Virus record (IMG/VR): IMGVR_UViG_3300021962_000021
Coordinates: 62,001-126,000 of that record
Length of the DNA: 64,000 nucleotides
Reading direction: 5' to 3' (one strand)
Below the pieces are notes generated by a model. That model made no database searches. It was given only the letters and a program-made list of their open reading frames with translations, and was not told where the DNA came from. Below are positions 1-64,000 of the stretch, piece by piece. Each line of letters starts with the position of its first letter. Positions within the stretch are counted from its first letter, which is position 1. The translations under genes were made by a program, and so were the position numbers.

Positions 1-335
1 TGAAAACATTTAAAGATTTGGAATTTAATGCACATCCAACTCATATGTTGGGTGGAGTTCAAGCTCGTATGGATTTTGATAATGGGTATGGAGTGAGTGT
101 AGTGAAAAGTCCATATACATATGGTGGTGATAAAGGATTATACGAATTAGCAGTATTCAAAGATGGTCATATTCATTATGATAATCCAATTGCTAAAGGT
201 GATGTTGTTGGTTATTTAAGACCAGAAGATGTAACCGATGCAATGTTAATAATTCAGAAATTTGAAAAAGAAAATGAAATAAAAAATGATCCTGATTTTA
301 TGTATAATTGGATTAGGAATAAAAGTGGAAAATAA
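1..335 (+). CDS. hypothetical phage protein (5'-truncated; probably begins MKTFKDLEF at position 0)
   Basis: Open frame from the window edge; the leading TG would complete an ATG. Confidence 0.7.
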   Translation, partial: KTFKDLEFNAHPTHMLGGVQARMDFDNGYGVSVVKSPYTYGGDKGLYELAVFKDGHIHYDNPIAKGDVVGYLRPEDVTDAMLIIQKFEKENEIKNDPDFMYNWIRNKSGK

Positions 336-338
336 GAT

Positions 339-602
339 ATGGCACATTTAATACCAAATAATTCCACTCCATCGGTAACACAAATTAAACCCAAACCAAT
401 ATTCGTAATGAGGTTTAGTAATTCAATGAGTGATGAAGATGCGAGACAAACTTGTGAAACGATATACAAATCCGATATGAATAATGAGTATCATATAATT
501 GTAATTCGTAATGACAAAGATAGAGATGAGTTTGAATTATATAACGCAGATAAGATTGAAAGACAAGAGTGGAATGAAATAGTTAAAAAATTAAAGTTAT
601 GA
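339..602 (+). CDS. hypothetical protein
   Basis: ORF tightly packed with neighbours. Confidence 0.7.
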   Translation: MAHLIPNNSTPSVTQIKPKPIFVMRFSNSMSDEDARQTCETIYKSDMNNEYHIIVIRNDKDRDEFELYNADKIERQEWNEIVKKLKL

Positions 603-1123
603 GACGTAAGATAATATTCATAGATGTAGATGGCCCGTTGGCGTGGGGAACGTGGGGTGATGGTAGAGTTGAAATGAGTTTAGGTTCATCATCAACATTT
701 AAAATACCATACGCTTGGGTTGAAGAAGATTGTCAGGCTCTTAAAAAGATTTTGGATGAGAGTAATGCAAAGATGGTATTAAGTTCAGATTGGAGAAAAC
801 ATTTTAGTTTCTTACAAATGAAAAGAATATTTGAATACTACGGAATTGCAGGACACAATTTGATTGATATAACTACACATCAGGACCTATGGATGAAGTT
901 GAGTAGACCTGCAATTGAGTGGGAGAGAGCAGCTGAAATCAAAAAGTGGGTAAAGGATAATAAAATTAGTAATTGGATTTCAATTGATGATATGCAGTTG
1001 AATAAACAATTCAAATGGATGAAAGTTCCACAATGGAGACATGTTCAGGTTGATGGTGATTTTGGAGTAGGTGGTAGATTAAGAGATAAGATTGATGAAT
1101 GTATCATCAAACTAAATAGATAA
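599..1123 (+). CDS. HAD-superfamily phosphatase (Swiss Army Knife RNA repair-like HAD)
   Basis: IFIDVDGPL (DxD motif I), LSSDWR, ISIDD. Confidence 0.8.
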   Translation: MRRKIIFIDVDGPLAWGTWGDGRVEMSLGSSSTFKIPYAWVEEDCQALKKILDESNAKMVLSSDWRKHFSFLQMKRIFEYYGIAGHNLIDITTHQDLWMKLSRPAIEWERAAEIKKWVKDNKISNWISIDDMQLNKQFKWMKVPQWRHVQVDGDFGVGGRLRDKIDECIIKLNR

Positions 1124-1132
1124 AATAGTTGA

Positions 1133-1205
1133 GGCGGATTGGCCGAGGGAAGTGAGGTGAAGCTCTGCAAAAGCTTTTAGGTAGGTTTGAATCCTACATC
1201 CGCCT
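1133..1205 (+). tRNA. tRNA-Cys(GCA)
   Basis: Acceptor GGCGGAT/ATCCGCC, anticodon arm AAGCT-CTGCAAA-AGCTT, T arm GTAGG-TTTGAAT-CCTAC. Confidence 0.85.
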
Positions 1206-1214
1206 CAACTATAT

Positions 1215-1283
1215 TGTGGGAAGGTTAGGTAACCCGTTTGGTCTCATAAGCCAGATATTCAGGTTCGATTCCTGGTCCCGCAA
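1215..1283 (+). tRNA. tRNA-Met(CAT), compact D arm
   Basis: Acceptor TGTGGGA/TCCCGCA, loop CTCATAA, T arm CAGG-TTCGATT-CCTG. Confidence 0.75.
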
Positions 1284-1289
1284 CAACAT

Positions 1290-1364
1290 GGTGGCCGTAG
1301 CCTAATGGTAGGGCGAAAGTTTGTGGCACTTTATGTAAGAGTTCGATTCTCTTCGGTCACACCA
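1290..1364 (+). tRNA. tRNA-His(GTG) with G-1 and encoded CCA
   Basis: G+GTGGCCG/CGGTCAC-A-CCA, AAAGT-TTGTGGC-ACTTT. Confidence 0.9.
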
Positions 1365-1423
1365 CCCCGGGTTTTGGAGCTGGTATCTCTTTTTCCCGAT
1401 ATAAATGAAAAAACTACCAAAAA

Positions 1424-1507
1424 GGAAAGATGGGTGAGTGGTTTAAACCAGCAGTTTACTAAACTGCCGATTCAAAAGGTCCGTGAGTTCGAATCTCACT
1501 CTTTCCG
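1424..1507 (+). tRNA. tRNA-Ser(ACT)
   Basis: GGAAAGA/TCTTTCC-G, GCAGT-TTACTAA-ACTGC, long variable arm. Confidence 0.85.
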
Positions 1508-1508
1508 C

Positions 1509-1649
1509 ATGAAAAATGATAAATTTGAAACTAACAAAAGAGTAAATCGTATTGTTAGAATAAGAAAAATTATTAGAGAAAATGGAGCTTGTTTAATATG
1601 TGTGAGAAGATGGAATGGTGGAGTGAAAAAATATAGAACAAACTGTTAA
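1509..1649 (+). CDS. small basic hypothetical protein (46 aa, CxxC)
   Basis: ATG just after tRNA-Ser; this is the 3' part of track ORF 1305..1649. Confidence 0.45.
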   Translation: MKNDKFETNKRVNRIVRIRKIIRENGACLICVRRWNGGVKKYRTNC

Positions 1650-1652
1650 AAT

Positions 1653-1726
1653 GCCCGTATGGCGTAATTGGCAACCGCACTGGTCTTAGAAACCAGTTTG
1701 TGAAAGTTCGAGTCTTTCTACGGGTA
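1653..1726 (+). tRNA. tRNA-Leu(TAG), short variable loop
   Basis: GCCCGTA/TACGGGT-A, CTGGT-CTTAGAA-ACCAG, GAAAG-TTCGAGT-CTTTC. Confidence 0.85.
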
Positions 1727-1755
1727 CAAAAAATAAATTATCAATATGTAATATT

Positions 1756-2211
1756 ATGGAATACAAACGGCTATATGATGGAGTAAAAATTGACATGATT
1801 GAATATGTCAGAGAGTATTTAAGTGGAAAAGAAAATGTAGAAATACTAATTGGTTGTGATTCACAAAACTTTTCCGATAAAACTATTTACGCAATCGTTG
1901 TAGCTTTGTATCATAAAGGTAAAGGAGCACATGTTCTTTATAGTAAATGGAAAACCCAAAGAGAACCAACACGTTCAGTAAGATTGTTGAGTGAAGTATG
2001 GTATGCGGTTGAAGTTGCTGAAAAAATGAGAGAAGCTGGTTTACCAAAAGTGAAATGGATTGATATTGATATTAACCCTGACCCAAAATACAAATCAAAT
2101 GAAGTGTTCAGACAAGCAGTTGGTTTAGTAGAAGGAATGGGATATGAAGTTAGATATAAAACACTTGGTCCAATCGCAACTTATGCGGCTGACCATTTAG
2201 TTAAATTATAA
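1756..2211 (+). CDS. RNase H-like YkuK (DUF458) family protein
   Basis: IGCDSQ...RLLSEV...IDIDINP...YKSN...AADH pattern. Confidence 0.8.
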   Translation: MEYKRLYDGVKIDMIEYVREYLSGKENVEILIGCDSQNFSDKTIYAIVVALYHKGKGAHVLYSKWKTQREPTRSVRLLSEVWYAVEVAEKMREAGLPKVKWIDIDINPDPKYKSNEVFRQAVGLVEGMGYEVRYKTLGPIATYAADHLVKL

Positions 2212-2216
2212 AATGT

Positions 2217-2248
2217 TTTGGTAGATTAGATATATTTTCGTATATTTA
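2217..2248 (+). promoter_or_regulatory. Bacteroidetes-type sigma70 promoter for the tRNA array
   Basis: TTTG-N20-TATATTTA. Confidence 0.7.
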
Positions 2249-2263
2249 ATTTATCAAACAAAC

Positions 2264-2335
2264 GCTCGGTTGGACTAGGGGTTAGGTCACATCCCTTTCA
2301 CGGATGTAGCACGGGTTCGAATCCCGTACCGAGTA
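2264..2335 (+). tRNA. tRNA-Glu(TTC)
   Basis: GCTCGGT/ACCGAGT, CATCC-CTTTCAC-GGATG, GGTTCGAATCC. Confidence 0.9.
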
Positions 2336-2338
2336 CAA

Positions 2339-2423
2339 GACATACATCACACTCAGTCAAGCCGTATTTCGCTGTTAGTGTATGTTAGATAAGAGAATGA
2401 GGCGGCTGGGACGTTCTCTTATC
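2339..2423 (+). ncRNA. putative two-hairpin kissing-loop RNA
   Basis: Stems GACATACA/TGTATGTT and GATAAGAGAA/TTCTCTTATC; loops AGCCGT and GCGGCT are complementary. Confidence 0.45.
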
Positions 2424-2430
2424 GCAAATT

Positions 2431-2503
2431 GCCTGGTTAGCTCAGCTGGTAGAGCAACTGATTTGTAATCAGTAGGTCGGAGGTTCGATTCCATCACTAG
2501 GCT
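2431..2503 (+). tRNA. tRNA-Thr(TGT)
   Basis: Canonical cloverleaf, ACTGA-TTTGTAA-TCAGT. Confidence 0.92.
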
Positions 2504-2509
2504 CAAAAA

Positions 2510-2583
2510 GGATTGGTAGTTCAGTTGGTTAGAATGCTGCCCTGTCACGGCAGAGGTCGCGGGTTCGAATCCCGTCCAATCCG
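2510..2583 (+). tRNA. tRNA-Asp(GTC)
   Basis: CTGCC-CTGTCAC-GGCAG, canonical arms. Confidence 0.93.
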
Positions 2584-2587
2584 CAAT

Positions 2588-2661
2588 GGTTCGGTAGCTC
2601 AGTTGGATAGAGCAACAGCCTTCTAAGCTGTGGGTCAAAGGTTCGAATCCTTTCCGAATCA
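2588..2661 (+). tRNA. tRNA-Arg(TCT)
   Basis: ACAGC-CTTCTAA-GCTGT. Confidence 0.93.
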
Positions 2662-2667
2662 CAAACT

Positions 2668-2754
2668 GCCCTGGTGGCGAAATTGGTAGACGCGCAAGAC
2701 TTAAAATCTTGTTCACCGTAAATGTGAGTGCCGGTTCGATTCCGGCCTGGGGCA
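2668..2754 (+). tRNA. tRNA-Leu(TAA)
   Basis: CAAGA-CTTAAAA-TCTTG, long variable arm. Confidence 0.92.
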
Positions 2755-2756
2755 CA

Positions 2757-2860
2757 ATGTAACGATTCGTAAGAATGGCTGGACGGACGCTATGTATGAA
2801 GAAAACGTAACACTACGATAAAGGTAGTGAAAAGACAGTTTAACAGCACAGCCGTTACAT
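2757..2860 (+). ncRNA. putative multi-stem ncRNA between tRNAs
   Basis: Closing stem ATGTAACG/CGTTACAT; inner stems GGCTG/CAGCC, ATTC/GAAT, CACTAC/GTAGTG. Confidence 0.5.
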
Positions 2861-2863
2861 AAT

Positions 2864-2937
2864 GGGGGGTTAGCTCAGTTGGCTAGAGCACCTGCTTTGC
2901 ACGCAGGGGGTCATCGGTTCGACTCCGATATCCTCCA
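2864..2937 (+). tRNA. tRNA-Ala(TGC)
   Basis: G3:U70 pair, CCTGC-TTTGCAC-GCAGG. Confidence 0.93.
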
Positions 2938-2942
2938 CATAT

Positions 2943-3052
2943 GCCGGAGTGGCGGAAAGAATGTGGCCACATTTGAGACGTCCCGTAATTCTAGAAAGGT
3001 GCAGTATTAGCCGAAATGGCCTGCGTGTGAGTAACCAATCTCTCCTCCGGCA
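2943..3052 (+). ncRNA. aberrant tRNA-Leu-like RNA
   Basis: Acceptor GCCGGAG/CTCCGGC-A, TGGCGGAA...AGACG D arm with an inserted hairpin, degenerate anticodon and T arms. Confidence 0.55.
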
Positions 3053-3061
3053 CCTTTATTT

Positions 3062-3135
3062 GGACCTATAGCTCAGTTGGTTAGAGCAGGGCACTCATAA
3101 TGCCAAGGTCACAGGTTCGAGTCCTGTTTGGTCCA
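3062..3135 (+). tRNA. tRNA-Ile2/Met(CAT), probably lysidine-type Ile2
   Basis: GGACCTATAGCTCAGTTGGTTAGAGC, loop CTCATAA, A73. Confidence 0.85.
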
Positions 3136-3140
3136 CACTT

Positions 3141-3213
3141 GCGGAAGTAGCTCATTCGGTAGAGCACAACCTTGCCAAGGTTGGGGTGGCCAGTTCGAGC
3201 CTGGTCTTCCGCT
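3141..3213 (+). tRNA. tRNA-Gly(GCC)
   Basis: GCGGAAG/CTTCCGC-T, CAACC-TTGCCAA-GGTTG. Confidence 0.93.
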
Positions 3214-3218
3214 CAAAA

Positions 3219-3267
3219 GGACTTAAATGGTTGATGTACACAACTGAAGTAGGTTAGTCCCACCTAC
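3219..3267 (+). ncRNA. putative small pseudoknot RNA
   Basis: GGACT/AGTCC crossed by GTAGGT/ACCTAC; inner hairpin GGTTG/CAACT. Confidence 0.4.
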
Positions 3268-3272
3268 AAATT

Positions 3273-3347
3273 GCGGGAATAGTATAACGGTTATTATGCC
3301 ATCCTTCCAAGTTGGATATGCCGGTTCGATTCCGGCTTCCCGCTCCA
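3273..3347 (+). tRNA. tRNA-Gly(TCC) with encoded CCA
   Basis: GCGGGAA/TTCCCGC-T-CCA, loop CTTCCAA. Confidence 0.9.
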
Positions 3348-3352
3348 CAAAT

Positions 3353-3423
3353 TGCCCTTTGGTGTAACGGTAGCACAATTGGTTTTGGTCCAATTAGTTT
3401 AGGTTCGAATCCTAAAGGGGCAT
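3353..3423 (+). tRNA. tRNA-Gln(TTG)
   Basis: TGCCCTT/AGGGGCA, ATTGG-TTTTGGT-CCAAT. Confidence 0.9.
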
Positions 3424-3441
3424 CATACTAAAATTGGAAAA

Positions 3442-4095
3442 ATGAAATTAACATTAAATAAAGGACAGCGGTTGTGGTTTACAAGTGACACGCATTACAA
3501 CCATGCTAACATTTGTTCCGCTACAACTAGATGGATAGAACCGGTGACTTGTAGAGAGTTTAAATCATTAGAACATATGAACGCAACATTAGTAGGTAAT
3601 ATCAATGAGTTTGTAGGACAAGATGATATTCTATTCCATTTGGGAGATTGGTCATTTGGTGGATTTGAACAAATTGAGATATTCAGAAATCAAATCGTAT
3701 GTAAGAATGTTCACATCATCACAGGTAATCACGATCATCACATTGAAAACGATAGAGAAGGTTGTCAATCACTTTTTAGTTCAGTAAACAAATACCTAAA
3801 CTTAAATGTGAAATGGTCAAATGGACACGCTGGAAATGATGAACAACGATTTGCTCTAATGCACTTTCCAATCGCAAGTTGGGATAATATGGCAAGAGGT
3901 GCGATTCATTTACACGGACATGTTCATTTTCCGCCGGCAACTAGAATTGGTTTGGGTAAGATGATGGATGTAGGATGTGATGGTAACGCATTGTATCCAA
4001 TTGAAATGAGGACTGTATTAAGTTTGATGAGAAACCAACCAATTAAAAGTATGTTCAGTTTTGACCATCACGAAATTGTAGAAAATTATAAGTAA
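3442..4095 (+). CDS. calcineurin-like metallophosphoesterase
   Basis: SDTH, HLGD, GNHD, HGHVH. Confidence 0.9.
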   Translation: MKLTLNKGQRLWFTSDTHYNHANICSATTRWIEPVTCREFKSLEHMNATLVGNINEFVGQDDILFHLGDWSFGGFEQIEIFRNQIVCKNVHIITGNHDHHIENDREGCQSLFSSVNKYLNLNVKWSNGHAGNDEQRFALMHFPIASWDNMARGAIHLHGHVHFPPATRIGLGKMMDVGCDGNALYPIEMRTVLSLMRNQPIKSMFSFDHHEIVENYK

Positions 4096-4478
4096 TGAAA
4101 GAGTTAATATTATTGAGAGGGTTACCAGGTAGTGGTAAAAGTTCATTGGCAAAATCATTTGGTGGAATGCATATTGAGGCTGATATGTTCTTTATGAAAG
4201 ATGGAGAATATAAGTTTGATGCTACTAAATTAAGATACGCACATGAATGGTGCCAAAATGTAGTTGAAGCTTGGATGGATGAGGGTGAAGAACTAATTGT
4301 AGTATCAAACACATTTACTCAAGAATGGGAAATGGATTATTACTATACATTGGCTAAGGAAGCGGGTTATATAGTTCATTCAGTTATTGTAGAGAATAGG
4401 CATGGTTCTAAAAATATACACAATGTACCTGAAGAGAAATTAGAACAAATGAAAAATAGATTTGAAGTAAAGTTATAA
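4095..4478 (+). CDS. P-loop kinase (AAA_33 / polynucleotide kinase-like)
   Basis: RGLPGSGKS, VSNTF, HNVP. Confidence 0.85.
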   Translation: MKELILLRGLPGSGKSSLAKSFGGMHIEADMFFMKDGEYKFDATKLRYAHEWCQNVVEAWMDEGEELIVVSNTFTQEWEMDYYYTLAKEAGYIVHSVIVENRHGSKNIHNVPEEKLEQMKNRFEVKL

Positions 4479-4479
4479 T

Positions 4480-5607
4480 ATGGAAAACTTAAATTCAGTT
4501 TGCTACATAGCAACAATAAATGAGATTAAACCAATCGAAGGTGCTGATAATATTGAATTAGCAGTTGTTGGTGGGTGGAATTGTATTACCAAAAAAGGAG
4601 AACAAAAGGTTGGTGATTTAGTAATGATTGCTACAACCGATGCTATTATTCCTTTAGAACTTTCAGAAAAGATGAGTGTTACTAATTACTTACGAAAAGG
4701 TGGTAGAGTTAGGACGGTGAAATTAAGAGGTGTATACTCGGAATGTTTGATTATTCCAATTACTTATATTCCTTTTATGGAAAATTACTATGAGGGTAAG
4801 GATATGATGTATGTAATGAATATTTACAAATATGAACCACCTGTTAAGACCGTTCAATTAGCAAGTGGTAGAAAGATTCGTTATCAAGACAATCCGAATT
4901 TCCACATTTACTATAAGTTCCCTAACTTAAAGAATGTACCTGGAATGTTTACCGAAGAGGACACAGTCGAAATCACTCGTAAGATTCACGGAACTAATGC
5001 TCGTTATGGTATTGTTAAGAAAAACAAATTATCATTGTGGGATAAAGTGAAGAAATTCTTTGGAGTGGCAGATAGATGGATTGATTACGAATTTGTGGTT
5101 GGCTCTCACAATGTGGAAAAAGGAAGTGAATCACAAGGTTTCTACGATACTAATGTTTGGTATGATATTGAAAAGAAATATGATATTAAAAAGAAGTTGT
5201 GGGAGTATGTGAAATTGTTCAGCCCTACTAACATAGGCGATGGTATTACCTTATATGGTGAGATTTACGGAGCTGGAATTCAAAAGGGATATGATTATGG
5301 ATTGAAAGAGATTGAGTTCGTAGGATTCGATGTAAAAGAGAATGGTGAGTATTTAGATACAATCAATTCAAAGTTACTTATCAAAGAACTTCTAAAGTTA
5401 CCATATGTTGAACAATTGTATTTTGGTGAATGGTCGCAAGATGTGCAAGACAAATACACATTCAATAATTTTATCAAAGGAACGAAAATACCTGAAGAAG
5501 GAATTGTGATTAAAATTCATACGGGGGAAAGACAAAAGGTAGCTAAAGTTATCAACCCAGATTATCTAATTTATAGTGAAAAGCATAATGTAGGTGATAG
5601 TCACTAA
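4480..5607 (+). CDS. RNA ligase (DRB0094/Rnl5-like)
   Basis: N-terminal IEGADNIELA OB-like region; KIHGTN (motif I), GEIYG, GFDV, EGIVIK, AKVIN. Confidence 0.88.
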   Translation: MENLNSVCYIATINEIKPIEGADNIELAVVGGWNCITKKGEQKVGDLVMIATTDAIIPLELSEKMSVTNYLRKGGRVRTVKLRGVYSECLIIPITYIPFMENYYEGKDMMYVMNIYKYEPPVKTVQLASGRKIRYQDNPNFHIYYKFPNLKNVPGMFTEEDTVEITRKIHGTNARYGIVKKNKLSLWDKVKKFFGVADRWIDYEFVVGSHNVEKGSESQGFYDTNVWYDIEKKYDIKKKLWEYVKLFSPTNIGDGITLYGEIYGAGIQKGYDYGLKEIEFVGFDVKENGEYLDTINSKLLIKELLKLPYVEQLYFGEWSQDVQDKYTFNNFIKGTKIPEEGIVIKIHTGERQKVAKVINPDYLIYSEKHNVGDSH

Positions 5608-5614
5608 AAATAAA

Positions 5615-5646
5615 TTTGGAAGTTTGAAAAAACTTTCTTATATTTA
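5615..5646 (+). promoter_or_regulatory. Bacteroidetes-type promoter
   Basis: TTTG-N20-TATATTTA. Confidence 0.65.
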
Positions 5647-5672
5647 CATAGTTAAAATTTAAAACATAAACA

Positions 5673-6101
5673 ATGAATGTAAAACAAGCGTTAAAACAAA
5701 AAAACAAATTGGTTACCGATTTGAAAGCTCAATATGAGATTTTGAAAAAGTATAACTCAATTGAAGAAGGAAACCCACGTAGATATTCAATGTCCGTTAC
5801 ATTGACGGTAATTGAAACAATTCAATTTGAGTTAGTTGAATTGAAAGCAAAAATCCATAAAGCAAACCAACCGGTATATGCTAAAATATTTGAATTAGCA
5901 GAGTTGAAAGGATTGGTAAAGGAATTAAAAAAAGTTCCAACCGAAGAAGGTAAAATAGCTGAAAGATACGGAAGCGTTATTTCAGTAAAAGAAGTGGAAT
6001 TGAATGTGGTGGATATTCAAAACAAAGTGGATGCGTTAAGTGAAAGAATTGAAGAGTTGCAAAACGAATTAGATATTCACAACGCAAACACACAAATCTA
6101 A
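5673..6101 (+). CDS. coiled-coil protein, DIP1984-like
   Basis: MNVKQALKQKNKL...LKAKIHKAN...IEELQNELDIHNANTQI. Confidence 0.65.
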   Translation: MNVKQALKQKNKLVTDLKAQYEILKKYNSIEEGNPRRYSMSVTLTVIETIQFELVELKAKIHKANQPVYAKIFELAELKGLVKELKKVPTEEGKIAERYGSVISVKEVELNVVDIQNKVDALSERIEELQNELDIHNANTQI

Positions 6102-6106
6102 AAATA

Positions 6107-6310
6107 TTGAGTGAGTGGGGTTTGAAACTGATTGATTAGTTTATTCTTACAATTCTACTATGATACCAAATAGCGGATGAACGAATAAGATAATGAATAA
6201 TTAACAAACTTCAACAATATTAGGGTCACTTGTCGCGTAATTTCAAAACACTCAAACCTCTTTGAAACTCGGATAACCTTTTTAATTGGATTCATTCCTC
6301 ACAAACTCAA
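6107..6310 (+). ncRNA. putative ~200-nt structured RNA downstream of the DIP1984-like gene
   Basis: Ends pair (TTGAGT..GTGGGG..TGAA / TTCA..CCTCAC..ACTCAA); inner pair TTATTC/GAATAA; no ORF. Confidence 0.5.
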
Positions 6311-6337
6311 ATTATTAAAAAATTAAAAACAAATGTT

Positions 6338-6607
6338 ATGGGTTTTGGAACTTATTATTTACTTTGCTTTGTTTATTGCATTTATCAATTGATAAAAAAA
6401 TGGAATAAAAATGTAATGGCCGGTGGTTTAGGTATAACACCTGGATTGGACTCTATAATGATTATTATTATGGCTCCAATATTAGCACCAATTGATATAT
6501 TTTTAACATGGATGCGATTGTATAAAGAAGCAGAAGAAGCAAGAAGAAAACACGCTGATACTGATAATAGTTTAGACGGTAAAAGCAGAGATGAAAAAGT
6601 ATTCTAA
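6338..6607 (+). CDS. small membrane protein
   Basis: Two hydrophobic segments. Confidence 0.7.
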   Translation: MGFGTYYLLCFVYCIYQLIKKWNKNVMAGGLGITPGLDSIMIIIMAPILAPIDIFLTWMRLYKEAEEARRKHADTDNSLDGKSRDEKVF

Positions 6608-6614
6608 TTATTAA

Positions 6615-6699
6615 GGAGAGATGGCAGAGTGGTTGAATGCACCGGTCTTGAAAACCGGCAACTGTAACAGGTTCTGGGGTTCGAATCCCTGTCTCTCCG
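6615..6699 (+). tRNA. tRNA-Ser(TGA)
   Basis: GGAGAGA/TCTCTCC-G, CCGGT-CTTGAAA-ACCGG, long variable arm. Confidence 0.93.
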
Positions 6700-6704
6700 C
6701 ACAT

Positions 6705-6861
6705 TGTAAGGTGGTGAAATTGTGCACACATCGGCAGACACACCCACTCGTCTCGTGGGCGCTGAATATGAAATAGGTAAATGAATATGGGTTGACCACA
6801 AAGCCGGCTATTTTGTTCTTTACTGAATCACAGCATGAAGGTTCGATTCCTTCCCTTACAG
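6705..6861 (+). ncRNA. large tRNA-like RNA (157 nt)
   Basis: Acceptor TGTAAGG/CCTTACA, perfect T arm GAAGG-TTCGATT-CCTTC, CCCAC-TCGTCTC-GTGGG arm, ~75-nt variable region. Confidence 0.65.
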
Positions 6862-6862
6862 C

Positions 6863-6909
6863 AAAACCTCAATTACTTTTGGTAATTTGAGGTTTTTTTA
6901 TTATATTTA
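6863..6909 (+). terminator. intrinsic terminator overlapping the next promoter (TTTG 6878, TATATTTA 6902)
   Basis: AAAACCTCAATTAC/GTAATTTGAGGTTTT hairpin plus U tract. Confidence 0.65.
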
Positions 6910-6914
6910 AAATT

Positions 6915-7208
6915 ATGAAAAAGATACCTTACAAAACACATGATATTTTAATTTGTGATTGCCATTCAACTGAACATCAAATGGTTATTTGTTATAGTGA
7001 AGATGAAATGCCATCTGGACAAAAATGTCCAATTGTATATGCTCATGTTCATTTAAATAAAAGACCTTTTTGGCAAAGATTAAAGTATGGTATTAAATAC
7101 ATATTTGGATATAAATGTATGTATGGTGCATTTGATGAATTTTTAGTAAGTCCAAAAGATGCAGACAAGATAAAAGATATTGTAAAATATTTAAAAAAAA
7201 TAAAATGA
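6915..7208 (+). CDS. hypothetical protein
   Basis: ORF after promoter. Confidence 0.7.
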   Translation: MKKIPYKTHDILICDCHSTEHQMVICYSEDEMPSGQKCPIVYAHVHLNKRPFWQRLKYGIKYIFGYKCMYGAFDEFLVSPKDADKIKDIVKYLKKIK

Positions 7209-7969
7209 AATTTAGAATAACACACATTAGCGATACACATAATAAACACAAACAACTAAATGGTAAATTGCCAGGAGGAGATTTGTTAATCCATAGTGGA
7301 GATATTACATCTATTGGTAGAAAGCACGAAATTGAAGAATTTATCAAATGGTTCAATGGAATAGAAGGATATACTACTAAAGTTTTTATTGCAGGTAATC
7401 ACGATATGACCTTTGATAAAGAAGTTCTAATGAGAAGAAAATTAGATTATTTTGATGGTGGTAGAAACAATTGGGATACTCCTTGTGCAGAAGGTAAGCC
7501 TGAATGGTTGATTACTTTATTAGAAACAGGACTTAATTCTAATGTATTTTATTTGGAAAATTCTTTTATAGAAATAGACCAAATAAAAATATGGGGTTCA
7601 CCATACTCAGCAACTTTTGGTTATGGTTGGGGATTCAATGTGGATAGAGGACATGATTCTGCACAATTGTGGAATACTATACCCGAAGATACTGATATTG
7701 TAATTACTCACGGACCTGTTTATGGATATGGTGATAGAACAGCAAATACAAATGAAAATGTAGGTTGTGCGGATTTATATCATAGATTGAATGAATTAAA
7801 AACTCCTTTACATTTTACAGGACACATTCATGAGGGATATGGATATAAGCAAACTACTTGGGGTGGTTACTCCTTTAACGGATGTACTTGTAATTTAAGG
7901 TATGAAGCTTTAAATTCACCTATTACTTTTGATTATGATTTTATTAGTAAAGAATTAAATTTTCTTTAA
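7205..7969 (+). CDS. metallophosphoesterase (MPPED/239FB-like)
   Basis: ISDTH, HSGD, AGNHD, THGP, GHIHE. Confidence 0.9.
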   Translation: MKFRITHISDTHNKHKQLNGKLPGGDLLIHSGDITSIGRKHEIEEFIKWFNGIEGYTTKVFIAGNHDMTFDKEVLMRRKLDYFDGGRNNWDTPCAEGKPEWLITLLETGLNSNVFYLENSFIEIDQIKIWGSPYSATFGYGWGFNVDRGHDSAQLWNTIPEDTDIVITHGPVYGYGDRTANTNENVGCADLYHRLNELKTPLHFTGHIHEGYGYKQTTWGGYSFNGCTCNLRYEALNSPITFDYDFISKELNFL

Positions 7970-8814
7970 TGAGAGATACTATAATTTTTGCAGGTCAATC
8001 TAACACTTTTGGTTTGGGATTAGAGTGGGAACTCGATCCCGAACTGAATAGTGATGAATACCTTAATAAAGGTGTTCACTTACCTTTACCTGTAGAAACA
8101 AGACGTCCATATGAAAAATTATATTGGAAAAAATATAGATGGGCTAGTTTGGTTTGTAAGGATTTAGGATATACTGAATTTAATGTACATGATTTTGAAA
8201 ACAAACCTGTTTTAGGTAGTGGTGCAGCCGAAACTTTATGGCATTTATTCGAAAGAAGAAATGAAACCGATATCAAACAATTGATTGATAAAACAAAATA
8301 TGTAGTTTTAGAAATTGGATACATTCGTTGGTGGGATGATAATTTACATGGAAAATTAAATGGTGAATATCTACCGAACACACCAATAGAAATTGAAAAT
8401 TATTTAAAATTAAAAGATGCAAATCAGTTGGTAGTAGAGGCTGCAATTAGATGGATTTCCAATTATGATGAAAAATCATTTTGGGAACAAACATTTACAA
8501 AAATAGTTAAATTTCAGGAGTTGTTTCCCGAAATAAAAGTAATATTAGTTCCTTGGACCGGAAATCAACACGACTTTTTAAAAAGAACCGAATTATATGA
8601 ACAAGTTAAAGATTGGTTTATAGATGTTCCTACTCCCGGTGCAATAAATGGGTTTTTACAAACAAAACAATTACAAATTTGGAATAAAGCAAAGGCGTGG
8701 AATGGTAATTACAAATATAATTACAAAGAAGAGCATGCATGTATTGAAGGGCATAGATTAGTTGCGGATATGTTGATTAAACACATTAAAAATTTAGAAA
8801 ATGAAAAAGAATAA
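7969..8814 (+). CDS. SGNH/GDSL-like hydrolase-fold protein
   Basis: FAGQSNTFG (block I-like), C-terminal EHACIEGHRLVA. Confidence 0.55.
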   Translation: MRDTIIFAGQSNTFGLGLEWELDPELNSDEYLNKGVHLPLPVETRRPYEKLYWKKYRWASLVCKDLGYTEFNVHDFENKPVLGSGAAETLWHLFERRNETDIKQLIDKTKYVVLEIGYIRWWDDNLHGKLNGEYLPNTPIEIENYLKLKDANQLVVEAAIRWISNYDEKSFWEQTFTKIVKFQELFPEIKVILVPWTGNQHDFLKRTELYEQVKDWFIDVPTPGAINGFLQTKQLQIWNKAKAWNGNYKYNYKEEHACIEGHRLVADMLIKHIKNLENEKE

Positions 8815-9283
8815 GATATGGTTGTATTTGGATGATGTGAGGATACCAACCGAAGGTGAGTGGCAAGTGGTTAGAAATTATGATGAATTCATTGCTCATA
8901 TCAAAATGAATGGTTTGGAAAATTACGAAGTTATTTCTTTAGACCACGATTTGGGTGAAGGTGCAATGGTTGAATATTATACTAATGTTAAACCAAACTA
9001 CGAATTAGATTATAATCGTATACCTGAAAAAACAGGTATGGATTGTGCAAGATACTTAGTTGCGGAAGCAATGAATAAGAAAATTCCATTGCCAACCGTA
9101 TATGTTCACTCAGCTAATCCAATAGGAGCAGCTAACATTATCGGTTATGTAAACAACTATTTTAGAAATAATAAATTACCAGAAGTATGTGTTAAAGTAA
9201 ACATAGCACATACCTACGCACCTGAACAAATACTTTCTGAAGAAGAAAGACATCGTAGATATAATATAATGAAAAATAAATAA
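8801..9283 (+). CDS. cyclic-phosphate processing receiver domain protein
   Basis: LYLDDVR, ISLDHDLG, TGMDC, HSANPIG. Confidence 0.8.
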   Translation: MKKNKIWLYLDDVRIPTEGEWQVVRNYDEFIAHIKMNGLENYEVISLDHDLGEGAMVEYYTNVKPNYELDYNRIPEKTGMDCARYLVAEAMNKKIPLPTVYVHSANPIGAANIIGYVNNYFRNNKLPEVCVKVNIAHTYAPEQILSEEERHRRYNIMKNK

Positions 9284-9284
9284 T

Positions 9285-9422
9285 ATGGAATATATTGCAA
9301 TCGGGTTAATAGGCACAGGAATTTGGTTAGCATATGAGATATATACTGCACCAATGATGGATGAAAACGGAAATATAATAAAAAAAGGAAAAAGTTTAAA
9401 AGATTTATTTAAAAGAAAATAA
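9285..9422 (+). CDS. small membrane protein (45 aa)
   Basis: MEYIAIGLIGTGIWLAYE..., fills the gap between genes. Confidence 0.6.
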   Translation: MEYIAIGLIGTGIWLAYEIYTAPMMDENGNIIKKGKSLKDLFKRK

Positions 9423-9423
9423 T

Positions 9424-9681
9424 ATGAGAACGATTTACAAATACGAATTAGCGAGAACAGTTTCATTACCAATTGACTCGCAAGTTTTAAAAGTTGGAAT
9501 TCAAAATGGTATTATGCAAATGTGGGTATTAGTAGACCCAAATCAAAAGCAAACATCCTATCGTAATTTTGAAATAATTGGTACGGGTCATAATTTTGAA
9601 TTCGATTATTTAACGCATACCTACATTGATTCATTATTCGATGGCCCATTTGTTTGGCACGTTTGGGAAGTTAATCAATAA
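9424..9681 (+). CDS. phage hypothetical protein
   Basis: MRTIYKYEL...GTGH...FVWHVWE, a recurrent phage protein pattern. Confidence 0.7.
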   Translation: MRTIYKYELARTVSLPIDSQVLKVGIQNGIMQMWVLVDPNQKQTSYRNFEIIGTGHNFEFDYLTHTYIDSLFDGPFVWHVWEVNQ

Positions 9682-9723
9682 ATAATTAAAAAACTTATTT
9701 AAAAAAACAAAAAACAAATAGTT

Positions 9724-10302
9724 ATGGATGTTCATATCACAGATACTTTCACAAAATCTATAAAAAGGTTAATGTGGCATCAAAGTAAGGTATATAGATT
9801 TTACGCTTTATTCCGTTACGATATTCCACAATTTATTGGAAATATTTGGAAGTTCAGAAAAGAATTATGGTCGCATCGTTGGTGGGATTATAGATTCACA
9901 CTTGAAATGCTTTATCGCTCGATCCAGATTATGGAAAAAGAACTGAGTCTTAAAGGTATTGAAGTATCGGAAACCAGAGAACCAAAAATTCAAAGTATGC
10001 GTAGGGCATTGGAACTACTAAAGCATAAATTGGATGATGATTATATAGATAGAGCTGAATCCGAATTGGGTGAATTGATTATGCATGATTGGGAGTTTGA
10101 ACCAGTAGAGAATGGTAATATGCGATTGGTGGATAAGGAAACGGAAGAAGAAAAAGCACATAATAGATTGGTCTTTGAAACGGCTAGAGAGTTGGAAGAA
10201 AAAGAATGGAAAGAACTTTGGGAAATATTCAAAGGAACTAAACGTTCAAAGAAGTATGGATGGGCATATGATGGAACGGATATGAGAGCTTGGTGGGATT
10301 AA
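9724..10302 (+). CDS. hypothetical protein
   Basis: ORF ending in WWD. Confidence 0.75.
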   Translation: MDVHITDTFTKSIKRLMWHQSKVYRFYALFRYDIPQFIGNIWKFRKELWSHRWWDYRFTLEMLYRSIQIMEKELSLKGIEVSETREPKIQSMRRALELLKHKLDDDYIDRAESELGELIMHDWEFEPVENGNMRLVDKETEEEKAHNRLVFETARELEEKEWKELWEIFKGTKRSKKYGWAYDGTDMRAWWD

Positions 10303-10333
10303 AAGAGTTTATTAACCCTTTATTATATATTTT

Positions 10334-10528
10334 ATGTTGTTTGTTATTTTGTTTATGGTTTTAGGAACCGCACTTTTATCTTGGTCATGGGTAAAAGGAA
10401 TTGATTATATGAAAGAAAATCATCCCGATTACAAAGGTGAAGATTTTTTGAACTGGGATGATGTCCCAAATACTGCCGGAAGAGATGGGTGGGATGATAA
10501 CCTTATCAACTCTGAAGGTGATTTTTAA
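10334..10528 (+). CDS. small membrane protein
   Basis: N-terminal TM segment. Confidence 0.65.
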   Translation: MLFVILFMVLGTALLSWSWVKGIDYMKENHPDYKGEDFLNWDDVPNTAGRDGWDDNLINSEGDF

Positions 10529-10546
10529 ATTTTAAAATAAAAAGTT

Positions 10547-10885
10547 ATGAAAGAATTCATTCAAAAGTATCAGAAAGCAATCGTAGGAACTGGCGCTGTG
10601 GCAGTATTGTTGATTTGTTATTTACAACAAAAAGAATTAGCAAAATTGCGAAGTGAACCAAAAATAGAAGTTTATACAGGCGGAGATATTCAACGTGGTA
10701 TGATTATTGATTCACTAAGAAATAGAATAGACTCGTTGGAAAAAGCAAATGATTCTTTGTATACTGAAAACTATCCATGTCAAATAGAATTGGGTAGATA
10801 TCAAATGGCATATCAAATATTCTTAGAAAGGAATAAAAAAGCAGCGGAACAATACGGAACGATTATTTCACAAGAAACAGAATAA
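10547..10885 (+). CDS. membrane-anchored hypothetical protein
   Basis: TM followed by coiled coil. Confidence 0.7.
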   Translation: MKEFIQKYQKAIVGTGAVAVLLICYLQQKELAKLRSEPKIEVYTGGDIQRGMIIDSLRNRIDSLEKANDSLYTENYPCQIELGRYQMAYQIFLERNKKAAEQYGTIISQETE

Positions 10886-11967
10886 TGAATCTTTGTATAT
10901 TTGTAGGGTATTCAAATCAAATACCAATATTTTTAGGATTATTTGGAAAAGAAAATTTGATATATGAATCAAAGTTTGATGCATCTGATTTTGATTCAAA
11001 TTCAAAGCAATTTTATTTTCACAAAAATTTAAATACAAAGTTTGTATTTTATAGAACGGAATCGGATTACTTAAATGAATCTGATTCCTTTTTTAGTGCG
11101 TTTGAAAAGATAATTGTTATCATTGAAAATATAAAAGCATTTCATACAATCAAAAGAACAAATGAATTAATTAATTGTAAAAAAATGTTTATTTGGCATT
11201 ATGCCGAAGTTTTTGAAAAAGGATTTATAAAGGATATTGAAAATATAAATTATGATTTAATATATTCTGGATCAAAAAGACCTGAATTGGAAATAAATGA
11301 TAATTTTATTTTAGATTTGGAATTGCCATTTAGATATTTTAGGTATTACATTGGTTATGTTTGGTTGGAAGGGTTATTAAAAAATATGGAAATACCAAAA
11401 TATAATAAAAATGTATCAAAACTATTTTCATATGTTAGAGCACATGCAAATAGTTCTTGGAGAACGGACTTTATAAAAGGAATAAATGGATTAGAATTAT
11501 TATTATCAAAAAAGGATTCAGCAAATGATGCATATGATTTGTTATATCCAAAGTATAAACATTTTGAAGCAATAAATGATTATTTGTATTGTAATTTTAA
11601 TTTGATATTTGAAACACTAAATCCTGCTAATACTACCGAATGTTTTATAACAGAAAAAACATTTAAAGGTTTATTTTTTGGAAAACCATTTTTATTGGTA
11701 ACATCCGAAGTTATATTAAACTATTTGAAAAATAGAGGATATTATTTATTGAATTTTGAATTTAAAGATACAATTACATCATATCAAGATGTAAAACAAT
11801 CCATTAAAAATTTTACGGATTGGATTCAATCTGCAAGTGAAGATGAAATTGAAAACAAATATAATGAATTTTTAAATAAATCTATAAACAATAGAAAAAT
11901 ACTTTTTGAATATTTGAATGATTATTCTCAAAGTGAAAAAATATTTACAAAACTATTAAATGAATAA
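10885..11967 (+). CDS. glycosyltransferase-like protein (GT10-like C-terminal motif)
   Basis: LIFET...FITEKTFKGLFFGKPF; resembles 33531..34937. Confidence 0.5.
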   Translation: MNLCIFVGYSNQIPIFLGLFGKENLIYESKFDASDFDSNSKQFYFHKNLNTKFVFYRTESDYLNESDSFFSAFEKIIVIIENIKAFHTIKRTNELINCKKMFIWHYAEVFEKGFIKDIENINYDLIYSGSKRPELEINDNFILDLELPFRYFRYYIGYVWLEGLLKNMEIPKYNKNVSKLFSYVRAHANSSWRTDFIKGINGLELLLSKKDSANDAYDLLYPKYKHFEAINDYLYCNFNLIFETLNPANTTECFITEKTFKGLFFGKPFLLVTSEVILNYLKNRGYYLLNFEFKDTITSYQDVKQSIKNFTDWIQSASEDEIENKYNEFLNKSINNRKILFEYLNDYSQSEKIFTKLLNE

Positions 11968-12145
11968 TATGGCACATGAATTTGATATGTTGGTTGTTTT
12001 ACAGGAAATTAGAGACCTTCTAAAAAAGCAAAATGAAATATTAGAAAAACAGCAAACAATTCAACCGCAAACAAAAATAACAGTCGTTGGAAATAAAACA
12101 CAAAATGCGAAAGGTTTAAAAAATAATGAAGATTTTACCCTATAA
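11960..12145 (+). CDS. hypothetical protein
   Basis: Short ORF. Confidence 0.55.
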   Translation: MNNMAHEFDMLVVLQEIRDLLKKQNEILEKQQTIQPQTKITVVGNKTQNAKGLKNNEDFTL

Positions 12146-12157
12146 AATGGGCATTTT

Positions 12158-12283
12158 ATAACTAATTGATAATCAAAGGCTTATATATTAAGCCTTTTTT
12201 TATTGCATAACTGATTGATTTTCAACATATTAAAAAAAACTTTCATAAATATTTGGTAAATTCAAAAATTTTTCGTATATTTA
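12158..12283 (+). promoter_or_regulatory. operator-terminator-operator-promoter module
   Basis: Two ATAACT..TTGA-N3-TCAA boxes flanking hairpin AAAGGCTTA/TAAGCCTTT, then TTTG-N20-TATATTTA. Confidence 0.7.
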
Positions 12284-12309
12284 ATGAAATCACACAAAAA
12301 TTTATTACT

Positions 12310-14565
12310 ATGAGTTGGTACAAATCCACAATTGGAAAGGTGAAAAATTATGCTTCATCCTTTTGGTATGATGATTATGATACGTCTTTTGACTATCTTG
12401 AGACGTATGGAAATTATCAAAAGAAAGATTTAGATGCATATAAGAAAACGCACAACCTTTACAAATTAGCATCAGTGCGTAGAGCGATTTCAAATTTCGT
12501 TCAAATTGTAACTAACAAATCAATTCCTGTTTCTTTCGCTACTAAAAGTGAGAGTATGACGGATGGTAAAAAAGTTATTCTTTCTGCAGATGTAGAAGAT
12601 AACTTTGACGTTTCGGTAGGTTTGGCATTGCACGAAGGTTCTCATATCATTTTATCCGATTTTGAAATGTTAGAAACGCTTTCAAATATGCGTGATACAT
12701 TGGTAAGAAATATAAACCACGCTGCATATCAAAATAAATTATCTACGGATAATGGGCAACCTATTTTGTTTGATGAAGCGGCTATTGAGAAGAATAATAA
12801 CTCACTCATTGAAAGTAATGGTAAAAACTATGTAGAACAACTTAAACAAATATACCTTAATACAGGTAAAATTGGTAAGTTTGGTTTTCCAAATGATATG
12901 GTATTAGACACTCTACAAGGTTTGACAAATTGGATTGAAGATAGACGTATTGACCATTACATATACAATTCAGCACCTGGCTATCGTGATTATTATGTAA
13001 CTATGTATGACCATTATTTCAATGATAAAGCGGTAACGAAAGGTGTGAAGTCCGATGAATTTACGGATGAAACAATTGAGAGTTATATGTTTCGTATCAT
13101 TAACATTATGAATGAGAATACTGACTTGAGTAAACTCAAAGGATTGCGTGGTATTTATCGTAAATTGGATTTGAAAAATATCAGTAGATTGAAATCATCC
13201 AAAGACTCACTGCAATTATCCATTGATATTATGACAGATATATTGGGTTATGTAGATGCTTCACAGCAACAACAAAGTGGTGGTAAGGGTAATGGTAACT
13301 CACAATCCGGTCAACCAAATAATGACCCAACCGCTGATGTGAATGAAACCGGCGATGGTGAGAACAACGATATGGGTGGTGCAAGTGGTTCAGCAGATGT
13401 AAATCCTACAAACGCTAAAGAAAGTAGTGACCAAAGTGGTAATGCTAATGCAAGTTCATTATCCAAATCTGCATTGGACCAGCTTAAGAAGAAATTCCAA
13501 AAGCAGAAAGATTTCTTGAATGGTGATATTAAGAAGAAAAAAATATCTAAGCAAGAAGTTGATAAGTTGGAAAACATACAGGATTCTGGCACCGAATTGG
13601 TTCGTGTTGGTAACGATTATCAAAACCAACATGGTGATAGAATTGGTAAAGGTGTGGATTGTATTGTTGTAAAGAAACTTACTACATCATTATTGGAAAG
13701 TGATGATTTTCCATTCACACGCAAAAGTTGGAGAAGTGAAGGATTATCTACTCCTTACTTAGATGAAGTTAAAAGAGGTGTTATGTTAGGAACTTTGTTA
13801 GGTAAGAAGCTACAAATTCGTAGTGAAAGTAGAGATACTATCTTTAACCGATTGAAGAAAGGTAAAATTGATGGTAGATTGGTTGCATCTTTGGGATATG
13901 ATAATGAAAATGTATTCTATTCAAAAGAAGTAGACCAATACAAAAAAGCAAACTTACATATCTCAATCGACTACTCTGGCTCTATGAGTGGTGAAAAGAT
14001 TAAGAAAGCGGTTACATCAACCGTTGCAATTGTTAAAGCATGTATAATGGCTAGAAACATTAACATACAGGTATCAATTCGTTCTACCGAAAGTGGTGGA
14101 CGTTCTCTACCATATGTTGCAATGGTATATGATAGTCGTAGAGATAGTTTCAAACAATTCTGCGATTATATGAGTAAACTAGATGTAACCAATACAACAC
14201 CTGAAGGTTTGTGTTTTGAAGCAATATTGAAACAACTTATCCCATCAACAAATGATACGGATAGTTATTTCTTAAATTTCTCCGATGGTCAACCAACATA
14301 TAGTATCAATAGTGGTGGTGATGAAATACATTACGGCGGAGAAAATGCGGCAGAACATACTCGTAGACAAGTGAAAAAAATGCAACAAACTGGCATAAAT
14401 GTTTTATCTTACTTTATTACTGAATATAGTAAAGATAGATTTGAACATTCATCCGATTGGAGTATATTCAAAAAATGTTATGGTAATGATGCCAAATATG
14501 TAAATGTTGAAAATATGTTTGAAGTTGCGAAAACAATGAATGAATTGTTTTTGAAAAAATCGTAA
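12310..14565 (+). CDS. vWA domain protein with N-terminal HExxH domain (CobT-like, MoxR partner)
   Basis: LALHEGSH, IEDRRID, low-complexity linker, MIDAS IDYSGSM, TPEG, FSDGQP; start moved to ATG 12310. Confidence 0.85.
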   Translation: MSWYKSTIGKVKNYASSFWYDDYDTSFDYLETYGNYQKKDLDAYKKTHNLYKLASVRRAISNFVQIVTNKSIPVSFATKSESMTDGKKVILSADVEDNFDVSVGLALHEGSHIILSDFEMLETLSNMRDTLVRNINHAAYQNKLSTDNGQPILFDEAAIEKNNNSLIESNGKNYVEQLKQIYLNTGKIGKFGFPNDMVLDTLQGLTNWIEDRRIDHYIYNSAPGYRDYYVTMYDHYFNDKAVTKGVKSDEFTDETIESYMFRIINIMNENTDLSKLKGLRGIYRKLDLKNISRLKSSKDSLQLSIDIMTDILGYVDASQQQQSGGKGNGNSQSGQPNNDPTADVNETGDGENNDMGGASGSADVNPTNAKESSDQSGNANASSLSKSALDQLKKKFQKQKDFLNGDIKKKKISKQEVDKLENIQDSGTELVRVGNDYQNQHGDRIGKGVDCIVVKKLTTSLLESDDFPFTRKSWRSEGLSTPYLDEVKRGVMLGTLLGKKLQIRSESRDTIFNRLKKGKIDGRLVASLGYDNENVFYSKEVDQYKKANLHISIDYSGSMSGEKIKKAVTSTVAIVKACIMARNINIQVSIRSTESGGRSLPYVAMVYDSRRDSFKQFCDYMSKLDVTNTTPEGLCFEAILKQLIPSTNDTDSYFLNFSDGQPTYSINSGGDEIHYGGENAAEHTRRQVKKMQQTGINVLSYFITEYSKDRFEHSSDWSIFKKCYGNDAKYVNVENMFEVAKTMNELFLKKS

Positions 14566-14588
14566 AGCAGTAAAATAAAGGGTTATTT

Positions 14589-14704
14589 CATAACTCATTG
14601 ATAATCAAAGGGGTATATATTACCCCTTTTTTTATTACATAAATCATTGATAATCAATTAATTAAAAATAAATTTGGTGAAACGGGAAATTTTTCGTATA
14701 TTTG
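14589..14704 (+). promoter_or_regulatory. operator-terminator-operator-promoter module (homologous to 12158-12283)
   Basis: CATAACTCATTGATAATCAA, hairpin AAAGGGGTA/TACCCCTTT, CATAAATCATTGATAATCAA, TTTG-N20-TATATTTG. Confidence 0.7.
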
Positions 14705-14724
14705 ATAAATCAATCACCAATTAA

Positions 14725-16041
14725 ATGGATATTTCTATGCGTAAGAAAAATGTTACAAAAACTACTAAATCGAAAACTATGGCTCGTAAAACGGCAAAGC
14801 GTGTGAGTGGACGCAAAACAACTCAAAAGACAGTGGATACCAATGTAGGTTTCACAAATGAATGTTACAAAATTGTGCAAGTGGGTAGAAGTTTCGCACT
14901 TATGACCACAAAGAGTGATATCATTGATACAAAAGTCGATGGTATTTCGAAACAAAAAATGAAACAAGCACATACGGAGAATAAAGCAATCCGTGGTTTT
15001 GTAAACAAAAGTGGTAATCTTTCTTACAAACTTGTTGAGATGGATGAATTTAAAAAATTAGCAAATGTTATTGAAGATGCTGCATGTGATAGTGTAAGTG
15101 AAGCATTTGAAACACACGAACATTTGAAACAATTTATCCACGAGAAAGGTGGTGAATTGAAACCTGAAGGATTATTCATTGAACCGCTTAAGTGGAAGTA
15201 TCTTCTTCGTTCAGCAGTTCGTGGTAAGAATATTATGATGACTGGTCCTACTGGTTGTGGTAAAACTTTGGCATCTCAATCGTTAGTTCGTTCATTGAAG
15301 CGTCCTGACTTTTATTTCAACTTAGGTGCAACGCAAGACCCACGTGCTACTCTTATCGGTAACACACACTTTAATAAAGAAAACGGAACATTCTTTGCTG
15401 AATCCGCTTTCGTAAAAGCAATCAGCACTCCAAACGCAATCATCCTATTGGACGAGATTAGCCGTGCTCACCCAGAAGCTTGGAATATCTTAATGACTGT
15501 GTTGGATGCCGGACAGCGTTATTTACGATTGGACGAGGCTGAAGGTTCACCAATTGTTAAAGTAGCAAATGGTGTTACATTCATCGCAACGGCAAACATT
15601 GGTAACGAATATACGTCTACACGTATTATGGACCGTGCGATTATGGACCGTTTCGTAACTATTGAAATGGATTTGTTGGATAAGGATAGTGAATTGGCAT
15701 TGTTGAAATTCAAATTCCCTGAAGCTGATGAATATGCATTACAAGCTTTATCCGAGATTGCTGATACAACTCGTCAGTTAATCAAAACTGATATGAGTAA
15801 AATCTCAACAATCATTTCGACACGTGTGAATGTGGAAGCTGCCGGTCTTATCTATGATGGGTTTACCTTAATGGAAGCGGCTGAAATCGCTATCTTACCA
15901 TATTTCAGTAATGATGGTGGGTTGGATAGTGAAAGAGTATTTATTAAACAACTTGTTCAAAAATATGTTAAATCAACAGATGAAGCACTTTTCAATGAAG
16001 TGAAAGATGAACAAGGTGATGAAGAAACTATCGTTTGGTAG
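14725..16041 (+). CDS. MoxR/CobS-like AAA+ ATPase
   Basis: GPTGCGKT, ILLDEISR, ATAN, DRAIMDRF. Confidence 0.9.
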   Translation: MDISMRKKNVTKTTKSKTMARKTAKRVSGRKTTQKTVDTNVGFTNECYKIVQVGRSFALMTTKSDIIDTKVDGISKQKMKQAHTENKAIRGFVNKSGNLSYKLVEMDEFKKLANVIEDAACDSVSEAFETHEHLKQFIHEKGGELKPEGLFIEPLKWKYLLRSAVRGKNIMMTGPTGCGKTLASQSLVRSLKRPDFYFNLGATQDPRATLIGNTHFNKENGTFFAESAFVKAISTPNAIILLDEISRAHPEAWNILMTVLDAGQRYLRLDEAEGSPIVKVANGVTFIATANIGNEYTSTRIMDRAIMDRFVTIEMDLLDKDSELALLKFKFPEADEYALQALSEIADTTRQLIKTDMSKISTIISTRVNVEAAGLIYDGFTLMEAAEIAILPYFSNDGGLDSERVFIKQLVQKYVKSTDEALFNEVKDEQGDEETIVW

Positions 16042-16060
16042 TAGTTTTAATGGTGATTGA

Positions 16061-16096
16061 GAAAATAGGGTGGCATTTGTCACCCTATTTCTTTTT
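16061..16096 (+). terminator. intrinsic terminator
   Basis: AAATAGGGTGGC/GTCACCCTATTT plus T tract. Confidence 0.75.
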
Positions 16097-16124
16097 ATAC
16101 TAATGGTAATTTAAATTTTAAAAA

Positions 16125-16298
16125 ATGTCTACAAAATTGACAATCGAAGAAAAACAGGAAATTGAACTTGTATTAGAAGAAGCTTCAGCTTGGAATGTTC
16201 GTAAAGAAGTTATTCAAAAAGCTGAAAAATATATAAAGGATGGGCACGCACCTGTTGATGCTTATCATTTTGCTTATGAAGATTGCACACAACAATAA
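16125..16298 (+). CDS. hypothetical protein (57 aa, not in ORF track)
   Basis: MSTKLTIEEKQEIELVLEE... Confidence 0.6.
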   Translation: MSTKLTIEEKQEIELVLEEASAWNVRKEVIQKAEKYIKDGHAPVDAYHFAYEDCTQQ

Positions 16299-16299
16299 T

Positions 16300-16950
16300 A
16301 TGGAAATAGAATATAAAATAACCGAAGTGAAACCAAACATATTCGCAGTGATAATTCCGAATGGGTTTGATAGAGCTATGACTTTTTGTAGAGTTCAGGA
16401 ATTCTACGAGTCACCTAATCCACAATTTAGAGGTAAACACTTTAGCATGTGGGATTATATGAAGTGGTATAGTAAAGAATATGATCGTGGATTTAGTTAT
16501 CCAAACGATTGGAGTGGGTTTAACATTCCGTTTGAAGTTATGGATAAGTGTTTCCGAAATATGAAAGAATTTGAAACGCCGTATGATGCGGTGATGTATA
16601 AAATTTATTGGCATATCCGAACAATGAAAGCAAATGGTAGAGCCTATGTTATAGGTGCAGCTGATACCAAAGGTGATACATTTAAACATGAAGTTTGTCA
16701 TGGTTTGTATTATACCGATAAAACTTACAATCAATTAGTGAATGAAATTACCGATACTATTTCGGTAGAACACAAATTGAATTTCAGAAATAATTTAATC
16801 CGAATGGGTTATACCGATGGTGTAGTAGATGATGAAATTCAGGCGTATTTAACATTTGGACATAATTACAAAAACTTTTCGGATAAAGTTCCTGATGAAT
16901 TATGTAAACAATGGAACAAACAATATAAAAAAGTATTTCAAACTTTCTAA
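16300..16950 (+). CDS. hypothetical protein with HExxH motif
   Basis: FKHEVCHG...DDEIQAY; start MEIEYK. Confidence 0.65.
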   Translation: MEIEYKITEVKPNIFAVIIPNGFDRAMTFCRVQEFYESPNPQFRGKHFSMWDYMKWYSKEYDRGFSYPNDWSGFNIPFEVMDKCFRNMKEFETPYDAVMYKIYWHIRTMKANGRAYVIGAADTKGDTFKHEVCHGLYYTDKTYNQLVNEITDTISVEHKLNFRNNLIRMGYTDGVVDDEIQAYLTFGHNYKNFSDKVPDELCKQWNKQYKKVFQTF

Positions 16951-16961
16951 AAATAAAAATT

Positions 16962-17207
16962 ATGGCAAGTATAGACATTGATATTGATGATATCATATAT
17001 GGTTTAATGGGATATGAAAAGCAAGAATTAGCGGATGAACTTTATGAAGCGGGTTATGTTCCTAAACAAATTCAAGGAACTTTAGCTGATCCTGATAATA
17101 AGAGTTCGGAATTTGATGAACAAGTCAAAAAGTTAATTGGCAATAGTTGGAAACTATCCAAAGAAGATGAAGAAACAATTTTACGAATAACAAATAAATT
17201 AATTTAA
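16962..17207 (+). CDS. hypothetical protein
   Basis: ORF. Confidence 0.7.
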   Translation: MASIDIDIDDIIYGLMGYEKQELADELYEAGYVPKQIQGTLADPDNKSSEFDEQVKKLIGNSWKLSKEDEETILRITNKLI

Positions 17208-17588
17208 ATGAAAAACTTATTAAAGTATAAAACTCAAATCATTAATTTGATAACAATATTTTTGATTTTAGAATTTGTAATTTTCCCAGGTCTCAGTGCC
17301 GCTAATACATTTGCCAATATAATGGCTGGTATTGGTTTGTTGTTATTGATTGTTTGGGGTGGATTGGCTCTTTACAATTATGTAACATCCGATAAAGGTG
17401 GCTTCATTGATAAAAAAGAATTATCCGAAGCGGAAAGACAATGGAAAGAGCATGTTCAGAAACAAATGGATAATATGCAGAAACAAAATGAAACTCCAAC
17501 AAAGAAAAAAAATCCAAAACAATTTGATGGTGTTGAAAGTGATAACCCATTTGTAAAAACAAGAAAGAAAACAAATAAAACAAAATAA
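17208..17588 (+). CDS. membrane protein
   Basis: Two TM helices. Confidence 0.7.
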   Translation: MKNLLKYKTQIINLITIFLILEFVIFPGLSAANTFANIMAGIGLLLLIVWGGLALYNYVTSDKGGFIDKKELSEAERQWKEHVQKQMDNMQKQNETPTKKKNPKQFDGVESDNPFVKTRKKTNKTK

Positions 17589-17589
17589 T

Positions 17590-18534
17590 ATGGCAACATT
17601 TCAAAGGTATAATTATCGTTATGATGATTATGGTAATCGTAGAACGGATGAACAAATAGATGAACTAGAAACGCAATTTAATTTAGAACAAAAACAAAAA
17701 CAAAGTAAAATGTTTAAAACAATCGGAGCATCCATTATTGGATTTATTACATTAATGGTATTATTTGCAGCATGTGAAAGAATTGATGCAGGACACGTAG
17801 GTGTTAAAGTGAACCTTTATGGTGATAACAAAGGTGTAGCTGATGTAACGGAAGTAACGGGTATTGTATTCTTTAACCCAATTACGCATCGTATTTATGA
17901 GTTTCCTACCTTTATTCAACACAAAGAATATACAGGTGATAATTCATTTGTAGTAAACTCAAAAGATGGTAGTGAGTTCCATGTATCACCTATCGTAAAC
18001 TATTCAGTAAAGAGAGAAAAAGTTCCTTACATCTTTGCTAAGTATCGTAGAAGTTTAGAACAAATTGAAGAAGGTTTCTTAAAGACCGCAGTATATGATG
18101 CGTTTCGTTTAGCAACTAACAAATATACGGCTGATGAATTGATTAGTAATCGTGCTCAATTTGAGATTGAAGTTCGTAAGTTATTGGAAGGACAATTGTT
18201 AAACGAAGGATTTATGGTTAATCAGTTTACATCTAATTTGATTTATCCAGATTCATTCAAAGAAGCAATCAACGCTAAGAACAACGCAGTTCAAGCTGCA
18301 TTAAGAGCAGAGAACGAAGTTAAAACGGCAGAAGCACAAGCGAAGATTAAAGTAGCAACCGCAGAGGGTAACGCACAAGCATTACTTACATCTGCTAAAG
18401 CAGAAGCTGAAGCAAATAGAATGAAACAACAAACATTGACACCATTACTTATTCAAATGGAATATGTTAATAAGTGGGATGGTAAGTTGCCAGTTTATGG
18501 TCAAATACCTACATTGTTTAAGAATATTCAATAA
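17590..18534 (+). CDS. SPFH/band 7 (prohibitin) family membrane protein
   Basis: TM, IDAGHVGV, Ala/Glu-rich coiled coil (AEAQAKI...AEAEAN), KWDGKLP. Confidence 0.9.
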   Translation: MATFQRYNYRYDDYGNRRTDEQIDELETQFNLEQKQKQSKMFKTIGASIIGFITLMVLFAACERIDAGHVGVKVNLYGDNKGVADVTEVTGIVFFNPITHRIYEFPTFIQHKEYTGDNSFVVNSKDGSEFHVSPIVNYSVKREKVPYIFAKYRRSLEQIEEGFLKTAVYDAFRLATNKYTADELISNRAQFEIEVRKLLEGQLLNEGFMVNQFTSNLIYPDSFKEAINAKNNAVQAALRAENEVKTAEAQAKIKVATAEGNAQALLTSAKAEAEANRMKQQTLTPLLIQMEYVNKWDGKLPVYGQIPTLFKNIQ

Positions 18535-18578
18535 GATAGTTTGGAACTTGGTAGGGGTTCGATTCCCCTACTATCTTC
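18533..18578 (+). ncRNA. tRNA minihelix-like element (acceptor plus T arm)
   Basis: AAGATAG/CTATCTT enclosing TAGGGG-TTCGATT-CCCCTA. Confidence 0.4.
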
Positions 18579-18591
18579 AAAATAGAATAAT

Positions 18592-18858
18592 ATGAAATTG
18601 CTAACAATAGAAAATTATCAAAAATTAAATGGAATATTTTACAATAATAGATGGAAAATTTCAGAAGTGAAAGAAGAAATTGACCGTTATATTTTTTTAT
18701 TTGAAAGTGAACAAAAAGATGAAACAATTATTGAAATAGTTAGGAGACGGAATGATGGTGGTAAGTGGTTAGCAAGATATAGAAATGAGTGGTTCTTTTT
18801 AACCAAAGAAGATTTTAAATCACCAGATAATTTAGTAAAAGCATTTAGAAATTTTTAA
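18592..18858 (+). CDS. hypothetical protein, LxIxN..K[IL] family
   Basis: MKLLTIENYQKL. Confidence 0.65.
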   Translation: MKLLTIENYQKLNGIFYNNRWKISEVKEEIDRYIFLFESEQKDETIIEIVRRRNDGGKWLARYRNEWFFLTKEDFKSPDNLVKAFRNF

Positions 18859-18861
18859 GAT

Positions 18862-19071
18862 ATGAAAGGATACTATACAATCTACAATCATAGAAACAAT
18901 TGTTGGTTGAATTGGAGTAATATGTGGATAGAGGATAATGATACTACAAAAAATTACCAAAACATAAAATGTTATCAAACACTAAGTGAAGCTGAAAGTG
19001 ATTTGGTGCAAAATTACATTTGGAAAAATAACCCCAACGATTTCTTTACAATACGAAAAATATACTTTTAA
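18862..19071 (+). CDS. hypothetical protein
   Basis: ORF. Confidence 0.6.
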   Translation: MKGYYTIYNHRNNCWLNWSNMWIEDNDTTKNYQNIKCYQTLSEAESDLVQNYIWKNNPNDFFTIRKIYF

Positions 19072-19072
19072 T

Positions 19073-19393
19073 ATGAGATTAACAATTAAAAACATCAGTT
19101 CAATAAAGAAAATTGATAACCACGAACGGATTAGTATAAATGATGTTGAAGTAGAACAAAATCGTTATGTTATATTTTTTTGGCATAAAGATTATGGTTC
19201 TTTTGAAGCTACTTTAAAAAGAGATAAATTACAACCATTTCAAATGGGTTGGTCTTTACATTTAAGACCGGATGATTCGCATAGCAAAAGTTATGATTAT
19301 CCAATTTATAGAGATGATGTATTGGGTCCATTTAATTTTTTAGATTTTCTTAACAATACATGTCACGATTGGGATATATTAAACAATAAATAA
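19073..19393 (+). CDS. hypothetical protein, LxIxN family
   Basis: MRLTIKNISSI; start reassigned. Confidence 0.65.
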   Translation: MRLTIKNISSIKKIDNHERISINDVEVEQNRYVIFFWHKDYGSFEATLKRDKLQPFQMGWSLHLRPDDSHSKSYDYPIYRDDVLGPFNFLDFLNNTCHDWDILNNK

Positions 19394-19408
19394 ATTAATA
19401 AGTAAATT

Positions 19409-19819
19409 ATGGCAAGATTTAATGGAACAAAACGAAATGAATATTCTTCCGAAAGAGTAAGAAAAATGCGTAGTGAAAGAAAAATGAAAAAAGCTAAAGT
19501 TGATGGTGTAACTAATGACCTATATCAATATTGTTTGGGTGATTTAATTGGTGCCGGTCATTTATCAATAATGGGATTTAATCATTTGGATATTAAAACG
19601 GTAGTTGATACTAGTCCATTGGGGCAAGCTTTGAATATGAATAAAAACACCCTTATACAACATAATTTACAATTTAATGCATACCAACATAGTGATAGAG
19701 ATGGAGTAAGACCGCATATGGAAGGGTATTTATCGAGCGGACATCCTAATGACCCCCGTTTTAAATTAAAGGGTTGGTTTAATGAAGATGGTAGTATAAG
19801 AATTGAATTAGTTAAATAA
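19409..19819 (+). CDS. hypothetical protein
   Basis: ORF. Confidence 0.7.
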   Translation: MARFNGTKRNEYSSERVRKMRSERKMKKAKVDGVTNDLYQYCLGDLIGAGHLSIMGFNHLDIKTVVDTSPLGQALNMNKNTLIQHNLQFNAYQHSDRDGVRPHMEGYLSSGHPNDPRFKLKGWFNEDGSIRIELVK

Positions 19820-19826
19820 ATTAATT

Positions 19827-20165
19827 ATGATAAAAAATTTTAATAAAATAGATGGGTATTTAATAATGATACCAATATACAGGTCGCAAGCAACTTATAA
19901 TGTTCGTAATGTTTGGACAGAGGAAGGTGATAACGGGCATTGGGTTGGTAACATTAATTTTGAATTTGACCAGAAATCGGCATTTGCAGTTCCTAAACAT
20001 TTAACATTGAAACTGATTAAAAATTCAGATACAGATGGATACATTTTAAATATCAAATCGGATGAAGAATTAAAACCTTTCAAAGATGCATATTTAAAAG
20101 GTTCGGAAATTGGAGATATGCATAAATTTATTTCAAAAATACAAACATACATTCAAAACATTTAA
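19827..20165 (+). CDS. hypothetical protein
   Basis: MIKNFNKI. Confidence 0.65.
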   Translation: MIKNFNKIDGYLIMIPIYRSQATYNVRNVWTEEGDNGHWVGNINFEFDQKSAFAVPKHLTLKLIKNSDTDGYILNIKSDEELKPFKDAYLKGSEIGDMHKFISKIQTYIQNI

Positions 20166-20175
20166 AACAAAGTAT

Positions 20176-20829
20176 ATGCCAAATTGGTGCAGTAACACAT
20201 TAATCGTTGAAGGAGACTTGAACGAATTAGTAGATTTCAAAAAGAAAGTATTAGTTCCAAGTGAAACCATAAAAGGTGATTTGGATTTCACAATGGAAGG
20301 GTTATATCCTACTCCGCCTGAATTGTTAGAACAAACATCGCCAGTAATGTGGAGAGGTGAGTTGCATGATGAAGAAGGGCAAAAGGCGTTTGAAGAACAT
20401 ATCAAATCTTTAAAAGAAAAATTCGGACACGAAGATTGGTATAATTGGAGAATTGCAAATTGGGGAACGAAGTGGGATGTTAGTGATAGTTATGTAGATG
20501 AAAGAGATGGCGAGTCGCTTTCTATTAATTACACAACTGCTTGGGGACCTAATTCTATGTTTATTCATTACGCATCTAAACAATTTCCTAATCTACATTT
20601 CAAATTAAGTTATGAAGAACCGGGTATGGGATTTTGTGGTTGTTACGAAGTGATAAATGGTGGTGAAGATTTTGAAGATTTAATGGAAGGTGATTTAGAA
20701 TGGAAAGATGAAGATACGGATAGATTGGTTACATACGATAGTGAATTAGAAAGGTATCGTTATGTTGATACAAATGAAGTGATAGATGATGAAGATTTTT
20801 ATCCGCAAGAACATAATCCGTTTATATAA
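20176..20829 (+). CDS. DUF1281/YubB ferredoxin-like domain protein
   Basis: MPNWCSN...DWYNWRIANWGTKWD...TAWGP...YEEPGMGFCG. Confidence 0.75.
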   Translation: MPNWCSNTLIVEGDLNELVDFKKKVLVPSETIKGDLDFTMEGLYPTPPELLEQTSPVMWRGELHDEEGQKAFEEHIKSLKEKFGHEDWYNWRIANWGTKWDVSDSYVDERDGESLSINYTTAWGPNSMFIHYASKQFPNLHFKLSYEEPGMGFCGCYEVINGGEDFEDLMEGDLEWKDEDTDRLVTYDSELERYRYVDTNEVIDDEDFYPQEHNPFI

Positions 20830-20877
20830 GTGAATATATTATAAATTTTGTTAATATAAGGTAAAAATACCCTATTT

Positions 20878-21055
20878 CATAACTAATTGACCCTCAATGG
20901 GTTACGCATAAGTCGTTGATTATCAATGAGAAAATTCTTTATTGACAATCAATGACTTATGCTTTTGGTTTTATAGGGTATTTCATAACTCGTTGATTGT
21001 CAATGAACAATTTTTTCAAATTATTTGGCCAGTTCGGGAAAATTTCGTATCTTTA
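20878..21055 (+). promoter_or_regulatory. array of four TTGA-N3-TCAA boxes plus promoter
   Basis: Cores at 20887, 20916, 20942, 20993; TTTG(21024)-N20-TATCTTTA. Confidence 0.7.
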
Positions 21056-21102
21056 CAGGGTAAAGTTTCCAATATTGGAGATATATATAAAATTTTATTA
21101 AT

Positions 21103-21924
21103 ATGAGTAAGTTACAATTCACAACAATTTCTAGTGCTAAAAAACAAACCGGCCTATCGTATTTAGGTAGTGTGGCGAGTAGTTCAAAAATTGCTAAAGG
21201 TTTAAAATATAACGAAATGACTTATATATTATATCTTGCACCTGCTGAACAAAGTGGTTACAATGTGTGTCCAATGTCAACGGAAGAATGTAGAACGGCG
21301 TGTTTAACAGAGTCGGGTCACAATCGTATTGATGTTAAAAAGAACGCAATCAATAAAGCTCGTATCAAAAAAACAAAGTTATTCTTTGAACAACGTGATT
21401 TCTTTATGGCTTGGTTGATTACCGAAATACAAAAAGCTAAGATTGATGCAGATACCAAAGGTTATCAATTTTCAGTTCGTATCAACGGAACATCCGATAT
21501 TAGTTTAGAAAGTTTCAAAGTGAAAGGTATGAATATATTAGAGTTCTTCCCACTTATTCCTTTCTATGATTATACGAAAGTTGCTAATCGTTTCAAAATG
21601 TTAGATAAGTATGATAACTACGATTTAACATATTCATTCAGCGGACATAATATGTTTCAATGTTTAGAATTATTAAACGAAAGAAAAGGTCGTGTGGCTA
21701 TGGTGTTTGAAGGTAAAGTATTACCAAAAACATTTATGGGATATGATGTAATTGATGGTGATGCGTATGATATGAGATACTATGATGCGCAAGGTGTAAT
21801 TGTAGGATTAAAGTTTAAGAAAGTTCGTAACAAAATTGATACGGCTAATAACAAATTCATTATTCCAATGGATAGTAAATTTAGTGTTTATGAAAAACAA
21901 AGTGAAAAGGTTAAGTCCAAATAG
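21103..21924 (+). CDS. GP88-family phage protein (Cys-cluster, radical-SAM-like)
   Basis: LYLAPA, NVCP..C..CL, RINGTSD, FYDYTK, DGDAYDMR. Confidence 0.7.
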   Translation: MSKLQFTTISSAKKQTGLSYLGSVASSSKIAKGLKYNEMTYILYLAPAEQSGYNVCPMSTEECRTACLTESGHNRIDVKKNAINKARIKKTKLFFEQRDFFMAWLITEIQKAKIDADTKGYQFSVRINGTSDISLESFKVKGMNILEFFPLIPFYDYTKVANRFKMLDKYDNYDLTYSFSGHNMFQCLELLNERKGRVAMVFEGKVLPKTFMGYDVIDGDAYDMRYYDAQGVIVGLKFKKVRNKIDTANNKFIIPMDSKFSVYEKQSEKVKSK

Positions 21925-22039
21925 TTCTAAAAGAAAAGACCAGCTAGATGCTGGTCTTTTTGATGGTAGATACCGTCAAAGAGTAGTAGTAGATAAAAAG
22001 AAAAAGAACGCTCGTAATTGGGCTCGTAAAAATAAATAA
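21890..22039 (+). CDS. small basic protein
   Basis: ...GLFDGRYRQRVVVDKKKK. Confidence 0.5.
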   Translation: MKNKVKRLSPNSSKRKDQLDAGLFDGRYRQRVVVDKKKKNARNWARKNK

Positions 22040-22040
22040 T

Positions 22041-22622
22041 ATGGCAGAAAGACAATCGCATGGTTTTAAGTTTGAAACCAAATGGTGTAAGGAAAATAAC
22101 ATTACTACTTGGAAACAATACGAAAAAAAGTATGGTAAACAAAAAGGTTCTAATTACACGTCTAAGTGGGATGCTATAAATGAAAATGTGAAAGGAGTAA
22201 ATTACAAAGGTAAACCAGTTCAGTTAAAATGTATTGGTTTAAATAATGCAATTGAGTTGGGTGATATATTTCGTAATTCAAACAAAGAAGAAGATTTTAC
22301 CTTAGTGGTTGGATTTTGGGAAGGTAAGAAAACGAATATAGTGGATGTTGTTGTATTAGATATCAACCATAAGAAATGGAATAAATTGTTTCAATGGGAT
22401 AAGTTTGATGAAGTGAAAGATTGGATTAAAAACAAAGTATCAAATTCATATAGTTACGATAATCAATGGAAAGAAGAAATGAATTATTACAAAGAATTGT
22501 GGGGTGATAGATTGGTAACACCAACCTTTAAAAGAGACCACAAAAAACAAAGAAGAATACAGTGTCAAATATCTTACATTAACTTTATGCAAGAGTTTGT
22601 TAATAATAAAATTTGTAAATAA
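22041..22622 (+). CDS. possible PD-(D/E)XK endonuclease-like protein
   Basis: HGFKFE...WDA...QLKC spacing; weak. Confidence 0.4.
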   Translation: MAERQSHGFKFETKWCKENNITTWKQYEKKYGKQKGSNYTSKWDAINENVKGVNYKGKPVQLKCIGLNNAIELGDIFRNSNKEEDFTLVVGFWEGKKTNIVDVVVLDINHKKWNKLFQWDKFDEVKDWIKNKVSNSYSYDNQWKEEMNYYKELWGDRLVTPTFKRDHKKQRRIQCQISYINFMQEFVNNKICK

Positions 22623-22623
22623 T

Positions 22624-22881
22624 ATGAGTAAAGTAAAAGTTAAATTGGAAATGATGCCATGTATCAAATGTGGTAATGATATGCCTGTTTTACGCAAAGT
22701 GAAATATGGTTACAATTTTTGTGTAAATTGTTCTACTACGGAAAAGATGGGTGGTGTAGCTATCGCTAATCACAAAACAGGTAACGAAATACAAATCGTT
22801 CCAATGGAAGTAGCTAACAATATTAACCGATTGGCCGCAAGAAGTGGTTATGGTGTATGTAAAGGGATGAAACACAATTAA
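22624..22881 (+). CDS. zinc-finger protein
   Basis: CIKC...CVNC. Confidence 0.7.
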   Translation: MSKVKVKLEMMPCIKCGNDMPVLRKVKYGYNFCVNCSTTEKMGGVAIANHKTGNEIQIVPMEVANNINRLAARSGYGVCKGMKHN

Positions 22882-22892
22882 AATAAAAGTAT

Positions 22893-23258
22893 ATGTTTAA
22901 CAAAGAATTTTATCAAAAGTATTTTATGAATGACCCGAATAATGATACGGATGTTTACAATGAAAATAGTATGATTAACGAATTAATGGATAGTGTAGTT
23001 AGACACGATTATTCGTATATGTATTCGGATGATAATCGTTGGTATCTATCAGGCGATAGTAGTGAAAAACGTATTCAAGAATTGATACATGCGTTGGTAA
23101 GTGTAGCAAGAGTAGATGCAGAACGTCTATTGGAAGATTGTTTGTATGAAAGAGAAGAACAATATACCAACGGATTAACACATAAAACTATCCGCAATTG
23201 GTTTAAACCTTATGTAGAAAATGTGGATAACATTTTTGTAAAACCTAATTTTGAATAA
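22893..23258 (+). CDS. hypothetical protein
   Basis: HDYSYMYSDD motif. Confidence 0.7.
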   Translation: MFNKEFYQKYFMNDPNNDTDVYNENSMINELMDSVVRHDYSYMYSDDNRWYLSGDSSEKRIQELIHALVSVARVDAERLLEDCLYEREEQYTNGLTHKTIRNWFKPYVENVDNIFVKPNFE

Positions 23259-23259
23259 T

Positions 23260-23553
23260 ATGAATATAGAATTAACATTGTTGGAATTAAATAACCTTTA
23301 TTATGTGGTTAGTAAAGGAGTAGAAAAACATAGAGAAATAGTTGAAACGGCTAAAGAAGATACGCCTGAATTAAGAGGGTATTTTGATGAAGAATTAGAT
23401 AAGTCAATTCAGTTGTTGAATAAAATACAAACTGCTTTATATAATGAAGCAAATCGTATAGATGATGTAATTGACGATTACTTTGCATTCAAAGAGTGCG
23501 TAGATAGTATGAATGACGCGCAAAGTGAAGATAGAAGATTAGGTAACATTTAA
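23260..23553 (+). CDS. hypothetical protein
   Basis: ORF. Confidence 0.65.
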   Translation: MNIELTLLELNNLYYVVSKGVEKHREIVETAKEDTPELRGYFDEELDKSIQLLNKIQTALYNEANRIDDVIDDYFAFKECVDSMNDAQSEDRRLGNI

Positions 23554-23563
23554 TATAAACAAT

Positions 23564-23911
23564 ATGAGAGTAACTGATAAAAAAGCAATAGAGTATCTTA
23601 AAGGCAATCCTATTGTTGCCAACTTTATACATGAAGTTAATCTAAAACGATTGGCATATTATATAAAAGCAGATATGCGAAATCAATATCAAGACATAGT
23701 TGTTGAGGTTGGACAAAAGTATATTCGTTTATGGGTAGGAACCGGTTGTTGGGGTTTTATTAGTAGAGTGGATGGTGACTTAAAAGGTTCACCAATTAAG
23801 AAAGGTGATTTATTAAAATGTGCAACGTGGAAAGCACCAGCAAAACACGCAAGAGGAAATATAATTGATGGGACGGCTCGTTATGGAGTATATGGTCCCG
23901 AATATCTTTAA
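23564..23911 (+). CDS. conserved phage hypothetical protein
   Basis: KGDLLKCATWKAPAKHARGNI, a pattern common in large phages. Confidence 0.75.
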   Translation: MRVTDKKAIEYLKGNPIVANFIHEVNLKRLAYYIKADMRNQYQDIVVEVGQKYIRLWVGTGCWGFISRVDGDLKGSPIKKGDLLKCATWKAPAKHARGNIIDGTARYGVYGPEYL

Positions 23912-23921
23912 TACAAACAAT

Positions 23922-24608
23922 ATGAATATAATGAAACGAACATCAACTTACATTGCAACTATTCCAATGAAAAATATTGAGCAAGTCATCGAAGTGAAAA
24001 AAACTTTGGAACAAATCTTTGGATGGGTTGTATTGAGAGGTCGCCATAGTGATAGGAAAAAAGCGTTAGGTGATAGTTGGTATGTCGGTAAACAAAACGA
24101 TATACCGTGGCGTAAAGCTGAATATATTGACATTTATCTTCACCCTGAAAATCCGAATTACAAATCGGTAGGTAAAGGTAAAGGTATTCACCGTCAGAAC
24201 TTACAAACTTTTAGTGTAGGTGTTATTGCGTTGGGTAAAGCTGGTTTGGGATTTTATGATTCCCATATCAATAAACTAACGATAAAGGCACAACATAATG
24301 AAAAGAAACAACGAAAGTTGAGATTAGAAAAATATATGAACAAAGCTCGTAAATTACAGCCGGGTGATTGGGGATATATAACACAATCTCTTTTGGATTA
24401 TACTGAAAGGCATGGTAAACTGACGTTTAGTGAATTGAAAGAATACTATGATGTGATATTGAGAGGTAAACCTAAAATGGAAAATGGTGGGTCATTTATT
24501 CATCATTTACAGGCATTGAGAAAGGTTACTAATGCAAAGAATAGAAGATGTAACCGATTGTTAGTTAAGGATATGAATGATAAAAAGTATTTTGTAAGTA
24601 AATTTTAA
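23922..24608 (+). CDS. hypothetical protein
   Basis: ORF. Confidence 0.7.
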   Translation: MNIMKRTSTYIATIPMKNIEQVIEVKKTLEQIFGWVVLRGRHSDRKKALGDSWYVGKQNDIPWRKAEYIDIYLHPENPNYKSVGKGKGIHRQNLQTFSVGVIALGKAGLGFYDSHINKLTIKAQHNEKKQRKLRLEKYMNKARKLQPGDWGYITQSLLDYTERHGKLTFSELKEYYDVILRGKPKMENGGSFIHHLQALRKVTNAKNRRCNRLLVKDMNDKKYFVSKF

Positions 24609-24610
24609 TT

Positions 24611-24817
24611 ATGATTTGGACAATAATATTAATATGGATGTTGGCAACCTTTCCTATGGTTAGAGCAACATTGAAACATATGGAAGAACAGGGTAGACCG
24701 GAAAGGAATGAATTTCTTTTTCAGATTATCCTAATAGGGCAATCAATGATTTATGTTCCTTATTATTACTTTTTAGTAACAATGGAATTTATTACAAAAA
24801 TATTTAAAAAACGATAA
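24611..24817 (+). CDS. small membrane protein
   Basis: Hydrophobic. Confidence 0.6.
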   Translation: MIWTIILIWMLATFPMVRATLKHMEEQGRPERNEFLFQIILIGQSMIYVPYYYFLVTMEFITKIFKKR

Positions 24818-24818
24818 T

Positions 24819-25181
24819 ATGTTAAGTGAAATTTTTAAGAGAATTGAAAAGACAAATGCACAAAGAGCTACAATGGCTATGGTGTTAGTTACTATTATGA
24901 AACAAAGTGAATCAGCTTCATTGAGTTTAAGAACATCTATCGCAGCATCCTTTATGGATATGTTGGATAAGAATATGATTGAAGAAGATGAAGGATTGGT
25001 TAGATTGATTAATGAGGGAATTGATTATGTAGTTGATGAGGCTAAAGAGCATGGTGTTGATGATTTGAGAACTACATTAAAGGGTATCATTCAAAACGCA
25101 AACAAAGTGATTGAAGAAAGAGAAAGTAGAGTGAAAGAGGGGGATGATATATTAAACAACATTAACTTTAACTTAAATTAA
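24819..25181 (+). CDS. hypothetical protein
   Basis: ORF. Confidence 0.7.
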   Translation: MLSEIFKRIEKTNAQRATMAMVLVTIMKQSESASLSLRTSIAASFMDMLDKNMIEEDEGLVRLINEGIDYVVDEAKEHGVDDLRTTLKGIIQNANKVIEERESRVKEGDDILNNINFNLN

Positions 25182-25187
25182 TAAACT

Positions 25188-25562
25188 ATGGGATTAGATA
25201 TGTATGCCGTTAAAACGAAGGCAGATTTGCAAGAAATGGAAGTTGATTTTTCAACAAAGAATGTAGACACAGAAGAAGTAGCTTATTGGCGTAAACACCC
25301 AAACCTACACGGATGGATGGAAGGTCTTTATTATGAGAAAGGTGGCAAGGATGATTCGTTCAATGGTTCGTGTGTGGTATTAGATAATGAAGATTTAGAT
25401 GTGTTAGAAGAAGATATTAAGAATGGTAATCTACCACAAACATCGGGTTTCTTTTTTGGACAATCCGATGGTGATGAAGTGGATGGTGATTTGGAATTTA
25501 TTAAAAATGCTAGGCAAGCAATAAGTGAAGGTTACAAAGTTTATTACACAAGTTGGTGGTAA
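25188..25562 (+). CDS. conserved phage hypothetical protein
   Basis: MGLDMY...YWRKHPNLHGWM...GFFFG...YTSWW. Confidence 0.75.
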   Translation: MGLDMYAVKTKADLQEMEVDFSTKNVDTEEVAYWRKHPNLHGWMEGLYYEKGGKDDSFNGSCVVLDNEDLDVLEEDIKNGNLPQTSGFFFGQSDGDEVDGDLEFIKNARQAISEGYKVYYTSWW

Positions 25563-25574
25563 AATTAAAACACT

Positions 25575-25964
25575 ATGATAGGAGTATTATTGGGAGCAGG
25601 GTTGATACAACAACAAATATTAAGAAGTTCAAACTCATACAGCTCCGAAGAAAGTAAAACAAAAAAACAATATTACAAATTATTAAAATTAAAACCTATG
25701 TTTATAAAATTAAATGTATCATCGCATGGTGGTAAATTTCTACCACAACTTATCAATGTGTCAATGATTAAAGAAATTAGAGGTGGTTATATAGAACTTC
25801 ATGGATTAACACCTGATAAATGGTGTGTTGCTAAATTCATTGATGGTGAGGAGTTGTATGTTGAGGGTGAGTTAGATGACTTACAATCTAAAATTTGGAG
25901 TGAAGCTGATAAAGATATTCATGTAAGAGTTAGAGGTAGAGCATCGGGTTTAGGCCCATTTTAA
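25575..25964 (+). CDS. hypothetical protein
   Basis: ORF. Confidence 0.6.
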   Translation: MIGVLLGAGLIQQQILRSSNSYSSEESKTKKQYYKLLKLKPMFIKLNVSSHGGKFLPQLINVSMIKEIRGGYIELHGLTPDKWCVAKFIDGEELYVEGELDDLQSKIWSEADKDIHVRVRGRASGLGPF

Positions 25965-25981
25965 TAATTAAAAAATAAGTT

Positions 25982-27076
25982 ATGAAATTAGAAACGATAT
26001 ACAAATCAACAAAGGGTGGTAAGGTGCAAGAGTGGACAATTGAAGTAATGGGTAATAAATACCGAACTATATCGGGTCAAACGGATGGTAAAAAAGTGAC
26101 TAACGAATGGACGGTAGTGTATGGTAAAAATATCGGTAAAGTGAATGAAACTACCGATAAGGAGCAAGCAATGTTAGAAGCAATTGCTAAACGAAAGTTA
26201 AAGTTAGAGCGTGGTTACTTTGAGAATATCAAACACATCAACAAAACTCAATACTTTGAACCTATGTTGGCGGCAAAGTGGGAAGATTACAAAGATAAAG
26301 TTGAATATCCTATTTTCTGTCAACCTAAATTGGATGGTATTCGTTGTATCGTAAACAAAGATGGTATGTGGAGTAGAAATGGTAAACCAATAATTTCAGC
26401 ACCACATATTTACGATTCACTTAAACCACTATTTGATGAGAATCCTGATTTGATATTGGATGGTGAGTTGTACGCTGATAAGTTCGCTAATGATTTCAAT
26501 AAGATTGTATCATTGGTTAAGAAAACAAAACCAACGGATACGGACTTAGTAGAAAGTAAAAAGAATATTGATTATCACATTTACGATTTACCAAGTGTTG
26601 ATGATACATTTAGAGTTAGATATTCAACATTATGTTCATTAAGATTGCCAAAACAATGTATCGTTGTAAAAACACATATAGTTAAAAGTGAAGATATACT
26701 GATGGAACGATATGGTGAGTATGTAGAAGCAGGTTACGAAGGACAGATGTTACGATTGGATAGCAAGTATGAGAATAAGAGAAGCAAATCTTTATTGAAA
26801 CATAAATCATTTGTGGACGAAGAATATATCATTAAAGATATTTGTGAGGGTGAAGGTAATAGAACTGGAACTGCCGGTTATATGGTATTTGAAACCGCAG
26901 ATGGAAAACCTTTCAAATCAAATGTAAAGGGAACATGGGAAGAAACAGCTGAGATGTTAAAGAATAAAAAGAAACTAATCGGTAAGGAAGCAACGGTTAA
27001 GTATTTCAATTTAACGCCGGATGGTATTCCTCGCTTTCCTTTTGTAACAAATATAGATAGAAATAGTTACGAATAA
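25982..27076 (+). CDS. lig: ATP-dependent DNA ligase
   Basis: PMLA, QPKLDGIRC (motif I), LDGELY, GYEGQMLR, LLKHK, PRFP. Confidence 0.93.
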   Translation: MKLETIYKSTKGGKVQEWTIEVMGNKYRTISGQTDGKKVTNEWTVVYGKNIGKVNETTDKEQAMLEAIAKRKLKLERGYFENIKHINKTQYFEPMLAAKWEDYKDKVEYPIFCQPKLDGIRCIVNKDGMWSRNGKPIISAPHIYDSLKPLFDENPDLILDGELYADKFANDFNKIVSLVKKTKPTDTDLVESKKNIDYHIYDLPSVDDTFRVRYSTLCSLRLPKQCIVVKTHIVKSEDILMERYGEYVEAGYEGQMLRLDSKYENKRSKSLLKHKSFVDEEYIIKDICEGEGNRTGTAGYMVFETADGKPFKSNVKGTWEETAEMLKNKKKLIGKEATVKYFNLTPDGIPRFPFVTNIDRNSYE

Positions 27077-27089
27077 AAAATTATAAGTT

Positions 27090-27401
27090 ATGAAATTAAA
27101 ATTTAATCTTTCACCGGAAGTAAAAAATAAATTTCAGGATACAATGACCAATGCATTGGGTGAAAAGGTTTGGGCGGCATCTATAAGAGAAGAGGATTCA
27201 CAATATAGATTTGGATTTAGAATGTATGGTAGTGATTGGCATATGGAATTAGATAAAAATCCCCACGATCGAAATTGGTATACATTACATTGTTCAAAAG
27301 TAGAATTGAATTTACCAATTGATTATATTAAAGATTTGCAAATGTTTTGTAAACAATTAGTAAGAATAAGACAGATGCAAATGGAGGCCTGTAAATATTA
27401 A
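27090..27401 (+). CDS. hypothetical protein
   Basis: ORF. Confidence 0.65.
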   Translation: MKLKFNLSPEVKNKFQDTMTNALGEKVWAASIREEDSQYRFGFRMYGSDWHMELDKNPHDRNWYTLHCSKVELNLPIDYIKDLQMFCKQLVRIRQMQMEACKY

Positions 27402-27419
27402 TAATGTAAAATATAAGTT

Positions 27420-27767
27420 ATGAGAATTAAATCAACACATCCACCAATTTGTTTTGAATCACCACTTTCCGGCAAAACTTATATCGTATGTACTGGTGGT
27501 AAGGAAAGTAGTGGGTGGATTGAAGTAAATAGATGGTATAGTTGGAATGAATTGGAAAGTATGTGGGATAAAATAACATACAACAAACCAAAAGAGTTTC
27601 AAAAAGTCAAAGTGAAAAAAGAATGGAAAGTTAAGGGAAGTAAAGACAATGTGTATAAAGTAGTAAATGATGAAGGATTTTGGAGTTGTAGTTGTCCAGC
27701 ACATGGTTTTGGTAGAGGTAAAGATTGTAAACACATAAAACAAATTAAGGATGGGAAACACATTTAA
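27420..27767 (+). CDS. SWIM zinc-finger protein
   Basis: CSCP...CKHI. Confidence 0.75.
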   Translation: MRIKSTHPPICFESPLSGKTYIVCTGGKESSGWIEVNRWYSWNELESMWDKITYNKPKEFQKVKVKKEWKVKGSKDNVYKVVNDEGFWSCSCPAHGFGRGKDCKHIKQIKDGKHI

Positions 27768-27945
27768 ACAAAGAACTTATCAATGTGAGTGTGGTGTATT
27801 AACAAAAGAGTTCGTTTGGGATAGTGATTTAGATAAAAAGAAAATCAAATGTTCAGAATGTAACAAAATGTTAAGTAATAAACATCTATTCAAAGATGCA
27901 CCAAAGAGTTTGGTAGGAATTAGAACACCGACAAAAAATAGATAA
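27751..27945 (+). CDS. small zinc-ribbon protein
   Basis: YQCECG...CSEC. Confidence 0.65.
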   Translation: MGNTFKQRTYQCECGVLTKEFVWDSDLDKKKIKCSECNKMLSNKHLFKDAPKSLVGIRTPTKNR

Positions 27946-27958
27946 TAAAATATAAGTT

Positions 27959-28210
27959 ATGGATATAAGAGAACAATATAGAGAACGAGCTATTCAATTC
28001 GTTAAAGAGTGGAATGAAAATGTAAGTGAACACATCATTGATATTATGGTTTCTATTATGGCAACCAGAGATAAAAGTTCATACGCAGGTGGTGGATTTG
28101 TTCAAGCGGTTGTTGATAACAATTTGTATTTGGCTTTGAGTAGAGCAGATAGTGATTGCCGTAAAAACATTTTCATATTAACAATGTGTAACGCAAATTG
28201 TCATTTATAA
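27959..28210 (+). CDS. hypothetical protein
   Basis: GGFVQAVVDNNL..A..RAD. Confidence 0.7.
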   Translation: MDIREQYRERAIQFVKEWNENVSEHIIDIMVSIMATRDKSSYAGGGFVQAVVDNNLYLALSRADSDCRKNIFILTMCNANCHL

Positions 28211-28226
28211 AATTAAAACAAAAGTT

Positions 28227-28637
28227 ATGGGATTTTTTAGTTGGAGAACGCAGGATACTGATAAGAGTATTGCTAACAAATGGTCAACAAGAGATACATT
28301 TAGAGTTCAAATGATGGATAATAAAGGTAATGTTTGGACTGAAGATAGTTACGATGGTTATGGTGATTTTGGTGGTAAGGATTACTATGAGTTACTTGCC
28401 GAAATGAATGGATTAACGGCAGACAATCCCGATGAATTAAGAGGTAAGGGAATTGATTTAGCATTTAGTAAAGGTAACGGGTCGGGTGTAGGAACGGAAG
28501 GTGTGTTATATCCTAATCTAGTCGAAATGGCCGATGGTTGGCGATATGAACCTATGGGACCTGATAGTTGTGAAGACCAGGGTTTCTTTTATGATAGTGA
28601 AGTGGATGATGATTTTTTTGATGAAGATGAAAATTAA
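28227..28637 (+). CDS. conserved phage hypothetical protein
   Basis: MGFFSW...YDGYGDFGGKDYY. Confidence 0.75.
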   Translation: MGFFSWRTQDTDKSIANKWSTRDTFRVQMMDNKGNVWTEDSYDGYGDFGGKDYYELLAEMNGLTADNPDELRGKGIDLAFSKGNGSGVGTEGVLYPNLVEMADGWRYEPMGPDSCEDQGFFYDSEVDDDFFDEDEN

Positions 28638-28642
28638 TTGAT

Positions 28643-28990
28643 ATGAATAAACCTATAAACTTTGAAAAAATAGATAGAACTGATTTCGAAATGGAAGGGC
28701 ATTCTTTTTATTTTGATTTTGACAATATGCAAAACTATAAAGATAGAAATTGGATTTGGATATTTTGTAACGGACCTATTTTGGGTGATTATTGTGTTTT
28801 GTTTGAATTAAAATGGGAACACAATTGTTATAGTATGAAAAAATGTGTATTGGGTGCAGGTGATGCTGGTGATTGGATATTTCAAGACAAACATCTTAAT
28901 AAAGATTTTCTAAAAACAAAAGATGAGTTTTCGGATTATATCAAACAAATCATTGAAAAAGAAATTGAATACGGAACTTTTAAAAATTAA
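28643..28990 (+). CDS. hypothetical protein
   Basis: ORF. Confidence 0.65.
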   Translation: MNKPINFEKIDRTDFEMEGHSFYFDFDNMQNYKDRNWIWIFCNGPILGDYCVLFELKWEHNCYSMKKCVLGAGDAGDWIFQDKHLNKDFLKTKDEFSDYIKQIIEKEIEYGTFKN

Positions 28991-28994
28991 TTAT

Positions 28995-29303
28995 ATGGCA
29001 ATTTATGGAGATGGGAAACATAACGAAAATATGGAGCATGTTCCCAAAAAAACTTATCGGTTTTATATTGACCGTAAGATAACGGATTGGGTAAGAGAGT
29101 ATCACGAAGTAGAAGCAGACTCGTTAGAAGATGCAAAGAAAGAAATGATTGAATCTTTCCACGACAATATGTGTGGTGAAACATTTGATTATCAGGAAGG
29201 ATTGAATGTAGAAGAATATATAGAACCGGGTGAAAATGGTGGAGAAGCAACCGCAGAATTGTATTATGAAATAGGTGAATTATTAACAACAAATATAGAT
29301 TAA
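28995..29303 (+). CDS. hypothetical protein
   Basis: ORF, start reassigned. Confidence 0.65.
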   Translation: MAIYGDGKHNENMEHVPKKTYRFYIDRKITDWVREYHEVEADSLEDAKKEMIESFHDNMCGETFDYQEGLNVEEYIEPGENGGEATAELYYEIGELLTTNID

Positions 29304-29305
29304 TT

Positions 29306-29524
29306 ATGGAACAAAACACAATGAAAAGATTAGATGAAAACCGAATTGCAGCTGATGGTTTGATTTGGGATAACCGAGCAGATAAAGCAATTAAAGTAAA
29401 AAACTTAGATAATGGATTTATGGTCCATTCAATTAAATTGGAAGATGTAAGTTATTATCCTATATCAATTGATAAGAGTAATAAAAATAAAAATTACATT
29501 CAAGTAATCGAAAAAGAAAAATAA
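29306..29524 (+). CDS. hypothetical protein
   Basis: ORF. Confidence 0.6.
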   Translation: MEQNTMKRLDENRIAADGLIWDNRADKAIKVKNLDNGFMVHSIKLEDVSYYPISIDKSNKNKNYIQVIEKEK

Positions 29525-29667
29525 TGAAAACATTTACAATAGTTGAACTTATCGAACTATTGGAGAATGAAATTAAAAATGGTGCTTCAATCGTTCAGGT
29601 CGATGGCACCATTCTCATTCCCGATAATGGAAACAAAATTTTAGTAACTACACAAAAGCAAATGTAA
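29524..29667 (+). CDS. hypothetical protein (47 aa)
   Basis: TAATG coupling, fills the gap. Confidence 0.55.
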   Translation: MKTFTIVELIELLENEIKNGASIVQVDGTILIPDNGNKILVTTQKQM

Positions 29668-29668
29668 T

Positions 29669-30028
29669 ATGAAAGCAATCTTAATTGACTCTATCAACAA
29701 AGAGGTAAAAGAAGTTGAAATCGGTAAAGGTATTGATGAAATGTATAAGTTTCTTCAATGCGAATGTTTTACGGTCGCATCTTACTTAGATAAAGAAGAT
29801 GCTATCTTTGTAGATGATGAAGGGTTAATGAATGGAACGGATGTATTCTTTACATTTGAAGGAGCACATCAACCATTCGCAGGTAACGGATTGATTATGG
29901 GTTGTGATGATGAAGGTGAAAGTGACGATTGTAAAATCAGTTTTGCCGAAGTGAAAGATAAAGTAAAATTTTATAGTAGATACGAATTAGCATTGGGTAT
30001 CGCTATGGGAACAATTAAAACATTTTAA
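29669..30028 (+). CDS. DUF3846-like protein
   Basis: IFVDDEGL...FAGNGLIMG. Confidence 0.65.
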   Translation: MKAILIDSINKEVKEVEIGKGIDEMYKFLQCECFTVASYLDKEDAIFVDDEGLMNGTDVFFTFEGAHQPFAGNGLIMGCDDEGESDDCKISFAEVKDKVKFYSRYELALGIAMGTIKTF

Positions 30029-30030
30029 TT

Positions 30031-30621
30031 ATGGGTCAGTATTACAAAATAGTAAATGTAAAGAAAAAGCAGTATATCACCCCACATACATTTGGTGATG
30101 GTGCAAAGTTAATGGAATTTAGTATGTCAGCAAATGGTGTGTTGGCAGGTTTGGCAATTCTACTTGCTGACGGAAATGGTAGAGGTGGTGGTGACCTTAA
30201 TAGTGAAAACGAAATCGTTGGTAGTTGGGCAGGTGATAACATTGTTGTTGCCGGTGATTACGCCGATGACGGTAAATTTGTAAAGGATGCCGACCAAAAT
30301 CTTTATCATGTAGCCGTAAGTGAAGGTGAGGATATATCCATAAAAGTATTGGATGCATTATTTGATGACCAATATTTCTTTTCGGAGTTTAGAAAGAATA
30401 GAGCGGGTTGGATATCGGATAGTCAAGTTGACTCTTTGATTGAAAGAAAATTAAAAGAGAAAGGATTAACCAAAGTGAAAAAACATCAAGTGGTTTCATC
30501 AAAAGACCCAAATGTAAAGTATAATGTAATTGAAGATAATGGAACATGGGAGTGTGATTGTCCTTCGTTCACATATACAGGCGGTAAAGAGTGTAAACAT
30601 ATTAAATCATTAAAGGTATGA
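30031..30621 (+). CDS. phage protein with C-terminal SWIM finger
   Basis: MGQYY...GSWAGD...GDY; CDCP...CKHI. Confidence 0.7.
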   Translation: MGQYYKIVNVKKKQYITPHTFGDGAKLMEFSMSANGVLAGLAILLADGNGRGGGDLNSENEIVGSWAGDNIVVAGDYADDGKFVKDADQNLYHVAVSEGEDISIKVLDALFDDQYFFSEFRKNRAGWISDSQVDSLIERKLKEKGLTKVKKHQVVSSKDPNVKYNVIEDNGTWECDCPSFTYTGGKECKHIKSLKV

Positions 30622-30836
30622 TAAAGTATAAGAAAATGAAAACAGGTCCCGTTGAAATAGATTTGACCGGACCGGATGGTAACGCATTTAATCTAATCGG
30701 AATTGCTGGTAATTTAGCAAAGCAATTGGATTTGGATAAAAAGAAAATCAGAGAGGAAATGATGAGTGGTGATTATGAAAACCTACTCAAAGTATTTGAT
30801 AAACATTTTGGAGAATTTGTAACTTTATATCGTTAG
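30618..30836 (+). CDS. conserved phage hypothetical protein
   Basis: LTGPDGNAF...SGDYENLL. Confidence 0.75.
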   Translation: MIKYKKMKTGPVEIDLTGPDGNAFNLIGIAGNLAKQLDLDKKKIREEMMSGDYENLLKVFDKHFGEFVTLYR

Positions 30837-30838
30837 TT

Positions 30839-31180
30839 ATGTTAAAAATAGAAAACATAGGAAAAATTGTTAATATGTATGCTAACGGTAGATTAATAGT
30901 AGAAGCCGGCGATTATAGTGATACATTACGAAAGCTTGGACATGTATATTATTTTTTCAAAATCGAAAAGCAAGGAAATGGTGTAGATTACAATAAAGAG
31001 CATGATATAGTTTTGACCAAAGAAAAAGGTCCAAATGGAAAATATCGTATGTTCAATATGGGATTACAAAGGGCAACCGAAATAGAAGTCGATATGAAAT
31101 CTTTTAATTTACCAACAGACTTTTGTGTAGCAATTAGAAATGTTTTAATAAAAACACAAACATATTATCAAACATCATAG
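30839..31180 (+). CDS. hypothetical protein, LxIxN family
   Basis: MLKIENIGKI. Confidence 0.65.
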   Translation: MLKIENIGKIVNMYANGRLIVEAGDYSDTLRKLGHVYYFFKIEKQGNGVDYNKEHDIVLTKEKGPNGKYRMFNMGLQRATEIEVDMKSFNLPTDFCVAIRNVLIKTQTYYQTS

Positions 31181-31183
31181 TTT

Positions 31184-31723
31184 ATGAAAAAACAAATATC
31201 AGAAAAATCAATCTTAATGATGTTATACTTATTGGGATTGATAATAATGACATTCTTTTCAGCTTGTAGTAAAGATGTATTTAGTAAAAATATTGAATTG
31301 AATATTGATACTCGATTACCAAAGGATGTAAACGGATATTCAGTATTCAATTTGTATTCAACACAAACACAAAACATACATACAATATCTGGATCTATTA
31401 GAGTGAACGGACGAATACCAAATGAACCTCGTGAGAAAGTTGAATGGGAAAGTTCACATTATTGGACACTGAAAGTTGGTGATACAATCGGAACAATCTA
31501 TCGTAGGACATGGAGAGGATTAGGTTGGCAAATTGTAGATAGTATCAAAGTAGTAAACTTAAAACAATCACAGGTACCAACAATCAATTCGGCAACATAC
31601 AATTCCGCAGATGGTAGTATCAATACAGTCATAGCACCAATGTGGAATATGAGAGGTGATACAATGACAATAGTTGCTCGTTCAAATGGTGTAGTGAAAG
31701 TAGAAAAAATTATTTTGAAATAA
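31184..31723 (+). CDS. putative lipoprotein
   Basis: Signal peptide with FSAC lipobox. Confidence 0.7.
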   Translation: MKKQISEKSILMMLYLLGLIIMTFFSACSKDVFSKNIELNIDTRLPKDVNGYSVFNLYSTQTQNIHTISGSIRVNGRIPNEPREKVEWESSHYWTLKVGDTIGTIYRRTWRGLGWQIVDSIKVVNLKQSQVPTINSATYNSADGSINTVIAPMWNMRGDTMTIVARSNGVVKVEKIILK

Positions 31724-31744
31724 GGAATATTTTGTGTATATTTG
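31714..31744 (+). promoter_or_regulatory. Bacteroidetes-type promoter
   Basis: TTTG-N19-TATATTTG. Confidence 0.55.
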
Positions 31745-31759
31745 ACAAAACGAATAGTT

Positions 31760-32023
31760 ATGAGTAAAACAAAAGAATGGTATATGCAACAACAAAATAA
31801 CTTACCAAATGATATTCAACATGATGAAGATTACATCTATGAACAATATCTGAAAGAAGAAAAATTAAATGAGGAATATTGGAATGGAGTCAATAGTGGC
31901 TCAATCTTTCCTGATGGAATGGAATATGATGATGAATATTACAAATCAGCATATTTACCAACACCACAAGAGGAAGATGAAAACTTTAAACAAACACTAA
32001 GAGAAAATGGATATACTTCCTGA
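31760..32023 (+). CDS. acidic hypothetical protein
   Basis: ORF. Confidence 0.65.
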   Translation: MSKTKEWYMQQQNNLPNDIQHDEDYIYEQYLKEEKLNEEYWNGVNSGSIFPDGMEYDDEYYKSAYLPTPQEEDENFKQTLRENGYTS

Positions 32024-32333
32024 AATAATAACACTATCAAATGAGATGATTGATTTGTTAGATGAAGCTCAGTTCTTTGAAGGTAATCCCTTTATTGAAC
32101 GATTACCACTTAAAAGAAAATTGCAAATTGCAATGCAAAGAAAGTGGGAACAAGAATTTGAAATGCATTTGACCGATTTAGAAGTTGAAAAAATAATGCA
32201 AGAAACTCTATCGGATTCGGTTGGTGATACAATTGAAAGTTTAGTGCAAAAAGGTGCATTGAATATGAGTATAGGGTCGGATGGTGAGATAGTTTATTCG
32301 GCAAATAAAGATTTTAACTTTGATGATTTATGA
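32007..32333 (+). CDS. hypothetical protein
   Basis: ORF. Confidence 0.65.
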   Translation: MDILPEIITLSNEMIDLLDEAQFFEGNPFIERLPLKRKLQIAMQRKWEQEFEMHLTDLEVEKIMQETLSDSVGDTIESLVQKGALNMSIGSDGEIVYSANKDFNFDDL

Positions 32334-33529
32334 TAGATAATAAGGAAAACAATTTTGAAAAAGAAATACTTAATAAGTATGCCTGCAATTCTCCATTTAA
32401 ATATATAGATGTTCAACCGCTTGGTAATTTCGTTTGTTGTCCTTTTTGGAATAAAACTAATTTAAGAGTTAATAAAGAAGGTGAACCAAATCCTTGGTTT
32501 GCAGTTGATGAAGATGAAGATTTATTAAGAAATTGGACTTCACCACAAGCCAAAAAAGTTAGAAGGGATATTTTAGATGGTTCATATGAGTCTTGTGATA
32601 AAGTTGTTTGTCCGTGTTTATCTCAAATATTAAGTAAGAGTCAAATTGAAGGTAAAGAGGTTATTCCATATAACTTTCAATTGAAAGAAGAACTGATGAA
32701 AGAATTAAATATCAGCTCGATAGAAGATATTGAAAACTTTGATATTACACCTGAGGAAATACTTTTTGGATTTGATAGAAGTTGTAATTACAAATGCCCA
32801 TCTTGCAGAACACATTTAATACCAAATGATGATGTTGATTCGATAGAATATAAAAGAAAAAAAATCATTATTGATAAAATAGATGAACAATATTCTTGGA
32901 ATTTAAGAAAAATTATAATAACAGGTTCTGGTGACCCGTTTTATTCAAAAATATTTAGAGAATATTTACAAAATTTTGACCCTAAAAAATATCCAAAGTT
33001 AAGAGAAATACAATTGGTTACGAATGGCTCTTTATTAAATAAGCAGATGTGGGATACCATGCCAAATATACATCAATATGTTAAGTGTATCGAAATAAGT
33101 ATAGATGCTGCAACTAAATTAACATATGAAACCAAAGTTAGATTGGGTGGAGTTTGGGAAACGCTTATACAAAATTTACTATTTCTTTCAAAATTAGAAA
33201 GTGTAGAAAGAGTTGTATTTTCTATGACTGTTAGTAAAAATAACTACAAAGAAATGTATATGTTTTGGGAGTTATTAAAACCTTTGTTCGAACATAAAAA
33301 AGTATTGGTTATAAATTATAGAAGATTGGTGCAGTGGGGAACATTTACACCCGAAGAATTAAAAGATTTATGTGTATTTGAAAAAGACCATCCATTGTTT
33401 TCCGATTTTATGAAAGAGTTAAAAAGAATACATCAACTACCACATGTTGATAATAATTTTAATGATTTGATTATTGAGGATGAAAAAGAAAAAACAAAAC
33501 CATTTAAAATACAAAAAAGTTTAATTTAA
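32330..33529 (+). CDS. radical SAM protein with N-terminal SPASM/twitch-like Cys cluster
   Basis: CNYKCPSC (CxxxCxxC), TGSGDPF, TNG, SIDA; N-terminal C..PF...CC...C..CP; ends QKSLI. Confidence 0.88.
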   Translation: MIDNKENNFEKEILNKYACNSPFKYIDVQPLGNFVCCPFWNKTNLRVNKEGEPNPWFAVDEDEDLLRNWTSPQAKKVRRDILDGSYESCDKVVCPCLSQILSKSQIEGKEVIPYNFQLKEELMKELNISSIEDIENFDITPEEILFGFDRSCNYKCPSCRTHLIPNDDVDSIEYKRKKIIIDKIDEQYSWNLRKIIITGSGDPFYSKIFREYLQNFDPKKYPKLREIQLVTNGSLLNKQMWDTMPNIHQYVKCIEISIDAATKLTYETKVRLGGVWETLIQNLLFLSKLESVERVVFSMTVSKNNYKEMYMFWELLKPLFEHKKVLVINYRRLVQWGTFTPEELKDLCVFEKDHPLFSDFMKELKRIHQLPHVDNNFNDLIIEDEKEKTKPFKIQKSLI

Positions 33530-33530
33530 A

Positions 33531-34937
33531 ATGAAAGTATTATTTGGATATGATATTATGACTTACAATGGTGAAATGCCAAATTGTCTGCATCCAAAAT
33601 TTTTGAATACAATATATCAAGCTTCCGATTTTAATTATGCATTCTCAGGAGAGCATTTTCAAAATAGATGGAATATCGGTTGGCATTTATATAATTCCAA
33701 TTTTTGGAATAACTATGTTGATAAAAAATCAGTATATGAAATTATAAATAATCACAAAAACACAAAATGGTTTTATCCGGTAGAACCGTTTGGAAGTATT
33801 GAAAGTTTTTTTGGAAACCATCCTACCTTTAATGAATTATGTTTAAAACAAATTTCATCAGTAGCATTGAATGAAATCAAAAGTGGTAATGGTAATTTAT
33901 TAATTAACTATATCATTGATGGTGGATTAGGAATTACAAAATCGAATTTCAAAAAGTTAGTTGATTTTACAAGAGAAAACGAAATACCCGATGAAAAGGT
34001 TTACCTGATATTTCAGGATTTTAAACTACAATCAAATCTTAAAAAGATGGGTGTTAATTACAATGTATTTGATTTTAATTTAGCACAACTATCTAAATCA
34101 CAGGAGTTTAATAACATAATTAATAATCCTGATTTTAAATTTTGGGGTGATAATTCATTTGAACCACAATTTGGACAAACCGAACATACTGCAAATAGTG
34201 TTTTAACATTTGAAGAATTTGAAAATAGTATAGGAAATCAAAAAAAGGATTTTTTATTTTTATGTAGACATTGGAAGTTGCATAGATTACTTATACTTTC
34301 AAAATTACATAAACTTGGAAAACTATTTTACAATAATACATCTTGGGATAAAAAGTTTTATCACGAAGATGTAATTACTGAATTTTTAAAACATGATGAA
34401 AATTTAGAATTGGCAGAAATAGTTAAAACGGTTTCTAAAAATTTAGATGTATCGGATTTGACTAAAATAGCAGGATATGGTTTTGAAAATAAATCAATAT
34501 ATTTAAATTCTTATATCAGTTTAGTTTCGGAATCTATATTTTTTCAAGTTAGAGATGATGAAGATGTATATGTAGAATTTCCAACAGGATATCTAAGTGA
34601 AAAGATTTGGAAACCAATAGGACACGCACAACCATTCATATTAGCCGGTCCTGCTAAATCTTTACAATACTTACAAAGTTTAGGATATAAAACCTTTCAT
34701 CCATACATTGATGAAAGTTATGATATAGAAACCGATGATTTTAAAAGATTGGAAATGATTTTTGAACAAATAGAAAAGTTTACTAAAAAATCAAAAGAAG
34801 AAAAGGATGAATTTTTACTTAATGTAAAAGATATTGTTAAACACAATCAGCAATTATTTTTAGATTATTCCAAAGAAGCATATAAAGATGATTGTAAAAA
34901 TATAATAAATTCATTAGCAAAACAAACTTTAATATAA
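33531..34937 (+). CDS. glycosyltransferase-like protein (GT10-like C-terminal motif)
   Basis: LVSES...LSEKIWKPI...QPFI...GYKTF...DESYD; ends KQTLI. Confidence 0.55.
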   Translation: MKVLFGYDIMTYNGEMPNCLHPKFLNTIYQASDFNYAFSGEHFQNRWNIGWHLYNSNFWNNYVDKKSVYEIINNHKNTKWFYPVEPFGSIESFFGNHPTFNELCLKQISSVALNEIKSGNGNLLINYIIDGGLGITKSNFKKLVDFTRENEIPDEKVYLIFQDFKLQSNLKKMGVNYNVFDFNLAQLSKSQEFNNIINNPDFKFWGDNSFEPQFGQTEHTANSVLTFEEFENSIGNQKKDFLFLCRHWKLHRLLILSKLHKLGKLFYNNTSWDKKFYHEDVITEFLKHDENLELAEIVKTVSKNLDVSDLTKIAGYGFENKSIYLNSYISLVSESIFFQVRDDEDVYVEFPTGYLSEKIWKPIGHAQPFILAGPAKSLQYLQSLGYKTFHPYIDESYDIETDDFKRLEMIFEQIEKFTKKSKEEKDEFLLNVKDIVKHNQQLFLDYSKEAYKDDCKNIINSLAKQTLI

Positions 34938-35185
34938 TGGAGTTTAATAAAACGGATGAAGAATTAAAACAAATGACAGATGATGAATTGTTTGAATACT
35001 TGGATGCAAAAGCATTACACTTAAAACAACACACATCGCCACTAAGTAGTTATCACACCAAAAGATTTGCAAGTATAAGTTCTGCAATATCTAATACGGA
35101 ATTTGATTATGATAGTGTAAAAAAGATTGCAAAAGAAAACGAGCAATTAGGATTTGAAAAATTTATAAATGATAAAAACAAATAG
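34937..35185 (+). CDS. hypothetical protein
   Basis: ORF. Confidence 0.65.
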   Translation: MEFNKTDEELKQMTDDELFEYLDAKALHLKQHTSPLSSYHTKRFASISSAISNTEFDYDSVKKIAKENEQLGFEKFINDKNK

Positions 35186-35187
35186 TT

Positions 35188-35679
35188 ATGAACTACGAAA
35201 ATTTTAAAACAGGTTTTAATAAACCAACTATCATTACGGCACAACAATATGGCACAAAGGTATCAGTCGAATTAGACCATAGTGATACATCTTTGGATGA
35301 ATTAATGGATGCATTTGAAACATTGGTAATTGGGTTAGGTTATCATAACGATGCTTGGAAGGAGTGGATATTGGATAGAGCAAACGAATACCAAGAAGAG
35401 GAAAATGAAAAATGGGATGAAGATGGTGGTTTTGGAGTTAAACCATACACAATAGATGATTTCAAAAGAGATGAAGAAGAAGCAGTTAGAAGTTTTATTA
35501 AAAGTAAAATGGATGCAGAAATATTTTCAGATGCATTGGAAAATCCACCCGCACCAAATGAGGAATTAAAAAAAGCAGCTGACCAATATAATAAAACAAT
35601 GAAAGCTGCACCTAAAAAAAGAAAGAAGAAAACGGTGGAAGATTGGGAAAACGAAATTGATTTGGGAGGTCACGAATAA
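35188..35679 (+). CDS. hypothetical protein
   Basis: ORF. Confidence 0.7.
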   Translation: MNYENFKTGFNKPTIITAQQYGTKVSVELDHSDTSLDELMDAFETLVIGLGYHNDAWKEWILDRANEYQEEENEKWDEDGGFGVKPYTIDDFKRDEEEAVRSFIKSKMDAEIFSDALENPPAPNEELKKAADQYNKTMKAAPKKRKKKTVEDWENEIDLGGHE

Positions 35680-35680
35680 T

Positions 35681-35896
35681 ATGGGATTTAATAACTGCTA
35701 CCTACCGGAATATGATGAACTGATTAAATATTACAATTCAGTAACATTAGAAGTATTTGTCAAACGATTTAGAAAATATGATTGTTGGACGGGTAGTAGT
35801 GAATCTATGAATTTTTTAGAAAACAAAGTAAAAGAATATTATGAGTTACAACAAATACAGGTGGTGGACAAAGGGGAGAACAAACAAACCACTTAA
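35681..35896 (+). CDS. hypothetical protein
   Basis: ORF. Confidence 0.55.
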   Translation: MGFNNCYLPEYDELIKYYNSVTLEVFVKRFRKYDCWTGSSESMNFLENKVKEYYELQQIQVVDKGENKQTT

Positions 35897-36332
35897 AGCA
35901 GATGCACCTTTGTTATTAAAGATACGCAATGGTGATTTCGATTATTCATATATGTTTGGTGAAGCATTAGAGATGCGACAATCGGCTCAAACGGTTTATG
36001 AACAAACTTATACTAACTACGGCGGAACTGATGAAAAGAATAGAAAGGAAGCAGCATTGGAGGCTAGTAGGATGAAAAGAGTGAAAGCTCTCAAACTGGA
36101 ATTAGAAGCAGATAAAGATGAAAATCAAATTCTATGGAAACTTCGTAAAGAGTTAGAAAAAGAATTTGGTAAAGACCTTTGGGATAAAGCAATGGAAAGA
36201 CAAAGAGGTAAAGGAACGCTTGAGGATTTGTATGAGTGGTATCGTAAAAATTCTAAAGTGAAAAACCCACAATCAATTCAAGATATTCAATTAAAAAGAG
36301 CAAATACTAAAGGATTGGAATACTTATTCTAA
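35841..36332 (+). CDS. hypothetical protein
   Basis: ORF. Confidence 0.7.
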   Translation: MSYNKYRWWTKGRTNKPLKADAPLLLKIRNGDFDYSYMFGEALEMRQSAQTVYEQTYTNYGGTDEKNRKEAALEASRMKRVKALKLELEADKDENQILWKLRKELEKEFGKDLWDKAMERQRGKGTLEDLYEWYRKNSKVKNPQSIQDIQLKRANTKGLEYLF

Positions 36333-36374
36333 AGGTTACTGATTGTTCACTAAATAAACAACACATGGACGACG

Positions 36375-36614
36375 GTGATAAACAGAATAAAAGAAAAATA
36401 CTCGGAAAAAAGCCAGAGGTTAATGCTATACAAAGACATGAGTTTGTTCCTAGCACTATTTTTCAATCCCTTTGGATTCGATGCCGTTCAATATTCCCTA
36501 ATATTACTAACGGGAAGTTTATGGAGAGCGAACTTCGTTATGTATTGTATTGCGGTATCTTTTTTTGGATGCTACATTTACTTTGGCAAACGATTAAATA
36601 AAAAGAATGATTAA
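36375..36614 (+). CDS. small membrane protein
   Basis: LALFFNPFGFD plus TM segments. Confidence 0.6.
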   Translation: MINRIKEKYSEKSQRLMLYKDMSLFLALFFNPFGFDAVQYSLILLTGSLWRANFVMYCIAVSFFGCYIYFGKRLNKKND

Positions 36615-37401
36615 TTTAGAAAATGTTACATTAGTTTCAATAGATTCGGTTAAAGATAATCCAAATAAATCCAATATTAGATTGGCGGCGGTTAGTAGAT
36701 TGGTTCCTGAAATTTGTAAACACATTAATTTCGGTGATGTTTTAATGGTCAATCCTTTTAATAAAAATAAAGAATTAATCGAACAGAAGTTTGAAACACT
36801 TTGGCCATTCGATTGGGAAAATTCTGGCGGAATAGCTTGGTATAACAACTTTCTAATAAAACAATTACCACATTTAATAAAAACGGATTGGTATTTAATA
36901 ATTCAATGGGATGGGTTTCCTAGATTTCATAATTTTTATTTTGATAATGAATTTTTTAATTATCCGTATTTGGGTGGAGGTCATTCTTTGATAAATGGTG
37001 GATTTAGTTTACGCAATACGAAAGTAATGCAAGATATATCCAAAATAAATGAAACTTATAATAAAGGTTCGGAAGATGCATTTTATTCTACCTTTTTTGA
37101 TAACGAATTTACACAGGAATATGCAACACCTTTTAAGTTTAAATGGCCTGAAGAAAATGTTTTGAATAAATTTTGTTTTTTTGAAGATACAAAATATTAT
37201 GAAACTACATTTGGTTGGCATAGAAGTTATTGCCTTTCAAAGAAAAAAATATTTGAAATGTTTAAAGAAACCGGCATATTTAATAGTAACGAATTAGATT
37301 TGTTAGTTGATTATTCTTTGTTAAAAGAAATAAATGGAGTTCATTTTGATTTGAAAAATTATCAATTAGAATATAATCAAGAATTTTTTGATAAATATTA
37401 A
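36607..37401 (+). CDS. DUF5672-like glycosyltransferase-related protein
   Basis: LIIQWDGF, YPYLGG, NGGFSLRN, SEDAFY, FGWH. Confidence 0.7.
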   Translation: MINLENVTLVSIDSVKDNPNKSNIRLAAVSRLVPEICKHINFGDVLMVNPFNKNKELIEQKFETLWPFDWENSGGIAWYNNFLIKQLPHLIKTDWYLIIQWDGFPRFHNFYFDNEFFNYPYLGGGHSLINGGFSLRNTKVMQDISKINETYNKGSEDAFYSTFFDNEFTQEYATPFKFKWPEENVLNKFCFFEDTKYYETTFGWHRSYCLSKKKIFEMFKETGIFNSNELDLLVDYSLLKEINGVHFDLKNYQLEYNQEFFDKY

Positions 37402-37403
37402 TA

Positions 37404-37763
37404 ATGGAGCCTGTAATATTACATATTGATTTAGGTAGTTATCCAATATCAAATTGGTTAAGAAATAATAAGTATGTTATTTTTTCAGAGCTGTTACGAT
37501 TTTCAAAAATATTAATCGAACAAAATTTAGATACGATACAAGCAATAATGATATCAAATTATCAGGACAATATAGTATTCATATTAAAAAAAGAAAATTT
37601 AGAAAATGTTTTAGAAAAAGCATTCAATTTTTTTATGGGTATTGAGGAATACGAAAAATGTGCTGAAATTCGTGATTTGAATATACTTATTGAAAACTTA
37701 AAAAATGAGTCAAAAGATATTAAAAATAGTAAATCAAATAAAAGACAATCTAAAATCAATTGA
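37404..37763 (+). CDS. hypothetical protein with UVR-like C-terminus
   Basis: EEYEKCAEIRD. Confidence 0.65.
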   Translation: MEPVILHIDLGSYPISNWLRNNKYVIFSELLRFSKILIEQNLDTIQAIMISNYQDNIVFILKKENLENVLEKAFNFFMGIEEYEKCAEIRDLNILIENLKNESKDIKNSKSNKRQSKIN

Positions 37764-37884
37764 TGATGATGGTGTTTATCACCCACTCCACGATGATATT
37801 TATGACCAACTAGCTTTAATCGAAGATGAAATATACAGCGATGAAGATTTAGAAGGATTTGATTTTACGGATGAAGATTATTAA
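37705..37884 (+). CDS. small acidic protein (59 aa)
   Basis: MSQKILKIVNQIKDNL...; not in ORF track. Confidence 0.5.
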   Translation: MSQKILKIVNQIKDNLKSIDDDGVYHPLHDDIYDQLALIEDEIYSDEDLEGFDFTDEDY

Positions 37885-37894
37885 ATAAATTTAT

Positions 37895-38236
37895 ATGAAT
37901 AGGTTATTGATGGGTATTTTGTTTGGAATATTCGGACAAGTTATGTCCTTTATGCAATTGCAAGGCAGTGTAAAATATGGTTGGTTTCAAAAATATCCAA
38001 TTATAGTTTTATTAAGTTCAATACCAGCTGCATGGTTTTACATTAAATCGGTAGAAAATTTAGTAAGTTGGGGAAACGGACAATTGTGGCCATCTCGTCT
38101 TATTGGATTTGGTATTGGTATTGTTGTATTCGTATTATTGAGTTGGTTATTATTTAAAGAACCATTTAGTTTAAAGACTATAATTTGTTTATTACTTGCT
38201 GCAAGTATATTATTAATTCAAATATTTTGGAAATGA
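37895..38236 (+). CDS. 4-TM membrane protein (DMT/SMR-like topology)
   Basis: Four hydrophobic helices, LFKEP. Confidence 0.65.
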   Translation: MNRLLMGILFGIFGQVMSFMQLQGSVKYGWFQKYPIIVLLSSIPAAWFYIKSVENLVSWGNGQLWPSRLIGFGIGIVVFVLLSWLLFKEPFSLKTIICLLLAASILLIQIFWK

Positions 38237-38436
38237 GAAAGCCGGAATTAGTTAGAGCGGGTGAAGATTTATATGAGGTCATATATAAAGTTTCAGCATT
38301 TAAATTTTCAACGGATATAACAGGCGATAAAGCCGATATACTTAAACAATGGTTTGGTGCAGAAAAAATATTAAGAAATTCTCAAACGAATGAATATCTT
38401 TTTGTAAATTTAATACCTGAATTGGATTATGAGTAA
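38233..38436 (+). CDS. hypothetical protein
   Basis: ORF, start reassigned. Confidence 0.6.
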   Translation: MRKPELVRAGEDLYEVIYKVSAFKFSTDITGDKADILKQWFGAEKILRNSQTNEYLFVNLIPELDYE

Positions 38437-39109
38437 TATACATATACATTATTTTGGATGTTCTTTTACAAATTCCGAACATAGTAAAACGGGATATGAA
38501 TTTATAAATTTTAGAAAGTTAATTGAAGAAAAAATAAATTGTAATTCAACAAATCATTCGGAAAATGGAATGGCTAATCAGCACATATTCGATAAAGTTT
38601 ATAAATTATCAAAAACAGAAAATGTAAGTGATTCGATATTCGTTATTCAAACTACATTTTTAGATAGATTAGGAATGTATTGTGATTTGGAAAATGAATT
38701 TATTTCAATGTGTAAAATAGAGAGTCCGGATTCACAAGTTGATGGTGTAAAGATAAATTTTTACAATGATTGGATAAAATATTTTTATTCAAACAATAAT
38801 CAGTATTTAGAATTTGAAAAAGAAATAGATTTACTGGCCAATTGGTTAAAATCAAATAATATTCAATTTATTTTTATTGGAATGGATGGGATGTTATCTA
38901 AATTGGATAAAAGTTTTTTTGAAAGAAACAATTTTGCTATTTTTGATAATAAAGAATTTGCATTTTATCCATACGCAGCATCTAATAAATTAAGAATTGC
39001 GGATACAATTTCAAAAAAAGAAAGTAATGGAGTTTTGGATTTTCATTTTAATCAGTTAGGACATAATAGATTAGCAGAAGGTATTTTGAGAAAAATTAAA
39101 TTTGTTTAA
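38429..39109 (+). CDS. SGNH-like hydrolase-fold protein
   Basis: FGCSFT, NHSENGMAN, DFHFNQLGH. Confidence 0.65.
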   Translation: MSNIHIHYFGCSFTNSEHSKTGYEFINFRKLIEEKINCNSTNHSENGMANQHIFDKVYKLSKTENVSDSIFVIQTTFLDRLGMYCDLENEFISMCKIESPDSQVDGVKINFYNDWIKYFYSNNNQYLEFEKEIDLLANWLKSNNIQFIFIGMDGMLSKLDKSFFERNNFAIFDNKEFAFYPYAASNKLRIADTISKKESNGVLDFHFNQLGHNRLAEGILRKIKFV

Positions 39110-39141
39110 TAGATGTATATTTATATTTTAAAATAACATTT

Positions 39142-39240
39142 ATGACCAACAGAGAAAGAGCATCCAAAAACCGAAAGAAAATGCAAAAACAAAGTAGAAA
39201 GATTAATATCAAAAAAGGTATTCATCAAAAGCACACATAA
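39142..39240 (+). CDS. very basic 32-aa peptide
   Basis: MTNRERASKNRKKMQKQSRKINIKKGIHQKHT, between an ATATTTAT motif and a terminator. Confidence 0.5.
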   Translation: MTNRERASKNRKKMQKQSRKINIKKGIHQKHT

Positions 39241-39263
39241 AAATCTTGCATGCCATGTAACCC

Positions 39264-39326
39264 AAAAGGGACACCCTAAAAAGTGTCCCTTTTATTTTGT
39301 AATATCGAATATTTTTTGTATATTTA
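39264..39326 (+). terminator. intrinsic terminator followed by promoter (TTTG 39296, TATATTTA 39319)
   Basis: AAAAGGGACAC/GTGTCCCTTTT. Confidence 0.7.
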
Positions 39327-39330
39327 ATGA

Positions 39331-39870
39331 ATGAAAAAAATATGCGCATATTGTGGACAAGATACTTATCATGTCGATATTGAATACCTTGTAGGATATA
39401 ATCATTTGAGTTGTGCATTGGCAGCAGAACAGAAAGCAGAACAAATGCAAATAATAAATTGGAAAAAAATACAAGGTGAACGATTTGAATTGATGGGTGC
39501 ATCGTTTTGTTTTGGTAGAGTTTATGAAAATAGTCAGGCCTACTTCACTGAAATAATCGAAACCGCTGATAACGATATTGTATTTCGTGTCAAACTAACT
39601 AAAATGGTTGGTGAATTTAATTTGGAAATAGAAGATACAAAGAATATTTTAAGTTCAAAAATTAGAAGAATAATAAGACCAAACGAAATAAAATCTTTAC
39701 AAAACTTTATTCATATCGCTTGTGATTCGATTAACAAAAATCAAGTTATTAAAACATATTGTTCTTTGCTCGGTATGATGCAAGATGAAATTAGAAGTAA
39801 AAGAAAAGCAAAAACAATATCAGGAAACACAAACTTTAATATGCCTGTTTCACAATCAATAAAATGGTAA
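39331..39870 (+). CDS. hypothetical protein with N-terminal Zn knuckle
   Basis: CAYC...HLSC. Confidence 0.65.
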   Translation: MKKICAYCGQDTYHVDIEYLVGYNHLSCALAAEQKAEQMQIINWKKIQGERFELMGASFCFGRVYENSQAYFTEIIETADNDIVFRVKLTKMVGEFNLEIEDTKNILSSKIRRIIRPNEIKSLQNFIHIACDSINKNQVIKTYCSLLGMMQDEIRSKRKAKTISGNTNFNMPVSQSIKW

Positions 39871-39873
39871 ATA

Positions 39874-40350
39874 ATGAAAAAACTAATAACAATAATTTTA
39901 TTATTTGTGAGTGTTAATTTATACTCACAAACAAAAAAACCTTTAGGTGCAGTGGATAGTATTCCTGTTTTGACACCTGATACTACATTCAATAATTTCG
40001 TTTATCATTGGTTGGGTAAACCATATAAGTTAGGTGGCAAAACCGAACGAGGTATTGATTGTTCACAATTCAATAAGAGGTTGGCAATGGACGTGTACAA
40101 AATACAATTAGAAAATGTTTGTTATAGACAGTGGGACCAGACTGAAAGGATAAAGCAAGATAGTTTACAAATAGGGGATTTGGTATTTTTCAGGAGCAAA
40201 CAATCGCCTTCGGGTTGGCATTGTGGAACATACATTGGCGAAACAATGTTTATACATGCAGCAAACCGATATGAAGGTGTAAAGATTAGTTCACTATTAG
40301 AGCCAAATTACAAAAGAGCATATAAAGGAGCAGGACGAATTAAAAAATAA
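39874..40350 (+). CDS. NlpC/P60 (C40) peptidoglycan peptidase, secreted
   Basis: Signal peptide, PYKLGG, GIDCS, GDLVFF, HCGTY, FIHA. Confidence 0.92.
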   Translation: MKKLITIILLFVSVNLYSQTKKPLGAVDSIPVLTPDTTFNNFVYHWLGKPYKLGGKTERGIDCSQFNKRLAMDVYKIQLENVCYRQWDQTERIKQDSLQIGDLVFFRSKQSPSGWHCGTYIGETMFIHAANRYEGVKISSLLEPNYKRAYKGAGRIKK

Positions 40351-40355
40351 AAATT

Positions 40356-40898
40356 ATGTTTGATAAACTAATTGAAATAATAACTAGATTTTGGAATGAT
40401 ATTTTACCTTTCATTATAGTTGAACAATGGAATGAAGCTATACATTTAAGATTGGGTAAATATCATAGAACATTGAAGGCAGGTATTTGGATTAAAATAC
40501 CATTCTTTGATTCGATTATTGAAACAGCGGTAATTACACAAACTGTAAATTTGCCGGCGCAAACACTAACTACATTAGACGAGCAGGGAATTGTATTGAA
40601 AGCTTTGATTAGATATAGGGTGGTGAATGTAAAAAATTATCTTTTGAATGTGATGCACGCAAATGATGTATTGGTAGATACTACTATGGGAATGATTAGA
40701 GACATTGTTGAATTAACAACTTGGGCCGATTTGATTGATGTAAATGAACAAATAACTGCCGAAGTGAAAGAATTTGTAGAAAAATGGGGAATTGAAATTG
40801 AAAAAATAACAATAACCGATTTGGCAATTGTAAAAACTTTTCGTATATTAGGTGATGACATAAAACCTTTACCATTAAACGAATTTAACAATGGATAA
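40356..40898 (+). CDS. SPFH/band 7 (stomatin-like) protein
   Basis: LRLGKY, IPFFD, PAQTLTTLD, WGIEIEKITITD. Confidence 0.85.
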   Translation: MFDKLIEIITRFWNDILPFIIVEQWNEAIHLRLGKYHRTLKAGIWIKIPFFDSIIETAVITQTVNLPAQTLTTLDEQGIVLKALIRYRVVNVKNYLLNVMHANDVLVDTTMGMIRDIVELTTWADLIDVNEQITAEVKEFVEKWGIEIEKITITDLAIVKTFRILGDDIKPLPLNEFNNG

Positions 40899-41082
40899 AC
40901 AATATTCAAAACAAATGATAGCATGGGCTGAGGAAGCAAAACAATATTTAAAAATATCAGCATCAGTAATTAACGAAACGCCAAACGATTTGGAATTGGG
41001 GAATAAAATAAGACAAATGTATTGGAAGCATGAAAAAGAAAATGATGAGTTAATTGAAAGGTGTAAAAAAGAAACAAAATGA
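40891..41082 (+). CDS. hypothetical protein
   Basis: PNDLELGNKIR. Confidence 0.6.
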   Translation: MDKQYSKQMIAWAEEAKQYLKISASVINETPNDLELGNKIRQMYWKHEKENDELIERCKKETK

Positions 41083-41273
41083 AAAAAACAAAATGGTTTA
41101 TAGCAAATAACCGAACACAAAAAAACAAAGACATTGTAAACATTTTACCATTTATTAAATTATGGTATAGTGAAAATTACTTTTTAGAAACAGGAGTATT
41201 AACACCCGCATTTGGAATAGCAATTAGTTGGTTAAAATGGAATTACTATTTTACTATGCAAAAAGGATATTAG
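41079..41273 (+). CDS. hypothetical protein
   Basis: ORF. Confidence 0.6.
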   Translation: MKKTKWFIANNRTQKNKDIVNILPFIKLWYSENYFLETGVLTPAFGIAISWLKWNYYFTMQKGY

Positions 41274-41274
41274 T

Positions 41275-41829
41275 ATGAAAATCAAAGGTTGGGAAAAAAT
41301 AAGTGGATATACATACAAAGGTTATTCAATAGTTAATCCAATACATAATGCGGACGAAACTAGATATGAAGCAACTATATTAAACTTAAACTTACCGCAA
41401 AAACCAAAATGGGAATTGACTGTATTGACACCCGCACATAAATTTAAACATGATACCAATTTTAGTATTATTGTGAGGGATGACGAAAATCGTTCTACAA
41501 TAAATTCAGTAGATAAAAAAAGGATGGCATCAATTTCAATTTTCAGAAACACATTTGAGGAAATGATTGATAAATTATTGAGTATGAGGTTGACATCTGC
41601 CGGTGTAACTGCAAGTAGTCATTCAATAAATATGAATGCATATGCCACCAAAACAATCAATCCTAAATTATATGGACCTGTTAAAGTTACAAATACCGGT
41701 GGATTATTTAGCACGATACAATCAAATGGAAACAATGTTGTATGGGACCCGAATACTAATTTACCAAGTTCAATGTTAATTGCAATAAAAGATTTACAAA
41801 AACAAATTGATGAGTTAAAAAACAAATAA
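41275..41829 (+). CDS. hypothetical protein
   Basis: ORF; C-terminal LIAIKDLQKQIDELK coil. Confidence 0.65.
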   Translation: MKIKGWEKISGYTYKGYSIVNPIHNADETRYEATILNLNLPQKPKWELTVLTPAHKFKHDTNFSIIVRDDENRSTINSVDKKRMASISIFRNTFEEMIDKLLSMRLTSAGVTASSHSINMNAYATKTINPKLYGPVKVTNTGGLFSTIQSNGNNVVWDPNTNLPSSMLIAIKDLQKQIDELKNK

Positions 41830-42026
41830 TGAAAAATAAAAATAAAGTGGCATTATTTAAAGAACTAAAAGAAATCAGAGAACAAATACTTTACTGGGAA
41901 AAATATCAGGGAGTAAACTGGTTGGGTAAGTGGGCTCGTAGTGTTAGATTAGAAAGGTTGCACAAAAGGTATTCAATTATAGAAAGGAAAATTCAAAAAC
42001 TAAAAAATAAAAATAATGGTGAATGA
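41829..42026 (+). CDS. hypothetical protein
   Basis: ORF. Confidence 0.6.
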   Translation: MKNKNKVALFKELKEIREQILYWEKYQGVNWLGKWARSVRLERLHKRYSIIERKIQKLKNKNNGE

Positions 42027-42129
42027 TATTTTAATTATTGGCTTGATTACTATTCTAAGTTTTGTAGCAATATTTGGAACGATTGATATGTTAAGGCAAA
42101 TAAACAAATTGGAAGATAAAAATTAATTT

Positions 42130-42336
42130 ATGACTTACGATTGTCACGGTAAATCACATTCTTTTGTAAAAGAGGATTTTGAAAATTGGTTATTGGTTAA
42201 TCAATCCAAATTACCACTTGAAGTAGTTACAGGAAATTCAGAACATATGCAAAGAATAATTAAAGGTGTTTTGGAATTTTACGATTTTGATTATTACATA
42301 CCGCCAACAAATAATGGAGTTATTAAAATTATATAA
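42130..42336 (+). CDS. minimal Smr-domain-like protein
   Basis: DCHG...VVTGNS...NNG. Confidence 0.55.
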   Translation: MTYDCHGKSHSFVKEDFENWLLVNQSKLPLEVVTGNSEHMQRIIKGVLEFYDFDYYIPPTNNGVIKII

Positions 42337-42358
42337 ATAAAATAAAACAAAATAAGTT

Positions 42359-43072
42359 ATGGAATTAGTATTAGCAATTGTAGCAGTAGTAGTAGTATTC
42401 TTTATTGGATACATTGTGGGTGCAAAACAAATGAGTAAAGAACAATATGAAGGGTCGCTTGGTTCATACACACCTGGTGAAGTTAATTGGTCACCACCAA
42501 CAAGTTCATTTAATAGTGAAGTACCAGTAGAATGGTTGGCAAGTGGTGATAAAGAAAGAGCACTACATATAGCCGGAATTAAAGAAGCAAGTTGGGAAAA
42601 ACAAAAAGAGTGGGAAGCTGAAAGAAAAGTAAAGGTTGAAGAAAAATCTGCACTTAGTGATAAACAATTAATGGAATACATTGAAGCAAAGAATGAGGAA
42701 ATATTAGTTAAAGCAGGTATCAAACAATATGATAGAAATAAAGGAGTGGATGATTTAACTAAAAAAATACAATCAATTGTAACGACAGATGATATTGATG
42801 AGGTTCAAAGAGTTAAATTGAAAGCAGCAGCTGCAAGAAAAGAATATGAAAGGGAAAGGCAAGAACGAATTAAAATTGACTTTGATGCATTGAACTTTAG
42901 TAGAATATCCAATGAAGCTAGAAAACAAATAACCGAAATAGTAAAGCAGGATTTGGAAAACAAAATAAAAGAAATCGAAAAAAATACTCCTGAAATTGAA
43001 GAAGTCATTGAAACGCCAAAACAAAAAAATAAACGAAGTGAAAATAAAAATAGAAAATCCACATCACATTAA
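42359..43072 (+). CDS. membrane-anchored coiled-coil protein
   Basis: N-terminal TM followed by charged helices. Confidence 0.7.
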   Translation: MELVLAIVAVVVVFFIGYIVGAKQMSKEQYEGSLGSYTPGEVNWSPPTSSFNSEVPVEWLASGDKERALHIAGIKEASWEKQKEWEAERKVKVEEKSALSDKQLMEYIEAKNEEILVKAGIKQYDRNKGVDDLTKKIQSIVTTDDIDEVQRVKLKAAAARKEYERERQERIKIDFDALNFSRISNEARKQITEIVKQDLENKIKEIEKNTPEIEEVIETPKQKNKRSENKNRKSTSH

Positions 43073-43367
43073 TACAAAGAATATGTGTCTTGATGGGTCC
43101 ATTGTTGAAATATCTTATATTGGATTAGAAGAACGAATAAATGCATCGGATAAAATACCATATACTATTTACAAATTTGAAGGATATCAAAATAGAACTT
43201 TCAGTAAAATGGTAAAATTTGAATTACATACTGATATAATCGATAACAAAGTTCAAATGAATATACATCAAAACGGCGGAATGACATTTGGTAGTGTATA
43301 TGTCGACACGGTAAAAGATAGGGATGCATTGATAAACTATTTTATTGAGGAAATAAAAAGATACTAA
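43038..43367 (+). CDS. hypothetical protein, LxIxN family
   Basis: GTG start, KIKIENPHHI. Confidence 0.6.
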   Translation: MKIKIENPHHINTKNMCLDGSIVEISYIGLEERINASDKIPYTIYKFEGYQNRTFSKMVKFELHTDIIDNKVQMNIHQNGGMTFGSVYVDTVKDRDALINYFIEEIKRY

Positions 43368-43368
43368 T

Positions 43369-43575
43369 ATGAAAAATGAAATCTTAGGAAGTTACAAAGA
43401 ATATATAATCATTGAACGGACGGATTTGCATGAATTAAAAGATATGGCAAGAGAATTATTTGAAAAAGCAGATAATGATATTTCAAATTATCACAAAGCA
43501 GCCGCAATAATGGATGTAGTAAAGTTTTTAAAGGAACGAAATATTTACAATAGGGAATTTAAAATTAAACCATAA
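43369..43575 (+). CDS. hypothetical protein
   Basis: ORF. Confidence 0.6.
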   Translation: MKNEILGSYKEYIIIERTDLHELKDMARELFEKADNDISNYHKAAAIMDVVKFLKERNIYNREFKIKP

Positions 43576-43918
43576 TAAATAAAACAATATGAAACAAAAA
43601 TTAGAAAAAGCATTAGAATATATCGGTTATGTATTTATCACCGCAGTATCTTTATTGGTATTGACTTGGGGATTTCGTTTTTTGTGGGAGTCCGCAAAAT
43701 CTATTTGGAAAGTATTAAGTAAATAACGAGGGGGGCCGGGGGGAACAAACCCGTCGTTTCGCCCAATTTTTTTGATAGTATTATGAATGATATTATTTTA
43801 TTTTTTATCTTATACATAGTAGTTTTGGTATTACAGCTCGGAATATATAAATTCGACAAATCAAATAACAAAGGTAAAATAAAAAACATAAACCATAAAC
43901 GAAATAAAAAGATACATA

Positions 43919-44248
43919 ATGTTAGTAATAGAAAATTTTTATAAGTTAAGGAATAGACCTTTGAACAAACGAAACTTTTATGTAGAAAGTATAAATGAAA
44001 GGTTTGATTTGGATGGCAAATTATTAACACAATCAAATCATAGATACGTGATTGGTATAACGAATAGAGTATACGCAATACAAATTACATTACATAGAGA
44101 AGCAATTGGACGAGAAGGCAATTGGGATTATACATTACAAAGTAGCACAGGACATAAAATTTATATAAACAAAGAGGACATAAGTAATATTGATAAGTTT
44201 ATAAATAAATTAAGATTAGTAGCATTAAATAAATTCGTAAACTATTAA
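43919..44248 (+). CDS. hypothetical protein, LxIxN family
   Basis: MLVIENFYKL. Confidence 0.65.
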   Translation: MLVIENFYKLRNRPLNKRNFYVESINERFDLDGKLLTQSNHRYVIGITNRVYAIQITLHREAIGREGNWDYTLQSSTGHKIYINKEDISNIDKFINKLRLVALNKFVNY

Positions 44249-44338
44249 TAACAATGGGGACATTTAAAGAAAGGAAAAAAGAAATAATAACAGGAGCAAT
44301 CATTGGTATTTGGGTATGGTTAATTTTAAAATGGTTAA

Positions 44339-44788
44339 ATGGATAGCAAACAATTAAGAGCAATGAGTGTAAAGAATGCGCACGCTGCAATCAAACAAGC
44401 ACAAACCCTTTGGAACCCGAATGCGATGTATCAAAAAGTTATCCAAGCTTTAAATGAATTAGAAACTACCGAAACTAAACCTGTTATGCTCACAATACAA
44501 AATATAGAAAAATTATTTCGTAAAGATATATGCGGTTGGCGAATTAGTGGAGTTGAAACCTTACCTAGTACATACATTATTCATTTACGCAAACCAAACG
44601 GGGAAAGGCATCAAGTAAATTTAGAAAGGATGCCGATAGGTGTTAAATATGAATTGTGGTGTTGGAAGGGAGTGGATTTTAAAACGGGTAATATGAATAA
44701 TGCAAAACCCGAAAGGTTAATGATAGAACGAAAACATTTAGAAACAATGGATGAAGCATTGAGAGTTATAAATTTAGTATTGATGTAA
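44339..44788 (+). CDS. hypothetical protein with internal LxIxN-family domain
   Basis: ...MLTIQNIEKL...WRISGVE. Confidence 0.65.
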   Translation: MDSKQLRAMSVKNAHAAIKQAQTLWNPNAMYQKVIQALNELETTETKPVMLTIQNIEKLFRKDICGWRISGVETLPSTYIIHLRKPNGERHQVNLERMPIGVKYELWCWKGVDFKTGNMNNAKPERLMIERKHLETMDEALRVINLVLM

Positions 44789-44842
44789 AATAAAAAGATA
44801 ATACGCCGGAAAACCTTAATAAAATAAATTCAGCAAGGATAT

Positions 44843-45058
44843 ATGAATAAGAGTATAACAAAAGAAAATGTAACTATACAAGATATACAGAGTATAAGTA
44901 AGGATATGAATATAATACTGAATAAAGAACAGGAACAAAATATACTAAGTGAATACAATAAGGAAGTAATGGATAAAGGGGAAAGCTGGAATGAATTAGT
45001 CCGAATACTAATAACTAAACACGAAACAATAAGAGTATTAAAAGAATTAAATAAATAA
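44843..45058 (+). CDS. hypothetical protein
   Basis: ORF. Confidence 0.6.
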   Translation: MNKSITKENVTIQDIQSISKDMNIILNKEQEQNILSEYNKEVMDKGESWNELVRILITKHETIRVLKELNK

Positions 45059-45064
45059 TACTAT

Positions 45065-45337
45065 ATGCGATTAAAAATAAAAAATCCCCATAAGATAATA
45101 GGCAAGGAATACGATAGTAGATTAGATGTAGTAGGGGTAAAAGAATATGAAAATGTTTATGAGTTTACATTGGGAGCAAAGAATACAATGAGTAGACAAA
45201 ACGAAACTATATTGCTACATAGAAAACAAACCCAAAACGGAATGTGGATAATGGAATATAAGAATAAAACACTTTGGTTAAATAAAAACGAATTTGATAC
45301 AATGGATAAAATTATAATTTGTATGCGAACAATATAA
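45065..45337 (+). CDS. hypothetical protein, LxIxN family
   Basis: MRLKIKNPHKI. Confidence 0.65.
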   Translation: MRLKIKNPHKIIGKEYDSRLDVVGVKEYENVYEFTLGAKNTMSRQNETILLHRKQTQNGMWIMEYKNKTLWLNKNEFDTMDKIIICMRTI

Positions 45338-45348
45338 AAAGAAATAGT

Positions 45349-45513
45349 ATGTTAAAGTATTTAAATGGATGGGCAACCAATATAGCATCGGCAGTAGGTG
45401 GAATGGCAATAGTGTTTGGTGAAATAGATGATGCGCCTGGTTTGGGTGGTATTGGTATTATCCTAATTGGATTTAGTATGTATTTGAATTATAAAGTAAT
45501 AAAAAATAAATAA
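45349..45513 (+). CDS. small membrane protein
   Basis: FGEIDDAPGLGGIG hairpin. Confidence 0.6.
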   Translation: MLKYLNGWATNIASAVGGMAIVFGEIDDAPGLGGIGIILIGFSMYLNYKVIKNK

Positions 45514-45516
45514 GGT

Positions 45517-45753
45517 ATGAATATAAGAAAATATAACGAATGGAATGATAAAGAAGGTATAATGAAAACTATGCCAATGTGGATAACAAAAGGTTGGAGA
45601 AGGATAACAGGATATAAAACAAGAGGATATAAAAATAGAGTTAGTTTAGTTGGTTGGAGTAGAACATATATTGCTGAACCTGAATTAACAAAACATATAA
45701 AACGAAATAGAGTCCATAAGTTGTGTATATTAAACAATACAGTGTCAAAATAA
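45517..45753 (+). CDS. basic hypothetical protein
   Basis: ORF. Confidence 0.5.
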   Translation: MNIRKYNEWNDKEGIMKTMPMWITKGWRRITGYKTRGYKNRVSLVGWSRTYIAEPELTKHIKRNRVHKLCILNNTVSK

Positions 45754-46033
45754 ATAATGTAGTGTTAATTTGTGGGTAAAAGTGGTAAATTGTGTTAAAG
45801 AGTGGTAAAAATTTAATGTGTCAAAATAATTTACTTACATACTTACACACTACAAAGAAAACAAATTACTATAAAAGTGTATCACTATAAACTGAAATAT
45901 CCCACCTGCGTTCACACTGCGCAATGTTTTTCCCGGCAATACAAAAATGGTGAAAGGGGATGCGCAGAGTTAGTCCCGATTAGTTAGGTGAGTTGCGCAA
46001 AGTGAAATTAATTTAGCTATTGTGGTCCGTGCG

Positions 46034-46116
46034 ATGAAACGCAGACCTGTAACGGGTTTCCTGAAGATACGAAAAATATTCCACATTGCCAAATATAAGC
46101 CTGGTCTGCGTTTCAT
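46034..46116. repeat. 14-bp perfect inverted repeat enclosing a minus-strand promoter
   Basis: ATGAAACGCAGACC (46034-47) / GGTCTGCGTTTCAT (46103-16). Confidence 0.85.
46062..46093 (-). promoter_or_regulatory. Bacteroidetes-type promoter on the minus strand
   Basis: Reverse complement TTTG-N20-TATCTTCA with TTCGTA context like the + strand promoters. Confidence 0.6.
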
Positions 46117-46230
46117 TAGATAATTTTTATTTCGCACCGTGTCTCTTTTAAATAATATCTAACAAAACCTTTATATAATTGATTGATTTTCAATGAGTTG
46201 CATAACTTGTTGATTATCAGTTAGTTGCCA

Positions 46231-46258
46231 GTGTCCTATATAATATATTATGTTAAAT
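46231..46258 (+). other. dif-like Xer recombination site 1
   Basis: GTGTCCTATAT-AATATA-TTATGTTAAAT (exact XerD arm). Confidence 0.5.
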
Positions 46259-46304
46259 AGGGAAGTAATTGATTGTCAGTGCTTTACGCAAGAAAAACCC
46301 GAAA

Positions 46305-46332
46305 AAAACTAATAATTGATATTATGTTAAAT
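46305..46332 (+). other. dif-like Xer recombination site 2
   Basis: AAAACTAATAA-TTGATA-TTATGTTAAAT. Confidence 0.55.
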
Positions 46333-46548
46333 AGAAATTTCGTAACTAATTGATTGTCAACGAGTTATGTTTTCAAAAATTCTTTATTGACAATCAATCA
46401 GTTATGCCGGCGGAAATATATCGGTTTTATAACTCGTTGATTGTCAATAAACTTTTTTTTCAAATTATTTGGTGGTCCCTAAAATTTGCCGTATCTTTAC
46501 AGGGTAAAGTTCCAATATCGGACAAGGTATATAAAAAATTTGTAATAT

Positions 46549-46923
46549 ATGAGTAAGTTTAACATTGAATTTAAAGAAAGTATCAAAACCGGCGGTAATC
46601 GTTTGGGTCAATTGATTGAAAACCCTTTTAAGAATTTTGCCGCGAGTAAAATGAGTTTAGGTAAAAAAACTATGTGTATCGTTGAATATACCGATTTGTT
46701 GGGTAATGTTCACCGCATTAAATGTAATAACCGAAAACAAATGACTGAAGCTCAGTTATTCCTTTCTATGTTTAAAAAGGAAGCCGCTACTATTAAAAAT
46801 ATTATTGCGGAATATCCAATTTCTTATGGTCGTATCCCTAAAAAGTTTATGAGTGAATTGCGTAGTGAATTGGTTGAATTTGGTTTAACTTACAAATTCA
46901 TTAACAAATTGGCTGGTTATTAA
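46549..46923 (+). CDS. hypothetical protein (putative early gene)
   Basis: First ORF after promoter, MSK start. Confidence 0.7.
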   Translation: MSKFNIEFKESIKTGGNRLGQLIENPFKNFAASKMSLGKKTMCIVEYTDLLGNVHRIKCNNRKQMTEAQLFLSMFKKEAATIKNIIAEYPISYGRIPKKFMSELRSELVEFGLTYKFINKLAGY

Positions 46924-46971
46924 TATCAGCCTTTTGTATTTCAAAATTGTTTCACCTTTAAATTATAGTAT

Positions 46972-47217
46972 ATGAGTAAGAGTAAAGTAAATATTAAAAA
47001 GAATTACGAAATTAAGAAAGTTCGTAAAGTTATGAGAATGAAAGATAATAACTTTGAGTCCGCTACCTATGAAGTGTTTAAGGTAACTGGTCCTAATAAG
47101 TTTAAAAAGTATTTTTGTAGTAGAAAGGATGCGAAAGCGTATATTGATAAAATGACGGATACAAAAATGACTATGAGTATAGTAAAAAACATTATGAACG
47201 AAATTAAATATAAATAA
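46972..47217 (+). CDS. hypothetical protein, paralog of 48026..48397
   Basis: YEVFKVTGP versus YEVFELTGP. Confidence 0.65.
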   Translation: MSKSKVNIKKNYEIKKVRKVMRMKDNNFESATYEVFKVTGPNKFKKYFCSRKDAKAYIDKMTDTKMTMSIVKNIMNEIKYK

Positions 47218-47335
47218 TATGGGTACACACATTACCATTTTTGAATTGATTGTTATTTCAGTTGTTAGTATTATTGGATATGCCGCAGGTAAGGCGTTTT
47301 ATGAAACCTACATTAAAAAAAGTAAATAGTATATT

Positions 47336-47695
47336 ATGAGTAAGATTAGACAAGATTTAGTTTGGGAAAAAATTGGTTATGATTGGGCTAACAAAAAAAT
47401 GTTAGTAAAGGTATACGACTCCCTAAAGTATATCGTTGAATATTCGGTTGGCAAACCAACATGGACTAGTGTTATTAAGCATATGTTTATTATGCATAAT
47501 GATAACATCAATCGTATCAATGTAAACGGATACTATTCAACTATCCGCCGTATCTTAAAGGATATCAAAGTAATTGAATACTACAAAGGTGCTATTATCA
47601 AAGGTTCTAATTGGGACCGTTTTTATAGTGATGAAGATTGGTCGTGGTTTAAAACAAATACCAACTGCGGCGGTTATGGTGAAATTATTAAGTAA
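47336..47695 (+). CDS. hypothetical protein
   Basis: ORF. Confidence 0.7.
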   Translation: MSKIRQDLVWEKIGYDWANKKMLVKVYDSLKYIVEYSVGKPTWTSVIKHMFIMHNDNINRINVNGYYSTIRRILKDIKVIEYYKGAIIKGSNWDRFYSDEDWSWFKTNTNCGGYGEIIK

Positions 47696-47706
47696 AAATA
47701 TTTTAT

Positions 47707-48024
47707 ATGAGTAGAAAGAAAAGGTCAGATAGAAACCACGTTATATACGAAATTGTGAATACATCAAACGGCAAATCGTATATCGGTATAACTGCCGCAA
47801 TTGGACGTAGGTTTCATTATTCTGCTCACTTGCGTTTCTTAAAACACCAGAGCAGAGCCCGTAAAGAGAAAAAGCAATGGGCATTGTATATTGATATGCG
47901 TGAGAATGATCCTGAAGTTTACGAATTGTTTATCGTTGACGTAGTAAGGGGTAAAGCATTAGCTCACCAAATCGAAACGGAATTGTTAAAAGAATTTAAT
48001 TACGAACTAAATAGTACACATTAA
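47707..48024 (+). CDS. GIY-YIG nuclease family protein
   Basis: VIYEIVNTSNGKSYIGIT, R..H, E...N. Confidence 0.75.
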   Translation: MSRKKRSDRNHVIYEIVNTSNGKSYIGITAAIGRRFHYSAHLRFLKHQSRARKEKKQWALYIDMRENDPEVYELFIVDVVRGKALAHQIETELLKEFNYELNSTH

Positions 48025-48025
48025 T

Positions 48026-48397
48026 ATGAGTAAGAGTAAAACAAAAACATTGAAAGGGTTGAAACGTGGTTATGTTGCAACTATTAAAACAAAGATATTC
48101 AACTTTGGTGAAGGTAGGCACAAATACGAAGTGTTTGAATTAACTGGTCCTAAAATGGACAAACCTCGTTTCTTTGTTGATGAAGATTCAGTGCGTATGT
48201 TTGTGAATGCAAATGAAACTGAAACTGCATTGACTAAATCATTTGAGTCAGCAGTTAAGCGTGCTACATCAAAGAGTGAAAGAAAGGAAATGCAGGCTGC
48301 AAAGGAGTTAGGTGAATTGATGCCGGATTTGGAAGCAATTGTGCCGGCGGCAATCCGCGACTCACAAGCAACTAGACCTGAAGATACCGATAAGTAA
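48026..48397 (+). CDS. hypothetical protein
   Basis: ORF. Confidence 0.7.
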   Translation: MSKSKTKTLKGLKRGYVATIKTKIFNFGEGRHKYEVFELTGPKMDKPRFFVDEDSVRMFVNANETETALTKSFESAVKRATSKSERKEMQAAKELGELMPDLEAIVPAAIRDSQATRPEDTDK

Positions 48398-48415
48398 TTA
48401 ATTAAAACAAATAAT

Positions 48416-48769
48416 ATGAGTAAACAAACAGTAGCAGCGCCCATCACGCTGAGTCAAGCAATTGATGGCGTTAGTAATTCAATTAGTAATATCTTTAGCA
48501 AAGAAGATGTCTTGCGTTTATTGATGCGCATTGAAGTGAATGTTACAGAGCCAGAGTTCACCGAAGATGAAATGCAAGAGTTAATCGACCATGTTCGTGG
48601 TGGACTAGCATATGTAGACTCATCCGAAGTAGTGGATTATGATTCAGCAAGATTTGAAATCGGCGATGGCAATGTAGTTGAATTAAAGGACATTGATATC
48701 GACACTGACCACATTGAAGATGAAATTGAAGAGTCAATCCGTCAATGGTTCGACCACAATGTATTCTAA
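48416..48769 (+). CDS. acidic hypothetical protein
   Basis: ORF. Confidence 0.7.
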   Translation: MSKQTVAAPITLSQAIDGVSNSISNIFSKEDVLRLLMRIEVNVTEPEFTEDEMQELIDHVRGGLAYVDSSEVVDYDSARFEIGDGNVVELKDIDIDTDHIEDEIEESIRQWFDHNVF

Positions 48770-48775
48770 AATAAA

Positions 48776-48807
48776 TTTGGCAATATCGAAAATGTTTCGT
48801 ATATTGT
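48776..48807 (+). promoter_or_regulatory. Bacteroidetes-type promoter
   Basis: TTTG-N20-TATATTGT. Confidence 0.6.
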
Positions 48808-48896
48808 AAAACAATAGTGAATGAAACGCCAGTAAAGGTCCCGCTGGTGCGGAGTTCAAATTAGTAATAATTTAGAGGACCAAAAAACAGTTTTTT

Positions 48897-49217
48897 ATGG
48901 CTAAGACAATTAAGTCAAAAGTTGAGTATCAGGTAACAGAGTTAGTAAGCAATTTAAATGAAGCAGCTACTGCTACATCTGAACAAAAGAGAGATTTCTT
49001 CACAACAAGAGCATTGTATAATGCTAAGCGTTTGAGCACTATTGTGAACAAAGCTAAGATTGGTGCAATGGCGTTAGTGTTGACTATGGGTATGGTTGCG
49101 TGTGGTTCAAATAACACAGCAGCTATCAATGTAGCTGACTCTACAGCAGTTAGCGTTGATTCAACTGCAGCAGCAGTAGATACAACAGCTAAGGCTGACA
49201 CTTCTATCGTGAAGTAA
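48897..49217 (+). CDS. lipoprotein-like protein with N-terminal extension
   Basis: Internal h-region plus MVAC lipobox, then a DST/DTT-rich tail. Confidence 0.65.
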   Translation: MAKTIKSKVEYQVTELVSNLNEAATATSEQKRDFFTTRALYNAKRLSTIVNKAKIGAMALVLTMGMVACGSNNTAAINVADSTAVSVDSTAAAVDTTAKADTSIVK

Positions 49218-49223
49218 TTTATT

Positions 49224-49405
49224 GGCGGCTAGCCGTTTCATAAGTGGTTATTCTCAAAAACTTCACAGAGTTACTGACTACCGCCATGTTATTATAGCGT
49301 AGGATGGGTTCGACTCCCTACCTACGCTCTATGTTAGGATTGCATCTCGATTCTTACTCAAATGGTTATTCTCCGATTTTACTTTACAAACAAAGCATTC
49401 TAACA
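49224..49405 (+). ncRNA. putative structured 3' RNA (three hairpins)
   Basis: GGCGG/CCGCC, AGCGTAGG..TTCGACT..CCTACGCT, TGTTAGGAT/ATTCTAACA; TGGTTATTCTC twice. Confidence 0.45.
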
Positions 49406-49407
49406 AT

Positions 49408-49439
49408 AAGACCAGTGCACGAGAGCGCTGGTCTTTTTT
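49408..49439 (+). terminator. intrinsic terminator
   Basis: AAGACCAGTGC/GCGCTGGTCTT plus T tract. Confidence 0.75.
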
Positions 49440-49459
49440 ATTAACTAATGTATTAAATT

Positions 49460-49876
49460 ATGATTGAATTAGATACACCAATACAGCGGTTGGGTAGAGA
49501 GCCAACTGTGCGTATTGCAAATATGGCATTGAGGTGGTGCAAACGAAAGTTTGGAGTAAACAATCGTAAAAAATATGCACCAATCTGGACCATACAAAAA
49601 GCACCGGTGCCTGACCTGTGTGGTGAGTATGACGATAGTGAAAACGAAGTGATTATTTATTGGGATGGTTGCGACGATGTGCGAGAGCTCATAGCAACCT
49701 GTATACATGAATGGACACATCAATTACAACCTATAACAACAAAATATTATAAATACCCTGGCTCATATAGCAGGAACCCGTACGAGAGGCAAGCTCGATA
49801 TAGAGAAAAGAAATACACCCCGATATTTTGGGATGAATACAAACATAAAATAAACAAACAATGCAAGAAGCAATAA
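49460..49876 (+). CDS. zincin-like metallopeptidase domain protein
   Basis: CIHEWTHQLQ...NPYE. Confidence 0.7.
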   Translation: MIELDTPIQRLGREPTVRIANMALRWCKRKFGVNNRKKYAPIWTIQKAPVPDLCGEYDDSENEVIIYWDGCDDVRELIATCIHEWTHQLQPITTKYYKYPGSYSRNPYERQARYREKKYTPIFWDEYKHKINKQCKKQ

Positions 49877-50091
49877 AGATATTAGAACATAGTGAAGTGG
49901 TCCTTATGAAAAAGATTAAAGCAATGAAGGACGGTAAACCTAAGTATGCAGCAAGTGAAAGGTTGAGTGAATTACGCATGGCAATTCATATACTTAAAAC
50001 ACACGACGCATTGGATGAAATGATGGCAGAGAATGAAGATGCTATTCTTGCAGAACAATTTACACAACATCCCCCGCAGGCAAAAGCATAA
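49861..50091 (+). CDS. hypothetical protein
   Basis: ORF. Confidence 0.6.
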   Translation: MQEAIKILEHSEVVLMKKIKAMKDGKPKYAASERLSELRMAIHILKTHDALDEMMAENEDAILAEQFTQHPPQAKA

Positions 50092-50142
50092 ACCCTGCCG
50101 GACACCCGAGATAAAATAAATTCAGCAAAGATAACATATAGT

Positions 50143-50364
50143 ATGAATACAATAGAGAACATAACAATAGATAGACTTACTACCATAGAGAAAGAAAGAG
50201 AAACTACAATGGCAGACACTAACTTTCAACAATGGTGTAAGGATATGAAGATAGGTTATATGGTCCAAAAGAGAGAAGGCATAGATAATGCTAACGCACT
50301 AATGCAACAATGGAACAACGAAGTTCAATCTGGACTACCTGAATTTATACGAAGGTGGTTTTAA
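50143..50364 (+). CDS. hypothetical protein
   Basis: ORF. Confidence 0.6.
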   Translation: MNTIENITIDRLTTIEKERETTMADTNFQQWCKDMKIGYMVQKREGIDNANALMQQWNNEVQSGLPEFIRRWF

Positions 50365-50414
50365 GATAAAAGGCTTACTCATATACAAAGTGAATAACAA
50401 AATGTATTCACGCC

Positions 50415-50446
50415 CCCGCTAGCAGTAACTTGCTAGCGGGTTCTTT
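50415..50446 (+). terminator. intrinsic terminator
   Basis: CCCGCTAGCAG/TTGCTAGCGGG plus TTCTTT. Confidence 0.7.
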
Positions 50447-50804
50447 GTGCCCTCCCGTTTCTACCCCACTGCGCACTGAATTTCGTGTAGCTCAAAAAGA
50501 GAGCGCATTGTAAAAGCGGGTCGGATACGTGCGAATACCGGGGGCAATTTTTTCGCTATAGAGCGCAATTTTGATATATGAGTTGACACTCATGTGGAAA
50601 AATATATTTACCTAAATACGAAGGAAAAAGAAAAAAACCTCGATAGTTATAAAAGACAGCAGCAGCAAAACAGCAAAGATAGCAAATAAAGCAAGACAGT
50701 AGACAGTATAACGCTTTAATCTATTTTCCTTTATACTTATTAATACGAATTCGAATATCAGTTGACTGATGGTTATTTATTTTTTAACCCTAAACTGAAA
50801 CAAA

Positions 50805-50915
50805 ATGGCAGTATTAGATTTCGTATTAAACCTTCAATTCGTTGTTGGTTTAGTAGTAGGTTGGAAAGTTCTTCCTTACCTAATTGATTTCGGAAAGAAG
50901 TTTTTAAAGAAATAA
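50805..50915 (+). CDS. 36-aa single-TM peptide
   Basis: MAVLDFVLNLQFVVGLVVGWKVLPYLIDFGKKFLKK, followed by a terminator. Confidence 0.6.
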   Translation: MAVLDFVLNLQFVVGLVVGWKVLPYLIDFGKKFLKK

Positions 50916-50951
50916 AAAAGAGACCCCACCAAAAGTGGGGTTTTTCTTTTT
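50916..50951 (+). terminator. intrinsic terminator
   Basis: GACCCCAC/GTGGGGTT plus T tract. Confidence 0.7.
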
Positions 50952-50966
50952 CAGATATTTATTATT

Positions 50967-51335
50967 ATGAAATTAAAATCAATATTAGAAGCAACGACTG
51001 TATTTAAAGCAGGAACTGTACCTGTTATGGTTAAGTTAGTATTTTGGGATGAAAAGAACGGATTGAAAGACCCAAAGAAAGTAAATGAGATACTAAGAGT
51101 ATTGGAAAGAAATCTAATGGTTAAGAAATCAGGATTCAAAGGATTAAACATAAATGATGTAATGAATGGATTTAAATACTATGAAGCAACCGATAAGTTA
51201 ATTGGTAATTATCCAAAGCATGTATTCTTACCTACAAACAAACCAATGGGGGCAATTAGTATGAAGAATTGTAATTTCGACCATGAATTACTAAAAGTAT
51301 CAAAGACATTAGAAGTAAAACAGAAAACCGTATAA
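50967..51335 (+). CDS. hypothetical protein (putative late gene)
   Basis: ATATTTAT upstream; MKLKSILE start. Confidence 0.7.
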   Translation: MKLKSILEATTVFKAGTVPVMVKLVFWDEKNGLKDPKKVNEILRVLERNLMVKKSGFKGLNINDVMNGFKYYEATDKLIGNYPKHVFLPTNKPMGAISMKNCNFDHELLKVSKTLEVKQKTV

Positions 51336-51336
51336 T

Positions 51337-51678
51337 GTGTTAAGTGAAAGAGTATATCAGAAAGCATCAGATGATTTTGGAACGCCAGTTGGTGTAGCAA
51401 AGATATTAGGTTATAAAAAGAAATCAGAACATATTGAAGAAATTTCACAAGAGAACTATAAAGACCTATCAAAACAATTAGATATTAATTGGATTATAGC
51501 AGAAACCGTTTTGGATGGTAATTACAAAGAATTACAAAGAGAGATATATAGATTAAGGAAAACAAACAAAAGATTAAAATCGGAATTAAGTATATATAAA
51601 AGAGCATTCGATATAATAAATGGCAAAGATAATACCAATAACGCAAAATCCACAAAGATACACACAACAAACGAATAG
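51337..51678 (+). CDS. hypothetical coiled-coil protein
   Basis: ORF. Confidence 0.6.
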   Translation: MLSERVYQKASDDFGTPVGVAKILGYKKKSEHIEEISQENYKDLSKQLDINWIIAETVLDGNYKELQREIYRLRKTNKRLKSELSIYKRAFDIINGKDNTNNAKSTKIHTTNE

Positions 51679-52783
51679 TTGGGTAATATCGGCTTCTCCC
51701 AATATCTCGCCAATCACTATTGAAAAAGGAATTTCTATCGGAAACCTTAAACCCGTATTAGAAGTGGATGGTATTATAGTGAAAGCAGATGATTGGTATT
51801 TGTGTTCGCAAAAGACAATAGATGCTTTACAAACTTCTAACAATCCACACTACGCAATAGAATCTAACGGTCCTATCAAAGTGAAAGATAAAGAGGTTTT
51901 GATGGGTAAGAGTATTAAGATAATAGAGATAGATGTAGATAAGTTAAAGAAAGAAGCAGAAGGGTTAGATTTCCAAAACCGTAAAGCTGCCGTTTCTTAT
52001 GTAGATTATATATTTGAAGGTGATACGCAGGACGGTGTTCCGGTAAACCTCATTCGACAAATCAATTATACACTTAACCCTACTATTGATAGACCCGTAG
52101 ATAAGTATGGATTACATTCCTTTCAGTTAGGGGATGATGATACTATATACTCTATTGATAAATTAAATACAGAAACAAAACAGTCCGATGGGACATTAGA
52201 TAAGAGTAAATTAGAAAACTTTCTTCAAAACTTACAAAATAGGCTTATCATACTCCGTAGTGATTTTAATATGATTAAGGATGTATTCTATAATGGAACA
52301 TTCCCTGATTCTCAAGTTACTATTGATTTCGAAAAGGTCGCAACTACTGGTCTAAGTGATACTGCTAAAGAAGAACCACCGGTAGTATTCAAGTATACTC
52401 AACTTGCTCAAGTGGTAGAAACACCACTTACTTCTACTTCCTCCGGGTCTGCGGATAATACAACCAATAATACCACTACTACCGAGCCTACACCATTACA
52501 ACCTGGTCAACCGGCTACAAACCCAACTCCACCAATCATCCAATTAAAGATGAGAAAGAAAAGAGATTTGCGTTCTAATACTATACCGGTGTGGAGAAAT
52601 GACCCGACCGTTGGTGATAAGGGTGGGAGAAAAAGGTTAATCAAAGAAGGTGATACATTTTGGGGATACTTCTTTAAAGATTGGGAACATGGGCAAAAGG
52701 TATGGGTTGTATATGAATCGGATAAAACTACCATTGTTGGATGGGGTGTTGCTGATAGAAACGATTTTGTCGATCCTGTATAA
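51620..52783 (+). CDS. hypothetical protein with T/P-rich linker and small C-terminal beta domain (possibly virion)
   Basis: 387-aa ORF. Confidence 0.7.
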   Translation: MAKIIPITQNPQRYTQQTNSWVISASPNISPITIEKGISIGNLKPVLEVDGIIVKADDWYLCSQKTIDALQTSNNPHYAIESNGPIKVKDKEVLMGKSIKIIEIDVDKLKKEAEGLDFQNRKAAVSYVDYIFEGDTQDGVPVNLIRQINYTLNPTIDRPVDKYGLHSFQLGDDDTIYSIDKLNTETKQSDGTLDKSKLENFLQNLQNRLIILRSDFNMIKDVFYNGTFPDSQVTIDFEKVATTGLSDTAKEEPPVVFKYTQLAQVVETPLTSTSSGSADNTTNNTTTTEPTPLQPGQPATNPTPPIIQLKMRKKRDLRSNTIPVWRNDPTVGDKGGRKRLIKEGDTFWGYFFKDWEHGQKVWVVYESDKTTIVGWGVADRNDFVDPV

Positions 52784-52803
52784 TTATTTTAAACTGTTAT
52801 ATT

Positions 52804-53079
52804 ATGAATAAATTAAAGTTATTAAACGAAAGTGTAATAAAGTGGATGGAACATATCGGAGTGGTCATGCGAATAATAGCATTTGGCACTCTTTCTATTA
52901 TGGGACCTGATACACCCTTTCTCGCTATGTGGATATGGAATACTATTGATGCAATCATTCTTACATATGCCGCATGGGAAAGAGATAATAAAGCATACGT
53001 TATCTTAAACACTTTTTGGTGTATTGTTGGATTGGTAGGTATTTACACATCAATTTACGGAAATGGTATCAATCATTAA
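52804..53079 (+). CDS. membrane protein
   Basis: Three TM segments. Confidence 0.65.
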   Translation: MNKLKLLNESVIKWMEHIGVVMRIIAFGTLSIMGPDTPFLAMWIWNTIDAIILTYAAWERDNKAYVILNTFWCIVGLVGIYTSIYGNGINH

Positions 53080-53206
53080 TAAACTTTCCGATTGGTTTAC
53101 GGTTATAATCCTCCTACCCGTTGTTTTAATTAGCCTGGCTTGCGCCATTTTGTATTGGGGTATAAAGTTACCTTTTTGGTATGTTGCACGAAAAATGAAG
53201 AGATAA
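53063..53206 (+). CDS. small membrane protein (47 aa)
   Basis: MVSIINKLSDWFTVIILLPVVLISLAC... Confidence 0.5.
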   Translation: MVSIINKLSDWFTVIILLPVVLISLACAILYWGIKLPFWYVARKMKR

Positions 53207-53785
53207 ATGGTTATAGATGTATATAACGGAAAATGGGGAGTTCCCGCGAAATGTGGTTCTCGATATTTTTCTAAAACCGTATTATTACTTAATTCACACA
53301 TTAATATAAATTATAGAGTTCCGTTTGAAAAATTAAACAAACTGGGATTAGAAGTGATTATAATACGAAATCCACTTTCACATTTAGAATCTGCTTTACA
53401 AACGGAAGTGATGGAGTGTTGGGATGATTCGGATAAAATTCTAAAGATATTATTAAAATTTTCCGATATACAATTTGGTGGAACACACTATCATCCACAT
53501 TTTTGTGAAAAAATATATTATATTTGGTATAATAGTGAATTGAGAATAGTGGATTTATCCAATCTTTCCGGATTTATGGAAGAAATATTGAAAACCATAC
53601 CATACAATCAAAATGAATACGATTTTCATACTGAACCAAATTATAAATCAAAAAAAGAAGTTTGGGATAAGTGCGTTGATTTATATCCTGAATTGATGGA
53701 TAAATTGATTAGATATACCCAAAGTGATATGAAGTATTATAATGCTTTATTGAATAAGGATAAGAGTTTAATTAAAATAATATAG
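53207..53785 (+). CDS. sulfotransferase-like protein (degenerate)
   Basis: PAKCGSR (5'PSB-like), IRNPLSHLESA (3'PB-like); ends KSLIKII. Confidence 0.55.
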   Translation: MVIDVYNGKWGVPAKCGSRYFSKTVLLLNSHININYRVPFEKLNKLGLEVIIIRNPLSHLESALQTEVMECWDDSDKILKILLKFSDIQFGGTHYHPHFCEKIYYIWYNSELRIVDLSNLSGFMEEILKTIPYNQNEYDFHTEPNYKSKKEVWDKCVDLYPELMDKLIRYTQSDMKYYNALLNKDKSLIKII

Positions 53786-53849
53786 GGTCTATCAATAGAG
53801 ATACCAAAAATTTTCTTTTAAAAAACGACCTCCCCCAACCCCCACCCCT

Positions 53850-53881
53850 TTTGGTAAATTCAAAAATTATTCGTATATTTG
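53850..53881 (+). promoter_or_regulatory. Bacteroidetes-type promoter of the tailoring-enzyme operon
   Basis: TTTG-N20-TATATTTG. Confidence 0.7.
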
Positions 53882-53897
53882 TTCATAAAACTAAACT

Positions 53898-54461
53898 ATG
53901 ATATTAGAAGATAAAGGTATATCGGTAATTCCAAAGTTTCTATCAAATGAAGAATGTGAATGGATTATAGATAAATGTCTTTCTGATTTGGATTTAAAAG
54001 ATGCGGAAGTATACAATACATATAAAAAAGAAAGTCAGAAAAAGACAAGAAAATCAAAAGTTGCATTTGTGGGTGATTTAAATAACATCAATACAAAAAT
54101 TACAAATGAAATATTAAAAAGAACACCGAAACAAAGAGGTTATGAATTATATGTTGAAAGTTTTCAATTTACAGAATATAATGTAGGCGATTACTTTGAT
54201 TGGCATTCTGATTCAAATGATAATATCTTTAAAGATAGAATATATACAGTTGTGATACAATTAAATGATGAGTATACTTCTGGTGATTTTCAATTAATGT
54301 TAGAAAATTCTATAACATTAAAACCAGGAAAAGGTAATATGTTTATATTTCCATCGGCAATATTACATAGAGTAAAACCCGTAGAATCAGGAAAAAGATA
54401 TTCATTAGTTAGTTGGTTGAAATTAAAAAAAATAGAAAATAATAAAACAGAATTGATATAA
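53898..54461 (+). CDS. 2OG-Fe(II) oxygenase (prolyl-4-hydroxylase-like)
   Basis: DWHSD, LHRVKPV, RYSLV; ends KTELI. Confidence 0.88.
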   Translation: MILEDKGISVIPKFLSNEECEWIIDKCLSDLDLKDAEVYNTYKKESQKKTRKSKVAFVGDLNNINTKITNEILKRTPKQRGYELYVESFQFTEYNVGDYFDWHSDSNDNIFKDRIYTVVIQLNDEYTSGDFQLMLENSITLKPGKGNMFIFPSAILHRVKPVESGKRYSLVSWLKLKKIENNKTELI

Positions 54462-55114
54462 TGGAATTTACAAAATATAATTTCGGGCCCGAATTAATGA
54501 AAACCAATATTGATTTGGATTTATGTAAAGAACTTCTATCCGTTGGGAGAAATGAAATTTTAATAGATAATAAGCTCGATTCCATAACATTTGATACATC
54601 TTACAAATATAGTTTTGAAAATGTAAGTTATTTTAAAAATAAAATTTCCGTTTATATAGAAAATTATATAAAAGAAATTGCCAAAATTAGAAATTTAAAG
54701 CCATTTCGATTTGGAATTAATATTGAAGATTTATGGATTAATTTTCAAAAAAGTAGAGATTTTAATTCTCCACATTTTCATGCATATGATATATCCTTTG
54801 TAATATATGTGGATATGCCGGATGAAATTAAAAATGAAAAAACTATTAAAAGAGGATTTCAAAATGGAAGTATATCATTTTTATATGGACAAAATGTAAA
54901 AAAATTTGATTCAAATGCACAAGAATTTTCAAATACGGTAAATAGTTATATGTCACCGATAACACAGATAAATCATTCACCGATTACAGGGGAAATGTTT
55001 ATATTTCCAGCGTATTTAATGCATTATGTTAGTCCATTTTTTACAAAAGATGTAGAACGGATATCAGTTGCGGGTAATGTCAGTTTAATAGATAATAAAA
55101 AAAGTATAATATAA
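54461..55114 (+). CDS. putative 2OG-Fe(II) oxygenase (TIGR02466-like)
   Basis: WIN, PHFH, FPAYLMHYV, RISVAGN; ends KKSII. Confidence 0.8.
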   Translation: MEFTKYNFGPELMKTNIDLDLCKELLSVGRNEILIDNKLDSITFDTSYKYSFENVSYFKNKISVYIENYIKEIAKIRNLKPFRFGINIEDLWINFQKSRDFNSPHFHAYDISFVIYVDMPDEIKNEKTIKRGFQNGSISFLYGQNVKKFDSNAQEFSNTVNSYMSPITQINHSPITGEMFIFPAYLMHYVSPFFTKDVERISVAGNVSLIDNKKSII

Positions 55115-55401
55115 TGAGTTTTAATCCTAAAGAAATTATTAATGCTTGGATTACATCATTCAACCCTAATTCAACACAAAAGAGTTTAGCAGAAGAACGT
55201 ATGAGCATTTGTATGAAGTGTGAGTTTAGAAAAGAAATTATACACAATAAAAAATGGTCTGCAATATGTGGTGGATGTGGATGTCCTTTAGAAAAGAAAA
55301 TATTTACAGACCAGGCCGGAACATGTCCAAAATCAAAGTGGAATAGTGTTGAAGAAAAATATATAAAAACTCTAAAAGTTAAAACTAAAACAATTATTTA
55401 A
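55114..55401 (+). CDS. small Cys-rich protein (DUF6171-like)
   Basis: RMSICMKC, CGGCGCP, CPKSKW; ends KTKTII. Confidence 0.7.
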   Translation: MSFNPKEIINAWITSFNPNSTQKSLAEERMSICMKCEFRKEIIHNKKWSAICGGCGCPLEKKIFTDQAGTCPKSKWNSVEEKYIKTLKVKTKTII

Positions 55402-55403
55402 TT

Positions 55404-56045
55404 ATGAAAAAAATTACGTTTGAAGATGGTGTAGATTTGTATATAGTAAAATTAGAAAATACAAAGTTACAATCTGATGTTTTAGGAAATTGTATATCAT
55501 TTTTATCTACCGCCAATTATGTTCCCCAAGATAATTATCCATATTTAAACGATTGGGGTAGTTTTGATTTTAAAAAAGAAATGATACCATCGAATTATAT
55601 TGAAGAAATTATTAAAATTTGTTTGAATGAATGTGTTGAGTTAGGTATAAAAGATGAACTGAATTTTAATAAAGTTAATATTAATGCTTGGATAAATGTT
55701 GTAAAAACTGGAAAACCAAAACAAAATAATTTTAAATATGGTGGTGATGTTAAATTACATAACCACATAGATTTGCAAAAAATTATAAATTCTTTTTATC
55801 CGGAATATACTTTTGTATATTATGCCCAAATGCCAAATAATCTATCAGATACGGAAGGCACTTTAATAGTAGAAGGTAAAAACAAAAAAAGATATTATTA
55901 TTTACCAGAAGAAGGTGAAGTGGTTATTATGAAATCTAATTTAGAACATTCACCAAATAATTCACCCAATTCAACAAAAAATAGAATTGTTATAGCGGGT
56001 AATGTAGGATTTGAATCTGCGAAAAAAATTAGTAGTTTAATTTAA
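55404..56045 (+). CDS. putative 2OG-Fe(II) oxygenase
   Basis: AWINV, LHNH, LEHSP, RIVIAGN; ends KISSLI. Confidence 0.7.
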   Translation: MKKITFEDGVDLYIVKLENTKLQSDVLGNCISFLSTANYVPQDNYPYLNDWGSFDFKKEMIPSNYIEEIIKICLNECVELGIKDELNFNKVNINAWINVVKTGKPKQNNFKYGGDVKLHNHIDLQKIINSFYPEYTFVYYAQMPNNLSDTEGTLIVEGKNKKRYYYLPEEGEVVIMKSNLEHSPNNSPNSTKNRIVIAGNVGFESAKKISSLI

Positions 56046-56082
56046 AAAACCAATATATTTATATAAATAAGACAATAAAAAA

Positions 56083-57618
56083 ATGAAAGCATTAATAATT
56101 GGAACGGATTTTTTAAAGGATGCATCCGGTAATTTAAGAATAATAGAAACAAACACAAATGTGGATGTTCATAACAAAATTGTTCCACAATTGGATTGGA
56201 ATACATTTAAGCAATTTTTAATAGATAATTCTATTACAAAATTGCATTTTATATATACGGATGGTAATTTTATAAATACGGAAAAAGAAAATGTATTTGA
56301 TACAACAACAGAAAATATATCTTTAAAAGATAAAATGAGTGAAATAATGGTTGAATTATCAGGCACATTCAACCACTATGAAGTTCCTAAAAATTCAATA
56401 ACAGTTCCATATATAGAAGATGCGGATGATGTATTAATACTGAGAACATCATATGATACTACTGCATTAGTAGATGAAAATTATGCAAAAGATAAGGTAA
56501 ATTTTCATAGAGTAATTTCAAATGAAACATTTGCACCAAACGTGTATTATCATTCAGAAACTGATACAAATCTTAATATAGACCAATTAGTAAATTTACA
56601 TACTACAGCCGGCGATGCACCGAATTATATTGTAAAAACAAGATATCCAAATACAAATTATTTAACTTATCCAAAGTTTTACAAAATACAATCATTGGAA
56701 TCTTTACAATCTTTAAAAGATTCATTAACAGAATTGGAATATATAGAAGAATACCACACACACCCGGATAATTTTATTGATAATAAAATAGGCGTAATAA
56801 GAAGTTTGGATATAATATATGGTGGAACATTAAGTATATTACATTTGGGTTCGTATATTATGACGGCCGGTGTTGAAAATGATGCGTGGGTAACCGAATA
56901 TGATACAAATGGTAAAATGGAACAAAATTCCAGAGTATTATGGATGAGTAAATCCCTAATAAGTAAATTTGGTACAACTTATATTTTGGATGATGATACA
57001 CCAATATTATATTCAGATGGAAGTTTTAAATATCCAAATCAAATTTTAGTTAATGATTCATTAAAAACGATAACTCTTCCTTGGGTTCCACTAAATGAAA
57101 CATCCGAAACAGGAGAAGTATTATATATGCCAGATTTGAATTCAGGAAGTTTCAGCTCTGACTTAGAATCATTTACTCAATCAAATACAACCGTAATTGA
57201 TTTAGGAACACAAACTAAAGAATCCCTAATGATTAGGGTAACATTGGAAAATGGTATAGTTTATGAAGATTTGCCGGCTAGTTCTATGTTGGTAGAGGAA
57301 TACGATACATTACAAACTACATTTGTATTTACAAATAGATTTAGAATAAATGATTCAATTGTATTTTTTGATTATGTGAATAATACTTTAGTAAAATCAA
57401 AAATAACAAATTTGGAAATCGTATATGTTAATAAAAAAATATATGATATAAATGTTGAAACAAATGATTTGTTTTTACCATTAGCAGATGAAACATTGGG
57501 ACTTACTTTTGTACAACACAACGGTACATGTTATGGTTGGTGTGGTGCTTGGATGTGTGCAGTTTGGTGTTGTAGTGCATGTGGTTTCTGTGGTGGCCAA
57601 CCTCCTTCAAAACTTTAA
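56083..57618 (+). CDS. circularly permuted ATP-grasp / Hint domain / Cys-Trp-rich tail fusion protein
   Basis: N-terminal GTDFLKD..G..IIETNTN then YIVK, YIEEY; Hint blocks ILDDDTPILYSDGSFK..I.VND, IYDINV, QHN; tail GTCYGWCGAWMCAVWCCSACGFCGGQPPSKL. Confidence 0.75.
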   Translation: MKALIIGTDFLKDASGNLRIIETNTNVDVHNKIVPQLDWNTFKQFLIDNSITKLHFIYTDGNFINTEKENVFDTTTENISLKDKMSEIMVELSGTFNHYEVPKNSITVPYIEDADDVLILRTSYDTTALVDENYAKDKVNFHRVISNETFAPNVYYHSETDTNLNIDQLVNLHTTAGDAPNYIVKTRYPNTNYLTYPKFYKIQSLESLQSLKDSLTELEYIEEYHTHPDNFIDNKIGVIRSLDIIYGGTLSILHLGSYIMTAGVENDAWVTEYDTNGKMEQNSRVLWMSKSLISKFGTTYILDDDTPILYSDGSFKYPNQILVNDSLKTITLPWVPLNETSETGEVLYMPDLNSGSFSSDLESFTQSNTTVIDLGTQTKESLMIRVTLENGIVYEDLPASSMLVEEYDTLQTTFVFTNRFRINDSIVFFDYVNNTLVKSKITNLEIVYVNKKIYDINVETNDLFLPLADETLGLTFVQHNGTCYGWCGAWMCAVWCCSACGFCGGQPPSKL

Positions 57619-57630
57619 AAATAATTAAAA

Positions 57631-57750
57631 ATGAAAGATAAAATAATTTCTTCGGAAATAGTATTAACCAATAACACCACAAATCAGGCCATTGCAACTA
57701 TTATGCAGCAGGTCGCAAACTTAATTTATACGGATGTAACTGGTTCATAA
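57631..57750 (+). CDS. 39-aa peptide downstream of the Hint fusion (not in ORF track)
   Basis: MKDKIISSEIVLTNNTTNQAIATIMQQVANLIYTDVTGS, fills the gap. Confidence 0.6.
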   Translation: MKDKIISSEIVLTNNTTNQAIATIMQQVANLIYTDVTGS

Positions 57751-57761
57751 ATTTTATTAAA

Positions 57762-58496
57762 ATGGTTATAAATAATTGTATTGTTTTTATACCAATACCA
57801 AAAAATGCATCTTGGTCGGTAGAAGATACTTGTATTGAATACGGGTTGGATTTAACATATCCGAATATTTTATGGGAAAATTCTATTAAATTTGGAGTAA
57901 AAAATCCAGAAAAACATATTCATTCGGATATAAATTATTTAATTGATTCGCTTGGTATGGATTTTGAATTTGTATGTATAATAAGAAATTCTACGGATAG
58001 ATTTATATCAGCTTGGAAATTTTTTATACAAGAAATAATTCAAAGTATATCCGAAGAGGGTTCAAATATCCTTAAAAATTTAGATAATAATTTTATAATT
58101 TCTTTTTTTAAAGACAACATATACGAATTCAAAAATGCGTATATATCTTATGAAACTAGAGTAAATCTCCTAATAAAATTATTAGAAACGGCGGGTGTAA
58201 TTCAATATTATAATATATCCGATGAATTTAAAAAAAGATACGCAATACACATTATGTCATTCGTATCGCAATATCAATGGATATCATCATCAAAAGTAAA
58301 AGTAAAAGAATTTCATTTTGATAGATTATATGAATTTGAAGATTATATATCAAAAAAACTTAATATAGATTTTAAGTTAATTCATAAAAATAAAACGCAA
58401 TTAGATTATTCTGCAATATTGAAAACCGATGAATTAATAAAATTTGTCGATACATATATTGATGGTTCATACAAAAGAGTTAAATCTATTATTTAA
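57762..58496 (+). CDS. sulfotransferase family 2-like protein
   Basis: FIPIPKNASWS, IRNSTDRFISAW, SQYQW; ends VKSII. Confidence 0.75.
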   Translation: MVINNCIVFIPIPKNASWSVEDTCIEYGLDLTYPNILWENSIKFGVKNPEKHIHSDINYLIDSLGMDFEFVCIIRNSTDRFISAWKFFIQEIIQSISEEGSNILKNLDNNFIISFFKDNIYEFKNAYISYETRVNLLIKLLETAGVIQYYNISDEFKKRYAIHIMSFVSQYQWISSSKVKVKEFHFDRLYEFEDYISKKLNIDFKLIHKNKTQLDYSAILKTDELIKFVDTYIDGSYKRVKSII

Positions 58497-59317
58497 TGAA
58501 ATTATTTACATTCGGTGATAGTTGGACCGAAGGAGTTGGTTCCGATTGGCAGGAAGAATTAAAAACCGAAGATTTAGAAGAAAGAACAAAAATACGTCAT
58601 AAATACGCATGGCCTACATTGTTATCAAAACATTTAAATATTCCTTTTGATAATTTTGGAATAGGTGGTTGTTCTAATAAAAGTATATTTGATGCAGTTT
58701 GTAATTCAGTAGATACCGATTTAATTAAAAAAGATGATTTGGTTGTTATAATGTGGAGTTCATCTTTAAGAGATTCTGTTCCATTTTTTCCTGATAATAA
58801 TTCCTGGCACTATTGGGGTGAGAGATATAAACGAAAAGAATATTTGTATAAAAAAGTATTTAAAAATACAAATATAACTACAAAATACGATAGAATAAAA
58901 AAAGAATATCAAGAATATTTTTTAGCAAATTTATTTACGGATGAATATTATCAAATCGTAAACCAAAATTATATTTTATATTTACAATGGATGTTTAAAA
59001 AAATTGGTATAAGATATATTTTTTGTGATGCATTTGATTTAATGATAAAAGATGATATTTCAAAAAACATAGATAAAACTAATCTAATTGATAAAAACCA
59101 TTATTGGGGTATTTCAAATAAAACTTTAAAAGATTTATTAATAAATACAAATAGAAAGGATGTGTGGGGAGATGGACAACATTGGAAAGATTTAACAGAG
59201 GGTAAACATCCTAACAAAAATGGATATAAATTAATTGCGAATGAACTATATGATTTTATATTAAATAAAAACATATTAACATATAAGACGAACAATATCG
59301 AAAATATTATTATATGA
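58496..59317 (+). CDS. SGNH/GDSL hydrolase-fold protein
   Basis: FGDSWTEG, NFGIGGCSN, HPNKNGY; ends ENIII. Confidence 0.8.
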   Translation: MKLFTFGDSWTEGVGSDWQEELKTEDLEERTKIRHKYAWPTLLSKHLNIPFDNFGIGGCSNKSIFDAVCNSVDTDLIKKDDLVVIMWSSSLRDSVPFFPDNNSWHYWGERYKRKEYLYKKVFKNTNITTKYDRIKKEYQEYFLANLFTDEYYQIVNQNYILYLQWMFKKIGIRYIFCDAFDLMIKDDISKNIDKTNLIDKNHYWGISNKTLKDLLINTNRKDVWGDGQHWKDLTEGKHPNKNGYKLIANELYDFILNKNILTYKTNNIENIII

Positions 59318-59859
59318 ATTATTATATAAACAATTTGTTTGATAAAAAAGAATGCCAATCTATAATAGAATTTGCAGAAAATAATGGCATACAATTTTCA
59401 TATAATCCAAATGAAGTATGGGATTGTAAAAGAATTTATGATGATGAATTTAAATCAAATATAATTCAAAAAATCAAAGAAAAATATAATAAAAATGAAT
59501 TTAAATTATGGTTTGATTTGAATAAATTTAATATAAAGGATGTAAATATTAGTTTGACAAAGTATTATGATAATAGATGGTTGGATTTGCATTTAGATAC
59601 TACATCACAATTTACAACAGTTATAGTTTTATCGGCCGGATTTAGTGATGGTAGCTTCGTATTATCCGAAAAAATGGATGATATAAAAAATGGAAATAAA
59701 TACATACTAAATATTGGTGAATCTATTTCATTTGATGGTAGTAAAACATATCACGGTGTAATGCCAGTCTATTCAGGTATTAGATATGCATTAAATATAT
59801 GGATGACAAATACAGATTTTAAATATTATCAATTAGATAAATCAAAAAAATTGATATGA
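59314..59859 (+). CDS. 2OG-Fe(II) oxygenase
   Basis: LHLD, YHGVMPV, RYALNIW; ends SKKLI. Confidence 0.8.
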   Translation: MNYYINNLFDKKECQSIIEFAENNGIQFSYNPNEVWDCKRIYDDEFKSNIIQKIKEKYNKNEFKLWFDLNKFNIKDVNISLTKYYDNRWLDLHLDTTSQFTTVIVLSAGFSDGSFVLSEKMDDIKNGNKYILNIGESISFDGSKTYHGVMPVYSGIRYALNIWMTNTDFKYYQLDKSKKLI

Positions 59860-60380
59860 ATATTTTAATAATTTCCTTACCAAGAACAGGTTCCACCGAA
59901 TTAGGTAAAAAATTAGCAATTGATAATAAATTGGTTTATAATTTTGAACCATTTAATCCATTTAATAAAATAAATACTCAAAATAATATTCATAATGTAG
60001 TTATAAAAACAATTATATTTCATAAACCAAATTCTATAAAAGAATCCAATAGAGTAGACTGGTTAATAAGTTTGATATCAAAATTTGAAAAAACAATTTT
60101 ATTAAGTAGAAGAGATTTAAAGGCATGTGCGGAAAGTTGGTCTTATCTAAACTATAAAATGAAAACATCGAATTTTTCATCTATATCACAATATCTTTGG
60201 GAAAAAACACCAAACTATGATGAAGCATTTTATAACATAAAGTTGTGGAATGATGAATTAAACTATATATCGCAAAAAACAAATATACCAATAACTTATT
60301 ATGAAGATATCTATGATTTAAATGATAAAAATAGATTGAGAAAAGGAAATAAAGATGATTATAATTACAATTTAATATAA
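59856..60380 (+). CDS. sulfotransferase-like P-loop protein
   Basis: SLPRTGST, EPF, RRD....ES, YYEDI; ends NYNLI. Confidence 0.7.
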   Translation: MNILIISLPRTGSTELGKKLAIDNKLVYNFEPFNPFNKINTQNNIHNVVIKTIIFHKPNSIKESNRVDWLISLISKFEKTILLSRRDLKACAESWSYLNYKMKTSNFSSISQYLWEKTPNYDEAFYNIKLWNDELNYISQKTNIPITYYEDIYDLNDKNRLRKGNKDDYNYNLI

Positions 60381-61444
60381 TGATTGATTTAAAAGATTAT
60401 ATATGCAAAGTTCCATTTGAAATATTGGAAATACATGATGAATCTTATTTTTTATGCTGTGCAAGTTGGTTAAAAAAACACTTACCAAAGAATCAACCTA
60501 TGAAAGATGTGTGGAATAGTGATGAGGCAAAGGATATTAGAAAATCGGTATTGAATGGTTCATATCTTTATTGTGATAAAAAACAATGTCCGTATCTATC
60601 TCAATTAATAAATTTAAAAACCAATAATTTAGGTCCTATAAAACATTATTCTCAAATAGACCCATCTTTTTTTAATAATTACAATTTTGAAACAGGAAAA
60701 ATGTATCAGGGACCAAAAACCATACATATGAGTTTTGATAGGACGTGTAATTATAAATGCCCATCTTGTAGAATAGAAATGATTGTTGCAAATAGTGATA
60801 AAATACAAAAAATAAATATAACAATAGAAGAAATGGAATCTCTATATGCAAACGATATAGAAATGATATATTGTTCAGGCACTGCAGACCCGTTTGCTTC
60901 CGTTTCATATAGAAATTTTTTAAGAAAATTTAATCCTAAAAAATATCCAAATTTAAAATCAATACACTTACATACAAATGCCAGTTTATGGAATAAGGAA
61001 ATGTGGGATAGTATGCCGGAAATACATGATTATGTAAAGAGTTGTGAAATAAGTATTGATGCTGGTTCAAAATTTACATACGAAAATGTAACAAGATTGG
61101 GTGGTAATTGGGATAATTTAATATCCAATCTTAATTTTATTTCAACCATAAAAAGTATACAAACTGTAAAATGTTCATTTGTAGTTCAACAATCTAATTA
61201 TACAGAAATGTCTGAATTTTTAAGATTAATTACTTTCATATTTGGTAATAAAACAAAAGTATTTTTTGGAAGAATAACTAATTGGGGAACATTTTCCGAT
61301 GAAACCTTTAAAATGATTGATGTGGGTAATGTGCTACATCCAGAACATTCTTTGTTTTTAGATGAGTTCAAAAAGGTAGCCACCAATCCATATGTATTTC
61401 ATAATATGTATGATTTAATAGAAATAAAAAAATCTATAATTTAA
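60380..61444 (+). CDS. radical SAM protein with N-terminal SPASM/twitch-like cluster (paralog of 32330..33529)
   Basis: CNYKCPSC, SGTADPF, SIDAG; ends KKSII. Confidence 0.88.
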   Translation: MIDLKDYICKVPFEILEIHDESYFLCCASWLKKHLPKNQPMKDVWNSDEAKDIRKSVLNGSYLYCDKKQCPYLSQLINLKTNNLGPIKHYSQIDPSFFNNYNFETGKMYQGPKTIHMSFDRTCNYKCPSCRIEMIVANSDKIQKINITIEEMESLYANDIEMIYCSGTADPFASVSYRNFLRKFNPKKYPNLKSIHLHTNASLWNKEMWDSMPEIHDYVKSCEISIDAGSKFTYENVTRLGGNWDNLISNLNFISTIKSIQTVKCSFVVQQSNYTEMSEFLRLITFIFGNKTKVFFGRITNWGTFSDETFKMIDVGNVLHPEHSLFLDEFKKVATNPYVFHNMYDLIEIKKSII

Positions 61445-61445
61445 A

Positions 61446-61477
61446 TTTGGTAATTTTAAATTTTTTTCATATATTAG
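61446..61477 (+). promoter_or_regulatory. Bacteroidetes-type promoter
   Basis: TTTG-N20-TATATTAG. Confidence 0.55.
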
Positions 61478-61508
61478 ATGTATTAATAAATAATTAAACT
61501 CTAAAAGT

Positions 61509-62150
61509 ATGAAAACGCAACAAGAACTAGAAGCAAATTACGAAAAGTTCATTCAAATTCTAAAAAAATATTTCACAGGCGAAAGGTTAGAGAAATTACT
61601 CCACATGTATTCCGAAGATGAATTGGGAAGTAATCTAGCGGTATCACCGGCATCCGGCTCAACATTTTATCACAATGCATACATAGGTGGTTATATTGAC
61701 CATATATTTAATGTAACTAAGAATGCGCTTCGTATGAAGAAGTTATTTGAAGAAGCAGGTGGTAAAATTGATTTTACTGATGAAGAATTAGTATTCAGTT
61801 GTTTACATCACGATTTGGGTAAATTGGGTATTAAAGGTGAATTACACTATATTCCAAACGATAATGATTGGCAGATTAAAAATAACGGACATGTGTTTAA
61901 GAGAAACGATAAGATTTCTTATATGACACTTACCGATAGAACATTTTTTACTCTAAACCATTATGGTATTTCTTATAATGAGAATGAGTATTTTGCTATC
62001 AAACTTACAGATGGTATGTATGATGAAGATAACCAAAAGTATTTAGCCGGTCACGATATTAAAAAACAATTGAAAGGTAAATTACAATTTATTATGCATT
62101 GGGCAGACCACATGTCTACTGTGATTGAAAGACAAGATGTCAAAATTTAA
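61509..62150 (+). CDS. HD-domain phosphohydrolase
   Basis: PAS...HNAYIGGYIDH, LHHDLGK, HWAD. Confidence 0.85.
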   Translation: MKTQQELEANYEKFIQILKKYFTGERLEKLLHMYSEDELGSNLAVSPASGSTFYHNAYIGGYIDHIFNVTKNALRMKKLFEEAGGKIDFTDEELVFSCLHHDLGKLGIKGELHYIPNDNDWQIKNNGHVFKRNDKISYMTLTDRTFFTLNHYGISYNENEYFAIKLTDGMYDEDNQKYLAGHDIKKQLKGKLQFIMHWADHMSTVIERQDVKI

Positions 62151-62227
62151 TGACATTATTTCCTAAAAAAAGTTTGGTATGATAGTTGAATAATAATAGT
62201 ATATTGTTTAACAAAAAAATTAAAACT

Positions 62228-62623
62228 ATGTATTACACAAATTTTGACAAAGTATTAGAATCTATTTTTGAAAGTAACTCTCCAGTTTGGGAAAACAAAT
62301 CAACAACATTTGTTCCTTCTAAATTTGCAGTTGATGTAAAAGATGATAAAGCACACATTGCTTTAGCAGTGATAGGACATGACCCTAAAAACATTGAAAT
62401 CAATTGTTATGAAGATAAAATTGAAGTTACTGCAACAAAAGAGAAAAAAGATTCACAAAACGCAGTTGACCAGTTGATTGGAAACATTAAAGAAACAATC
62501 ACATTGGGTAAAGACTTAGATGGTAGAAATGCAAAAGCGGAAATTAAAAATGGTATCTTATCAATCTTAGTAGAAAGAAAAGAAGAATCCAAACCAAAAA
62601 AATTAACCTTAAAAGTTGGTTAA
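62228..62623 (+). CDS. small heat shock protein (Hsp20/alpha-crystallin)
   Basis: AEIKNGILSILV...KPKKL. Confidence 0.85.
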   Translation: MYYTNFDKVLESIFESNSPVWENKSTTFVPSKFAVDVKDDKAHIALAVIGHDPKNIEINCYEDKIEVTATKEKKDSQNAVDQLIGNIKETITLGKDLDGRNAKAEIKNGILSILVERKEESKPKKLTLKVG

Positions 62624-62647
62624 TTCAGTTATTTTTTGTATATTACG

Positions 62648-62680
62648 AAGGTAGGAGTTTTATAACTTCTACCTTTTTTT
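62648..62680 (+). terminator. intrinsic terminator
   Basis: AAGGTAGGAGTT/AACTTCTACCTT plus T tract. Confidence 0.7.
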
Positions 62681-62702
62681 ATTTAATAAAATATTTATTA
62701 GT

Positions 62703-62879
62703 ATGATATATAACGAAAAAATACAAAACTTATTAGAAGCGTTGAATGGTAAGTTGAGAATTATCCAGAATGTTGCAAATGGTGCACAACAACTTTCACC
62801 ATCAGAAATTAATACGGTAATTGAAGATGCTAGGAAAATAGTAGAGCGTGCTTCTGAATTAGTATCAATCAATAGATAA
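62703..62879 (+). CDS. hypothetical protein (58 aa, not in ORF track)
   Basis: MIYNEKIQNLLEALNGKL..., after ATATTTAT. Confidence 0.6.
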   Translation: MIYNEKIQNLLEALNGKLRIIQNVANGAQQLSPSEINTVIEDARKIVERASELVSINR

Positions 62880-64000
62880 TGAATTGGCTTAAATATTTAG
62901 TGGGATTTTCCGCACTAATTATTGCAGGATGTGCGGCTTATTTTTCTGTTACCGGATTAGGTGTTTTATTTGCAGGTGCTTCTTTATCGGTAATGATAAT
63001 GGCATCTTCGTTGGAACTTGCTAAATTGGTAGCGGCAACTTATTTAAAACAAAAATGGGATGAAATAAGTGGTTTTAACAAATGGTATCTAACTATTTCG
63101 GTTGGAGTTCTTATGTTAATTACTTCCGCCGGCATATTTGGATATCTTTCAAATGCATTTCAGGCACAATCACTTAAATTGCAAGTAGTTGATAGAGAAA
63201 TTTTAGTTTATCAAACAAAAATCGACCAAAATACCGCTCAAATTACTCAATTAAACGAACAATTGAACGGATTATCCCAAACGCAATCAACGATTTTAGA
63301 AAAAGGTAAAGTAAATTCTCGTTTACTGCGTAGTATTGACAGTAAAGACCGTCAGACTTCTCAAATTAACAAAAAAATTGAGGGTTTACAAACCGAAAAT
63401 GCAAAAAATACCGAAAAAATTAATGAAATTAAACTTGCTAACTTAGATTTAGAAAAAGAAGTTGGTGGATTTCGTTTTGTTGCAGAAGCATTTGGTATGG
63501 AATTGAAAAATGTTGTAAAATTCTTCATATTTTTGATTGTAATTGTGTTTGACCCTCTGGCAGTAGCACTTATCATCGCATTTAATGGATTAGTTGGTAA
63601 AAAAAATCGAAAAGAAGAAGAAAATTTAACAGAAAATGTAAAATTAAATCAATCAATTCTACAAAATTCCGAATTAGTGGAAAAAAATTACCAAATTTAC
63701 GGAGATAGTAGAAAAAATTCTACAAATGTAGAAGAAAATGAGGTTATAATGGAAAAAATTCCATCTGGACCAGTAAGAATACCAATTGATTTGGATGGTG
63801 ATGGAACGATTGATGGGTATGATACGGATGGAGATGGGATGATAGATGAGTGGGAAGAAAGTGGTGATGAAGAAAGACAAAGAGGTTTAAGAAACTCTAT
63901 ACCATACTACGCAAAAGAAGATTTTAATTGGGCAAATAAAGCCAGTTGGATAAATGACCAAAACGCAGTTAATTATTGGTTAGCATACAAAAAATCAAAG
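62879..64000 (+). CDS. multi-TM coiled-coil phage membrane protein, 3'-truncated (not in ORF track)
   Basis: MNWLKYLVG...FSVTGL...LELAKLV...GIFGYLS...IVFDPLA; open to the window end; DxDxDG pair near 63788. Confidence 0.8.
   Translation, partial: MNWLKYLVGFSALIIAGCAAYFSVTGLGVLFAGASLSVMIMASSLELAKLVAATYLKQKWDEISGFNKWYLTISVGVLMLITSAGIFGYLSNAFQAQSLKLQVVDREILVYQTKIDQNTAQITQLNEQLNGLSQTQSTILEKGKVNSRLLRSIDSKDRQTSQINKKIEGLQTENAKNTEKINEIKLANLDLEKEVGGFRFVAEAFGMELKNVVKFFIFLIVIVFDPLAVALIIAFNGLVGKKNRKEEENLTENVKLNQSILQNSELVEKNYQIYGDSRKNSTNVEENEVIMEKIPSGPVRIPIDLDGDGTIDGYDTDGDGMIDEWEESGDEERQRGLRNSIPYYAKEDFNWANKASWINDQNAVNYWLAYKKSK

Follow-up and report, generated by a model that had tools for sequence, protein, structure and literature searches.

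The closest described relatives of the RNA studied here come from several different groups. Bacterial tRNA-Asp(GUC) combines the anticodon GUC with C38, G73, G2-C71 and G1-C72, and its variable loop has only 4-5 nt. The class II tRNAs (Ser/Leu/Tyr) have a long variable arm and a 3-bp D stem, and tRNA-Ser carries G73. The allo-tRNAs share this architecture, but their acceptor/T branch is arranged 8/4 or 9/3 (12 bp; 8/5 in tRNA-Sec). They use 35 different anticodons, with GUC among the three predominant ones; they are charged by SerRS and were proposed to be missense suppressors or regulatory RNAs (Mukai et al. 2017, PMC5389517). In the indirect pathway a non-discriminating AspRS charges tRNA-Asn (anticodon GUU, U1-A72, G73) with Asp, which is then amidated by GatCAB. 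In D. radiodurans and T. thermophilus this pathway serves asparagine biosynthesis, and it was proposed for Bdellovibrio (PMC4206432).

There are also other tRNA-like RNAs. Phage T4 species 1 RNA (rnaC), of unknown function, is a stable RNA of about 140 nt with a T arm and acceptor-like ends; it is the last gene of the phage tRNA cluster. Two chromosomal tRNA-like non-coding RNAs act outside decoding. The tRNA-Other of Bacillus cereus is aminoacylated, with lysine (cited in PMC5389517). In the bacterial Y-RNA-like YrlA the 5' and 3' ends form a Ro-binding stem instead of an acceptor stem, and the gene lies next to rsr/rtcB (PMC4201824). Finally, some RNAs dimerize through self-complementary loops, such as the HIV-1 DIS and phi29 pRNA, and ROOL, GOLLD and OLE form homo-oligomers (PMC12286853); ROOL and GOLLD are also phage-associated.

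Here we analyzed a 157-nt tRNA-like element in a 64,000-nt stretch of phage DNA (the window; positions 62,001 to 126,000 of IMG/VR record IMGVR_UViG_3300021962_000021). The data show that it is the phage-borne, expanded member of a large family of tRNA(GUC)-like RNAs, which is native to Bacteroidota chromosomes.

A tRNA-like RNA in the phage window

A preliminary description, made from the sequence alone, had reported intact acceptor and T arms, a D loop with a hairpin, an anticodon loop without U33 and purine 37, a variable domain of about 75 nt closed by GCTG/CAGC, and a terminator behind the element. We found all of these sequence features where they had been described (Table 1). The one correction concerns the D loop. 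The proposed TGTG/CACA hairpin, TGTGCACA, is a zero-spacer 8-nt palindrome and cannot fold on itself.

Table 1. Features of the element and its surroundings in window coordinates.
Position	Strand	Feature	Observation
2510-2584		Canonical tRNA-Asp (G1-C72, loop CUGUCAC)	Coexists with the element in the window; a canonical tRNA-Asp is also present in relatives
6615-6700	+	tRNA-Ser(UGA), 4 nt upstream, probably co-transcribed with the element	ARAGORN; Rfam RF00005 at 57 bits; same tRNA-Ser/element pair in loci L004, L006, L011 and L016
6705-6861	+	Whole tRNA-like RNA, U1 to discriminator G73 (157 nt)	Covariance model 135.6 bits, E 3e-33, model positions 1-149; only copy in the 238-kb phage record
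6705-6711	+	Acceptor stem 5' strand, UGUAAGG (U1, G2, U3 ...)	Pairs with 6854-6860; compensatory changes in six of seven pairs; U1-A72 in 62/63 phage copies, G2-C71 in 63/63
6712-6742	+	U8 and G9; 3-bp D stem GUG/CAC (6714-6716 with 6739-6741); 22-nt D loop with G18G19 at 6733-6734; position 26 at 6742	Pairs 10-25 and 11-24 covary (AU, GC, UA, CG); U8, G9, A14, A15 and GG invariant in alignment A2
6721-6728	+	D-loop insertion, perfect palindrome UGUGCACA	54 of 127 phage copies have a D-loop insertion; 52% of these hold a perfect palindrome of 6 nt or more, against 18% of shuffles
6743-6759	+	Anticodon arm, stem CCCAC/GUGGG and loop UCGUCUC (C33; G34 U35 C36 at 6750-6752; U37; C38)	Stem covaries
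6760-6836	+	Variable domain, 77 nt	Closed by GCUG/CAGC
6761-6771	+	5' strands of P1 (GCUG) and P1b (UGA), with bulge AAUA between them	P1 pairs with 6831-6834, P1b with 6828-6830; both covary
6776-6787	+	P2 5' strand, GGUAAA(U)GAAUA	Pairs with 6814-6824; compensatory changes in five of seven modelled pairs; ends in the conserved AUA/UGU
6789-6799	+	Conserved GGGUUGACCAC in the apical region of the variable domain	Near-invariant in long-armed members from phages and bacteria
6802-6809	+	Variable-arm tip, perfect palindrome AGCCGGCU	92% of 122 phage copies have a palindrome of 6 nt or more here, against 22% of shuffles; zero spacer in 111 of 122; self-duplex energy -14.9 kcal/mol
6814-6834	+	3' strands of P2 (6814-6824), internal loop GAA (6825-6827), P1b (6828-6830) and P1 (6831-6834)	Covariation, as for the 5' strands
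6837-6853	+	T arm, GAAGG-UUCGAUU-CCUUC	Four of five pairs covary; T-loop nucleotides invariant
6854-6862	+	Acceptor 3' strand CCUUACA, G73 (6861), C74 (6862); CCA not encoded	G73 and C74 in 79 of 79 phage copies; all 16 ordinary tRNAs of the window also carry C74 followed by an A-rich tail
6863-6899	+	Intrinsic terminator, hairpin plus U7	-13.7 kcal/mol, z -4.8; missed by a generic terminator scan

Taken alone, the sequence does not fold better than expected by chance (MFE z-score -0.64). ARAGORN gave no tRNA or tmRNA call for the element, and a search with Rfam 15, its tRNA model included, gave no hit to 6705-6861 and no relevant hit in the window at E of 10 or less. A tmRNA is also not compatible with the structure: tmRNAs have a tRNA-like domain without an anticodon arm, G3-U70, pseudoknots and a tag reading frame, while the present RNA has an anticodon arm, a U3-A70 pair and a length of only 157 nt. 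We considered whether the string GUGAUGA...CUGA could be a K-turn or box C/D motif, but dropped this reading because these nucleotides are positions 7-13 of a covarying D arm.

The family in phages and Bacteroidota

Next we searched for relatives. Pattern scans hit at least 119 viral stretches each. Of the loci from the second scan, 25 were chance matches in coding DNA and were discarded. In total 157 viral loci were confirmed by nhmmer, with 132 unique sequences. In contrast, blastn against the cultured phages in INPHARED found only T-arm matches or nothing. A covariance model built from 63 relatives recovered the window copy over exactly 6705-6861, while ordinary tRNAs scored 20-59 bits.

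Covariation among homologs had been named beforehand as a test of the element, and it is decisive. In the alignment 97.8% of the cells are paired against 42-56% in slid controls, 24 of 34 pairs show compensatory double changes, and none of 500 shuffles was as good. These changes occur in all seven helices, across phages and three bacterial orders. The tertiary-core nucleotides (U8, A14, A15, G18G19, the T loop UUCGAUU, U48) are kept. The reading of the RNA body as a decaying pseudo-tRNA, which could draw only on the weak single-sequence fold, is refuted by these data.

The same RNA occurs in bacterial chromosomes. At least 120 genome contigs matched, and all those listed are from Bacteroidota. 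The RNA was found in 14/40 Chitinophagales, 27/40 Cytophagales and 33/40 Sphingobacteriales, and in some Flavobacteriales, with 1-5 copies per genome. A sensitive re-search of five RNA-negative genomes found only ordinary class II tRNAs. Six bacterial loci gave no Rfam hit at E of 0.01 or less. Full-text literature searches found no description of the family, although DNAVirus_1850, a tRNA-Asp-overlapping candidate in a catalogue of viral structured RNAs, could not be compared and is outside this statement.

The common fold is a class-II-like tRNA with a 7-bp acceptor, a 3-bp D stem, a 5-bp anticodon stem with a 7-nt loop, a T arm with a canonical UUCRANY loop and a variable arm of 20-110 nt. 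The acceptor/T arrangement is 7/5, which differs from that of the allo-tRNAs; the anticodon is nearly fixed, and the arm is far longer than in class II tRNAs and allo-tRNAs, is branched by bulges and carries conserved motifs. The distribution is Bacteroidota plus phages. T4 rnaC shows no detectable homology. It scored 14.6 bits with the covariance model, from the T arm only and below the ordinary T4 tRNAs, and its predicted fold differs. It has no anticodon arm of this kind and no known bacterial counterpart. A comparison with T4 rnaD also gave no homology. Neither tRNA-Other nor YrlA has the combination of GUC, U1-A72 and a long arm, or an AsnC neighbor.

A column-pair scan found no pairing partner for GGGUUGACCAC; here conserved columns swamp the signal. 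A contact between GGCAGAC in the D loop and GUCUC in the anticodon loop, as a pseudoknot or between molecules, was also rejected. Its apparent invariance was forced by the first scan pattern, and independent sampling showed the D loops GGCAAA, GGCAUA, GGAAUA and GGUAUA.

Conserved anticodon and acceptor nucleotides

The anticodon loop has the form NN-GUC-Y-C. GUC occurs in 127/127 phage copies and in 102/107 bacterial copies sampled with the covariance model; the rare variants are CUC, AUC and UUC. U35, C36 and C38 are present in 107/107 bacterial copies. G73 is present in 47/48 and U1-A72 in 48/48 bacterial copies. Position 37 is a pyrimidine in about 99% of phage and 94% of bacterial copies. 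The missing U33, in contrast, is a trait of this phage subgroup only: U33 is present in about 64% of phage and about 91% of bacterial copies, and position 33 is C in the window copy and in 34% of phage copies. Pyrimidine 37 is the family-wide anomaly.

According to published rules the Asp identity set is G73, G34, U35, C36 and C38 plus G2-C71; U1-A72 promotes amidation by GatCAB, while G1-C72 and U20a block it (PMC9976931, PMC1635274). The family conserves this Asp set, but it has U1-A72 in place of the G1-C72 of bacterial tRNA-Asp, and its D loop is enlarged.

The possibility that the RNA is an ordinary tRNA-Asp isoacceptor, which merely tolerates insertions in the variable and D loops, deserves consideration. 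ARAGORN calls the 10 short members (90-95 nt), and only these, tRNA-Asp(gtc). The tertiary core is intact, the commonest loop CUGUCUC differs from CUGUCAC at position 37 only, and one normal-size phage tRNA-Asp (locus L019) also has U37. However, a canonical tRNA-Asp coexists in the window and in relatives. U1-A72, Y37 and a long arm with conserved motifs are all conserved and are lacking in genuine tRNA-Asp, and the bacterial RNA has a dedicated regulator. We consider this explanation unlikely.

It is also unlikely, although somewhat less so, that the RNA is an allo-tRNA-like missense decoder. In this view SerRS would charge it through the long arm and G73 without reading the anticodon, and Ser would be inserted at GAY (or GAR) codons. 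The class II architecture (3-bp D stem, 11-nt D loop, long arm, G73, G2-C71) and the GUC anticodon of many allo-tRNAs agree with this. The shifts at position 34 to C, A or U stay within the GAN box, and U33 is present in most bacterial copies. On the other hand, SerRS does not need the near-invariant U35, C36, Y37 and C38. The RNA has U1-A72 and U3-A70, where bacterial tRNA-Ser has G1-C72 and A3-U70. The arm is interrupted by bulges and can reach 110 nt. Phylum-wide Asp-to-Ser mistranslation under an amino-acid regulator has no known precedent.

An AsnC-family neighbor in bacteria

We then examined the gene neighborhood. In bacteria an AsnC-family regulator lies within 1.5 kb, always on the opposite strand and divergent from the RNA gene, in 64 of 78 loci found with the covariance model and in 85 of 118 loci found by pattern. 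Close orthologues of this regulator occur only in RNA-positive genomes, plus one other. The regulator is often the first gene before sufB, so its effector need not be asparagine. A search for GAGAC target sites for the anticodon loop in the asnC-like leader found none (1 in 14 kb). The 238-kb phage itself has no AsnC, no class IIb synthetase and no asparagine synthase.

GatB was found in all 14 RNA-positive genomes of the sample, AsnRS in 5 of 5 and GlnRS in 4 of 5 of those tested. A simple model in which the RNA replaces asparagine synthetase is not supported: AsnB-type synthase is present in 12 of 14 RNA-positive genomes against 81 of 151 overall, and AsnA is rare (4 of 151). The idea that the RNA is the reason for which GatCAB is retained is also not supported. 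GatB is present in 126 of 151 genomes, about 110 of them RNA-negative, while the RNA is present in only about 16.

The phage copies lie in tRNA clusters next to RNA ligase and phosphoesterase repair genes. This context, the very large number of phages involved and the resemblance of the anticodon loop to that of tRNA-Asp could suggest an uncharged decoy. Such a decoy would soak up a factor which targets GUN tRNAs, such as an anticodon nuclease, a colicin-E5-like toxin, Tgt or a stringent-response sensor; phages would carry it as a counter-defence, and a dimeric form would add avidity. However, the family is primarily chromosomal with its own amino-acid-type regulator. The acceptor end (U1-A72, G2-C71, G73, C74) is as conserved as the anticodon loop, which a pure anticodon decoy would not need, and no defence gene is a conserved neighbor. 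We consider this reading unlikely.

A possible role in Asp/Asn aminoacyl-tRNA metabolism

The comparative data establish the family, its class-II-shaped L-fold, its home in Bacteroidota chromosomes and its repeated capture by phages; we put the confidence in a real structured tRNA-like RNA family at about 0.95. In contrast, expression, processing, charging, amidation, regulation and dimerization are inferred from sequence and gene context alone.

The RNA in the window is presumably transcribed with the tRNA cluster and ends at its own terminator. It is probably trimmed by the tRNA-processing enzymes and completed to CCA; the evidence is position -1 (U in 43/79) and the same C74 plus A-rich trailer as in the genuine tRNAs. 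Since the family keeps the aspartate identity set, host AspRS most likely binds and aspartylates it. With U1-A72, a pyrimidine at position 37 and a bulky arm it probably works outside normal decoding, as a carrier, sensor or competitor in Asp/Asn (acidic/amide) aminoacyl-tRNA metabolism. In bacteria its transcription is probably set by the divergent AsnC-family regulator, while the phage would bring its own constitutive copy. The probability that this mechanism, namely recognition by AspRS of an RNA that is not an ordinary decoder, is correct is only about 0.4. Position 34 is not invariant, and G34 is a strong AspRS determinant. Class II synthetases approach from the variable-loop side, so a 75-nt arm may hinder AspRS. 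The large D loop could act as a GatCAB antideterminant, as U20a does, and the frequent U33 in bacteria means that decoding is not excluded.

The interpretation in the preliminary description, a non-decoding tRNA mimic acting as nuclease decoy, synthetase or T-box ligand, or scaffold, is thus supported in part. The RNA has a genuine tRNA fold, and of the options offered a synthetase ligand fits best. A non-decoding role is plausible as an inference, but nothing supports a T-box ligand. The bacterial origin, the AsnC link, U1-A72 and the phage-specific palindromes were not visible in that description.

A more speculative and rather unlikely version is that the family is a dedicated, non-translating tRNA cofactor. 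A discriminating AspRS could charge it, since the anticodon is GUC and not the GUU of tRNA-Asn; in the rare YUC variants GluRS may do so. GatCAB would then amidate it because of U1-A72, although translational use of such a product would miscode. This would give Bacteroidota that already have AsnRS and GlnRS an RNA-borne Asp-to-Asn (or Glu-to-Gln) route or signal, switched by the AsnC-type regulator. The constitutive phage version would self-assemble into dimers or chains through its palindromic loops and capture this pathway, or the dimeric AspRS, during infection.

If confirmed, this is one of the most widespread uncatalogued tRNA-like RNAs, near-core in Sphingobacteriales and Cytophagales and carried by hundreds of environmental phages. 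It joins features that normally belong to different tRNAs, namely the Asp identity set, the amidotransferase determinant and a class-II arm, and comes with a dedicated amino-acid-type transcription factor. This makes the long-standing question of what non-decoding or alternative-identity tRNAs do in bacteria directly testable. In practice, tRNA annotation of Bacteroidota and their phages misses these genes or labels the short ones as tRNA-Asp.

Palindromic loops in the phage copies

Zero-spacer perfect palindromes at the variable-arm tip distinguish the phage copies from the bacterial ones (92% against 11%), and palindromes are often also present in the D loop. Like the dimerizing loops mentioned above they are GC-rich sequences, here of 6-12 nt, exposed at helix tips, but on a tRNA scaffold. 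This implies, from sequence only, that the phage RNA can dimerize through one or two self-complementary loops, and it offers a natural, comparative test case for RNA homodimerization on such a scaffold. Alternatively the palindromes could be DNA-level elements, such as protein or restriction sites, without RNA function; GCCGGC is over-represented in the window (9 against 0.8 expected). We consider this very unlikely, because the palindromes sit only at the two structure-tolerant tips and more than 40 different sequences are used.

Sequence features of the element

The window is part of a 238-kb IMG/VR jumbo-phage record. Its tRNA genes are interleaved with an Rnl1-type RNA ligase and two metallophosphoesterases, an arrangement which looks like a tRNA-repair module. 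The element under study begins four nucleotides after a tRNA-Ser(UGA). A preliminary description, made from the sequence alone, had reported a tRNA-like RNA with intact acceptor and T arms, an unusual anticodon loop and a very large variable domain as the last element before a terminator. This observation is confirmed, since all of these features were found in the sequence. The T arm is perfect and has the loop TTCGATT; the anticodon-like hairpin is CCCAC/TCGTCTC/GTGGG. A 77-nt insert, which is closed by GCTG/CAGC, lies between the anticodon and T stems. On its own, however, the sequence is not statistically special. The fold has a z-score of -0.64, and neither ARAGORN nor Rfam 15 reports the element, even at E of 10 or less.

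Features discussed in the text. Locations without a prefix refer to the window; the prefix L denotes a locus retrieved in the searches (L412, L477, L479 and L486 are bacterial), and G139:C1 a genome contig.
Feature	Location	Strand	Details
15 tRNA genes	1133-3424
Weak tRNA-Met(CAT) call	1215-1284		29.9 bits, just above the Rfam cut-off
tRNA-Ser with anticodon ACT	1424-1508		A34
Canonical tRNA-Asp	2510-2584		G1-C72
Second tRNA-like candidate	2942-3047	+	between tRNA-Ala and tRNA-Met
Region resembling a tRNA-repair module	3442-8000
Metallophosphoesterase	3442-4095
Rnl1-type RNA ligase	4480-5607		phrog_968
tRNA-Ser(UGA)	6615-6700
Acceptor stem of the element	6705-6711 with 6854-6860		7 bp
Terminator	6863-6899		hairpin plus U7
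Metallophosphoesterase	7205-7969
D-loop palindromes similar to that of the second candidate	L035:11063-11176; L014:8106-8212
Another family of expanded tRNA-like RNAs	L017:772-905; L030:154-281 and 5859-5983; L043:11050-11215; L044:1886-1990; L046:5291-5415; L058:11701-11807		related jumbo phages
Normal-size phage tRNA-Asp(GUC)	L019:6642-6717		loop CUGUCUA, encoded CCA
Bacterial family members with shifted anticodons	L412 (G139:C1:3852069-3852399); L477; L479; L486		UUC (two tandem copies), CUC and AUC

A large family in viral contigs

Loci fetched through the neighbouring RNA ligase gave four homologues, all again just after tRNA-Ser(UGA). A pattern from the conserved core hit at least 119 viral stretches. 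A second, independent pattern, which was anchored only in the variable arm and T arm, hit at least 119 more; of the 74 new loci 48 held covariance-model matches and 25 were chance matches in coding DNA. In all, 157 viral loci and 132 unique sequences carry the element.

Next we analyzed the structure on an alignment of 63 sequences, for which RNAalifold predicts seven helices. With two added invariant pairs, 97.8% of cells form standard pairs, against 42-56% when the partners are slid by 1-3 columns. Changes on both sides are seen in 24 of 34 pairs, and the alignment contains 369 compensatory cells against 18-57 in the slid controls. None of 500 shuffles reaches the observed values. A covariance model of the family (R1) scores its members at 77-152 bits and ordinary tRNAs at 20-59 bits. 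The phage genome holds one copy.

Structure of the RNA

The body is a class-II-like tRNA. It has U1-A72 (62/63), G2-C71 (63/63) and U3-A70 (59/63), followed by U8 and G9, a 3-bp covarying D stem closed by an invariant G-C, a D loop with A14, A15 and G18G19, a 5-bp anticodon stem, U48 and a T loop UUCGANY. The discriminator G73, followed by C74, is present in 79 of 79 copies. The 3' trailer (C74, then A-rich) is the same as that of all 16 genuine tRNAs in the window, and the base at -1 is mostly U; this argues for the same processing.

The variable arm consists of P1 (4 bp), a 5' bulge, P1b (3 bp), an internal loop, and P2, which ends in a conserved AUA/UGU. P1, P1b and P2 all covary. The apical region of the arm carries the near-invariant GGGUUGACCAC. 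Arm length ranges from about 20 nt to about 110 nt; the short forms total 90-95 nt and are called tRNA-Asp(gtc) by ARAGORN.

The anticodon loop

In 127 unique phage copies the loops were CUGUCUC (65), UCGUCUC (36), UUGUCUC (16), CCGUCUC (4), UCGUCUA (3) and one each of CAGUCAC, UGGUCUC and UAGUCUC. In the pattern-independent phage subset every copy has GUC. Among 107 bacterial copies found by the model alone the anticodon was GUC in 102, CUC in 3 and AUC in 2. In these 107 copies U35, C36 and C38 are invariant; position 37 is U in 83, C in 18 and G in 6, and U33 is present in 97. One further genome has two tandem UUC copies. All of these shifted anticodons still fall within the GAN codon box.

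The commonest loop therefore differs from the tRNA-Asp loop CUGUCAC at position 37 only. A canonical tRNA-Asp with G1-C72 coexists with the element in the window and in related phages. A normal-size phage tRNA-Asp(GUC) in one viral locus (L019) also has U37; pyrimidine-37 is therefore not confined to the long-armed family.

Occurrence in Bacteroidota and association with an AsnC-family regulator

The core pattern also hit at least 120 bacterial genome contigs. All those listed are Bacteroidota, including isolates of Chitinophaga, Pedobacter, Algoriphagus, Cyclobacterium and Spirosoma. With R1 the RNA was found in 14 of 40 sampled genomes of the order of Chitinophaga (genome G001), in 27 of 40 of the order of Algoriphagus (G003) and in 33 of 40 of the order of Pedobacter (G004), in the latter usually as two tandem copies. 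Across the whole phylum it was found in only about 16 of 151 genomes. The genes are rarely near tRNA genes (5 of 120 loci) and end in terminators.

A 156-aa AsnC-family regulator lies about 150 nt upstream on the opposite strand. Its domains are PF13404 and PF01037, and its best NCBIfam match is AsnC at 157 bits, which is below the cut-off of 227. This arrangement holds in 85 of 118 pattern-found loci and in 64 of 78 model-found loci, and it is always divergent. In the 151-genome sample, close orthologues of this regulator (53% identity or more) occur in 16 genomes, of which fifteen hold the RNA. What lies beyond the regulator varies; sufB follows it in 22 loci. The regulator and the RNA are therefore the conserved unit. 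In bacterial loci such as L409, L412, L415 and L417 the regulator is often immediately followed, in the same direction, by sufB and sufC, and it may therefore also control Fe-S cluster assembly genes. The family is not in Rfam 15, and literature searches did not find it.

Aspartate identity elements and the inferred role of the RNA

According to Giegé and Eriani (PMC9976931), aspartate identity rests on G73, G34, U35, C36 and C38, while G2-C71 and G1-C72 are also conserved in bacterial tRNA-Asp. Amidation of Asp-tRNA by GatCAB is conferred by U1-A72 and prevented in tRNA-Asp by G1-C72 and U20a, as was shown experimentally by Bailly et al. (PMC1635274). The family has the full Asp set except that 1-72 is U-A. 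By published rules, that combination would be aspartylated and then offered to the amidotransferase.

GatB is present in all 14 RNA-positive genomes of the sample; AsnRS was found in 5 of 5 genomes tested and GlnRS in 4 of 5. GatCAB therefore has no obligatory substrate there. D. radiodurans and T. thermophilus likewise encode AsnRS, GlnRS and GatCAB, and there the enzyme serves asparagine synthesis (PMC4206432). Together with the AsnC-type neighbour, this makes an Asp/Asn-linked role the leading hypothesis, although it remains inference.

Several results weaken the simple version of this hypothesis. AsnB-type synthase is present in 12 of 14 RNA-positive genomes, against 81 of 151 overall, and AsnA is rare. 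GatB is equally common in RNA-negative genomes, position 34 is not invariant, and the regulator often heads the suf operon. The enlarged D loop might block GatCAB. Furthermore, U33 is mostly kept in bacteria, so that decoding cannot be excluded. Allo-tRNAs offer a precedent for long-armed, SerRS-charged tRNAs in which GUC is a predominant anticodon (PMC5389517). We therefore keep serylation with missense decoding, an uncharged decoy and an ordinary isoacceptor as rival explanations.

Taken together, the analysis shows, far beyond chance, that the element is a member of a new, widespread family of long-armed tRNA(GUC)-like RNAs of Bacteroidota and their phages. Its function, in contrast, is inferred from sequence alone, and this includes expression, charging and amidation; the best-supported mechanism is recognition, and probably charging, by AspRS, with use outside ordinary decoding. 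The preliminary interpretation, a non-decoding tRNA mimic acting as a nuclease decoy, a synthetase or T-box ligand or a scaffold, is partly supported.

Palindromes in the phage copies

The tip of the variable arm carries perfect palindromes in most phage copies but in few bacterial ones.

Palindromes at the tip of the variable arm in phage copies, shuffled sequences and bacterial copies.
Measure	Phage copies (n = 122)	Shuffles	Bacterial copies
Perfect palindrome of 6 nt or more	92%	22%	11% (their shuffles 18%)
Perfect palindrome of 8 nt or more	80%	5%	9%
Longest inverted repeat has zero spacer	111 of 122	18.5%

More than 40 different palindromes are used, for example AGCCGGCU, GCUUGCAAGC, GCGCGC, GCUAGCUAGC, GCAUGCAUGC and UUGUGCACAA. 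In the 10-mers, positions 4 and 7 covary (UU/AA, UA/UA, AU/AU, CG/CG). Those positions would lie inside a 4-nt hairpin loop, so the pairing cannot be intramolecular. The median self-duplex energy is -14.9 kcal/mol. A D-loop insertion occurs in 54 of 127 phage copies, and 52% of these hold a palindrome of 6 nt or more, against 18% of shuffles; the one in the window is UGUGCACA.

The simplest reading of these data is homodimerisation of the phage RNA, or chains where two different palindromes are present. A DNA-level symmetric site is the alternative, but it does not explain why the palindromes sit only at the two structure-tolerant tips. Chromosomal copies in Chitinophagaceae (for example loci L282, L286 and L295) carry an extra hairpin capped by GNRA tetraloops (GAAA, GCAA) inside the variable arm, just before the GGGUYGACCAC motif, while the palindromes of the phage copies lie just after it.

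Genomic context in phages and comparison with known RNAs

All neighbours in phages are on the same strand. In one phage group (33 loci) a large terminase and a portal gene follow about 1 kb downstream, while in the group of the window the RNA closes the tRNA region. Metallophosphoesterase, an RNaseH-like protein (PF04308), PhoH and PD-(D/E)XK genes recur nearby. A search of the window's phage found no AsnC, no class IIb synthetase and no asparagine synthase, so it must rely on host factors.

Species 1 RNA of phage T4 is the closest analogue by position and size, but it is not homologous. YrlA, tmRNA, allo-tRNAs and B. cereus tRNA-Other each share part of the logic and fail defining features.

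Other tRNA-like sequences

The second tRNA-like candidate in the window has the acceptor GCCGGAG/CTCCGGC and a D-arm-like start (TGGCGGAAA), which carries a 14-nt perfect palindrome, AATGTGGCCACATT. It has no canonical T loop; ARAGORN, Rfam and R1 do not call it, and its fold z-score is +0.68. Similar D-loop palindromes occur in two other loci. In the related jumbo phages there is another family of expanded tRNA-like RNAs, in which the acceptor (AGTCAGG/CCTGACT, discriminator A), the class-II D arm (GCGGAATTGGTAGACGC) and the T arm (ACAGG-TTCGAAT-CCTGT) are conserved, while the 40-100-nt middle is hypervariable and has no clear anticodon arm.

One tRNA-Ser in the window has anticodon ACT, whereas the orthologous tRNA in related phages has GCT; an A34 tRNA-Ser is unusual for bacteria and phages. 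The weak tRNA-Met(CAT) call starts UGUGGGA with U1-A72 and shares the first three acceptor nucleotides, UGU, with the element. Over the whole window the 4-nt palindromes are strongly avoided (GATC 11 against 171 expected, GTAC 23 against 171, CTAG 35 against 171), while GCCGGC is over-represented, with 9 against 0.8 expected.

What the first reader, a model, noticed from the sequence alone, without database searches (positions are those of the whole stretch)
32330..61444. Shared C-terminal tag (basic residues, then [LI]-I-COOH) on 12 proteins of unrelated folds
Seen termini: IQKSLI (33529), AKQTLI (34937), KSLIKII (53785), NKTELI (54461), NKKSII (55114), KTKTII (55401), KISSLI (56045), RVKSII (58496), IENIII (59317), KSKKLI (59859), YNYNLI (60380), IKKSII (61444). 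All ten accessory genes of the 53-61 kb cluster carry it, as do two enzymes about 20 kb away. Only about two of the ~100 other ORFs end in [LI]I (16962, 42130). The Hint fusion lacks it. Inference: a docking or sorting signal (PDZ-ligand-like) that recruits the enzymes to a scaffold, capsid or compartment, or a degron timing their removal.
Basis: partly seen in the sequence, partly recalled or inferred. Interest (0 to 1): 0.88.

Follow-up and report, generated by a model that had tools for sequence, protein, structure and literature searches.

The report
Shared C-terminal tag on phage enzymes
About a dozen unrelated enzymes of an uncultured AT-rich jumbo phage all end in the same five residues (Lys-Lys-Ser/Thr-Leu/Ile-Ile), which relatives keep strictly at the C-terminus and which always lies beside one self-cleaving ATP-grasp/Hint protein, so it is most likely an undescribed docking signal.

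Summary
15 of 119 window ORFs end in [LI]I against 1.5 expected, and 10 of 11 large ORFs at 53.2-61.4 kb do.

The consensus is K-K-[S/T]-[L/I]-[I/L]-COOH. AT bias does not explain it:
- Synonymous codons vary freely at the tag positions.
- 28 of 41 equally AT-rich genes lack it.
- Homologues in AT-rich pelagiphage and cyanophages lack it.
- Orthologues down to about 25% identity keep it at the exact C-terminus, including 120 of 120 database relatives of one radical SAM enzyme.

Families are all-or-none. Tagged: 2OG oxygenases, radical SAM, sulfotransferase-like, GDSL, a small Cys protein and a 468-aa protein, plus Trp halogenase and a SET-domain protein in relatives. Untagged: nucleotide-sugar enzymes, carbamoyltransferase, APS kinase, HD, Hsp20.

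Tagged genes flank an untagged protein (ATP-grasp-like N-domain, Hint domain, polymorphic Cys-rich or S74 tail) plus a small ORF in all seven independently fetched contexts.

Best reading, inferred and not shown: a docking motif that brings tailoring enzymes to this scaffold or precursor. A degron or a localisation signal is not excluded. I found no published description.

The parts
32330..33529 (+). Tagged radical SAM enzyme (399 aa), ends ...QKSLI. Paralogue of 60380-61444, about 20 kb from the cluster.
   Evidence: PF04055 2.7e-7; NF033640 twitch-domain rSAM 2e-15, below cut-off; terminus
33531..34937 (+). Tagged 468-aa protein of unknown family, ends ...KQTLI.
   Evidence: No Pfam, PHROG, NCBIfam or PDB match. 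About 100 of 120 database relatives (56-97% id) end in two hydrophobic residues and 72 of 120 have S/T at -3. Homologues lie inside the cluster in L023.
53207..53785 (+). Tagged 192-aa protein, ends ...SLIKII. The weakest tag.
   Evidence: Only 2 of 3 family members in the loci end [LI][LI]. No family hit.
53898..54461 (+). Tagged 2OG-Fe(II) oxygenase (187 aa), ends ...KTELI.
   Evidence: PF13640 2.1e-15. Family 37 of 37 tagged. The tag is an extension of about 8 residues beyond the last conserved strand compared with untagged cyanophage homologues.
54461..55114 (+). Tagged 2OG-Fe(II) oxygenase-like protein (217 aa), ends ...KKSII.
   Evidence: PF13759 2e-12. Orthologues end KKTLI and IKTII.
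55114..55401 (+). Tagged small Cys-rich protein (95 aa), ends ...KTKTII.
   Evidence: phrog_13558 7e-7. 14 of 15 family members tagged. Present next to the fusion gene in distant loci L038 and L039.
55404..56045 (+). Tagged 2OG oxygenase-like protein (213 aa), ends ...ISSLI.
   Evidence: PF13640 3e-4, below cut-off. 12 of 14 family members end [LI][LI]; the other two end SFI and TLM.
56083..57618 (+). Untagged 511-aa protein. ATP-grasp-like N-domain (about 1-290), divergent Hint domain (about 300-480, invariant His479-Asn480, no N-terminal nucleophile), then a Cys/Trp-rich tail of about 30 aa ending P-S-K-L. Candidate scaffold or precursor.
   Evidence: AF2 pLDDT 87, pTM 0.81. Foldseek hedgehog/intein/BIL, TM up to 0.79, prob 1.0. 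Glutathione synthetase 1m0t E 5.7e-4 from the first, low-confidence model. RimK Mg-site hairpin aligned, not significant. Polymorphic tails.
57631..57750 (+). Untagged conserved small ORF (39 aa) that always follows the fusion gene.
   Evidence: Found after the fusion gene in all 15 loci checked, in two sequence types that follow the fusion subgroup. Also in L037-L041. Called as a gene by the source pipelines.
57762..58496 (+). Tagged 244-aa protein, ends ...RVKSII. Sulfotransferase-like by motif reading only.
   Evidence: 12 of 12 family members tagged. No profile hit.
58496..59317 (+). Tagged GDSL/SGNH hydrolase-like protein (273 aa), ends ...ENIII.
   Evidence: PF00657 3.6e-7. 23 of 30 or 28 of 28 full-length members end in two hydrophobic residues.
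59314..59859 (+). Tagged 181-aa protein in the same BLAST family as 53898 (2OG oxygenase), ends ...KSKKLI.
59856..60380 (+). Tagged sulfotransferase-like protein (174 aa), ends ...YNYNLI.
   Evidence: PF00685 1.3e-3, weak. 19 of 19 family members tagged.
60380..61444 (+). Tagged radical SAM enzyme (354 aa), ends ...IKKSII.
   Evidence: NF033640 2.2e-15. All 120 database relatives shown (54-99% id) end in two hydrophobic residues: 98 end [LI]I, 101 have S/T at -3 and 107 have K at -4.
61509..62623 (+). Untagged neighbours: HD phosphohydrolase-like protein (61509-62150) and Hsp20 (62186-62623). They mark the right-hand boundary of the tagged block.

Best explanation
The pentapeptide K-K-[S/T]-[L/I]-[I/L]-COOH is a short linear recognition motif appended as a flexible C-terminal extension to enzymes that act on one shared macromolecular substrate.

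It most likely docks them, through its free carboxylate and the two hydrophobic side chains, onto a common partner encoded in the same module. The best candidate partner is the ATP-grasp-like N-domain of the untagged 511-aa protein, possibly together with the small ORF that follows it.

That protein would serve as both scaffold and precursor. The recruited oxygenases, radical SAM enzymes, sulfotransferases, esterase, and in relatives the halogenase and SET methyltransferase, would decorate its polymorphic Cys/Trp-rich tail or something bound to it. The Hint domain would then release the tail by Asn cyclisation at the invariant His-Asn.

A universal five-residue tag would make enzymes plug-and-play, which fits the rapid turnover of the enzyme sets between related phages.

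Shown: the motif, its peptide-level conservation, its strict terminal anchoring, its restriction to certain enzyme classes, its linkage to the fusion gene, and the Hint fold. Inferred: binding, the identity of the receptor, the substrate, and Hint cleavage.
For: - Enrichment is far beyond composition.
- Selection is at the peptide level. Ser at -3 uses AGT, TCT, TCA, AGC and TCG; Thr uses four codons; Leu uses six; all roughly in background proportions.
- The tag is kept at the exact C-terminus in orthologues from about 25% to 99% identity. Chance [LI]I endings drift.
- Families are bimodal: 36 of 55 have under 10% hydrophobic-dipeptide ends and 11 of 55 have 90% or more.
- The tag is an extension beyond the conserved fold.
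- Homologues in cyanophages S-MbCM6 and P-SSM2 and in pelagiphage HTVC008M are untagged.
- Every context fetched for the fusion family has tagged flanking genes and the small ORF: the window and its syntenic relatives L002-L030, then L037 (66% id, S74 tail), L038 (29% id), L039, L040, L041 and L042.
- In those clusters the precursor-making enzymes are untagged: epimerases/dehydratases, DegT, dTDP-sugar isomerase, carbamoyltransferase and APS kinase.
- The two tagged genes 20 kb away keep the tag. Homologues of one of them lie inside the cluster in L023, so the tag follows function, not position.
- The N-domain has many invariant charged residues and a D..E-x-N hairpin like the Mg site of RimK-type ATP-grasp enzymes, a class that binds peptide C-terminal carboxylates.
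- Hint fold with invariant His-Asn.
Against: - No binding was tested or modelled; the tools take no complexes.
- The linkage to the fusion gene is partly by construction, because the loci were found through cluster genes. Only L037-L042 are independent probes.
- The ATP-grasp assignment is weak: Foldseek E 5.7e-4 at TM 0.23 from the low-confidence model, hhalign E 0.26, and one Pfam RimK hit at 0.057.
- The sugar-nucleotide genes in relatives suggest the substrate could be a glycan, not the Cys-rich tail.
- Variants of the fusion end in S74 or extra Hint domains with no Cys-rich tail at all, yet still have tagged neighbours.
- The small Cys-rich protein is tagged, and no enzyme family was detected for it.
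- About 17% of the 468-aa family lack the tag.
Confidence: 0.4

Rival explanations
1. Degron. The tag marks these enzymes for a host or phage C-terminus-reading protease (ClpXP-type, FtsH, Lon or a tail-specific protease), so a set of potentially harmful redox enzymes is kept short-lived or removed at a set time.
For: The motif is basic residues followed by a non-polar free C-terminus. From general knowledge, this resembles the MuA-like class of ClpX C-terminal signals and the non-polar-tail rule for C-terminal degradation. Strict anchoring at the terminus is what such proteases need.
Against: A degron does not explain the tight genetic linkage to the fusion gene and small ORF. It does not explain why precursor-making enzymes of the same clusters lack the tag, or why homologous enzymes in other AT-rich phages need none. 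The conserved Ser/Thr at -3 is not a feature of known ClpX or ssrA-type signals. No protease gene was seen in the roughly 91 kb examined. The 438-aa AAA+ protein at 14725-16041 scores best as a CobS-like family.
Confidence: 0.15
2. Localisation signal. The tag, perhaps with the loosely amphipathic 5-6 residues before it, sends the enzymes to the membrane, to a phage-built compartment or into the capsid, where the substrate sits (a lipid-linked glycan or a virion protein).
For: Tagged classes are those that would act on a polymer or on an anchored acceptor, while cytosolic precursor enzymes are untagged. Some fusion variants carry a Peptidase_S74 tail-fibre chaperone domain (P0300 PF13884 1.9e-5), which hints at a virion link. 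Positions -9 and -8 are modestly enriched in I, L and F. Conceptually this parallels peroxisomal PTS1 and encapsulin cargo peptides.
Against: Membrane-targeting helices are not conserved residue by residue across families, and several tags follow polar stretches (for example ...NNIENIII and ...DDYNYNLI). No shell, encapsulin or microcompartment gene lies in or near the cluster. Radical SAM enzymes need cytosolic reductants. The encapsulin motif, as recalled from the literature, is not matched.
Confidence: 0.15
3. Ligase substrate. The free C-terminal carboxylate of the tag is activated by the ATP-grasp domain and covalently joined to an amine, for example the new N-terminus of the tail released by the Hint domain or a small molecule. 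This would make a C-terminal protein-conjugation system.
For: From general knowledge, ATP-grasp enzymes of the RimK, glutathione-synthetase, LysX and tubulin-tyrosine-ligase type act on peptide C-terminal carboxylates. The N-domain keeps an invariant D9...E22-x-N24 hairpin that hhalign places on the RimK Mg site. Strict terminal anchoring of the tag fits a requirement for the alpha-carboxylate. The fusion with Hint puts a newly made amine next to the ligase.
Against: The ATP-grasp assignment is weak. It is unclear why ten different enzymes should be conjugated. Fusion variants ending ...HNK would release only one residue. There is no precedent.
Confidence: 0.1
4. Not a protein signal. The ending is a by-product of AT-rich codon bias, or of a nucleotide motif (WTWATWTRA) used for translational coupling or as a promoter-like element at gene junctions.
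For: Tagged genes are the most AT-rich (25.4% against 32.0% GC). Seven of the 12 stops overlap or abut the next start. ATA is somewhat over-used as the last codon.
Against: 28 of 41 genes under 29% GC are untagged. Other TAATG-coupled gene pairs in the window end in K, L, E or N. Ser and Thr at -3 use unrelated codon families, and Leu uses CTN as well as TTR. Three tagged genes are followed by 37-112 nt spacers (53785, 56045, 61444). AT-rich pelagiphage and P-SSM2 homologues are untagged.
Confidence: 0.03
5. Sliding-clamp-binding tail. The tag tethers DNA-modifying enzymes to the phage or host clamp, as the C-terminal tails of T4-type polymerases and bacterial clamp partners do.
For: C-terminal S-L-[I/F]-type endings resemble the last three positions of the bacterial clamp-binding pentapeptide (from general knowledge). 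Phages use 2OG oxygenases, radical SAM enzymes and transferases for DNA hypermodification (PMC8989533 appeared).
Against: The 2OG oxygenases match the prolyl-hydroxylase-like families PF13640 and PF13759, not TET/JBP. Trp halogenase, SET, sulfotransferase and GDSL enzymes are not DNA enzymes. The DNA ligase in the window is untagged. The linkage to the fusion gene is left unexplained.
Confidence: 0.03

Closest known systems
Class I PDZ-binding motifs ([S/T]-x-hydrophobic-COOH)
   Same: Extreme C-terminal position, need for the free carboxylate implied by strict anchoring, Ser/Thr two residues before a hydrophobic last residue (63% of distinct tags), and presence on unrelated proteins.
   Different: No PDZ domain was found in the cluster proteins scanned. 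Bacterial PDZ proteins are mostly periplasmic proteases. The preceding Lys-Lys and the Leu/Ile at -2 are also conserved here.
Peroxisomal PTS1 (Ser-Lys-Leu-COOH type) and encapsulin cargo-loading peptides
   Same: One short C-terminal peptide shared by enzymes of unrelated folds, which assigns them to a common destination.
   Different: Different sequence. The virus is prokaryotic. No shell or import receptor gene is in view. Here the destination is more likely a single protein than a compartment.
RiPP leader/RRE recognition, and docking domains of NRPS/PKS
   Same: A set of tailoring enzymes (radical SAM, 2OG oxygenase, halogenase, sulfotransferase) clusters with a candidate precursor carrying a Cys-rich C-terminal core. 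Short terminal peptides mediate assembly.
   Different: The logic would be inverted: the enzymes carry the peptide and the precursor carries the folded recognition domain. No RRE domain was detected. The precursor is a 500-aa protein with a built-in Hint protease instead of a leader peptide.
ATP-grasp enzymes that read protein C-termini (RimK with ribosomal protein S6, LysX with the LysW carrier protein, tubulin tyrosine ligase)
   Same: An ATP-grasp-like domain is genetically linked to proteins with a conserved C-terminal tail. LysW is also a small zinc-ribbon-type protein, as the tagged 95-aa Cys protein may be.
   Different: Those systems have one tailed partner with an acidic tail. Here more than ten different enzymes share a basic-hydrophobic tail. 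The ATP-grasp assignment is only weakly supported.
Polymorphic toxin-type architecture (pretoxin-HINT followed by a variable C-terminal module)
   Same: A conserved N-terminal part, then a Hint domain, then a highly polymorphic C-terminal module (many Cys-rich tails, S74, extra Hint domains). Relatives hit PF07591 PT-HINT.
   Different: It is phage-encoded. There is no recognisable toxin domain. The small ORF downstream follows the N-domain subgroup and not the tail type, unlike an immunity gene. The first Hint lacks the N-terminal nucleophile.
ssrA-type and MuA-type C-terminal degrons
   Same: Basic residues followed by a non-polar free C-terminus.
   Different: The conserved Ser/Thr and the tight linkage to one gene module are not features of known degrons. 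Degradation was not tested.

Membership tests
PDZ class I ligand | Motif at the extreme C-terminus with a free carboxylate | tested here: met
   Orthologues never extend past the motif, while control ORFs do.
PDZ class I ligand | Ser/Thr at -2 relative to a hydrophobic last residue | tested here: met
   82 of 130 distinct tags have S/T, and 130 of 130 have I, L or M as the last residue. Lys is the main alternative at that position.
PDZ class I ligand | A PDZ-domain partner | tested here: not met
   No PDZ hit in any cluster protein scanned against Pfam. The rest of the 238-kb genome and the host could not be scanned.
ClpX / ssrA-type degron | C-terminal sequence of a known recognition class | tested here: inconclusive
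   Basic plus non-polar, like the MuA-type class recalled from the literature, but the S/T-L-I core has no known counterpart.
ClpX / ssrA-type degron | Tag-dependent proteolysis | not testable with these tools
   Needs half-life measurements.
Encapsulin or microcompartment cargo peptide | Shell gene next to the cargo genes | tested here: not met
   No shell-like family among the cluster proteins or among the genes with precomputed Pfam annotation in L032, L037, L038 and L041.
Hint / intein superfamily (residues about 300-480 of the 511-aa protein) | Hint fold | tested here: met
   Foldseek on the pLDDT 87 model: 1at0 TM 0.79, BIL2 0.70, mini-inteins 0.75-0.78, prob 1.0. Relatives hit PF01079, PF07591 and PF14890.
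Hint / intein superfamily | C-terminal His-Asn for Asn cyclisation | tested here: met
   H479 and N480 are invariant in 58 sequences.
Hint / intein superfamily | N-terminal Cys/Ser/Thr nucleophile and block B Thr-x-x-His | tested here: not met
   The position aligned with residue 1 is I, H or F, and the 'VTLENG' block has no His (alignment). Only C-terminal cleavage is plausible, so this is not a splicing intein.
ATP-grasp superfamily (residues 1-290) | ATP-grasp fold and Mg/ATP-binding residues | tested here: inconclusive
   Glutathione synthetase 1m0t E 5.7e-4, TM 0.23, from the low-confidence model only. N-domain hits are not visible in the capped list for the good model. hhalign places residues 4-25 on RimK 243-263, E 0.26. 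Pfam RimK at 0.057 in 1 of 15 members.
RiPP biosynthetic cluster | Precursor with a core peptide plus tailoring enzymes in one cluster | tested here: inconclusive
   A Cys/Trp-rich tail follows a self-cleaving domain, and radical SAM, 2OG, halogenase and sulfotransferase-like genes lie around it. Modification of the tail is not shown, and some variants lack the tail.
RiPP biosynthetic cluster | Leader peptide recognised by an RRE domain in the enzymes | tested here: not met
   No RRE/PqqD-like hit in any tagged enzyme.
Peptidase S74 intramolecular chaperone (tail of some fusion variants) | Profile match above the curated cut-off | tested here: met
   P0300 hits PF13884 at 25.3 bits against a cut-off of 22. 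The same module is seen in L037, L038 and L039. It is absent from the window's copy.

The most novel reading that the evidence does not exclude
A plug-and-play recruitment code in uncultured jumbo phages. Any enzyme that acquires the five-residue ending K-K-S/T-L-I is captured, through its free C-terminus, by the ATP-grasp-derived domain of a self-cleaving precursor protein. Fast-changing sets of oxygenases, radical SAM enzymes, halogenases and sulfo-, methyl- and glycosyl-transferases can then decorate a polymorphic Cys-rich peptide, which the Hint domain releases. This inverts the leader-peptide logic of known RiPP pathways. The capture might even be covalent, by ATP-grasp ligation.
Probability: 0.3. 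Interest if true: 0.9.

Novelty: new variant of a known kind. Interest (0 to 1): 0.8.

Why it matters
Short C-terminal peptides that assign unrelated enzymes to a common destination are known from eukaryotic peroxisomes, PDZ networks and encapsulins. They are not known from phage biosynthetic clusters.

Here a five-residue code is conserved across hundreds of metagenomic proteins of at least ten fold classes. It is tied to a previously undescribed protein family with 352 representative clusters: an ATP-grasp-like domain, a Hint domain and a polymorphic tail.

If the tag is a docking signal, three things follow:
- It gives a simple rule for finding all enzymes of the pathway in a genome, wherever they are encoded.
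- It is a minimal portable tag for assembling enzymes on a scaffold.
- It opens a way into what abundant freshwater phages, possibly of SAR11-like hosts, make with their many 2OG oxygenases, a long-standing puzzle in cyanophage and pelagiphage genomics.

Whatever the mechanism, binding, stability and localisation can all be tested directly with synthetic peptides and reporter fusions.

Tried and rejected
- AT bias or a nucleotide motif: rejected by codon analysis, by the many untagged AT-rich genes and by untagged homologues in AT-rich phages.
- Translational coupling: other TAATG junctions lack the ending, and three tagged genes are followed by spacers.
- The three other [LI]I-ending ORFs as extra tagged proteins: two were rejected because their orthologues do not anchor the terminus. 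The 54-aa ORF was not followed up.
- Near-identical DNA in cultured phages: none. tblastn with the radical SAM enzyme against cultured phages: none. The lineage is uncultured.
- Sequence searches of the 511-aa protein: nothing significant in Pfam, PHROGs, PADLOC or PDB sequences. Only fold comparison identified the Hint domain.
- The first AF2 model (15 sequences) was poor (pLDDT 63). A 58-sequence alignment gave pLDDT 87. The capped Foldseek lists for the good model show only Hint matches, so the N-domain fold could not be re-examined.
- Hsp20 as receptor through its IxI-binding groove: considered and set aside. The tag lacks the i/i+2 hydrophobic pattern, and cyanophages carry hsp20 without tags.
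- The small downstream ORF as an immunity gene: set aside. Its two types follow the N-domain subgroup, not the tail type.
- Literature: searches for the motif strings, for phage RiPP clusters and for shared C-terminal signals found nothing relevant. Iyer et al. 2021 (PMC7824862) describe a cyanophage halogenase / 2OG oxygenase / carbamoyltransferase cluster. None of the passages retrieved in a term search of that paper concerned a shared terminus.
- Function of the 468-aa protein: no profile, PDB or named homologue. My reading of a fucosyltransferase-like motif is unsupported by any tool.

Full report
**What the window is.** The 64-kb window is positions 62001-126000 of IMGVR_UViG_3300021962_000021, a 238-kb viral contig. 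It has about 30% GC, and virtually all convincing genes are on the + strand. It carries 16 tRNA genes, RNA and DNA ligases, a CobS-like AAA+ protein and Hsp20. No cultured phage shares its DNA. The only protein-level links to cultured phages are distant, to Microcystis, cyano- and pelagiphages. The single hit in 185,579 reference genomes is a 3.7-kb contig binned into a Pelagibacterales MAG. That is a weak hint at a freshwater SAR11-like host.

**The observation.** All 12 termini are exactly as listed.
- Of 119 non-overlapping + strand ORFs, 15 end in [LI]I against 1.5 expected from the internal dipeptide frequency (P about 3e-11).
- Seven end in [ST][LI]I against 0.18 expected.
- In the 53.2-61.4 kb block, 10 of 11 large ORFs carry the ending (P about 1e-18).
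- Over 130 distinct gene ends from the window and relatives, the consensus is K(-5) K(-4) S/T(-3) L/I(-2) I/L(-1).

**It is a peptide signal, not composition.**
- Serine at -3 is written with AGT, TCT, TCA, AGC and TCG. Threonine uses all four codons, and leucine uses TTR and CTN. All are roughly in background proportions.
- Tagged genes are the most AT-rich (25.4% GC against 32.0%), but 28 of the 41 genes below 29% GC have other endings.
- Other gene pairs coupled by TAATG end in K, L, E or N.
- Homologous 2OG oxygenases and Trp halogenases of the AT-rich phages HTVC008M and P-SSM2, and of S-MbCM6, have unrelated endings.
- Aligned with those homologues, the tag is an extension of about eight residues beyond the last conserved strand.

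**Conservation.**
- Thirty related loci from IMG/VR, at 25-93% identity, keep the tag family by family: 37/37 2OG oxygenases, 19/19 sulfotransferase-like, 17/18 radical SAM, 14/15 small Cys protein, 12/12 for the 57762 family, and 0/20 for the Hint fusion.
- All 120 listed database relatives of the radical SAM enzyme at 60380 (54-99% identity) end in two hydrophobic residues. Of these, 101 have S/T at -3 and 107 have K at -4.
- The 468-aa family is looser, with about 100 of 120 keeping the ending.
- With all loci pooled, 55 families of five or more members are sharply bimodal. Thirty-six have under 10% hydrophobic-dipeptide ends and eleven have 90% or more. One of the eleven is peptide deformylase, which has its own unrelated ending.
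- Negative control: orthologues of the 81-aa ORF at 16962, which also ends in LI, end in NKLV, NKIIA, KKLIV or ADKF. The orthologue of the 68-aa ORF at 42130 ends in VIKIY. Chance endings drift and real tags stay anchored.
- A further 27 kb of the same contig shows no additional clear tag.

**Who carries it.**
- Tagged in the window: two radical SAM enzymes, four 2OG oxygenase-family proteins, two or three sulfotransferase-like proteins, a GDSL/SGNH protein, a 95-aa Cys-rich protein and a 468-aa unknown.
- Tagged in relatives: a flavin-dependent Trp halogenase (PF04820, 2e-90), a SET-domain protein, DUF6734- and DUF6445-like proteins, and several unknowns of 400-520 aa.
- Untagged in the same clusters: NAD-dependent sugar epimerases/dehydratases, a DegT aminotransferase, dTDP-sugar isomerase, carbamoyltransferase, APS kinase, DUF2061, an HD protein, Hsp20 and peptide deformylase.

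The split reads as follows. Enzymes that must find a macromolecular acceptor are tagged, and enzymes that make diffusible donors are not. This is my inference.

**The untagged centre of the cluster.**
- The 511-aa protein at 56083-57618 has no profile match.
- With a 58-sequence alignment AlphaFold gives pLDDT 87 and pTM 0.81.
- Residues about 300-480 are a Hint domain (hedgehog 1at0 TM 0.79, BIL2, mini-inteins).
- His479-Asn480 are invariant, but the N-terminal nucleophile and the block B histidine are missing. Only C-terminal cleavage is plausible.
- The N-terminal 290 residues resembled eukaryotic glutathione synthetase in the first, poorer model.
- The protein starts with an invariant D9...E22-x-N24 hairpin that hhalign places on the Mg-binding hairpin of E. 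coli RimK, though not significantly. An ATP-grasp origin is therefore possible but not established.
- A profile of this N-domain finds 352 representative clusters among 1.84 billion proteins. The domain is always N-terminal, in proteins of 440-906 aa.
- What follows the His-Asn is strikingly polymorphic. There are dozens of different Cys-rich tails of 30-100 aa, a Peptidase_S74 tail-fibre chaperone module, both together, or one or two extra canonical Hint/PT-HINT domains ending ...HNK.
- A small ORF of 37-49 aa always follows. It comes in two types, which track the N-domain subgroup and not the tail type.

**Linkage.** Every locus with enough upstream sequence has the fusion gene inside the tagged block. 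I then probed the fusion family independently through six distant members:
- L037: S74 tail, 66% identity.
- L038: 29% identity.
- L039: the MAG contig.
- L040: 766 aa with two extra Hint domains.
- L041: 906 aa, 32.5% GC.
- L042.

In all six, the genes flanking the fusion end in ...KKSLL...KRSLI...SKTII...VKNLI...KKKLL...KKNLL...KYSLI...KKKKSLI and the like. The two tagged genes at 32-35 kb show that the tag goes with the function and not with position. One is a paralogue of the cluster's radical SAM enzyme. Homologues of the other lie inside the cluster in L023.

**Interpretation.**
- Best supported: a docking motif that brings the tagged enzymes to a partner encoded in the module. The prime candidate partner is the N-domain of the fusion protein. 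Its polymorphic tail, or something attached to it, would be the substrate, and the Hint domain would be the release step. I put this at about 0.4.
- Variant: a covalent version in which the ATP-grasp uses the tag's carboxylate as substrate, about 0.1.
- Rival: a degron, about 0.15.
- Rival: a membrane, compartment or virion localisation signal, about 0.15.
- Minor rivals: a clamp-binding tail or a nucleotide-level artefact, about 0.03 each.

The remaining weight, roughly 0.15, goes to mechanisms not listed here. None of the protein-level readings was tested directly. The tools cannot model complexes, and the phage is uncultured.

**Comparison with what is known.** In form the tag is a class I PDZ-type ligand, but no PDZ partner is in view. 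In logic it is closest to PTS1 or encapsulin cargo peptides, and to an inverted RiPP leader/RRE system. The fusion protein has the layout of polymorphic-toxin proteins (pretoxin-Hint plus a variable C-terminus) without a recognisable toxin. Literature searches found no description of the tag or of the fusion family. Iyer et al. 2021 (PMC7824862) describe a related enzyme cluster in cyanophages as a possible halogenated secondary-metabolite or capsule-decoration system. The cyanophage homologues I checked are untagged.

**Verdict.** The interpretation as a functional C-terminal signal is supported. The specific function remains inferred. I class it as a new variant of a known kind (C-terminal short linear targeting or docking motifs), attached to a new protein family, and of high interest.

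Noticed in passing
window 56083-57618, with relatives P0121-P0389 and L037-L042: The N-domain + Hint protein family has extremely polymorphic C-terminal modules after an invariant His-Asn: dozens of unrelated Cys-rich tails, Peptidase_S74 chaperone modules, or extra tandem Hint domains ending ...HNK. This layout resembles polymorphic-toxin proteins, but it is phage-encoded and has no known toxin domain.
   Followed up: partly
window 57631-57750: A 39-aa ORF is conserved directly after the fusion gene in every relative. It has two sequence types that follow the fusion subgroup. Its function is unknown. It could be an adaptor or a second substrate.
   Followed up: partly
window 1133-3424 and 6615-6700: An array of 16 tRNA genes, including two tRNA-Met, two Leu, two Gly and two Ser, lies in a locally GC-richer stretch (43% GC).
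   Followed up: no
window 25976-27961 and 42353-42361: The nonamer TAAGTTATG, ending in the start codon, occurs 6 times against 1.2 expected. Five occurrences are at annotated starts (25982, 27090, 27420, 27959, 42359). No Shine-Dalgarno-like sequence is seen, which suggests an unusual translation-start or promoter-proximal signal.
   Followed up: partly
window 53207-61444 and 32330-34937: Tagged genes are compositionally distinct (mean 25.4% GC against 32.0% for other genes over 90 aa). The enzyme content of the block differs between related phages, as in a hypervariable island.
   Followed up: partly
L039 (VHCC01000082.1, a 3.7-kb contig of a Pelagibacterales MAG): This is the only match to the fusion family in the reference-genome collection. 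It is probably a phage fragment binned by composition, and it weakly suggests a freshwater SAR11-like host.
   Followed up: no
window 50364-50967: An ORF-poor stretch of about 600 nt sits next to the GC-richer 48-50 kb region (38% GC). There is no Rfam match at gathering threshold.
   Followed up: no
window 12253-16041: A 770-aa protein followed by a 438-aa CobS-like AAA+ protein (phrog_249, 5e-27) recalls the CobS/CobT-like pairs of cyanophages. Both are untagged.
   Followed up: no
L038:8941-9378 and L037/L038 flanks: In relatives the tagged block sits next to nucleotide-sugar genes, a carbamoyltransferase and an APS kinase. This supply chain would fit the sulfotransferase-like tagged enzymes and possible glycosylation.
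   Followed up: partly

Follow-up and report, generated by a model that had tools for sequence, protein, structure and literature searches.

Tandem dif-like sites in a 238-kb tailed phage of Bacteroidota and in many of its relatives

Results

A gene-free region with two dif-like sites and six palindromic boxes

The DNA analysed here, referred to as the window, is a stretch of 64,000 nucleotides corresponding to bases 62001-126000 of the 238,219-bp IMG/VR virus record IMGVR_UViG_3300021962_000021. The locus of interest is a 795-bp gap without genes, located between a run of small + strand ORFs and a conserved gene encoding a 124-aa protein (Table 1). Within this gap, the 11-mer TTATGTTAAAT occurs exactly twice, 74 bp apart and in direct orientation, and these are the only exact copies in the window. 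Both copies lie inside an exact 16-nt repeat that has only these two copies in the complete genome, and each copy ends a full 28-bp site composed of an 11-bp arm, a 6-bp centre, and an 11-bp arm. The sites are interleaved with six TTGA-N3-TCAA boxes, each of which is the core of a palindrome of about 25 bp, ATAACTnnTTGA-N3-TCAAnnAGTTAT. A first-pass annotation, made from the sequence alone, had described two exact copies of the E. coli XerD arm in direct orientation 74 bp apart, the second with an ATAA-N6-TTAT layout, interleaved with palindromic boxes, and this description proved accurate in every detail.

Table 1. Features at and around the dif-like sites (window coordinates unless stated otherwise)
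Feature	Position	Strand	Sequence or layout	Observations
Gap without genes	45754-46548
Leftward promoter	46062-46093	-	-33 TTTG (46093-46090), 20-nt spacer, -7 TAtcTTCA (46069-46062)	Motif AGATACGAAAAAT conserved at the same relative place in relatives
Box 1	46183-46193		TTGATTTTCAA	XerC-arm side of site 1; same position kept in relatives
Box 2	46210-46220		TTGATTATCAG	XerC-arm side of site 1; same position kept in relatives
dif-like site 1	46231-46258	+	GTGTCCTATAT (46231-46241), AATATA (46242-46247), TTATGTTAAAT (46248-46258), followed by AG (46259-46260)	XerC-type arm, centre, XerD-type arm; 19/22 to the Bacteroidota dif core
16-nt repeat, copy 1	46245-46260	+	ATATTATGTTAAATAG
Box 3	46269-46279		TTGATTGTCAG	Between the two sites; starts 10 nt after the XerD arm of site 1
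dif-like site 2	46305-46332	+	AAAACTAATAA (46305-46315), TTGATA (46316-46321), TTATGTTAAAT (46322-46332), followed by AG	XerC-type arm, centre, XerD-type arm; 20/22 to the Bacteroidota dif core
16-nt repeat, copy 2	46319-46334	+	ATATTATGTTAAATAG
Box 4	46350-46360			Between site 2 and the rightward promoter; also kept in relatives that lack the dif-like sites
Box 5	46387-46397		Inverted	As box 4
Box 6	46437-46447			As box 4
Rightward promoter	46468-46499	+	-33 TTTG (46468-46471), 20-nt spacer, -7 TAtcTTTA (46492-46499)	Bacteroidota type; precedes the conserved operon starting at 46549
Conserved 124-aa gene	46549-46923	+		Used as anchor to find relatives
Other box clusters	Genome 58654-59275; window 12166-12225, 14598-14657, 20887-21003			Upstream of Bacteroidota-type promoters; no dif-like sites

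The sites lie between two divergent putative promoters. Bacteroidota promoters follow the rule TTTG-N19/20-TAnnTTTG, and the promoters of this phage have a very conserved form of it, TTTGg..N..ttcgTAtaTTTg, which occurs at 9 or more places in the genome. The 16-nt repeat does not fit this -33/-7 promoter type and, with only two copies in the genome, does not constitute a promoter class. A sigma-70 promoter and terminator scan showed no enrichment. Box clusters of the same kind stand upstream of promoters at four other places that have no dif-like sites, suggesting that the boxes are a general regulatory element of the phage rather than dedicated Xer accessory DNA. A search of the intergenic gap against Rfam, at gathering score and at E <= 10, found no family, only weak miRNA-like hairpin noise over the box palindromes, and the leftward non-coding region showed no conserved secondary structure. 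The 124-aa downstream protein matched no Pfam or PHROG family, and its AF2 model (pLDDT 78) had no PDB fold match, so it cannot be called the protein that binds the boxes or a Xer activator.

The phage encodes no recombinase of its own

The genome has about 30% GC and encodes 16 tRNAs, a large terminase subunit, a gp32-like protein, a RecA/UvsX-like protein, RNR, PhoH, DNA ligase, a MoxR ATPase, and a radical-SAM protein. This is a tailed jumbo phage with a T4-type replication and recombination kit, and it looks virulent. A search of the annotated phage collection gave no DNA match. The same genome also occurs as a 238,732-bp metagenome contig, 100% identical over the 12.4 kb compared, whose ends are rotated by 43.5 kb, suggesting a circular or circularly permuted map. 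The 3' end of the record cuts a RecA-like ORF that is not completed by joining the end of the record to its start, so a few hundred bases are probably missing there.

Family searches of the genome found no tyrosine recombinase (PF00589), no serine recombinase (PF00239), no ParB, no FtsK, no XafT-like DUF3653 (PF12375, at E <= 1), and no HU/IHF. The weak ParA (CbiA) hits turned out to be a RecA-like protein and PhoH. Any recombination at these sites must therefore use host enzymes. GC skew is positive along the entire genome with no inflection. The first-pass annotation had proposed the absence of a nearby skew inflection, together with a lack of Xer binding or recombination, as grounds for rejecting its reading, but in a genome without any inflection the skew criterion is uninformative.

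The sites match the predicted dif of the host phylum

Taken alone, the sequence match is only marginally better than chance in this AT-rich genome. The 11-mer is not enriched, as with up to one mismatch it occurs 15 times against 13.5 expected. Against the 22-nt core of Bacteroidota dif, the two sites are the two best matches in the 238-kb genome, but local shuffles match this core at 18-20 of 22 positions and reach 20/22 in 4 of 100 trials. The two copies are moreover a repeat and not independent events.

The best comparison is with predicted Bacteroidota dif and not with E. coli dif. Among the predicted Bacteroidetes dif sites listed by Kono et al. (PMC3025954, Additional file 2) are AATACTTATAA-TTTATA-TTATGTTAAAT of Chitinophaga pinensis, AAGTCCTATAA-TTTATA-TTATGTTAAAT of Flavobacteriaceae bacterium 3519-10, TTGTTATATAA-TTTACA-TTATGTTAAAT of Cytophaga hutchinsonii, and that of Pedobacter heparinus, which ends in TTATGTTAAGT. 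Site 2 matches the C. pinensis dif at 25 of 28 positions and site 1 matches that of Flavobacteriaceae bacterium 3519-10 at 23 of 28 positions, and the XerD arm matches at 11/11. A scan of one genome for each of 185,579 species for TATAA-NNNATA-TTATGTTAAAT yielded at least 120 contigs, mostly from Bacteroidota, with some from Gamma- and Betaproteobacteria, each with one match. In these host sites, the XerC arm is typically (T/A)TGTC(C/T)TATAA and the XerD arm is often followed by AG. Site 1 shares TGTCC and both phage sites share the AG, although none of these positions was part of the pattern of the first-pass annotation or of our own. In a sample of 151 Bacteroidota genomes, 84 carry TATAA-N6-TTATGTNAART, nearly always once, whereas the reversed control pattern is found in 15.

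In contrast to a chromosomal dif, which is present in single copy at the GC-skew switch of the replication terminus, the phage has two copies in tandem in a genome without a skew switch. The two arms have partial dyad symmetry around the centre: site 2 has AATAA-N6-TTATG, while in site 1 of the window the inner arm base is T (TATAT).

Conservation in relatives is confined to the dif footprint

Using the 124-aa protein as anchor, relatives were collected from IMG/VR and from JGI metagenomes, all of which look like freshwater lakes, with the best 80 of 246 metagenome relatives being examined. Of 87 distinct upstream regions with enough sequence, 48 carry two or more sites at the same place, 3 carry one, and 36 carry none. 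One relative has three phased sites, and the 251-kb relative Ga0209400_1000003 lacks the sites at this locus. A contig with two inverted dif-like sites is a perfectly palindromic assembly artefact and not an invertible switch. The pair is found in relatives whose neighbouring protein is only 38% identical, and the most distant carriers, at 38-48% protein identity, have arms closer to host dif than those of the window, with TATAA-N6-TTATG in both sites, for example TTGTCCTATAA-AATATA-TTATGTTAAGT and TTTTCCTATAA-TTGATA-TTATGTTAAAT.

Pairwise identity among the 48 carriers is 0.93-0.95 for the XerD arm, 0.87-0.88 for the inner five bases of the XerC arm, 0.88-0.97 for centre positions 4-6, 0.40 for centre positions 1-3 of site 2, and 0.31-0.48 for the 20-nt flanks. 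This is the footprint expected for a dif site, and for site 2 the conservation is confined to C(C/T)TATAA-nnnATA-TTATGTTAA(A/G)T-AG. It is this conservation, and not the match itself, that shows that the sites are not due to chance. On the gene tree, the pair occurs on both deep branches and lineages without it are nested among carriers, with at least 5-10 changes, which fits an old trait that has been lost repeatedly and is dispensable.

We considered the possibility that the 28-mers have nothing to do with Xer and are operators or a promoter element for a phage or host DNA-binding protein, or inert relics of captured host DNA. The AT-rich composition, the position in a dense regulatory region with other repeated motifs, and the absence of the module from many relatives are in favour of this. 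However, the likeness extends to positions that were not used to find the sites, namely the outer XerC arm TGTCC/TTTCC, the trailing AG, and the exact 11-6-11 geometry. Conservation maps onto the dif footprint and not onto a generic palindrome, the motif occurs nowhere else in the genome, and inert relics would not remain 93-95% identical in the XerD arm while their flanks drift. We regard this explanation as unlikely.

The sites are phased and differ in their centres

The start-to-start spacing of the sites is 63/64 bp (20 cases) or 74/75 bp (28 cases) and nothing else, corresponding to six or seven helical turns. Box 3 begins 10 nt after the XerD arm of site 1 in 46 of 48 cases. The two centres differ in 47 of 48 pairs. 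The centre of site 1 is almost always AATATA (31 of 48), AAGATA, or AATATG, whereas that of site 2 varies (TTGATA, TGGATA, ATTATA, CGCATA, ATGATA, CTGATA, and others). None of these equals the common host centres TTTATA, TTAATA, or TATATA: positions 1-3 differ from the host TTT, TTA, and TAT in all variants seen, while the XerD-side ATA is kept.

These features led us to consider an array of XerCD-binding sites that does not recombine. The phased sites, together with a protein binding the boxes, could assemble a stable nucleoprotein complex without strand exchange, possibly an intramolecular, dead-end synapse of sites 1 and 2 around a bent box 3. Such a complex could act as an architectural or regulatory element between the divergent promoters, or as a decoy that soaks up the few XerC/XerD molecules of the host during infection. 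The restricted spacing, the fixed offset of box 3, the heterospecific centres, which would block strand exchange between the two sites, the location inside an operator-like box array, the relative with three sites, and a virulent-type gene content without an obvious need for dimer resolution support this hypothesis. On the other hand, Xer proteins are not known to act as transcription or architectural factors on full two-arm sites, and the XerD-only sites that unload SMC in Bacillus are half-sites. Both arms and the cleavage-proximal centre positions 4-6 are conserved, as expected for catalytically competent sites, and the phage encodes no HU/IHF-type bender. We therefore consider this reading rather unlikely, although it is not excluded.

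No integrated copy of the phage was found

The first-pass annotation had inferred either dimer resolution of a circular, plasmid-like phage replicon or integration at the host dif. Integration of the whole genome into the host dif, as in the case of IMEX (CTX, VGJ, and TLC phages, the gonococcal island, and Bacteroidetes microviruses), would be consistent with near-perfect dif mimics in a genome without any integrase. As centre positions 4-6 equal those of host dif, an XerD-first exchange with dif is conceivable. Bacteroidetes microvirus proviruses are flanked by dif-like sites and some carry an extra one near an end (PMC3091885), and we found Bacteroidota-type dif sites on many small viral contigs (4-14 kb). 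However, no relative of the adjacent gene was found in one genome for each of 185,579 species, and no host junction was seen in about 100 viral and metagenome contigs, a non-exhaustive set in which every contig with enough upstream sequence has phage DNA on both sides of the sites. The genome is also four times the size of the 57-kb island that a review calls an unusually long IMEX (PMC5357621), its gene content is of virulent type, and centre positions 1-3 differ from those of common host sites. Integration thus appears unlikely, but it is not excluded.

Discussion

The interpretation given in the first-pass annotation is partly supported: the reading as dif-like Xer sites is strongly supported, more so against Bacteroidota dif than against E. 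coli dif, whereas neither of the purposes proposed for them is shown. Nothing marks the phage as plasmid-like. Our analysis establishes the sequence identity to host dif, purifying selection on exactly the dif footprint, the phasing, the heterospecific centres, and the absence of phage recombinases, whereas binding and cleavage by XerC/XerD, the reaction itself, and the role of the boxes are inferred. We consider it probable that the sites are bound by host XerC/XerD, the alternatives being other binders or relics.

As a tentative explanation, we favour that the two 28-bp elements are functional mimics of the host dif site, each of which would be bound by host XerC on the left arm and XerD on the right arm, and that identical sites on sister or concatenated copies of the putatively circular phage genome recombine. 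This would resolve multimers, decatenate circles, or cyclise a terminally redundant genome, the jobs that cer and psi do for plasmids and Cre/loxP does for phage P1, here outsourced to host enzymes. In this view, the different centres would prevent productive recombination between the two sites, explaining why a direct repeat only 64-75 bp apart is stable, while each site could still pair with its own copy on another molecule. The difference from the usual host centres on the XerC side should disfavour complete exchange with the host chromosome. The boxes would probably bind a transcription factor that also shapes or gates the Xer complex. Against this explanation, virulent-looking, recombination-driven phages package from concatemers and do not obviously need multimer resolution, the phage has no ParB or other plasmid-maintenance genes, one site would be enough for resolution, two or three phased sites interleaved with boxes suggest a more elaborate complex, and 36 of 87 relatives lack the module at this place. 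No binding or recombination data exist, and according to PMC3091885, published in 2011, Xer had not been studied experimentally in Bacteroidota.

The sites share with predicted chromosomal dif of Bacteroidota (Kono et al. 2011, PMC3025954) the 28-bp geometry, the XerD arm (TTATGTTAAAT or TTATGTTAAGT), the inner XerC arm (C/T)TATAA, centre positions 4-6, and the trailing AG, but they lie on a phage, in 2-3 tandem copies, between promoters and interleaved with operator-like boxes. Like cer (ColE1) and psi (pSC101), they are, as inferred from sequence, Xer core sites on an extrachromosomal element without a recombinase of its own and with putative protein-binding DNA next to the core; at cer and psi, recombination is restricted to copies on one molecule (PMC5357621). 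However, cer and psi have a single core and about 180 bp of accessory DNA on the XerC side, bound by PepA with ArgR or ArcA, whereas here boxes lie on both sides of the cores, boxes 1-2 on the XerC side of site 1 and box 3 on the XerC side of site 2, and also occur at promoters without Xer sites.

IMEX likewise carry dif mimics without an integrase and exploit host XerCD, and BMV4-6, among the Bacteroidetes microviruses BMV1-7, have an extra dif-like site near one end (PMC3091885, PMC5357621). Known cases are small ssDNA or tailless phages, or islands up to 57 kb, found integrated at dif, whereas the present element is a 238-kb tailed phage whose two sites are direct and not inverted as in CTX. 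The XafT activation factor of TLC-phage-type Xer exploitation was not found in this genome. Cre/loxP of phage P1 is a phage-borne tyrosine-recombinase site used to cyclise terminally redundant DNA and to resolve dimers, and heterospecific spacers block recombination between lox variants, but P1 encodes its own recombinase and is a plasmid prophage with a partition system, neither of which is encoded here. In pdif modules of Acinetobacter plasmids, several Xer sites on one replicon flank short DNA segments, but these sites flank gene cassettes in alternating orientation, whereas the phage sites are direct and enclose only one operator box.

Exploitation of host Xer recombination has been described for plasmids, for filamentous, micro- and tailless phages, and for genomic islands (PMC3091885, PMC5357621, PMC12715192). 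Our literature searches found no report of a large tailed phage with dif mimics, which is not proof that none exists. As the mimicry itself is common among small elements, what is new here is the carrier and the tandem, phased, heterospecific architecture embedded in operators. A more far-reaching possibility, which we consider unlikely but cannot exclude, is that a clade of roughly 240-kb, virulent-looking tailed phages of freshwater Bacteroidota has turned the host dif into a phased, heterospecific array of 2-3 XerCD-binding sites wired into an operator cluster between divergent promoters. Such an array would not serve integration, but would build a host-Xer nucleoprotein machine, either for FtsK-independent processing of phage DNA circles gated by a phage transcription factor, or as a trap for host XerCD. 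Either way, it would be the first use of Xer by a large tailed phage and a new architecture for Xer sites.

The sites offer ready-made substrates for a first biochemical study of Xer in Bacteroidota. If they work, phage-borne dif mimics become a host-phylum marker for uncultured phages. Here, where the host is inferred only to phylum, they agree with the Bacteroidota-type promoters, and the TTTTCCTATAA arm of distant relatives is a weak hint towards Chitinophagaceae. The tandem, phased, heterospecific arrangement next to operator boxes would then give a natural system for studying how Xer recombination is gated without FtsK, and it would follow that jumbo phages can outsource a recombinase function to the host.

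Regulatory boxes and genomic context

Further features of the phage genome and of related contigs were noted, and the coordinates of those in the phage genome are collected in the table below. The genome contains a box regulon, inferred from sequence alone, in which clusters of a roughly 25-bp palindrome, ATAACTnnTTGA-N3-TCAAnnAGTTAT, sit just upstream of strongly conserved Bacteroidota-type promoters (TTTGg..ttcgTAtaTTTg). At two places, the boxes bracket a hairpin terminator. A perfect DnaA-box sequence, TTATCCACA, lies inside one further box cluster, between two tRNA-like stretches, although this may be chance. In addition, the promoter, the 5' leader, and the first codons (MSK..) of the 124-aa gene downstream of the dif-like sites are duplicated in front of a GP88-family gene, forming a paralogous regulatory cassette.

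Coordinates of additional features in the window and in the whole phage genome record (G000:C1)
Feature	Position	Strand
Box clusters	window 12166-12225, 14598-14657, 20887-21003, 46183-46447	
Box cluster outside the window	G000:C1:58654-59275	
Perfect DnaA-box sequence, outside the window	G000:C1:59212-59220	
Cluster of 16 tRNA genes	window 1133-6700	
Promoter, 5' leader and first codons of the 124-aa gene	window 46437-46551	
Duplicate of this cassette	window 20993-21105	
GP88-family gene behind the duplicate	window 21103-21924	
Short phased direct repeats	window 45742-45829	
Leftward promoter and stretch without an ORF	window 45890-46093	-
Conserved leftward promoter	window 46093-46062	-
Gap separating mosaic (left) from conserved (right) gene order	window 45754-46548	
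105-aa ORF, GIY-YIG-like	window 47707-48024	

The 105-aa ORF, which gave GIY-YIG homing-endonuclease-like PHROG hits, is the best conserved gene of the neighbourhood, with 67-97% identity across relatives. Gene order to the right of the gap containing the dif-like sites is conserved in all relatives, whereas to the left it is mosaic. Eleven related contigs end within 0.45-1.3 kb upstream of the 124-aa gene, and only one ends within that distance downstream, indicating either a plasticity boundary or an assembly-break hot spot. At the 3' end of the phage genome record (G000), a RecA/UvsX-like ORF is cut, and joining the end to the start does not complete it. The same genome in a metagenome contig (L284) is 513 bp longer and rotated by 43.5 kb.

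dif-like sites in other viral contigs

More than 116 IMG/VR contigs (L168-L283) carry a Bacteroidota-type dif site. Most of them are 4-14 kb long and unrelated to the clade studied here, and they are therefore candidate small Xer-exploiting elements or prophage ends. One of them, L274, has an inverted pair of sites about 90 bp apart. The two inverted dif-like sites of L205 (IMGVR_UViG_3300032287_003670) are not real evidence of an invertible segment, since the whole 4.5-kb contig is a perfect palindrome around its centre, which is an assembly fold-back artefact.

A leftward promoter and iteron-like repeats

The conserved leftward promoter points into a roughly 170-nt stretch without an ORF, which ends at a conserved GGTGGGATATTT. 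It is the only minus-strand feature seen in a genome otherwise read on the + strand. The middle of this stretch varies in length and is rich in ACTCACC and CTGCGCA motifs, and it has no conserved fold. The short phased direct repeats in the same region consist of (A)GTGGTAAAA-like units about 10 bp apart and of GTGTCAAAATAA, which occurs twice (76 bp apart). These repeats are conserved in relatives and look like iterons. Together with the leftward transcript expected from the promoter, this gap could hold a replication origin.
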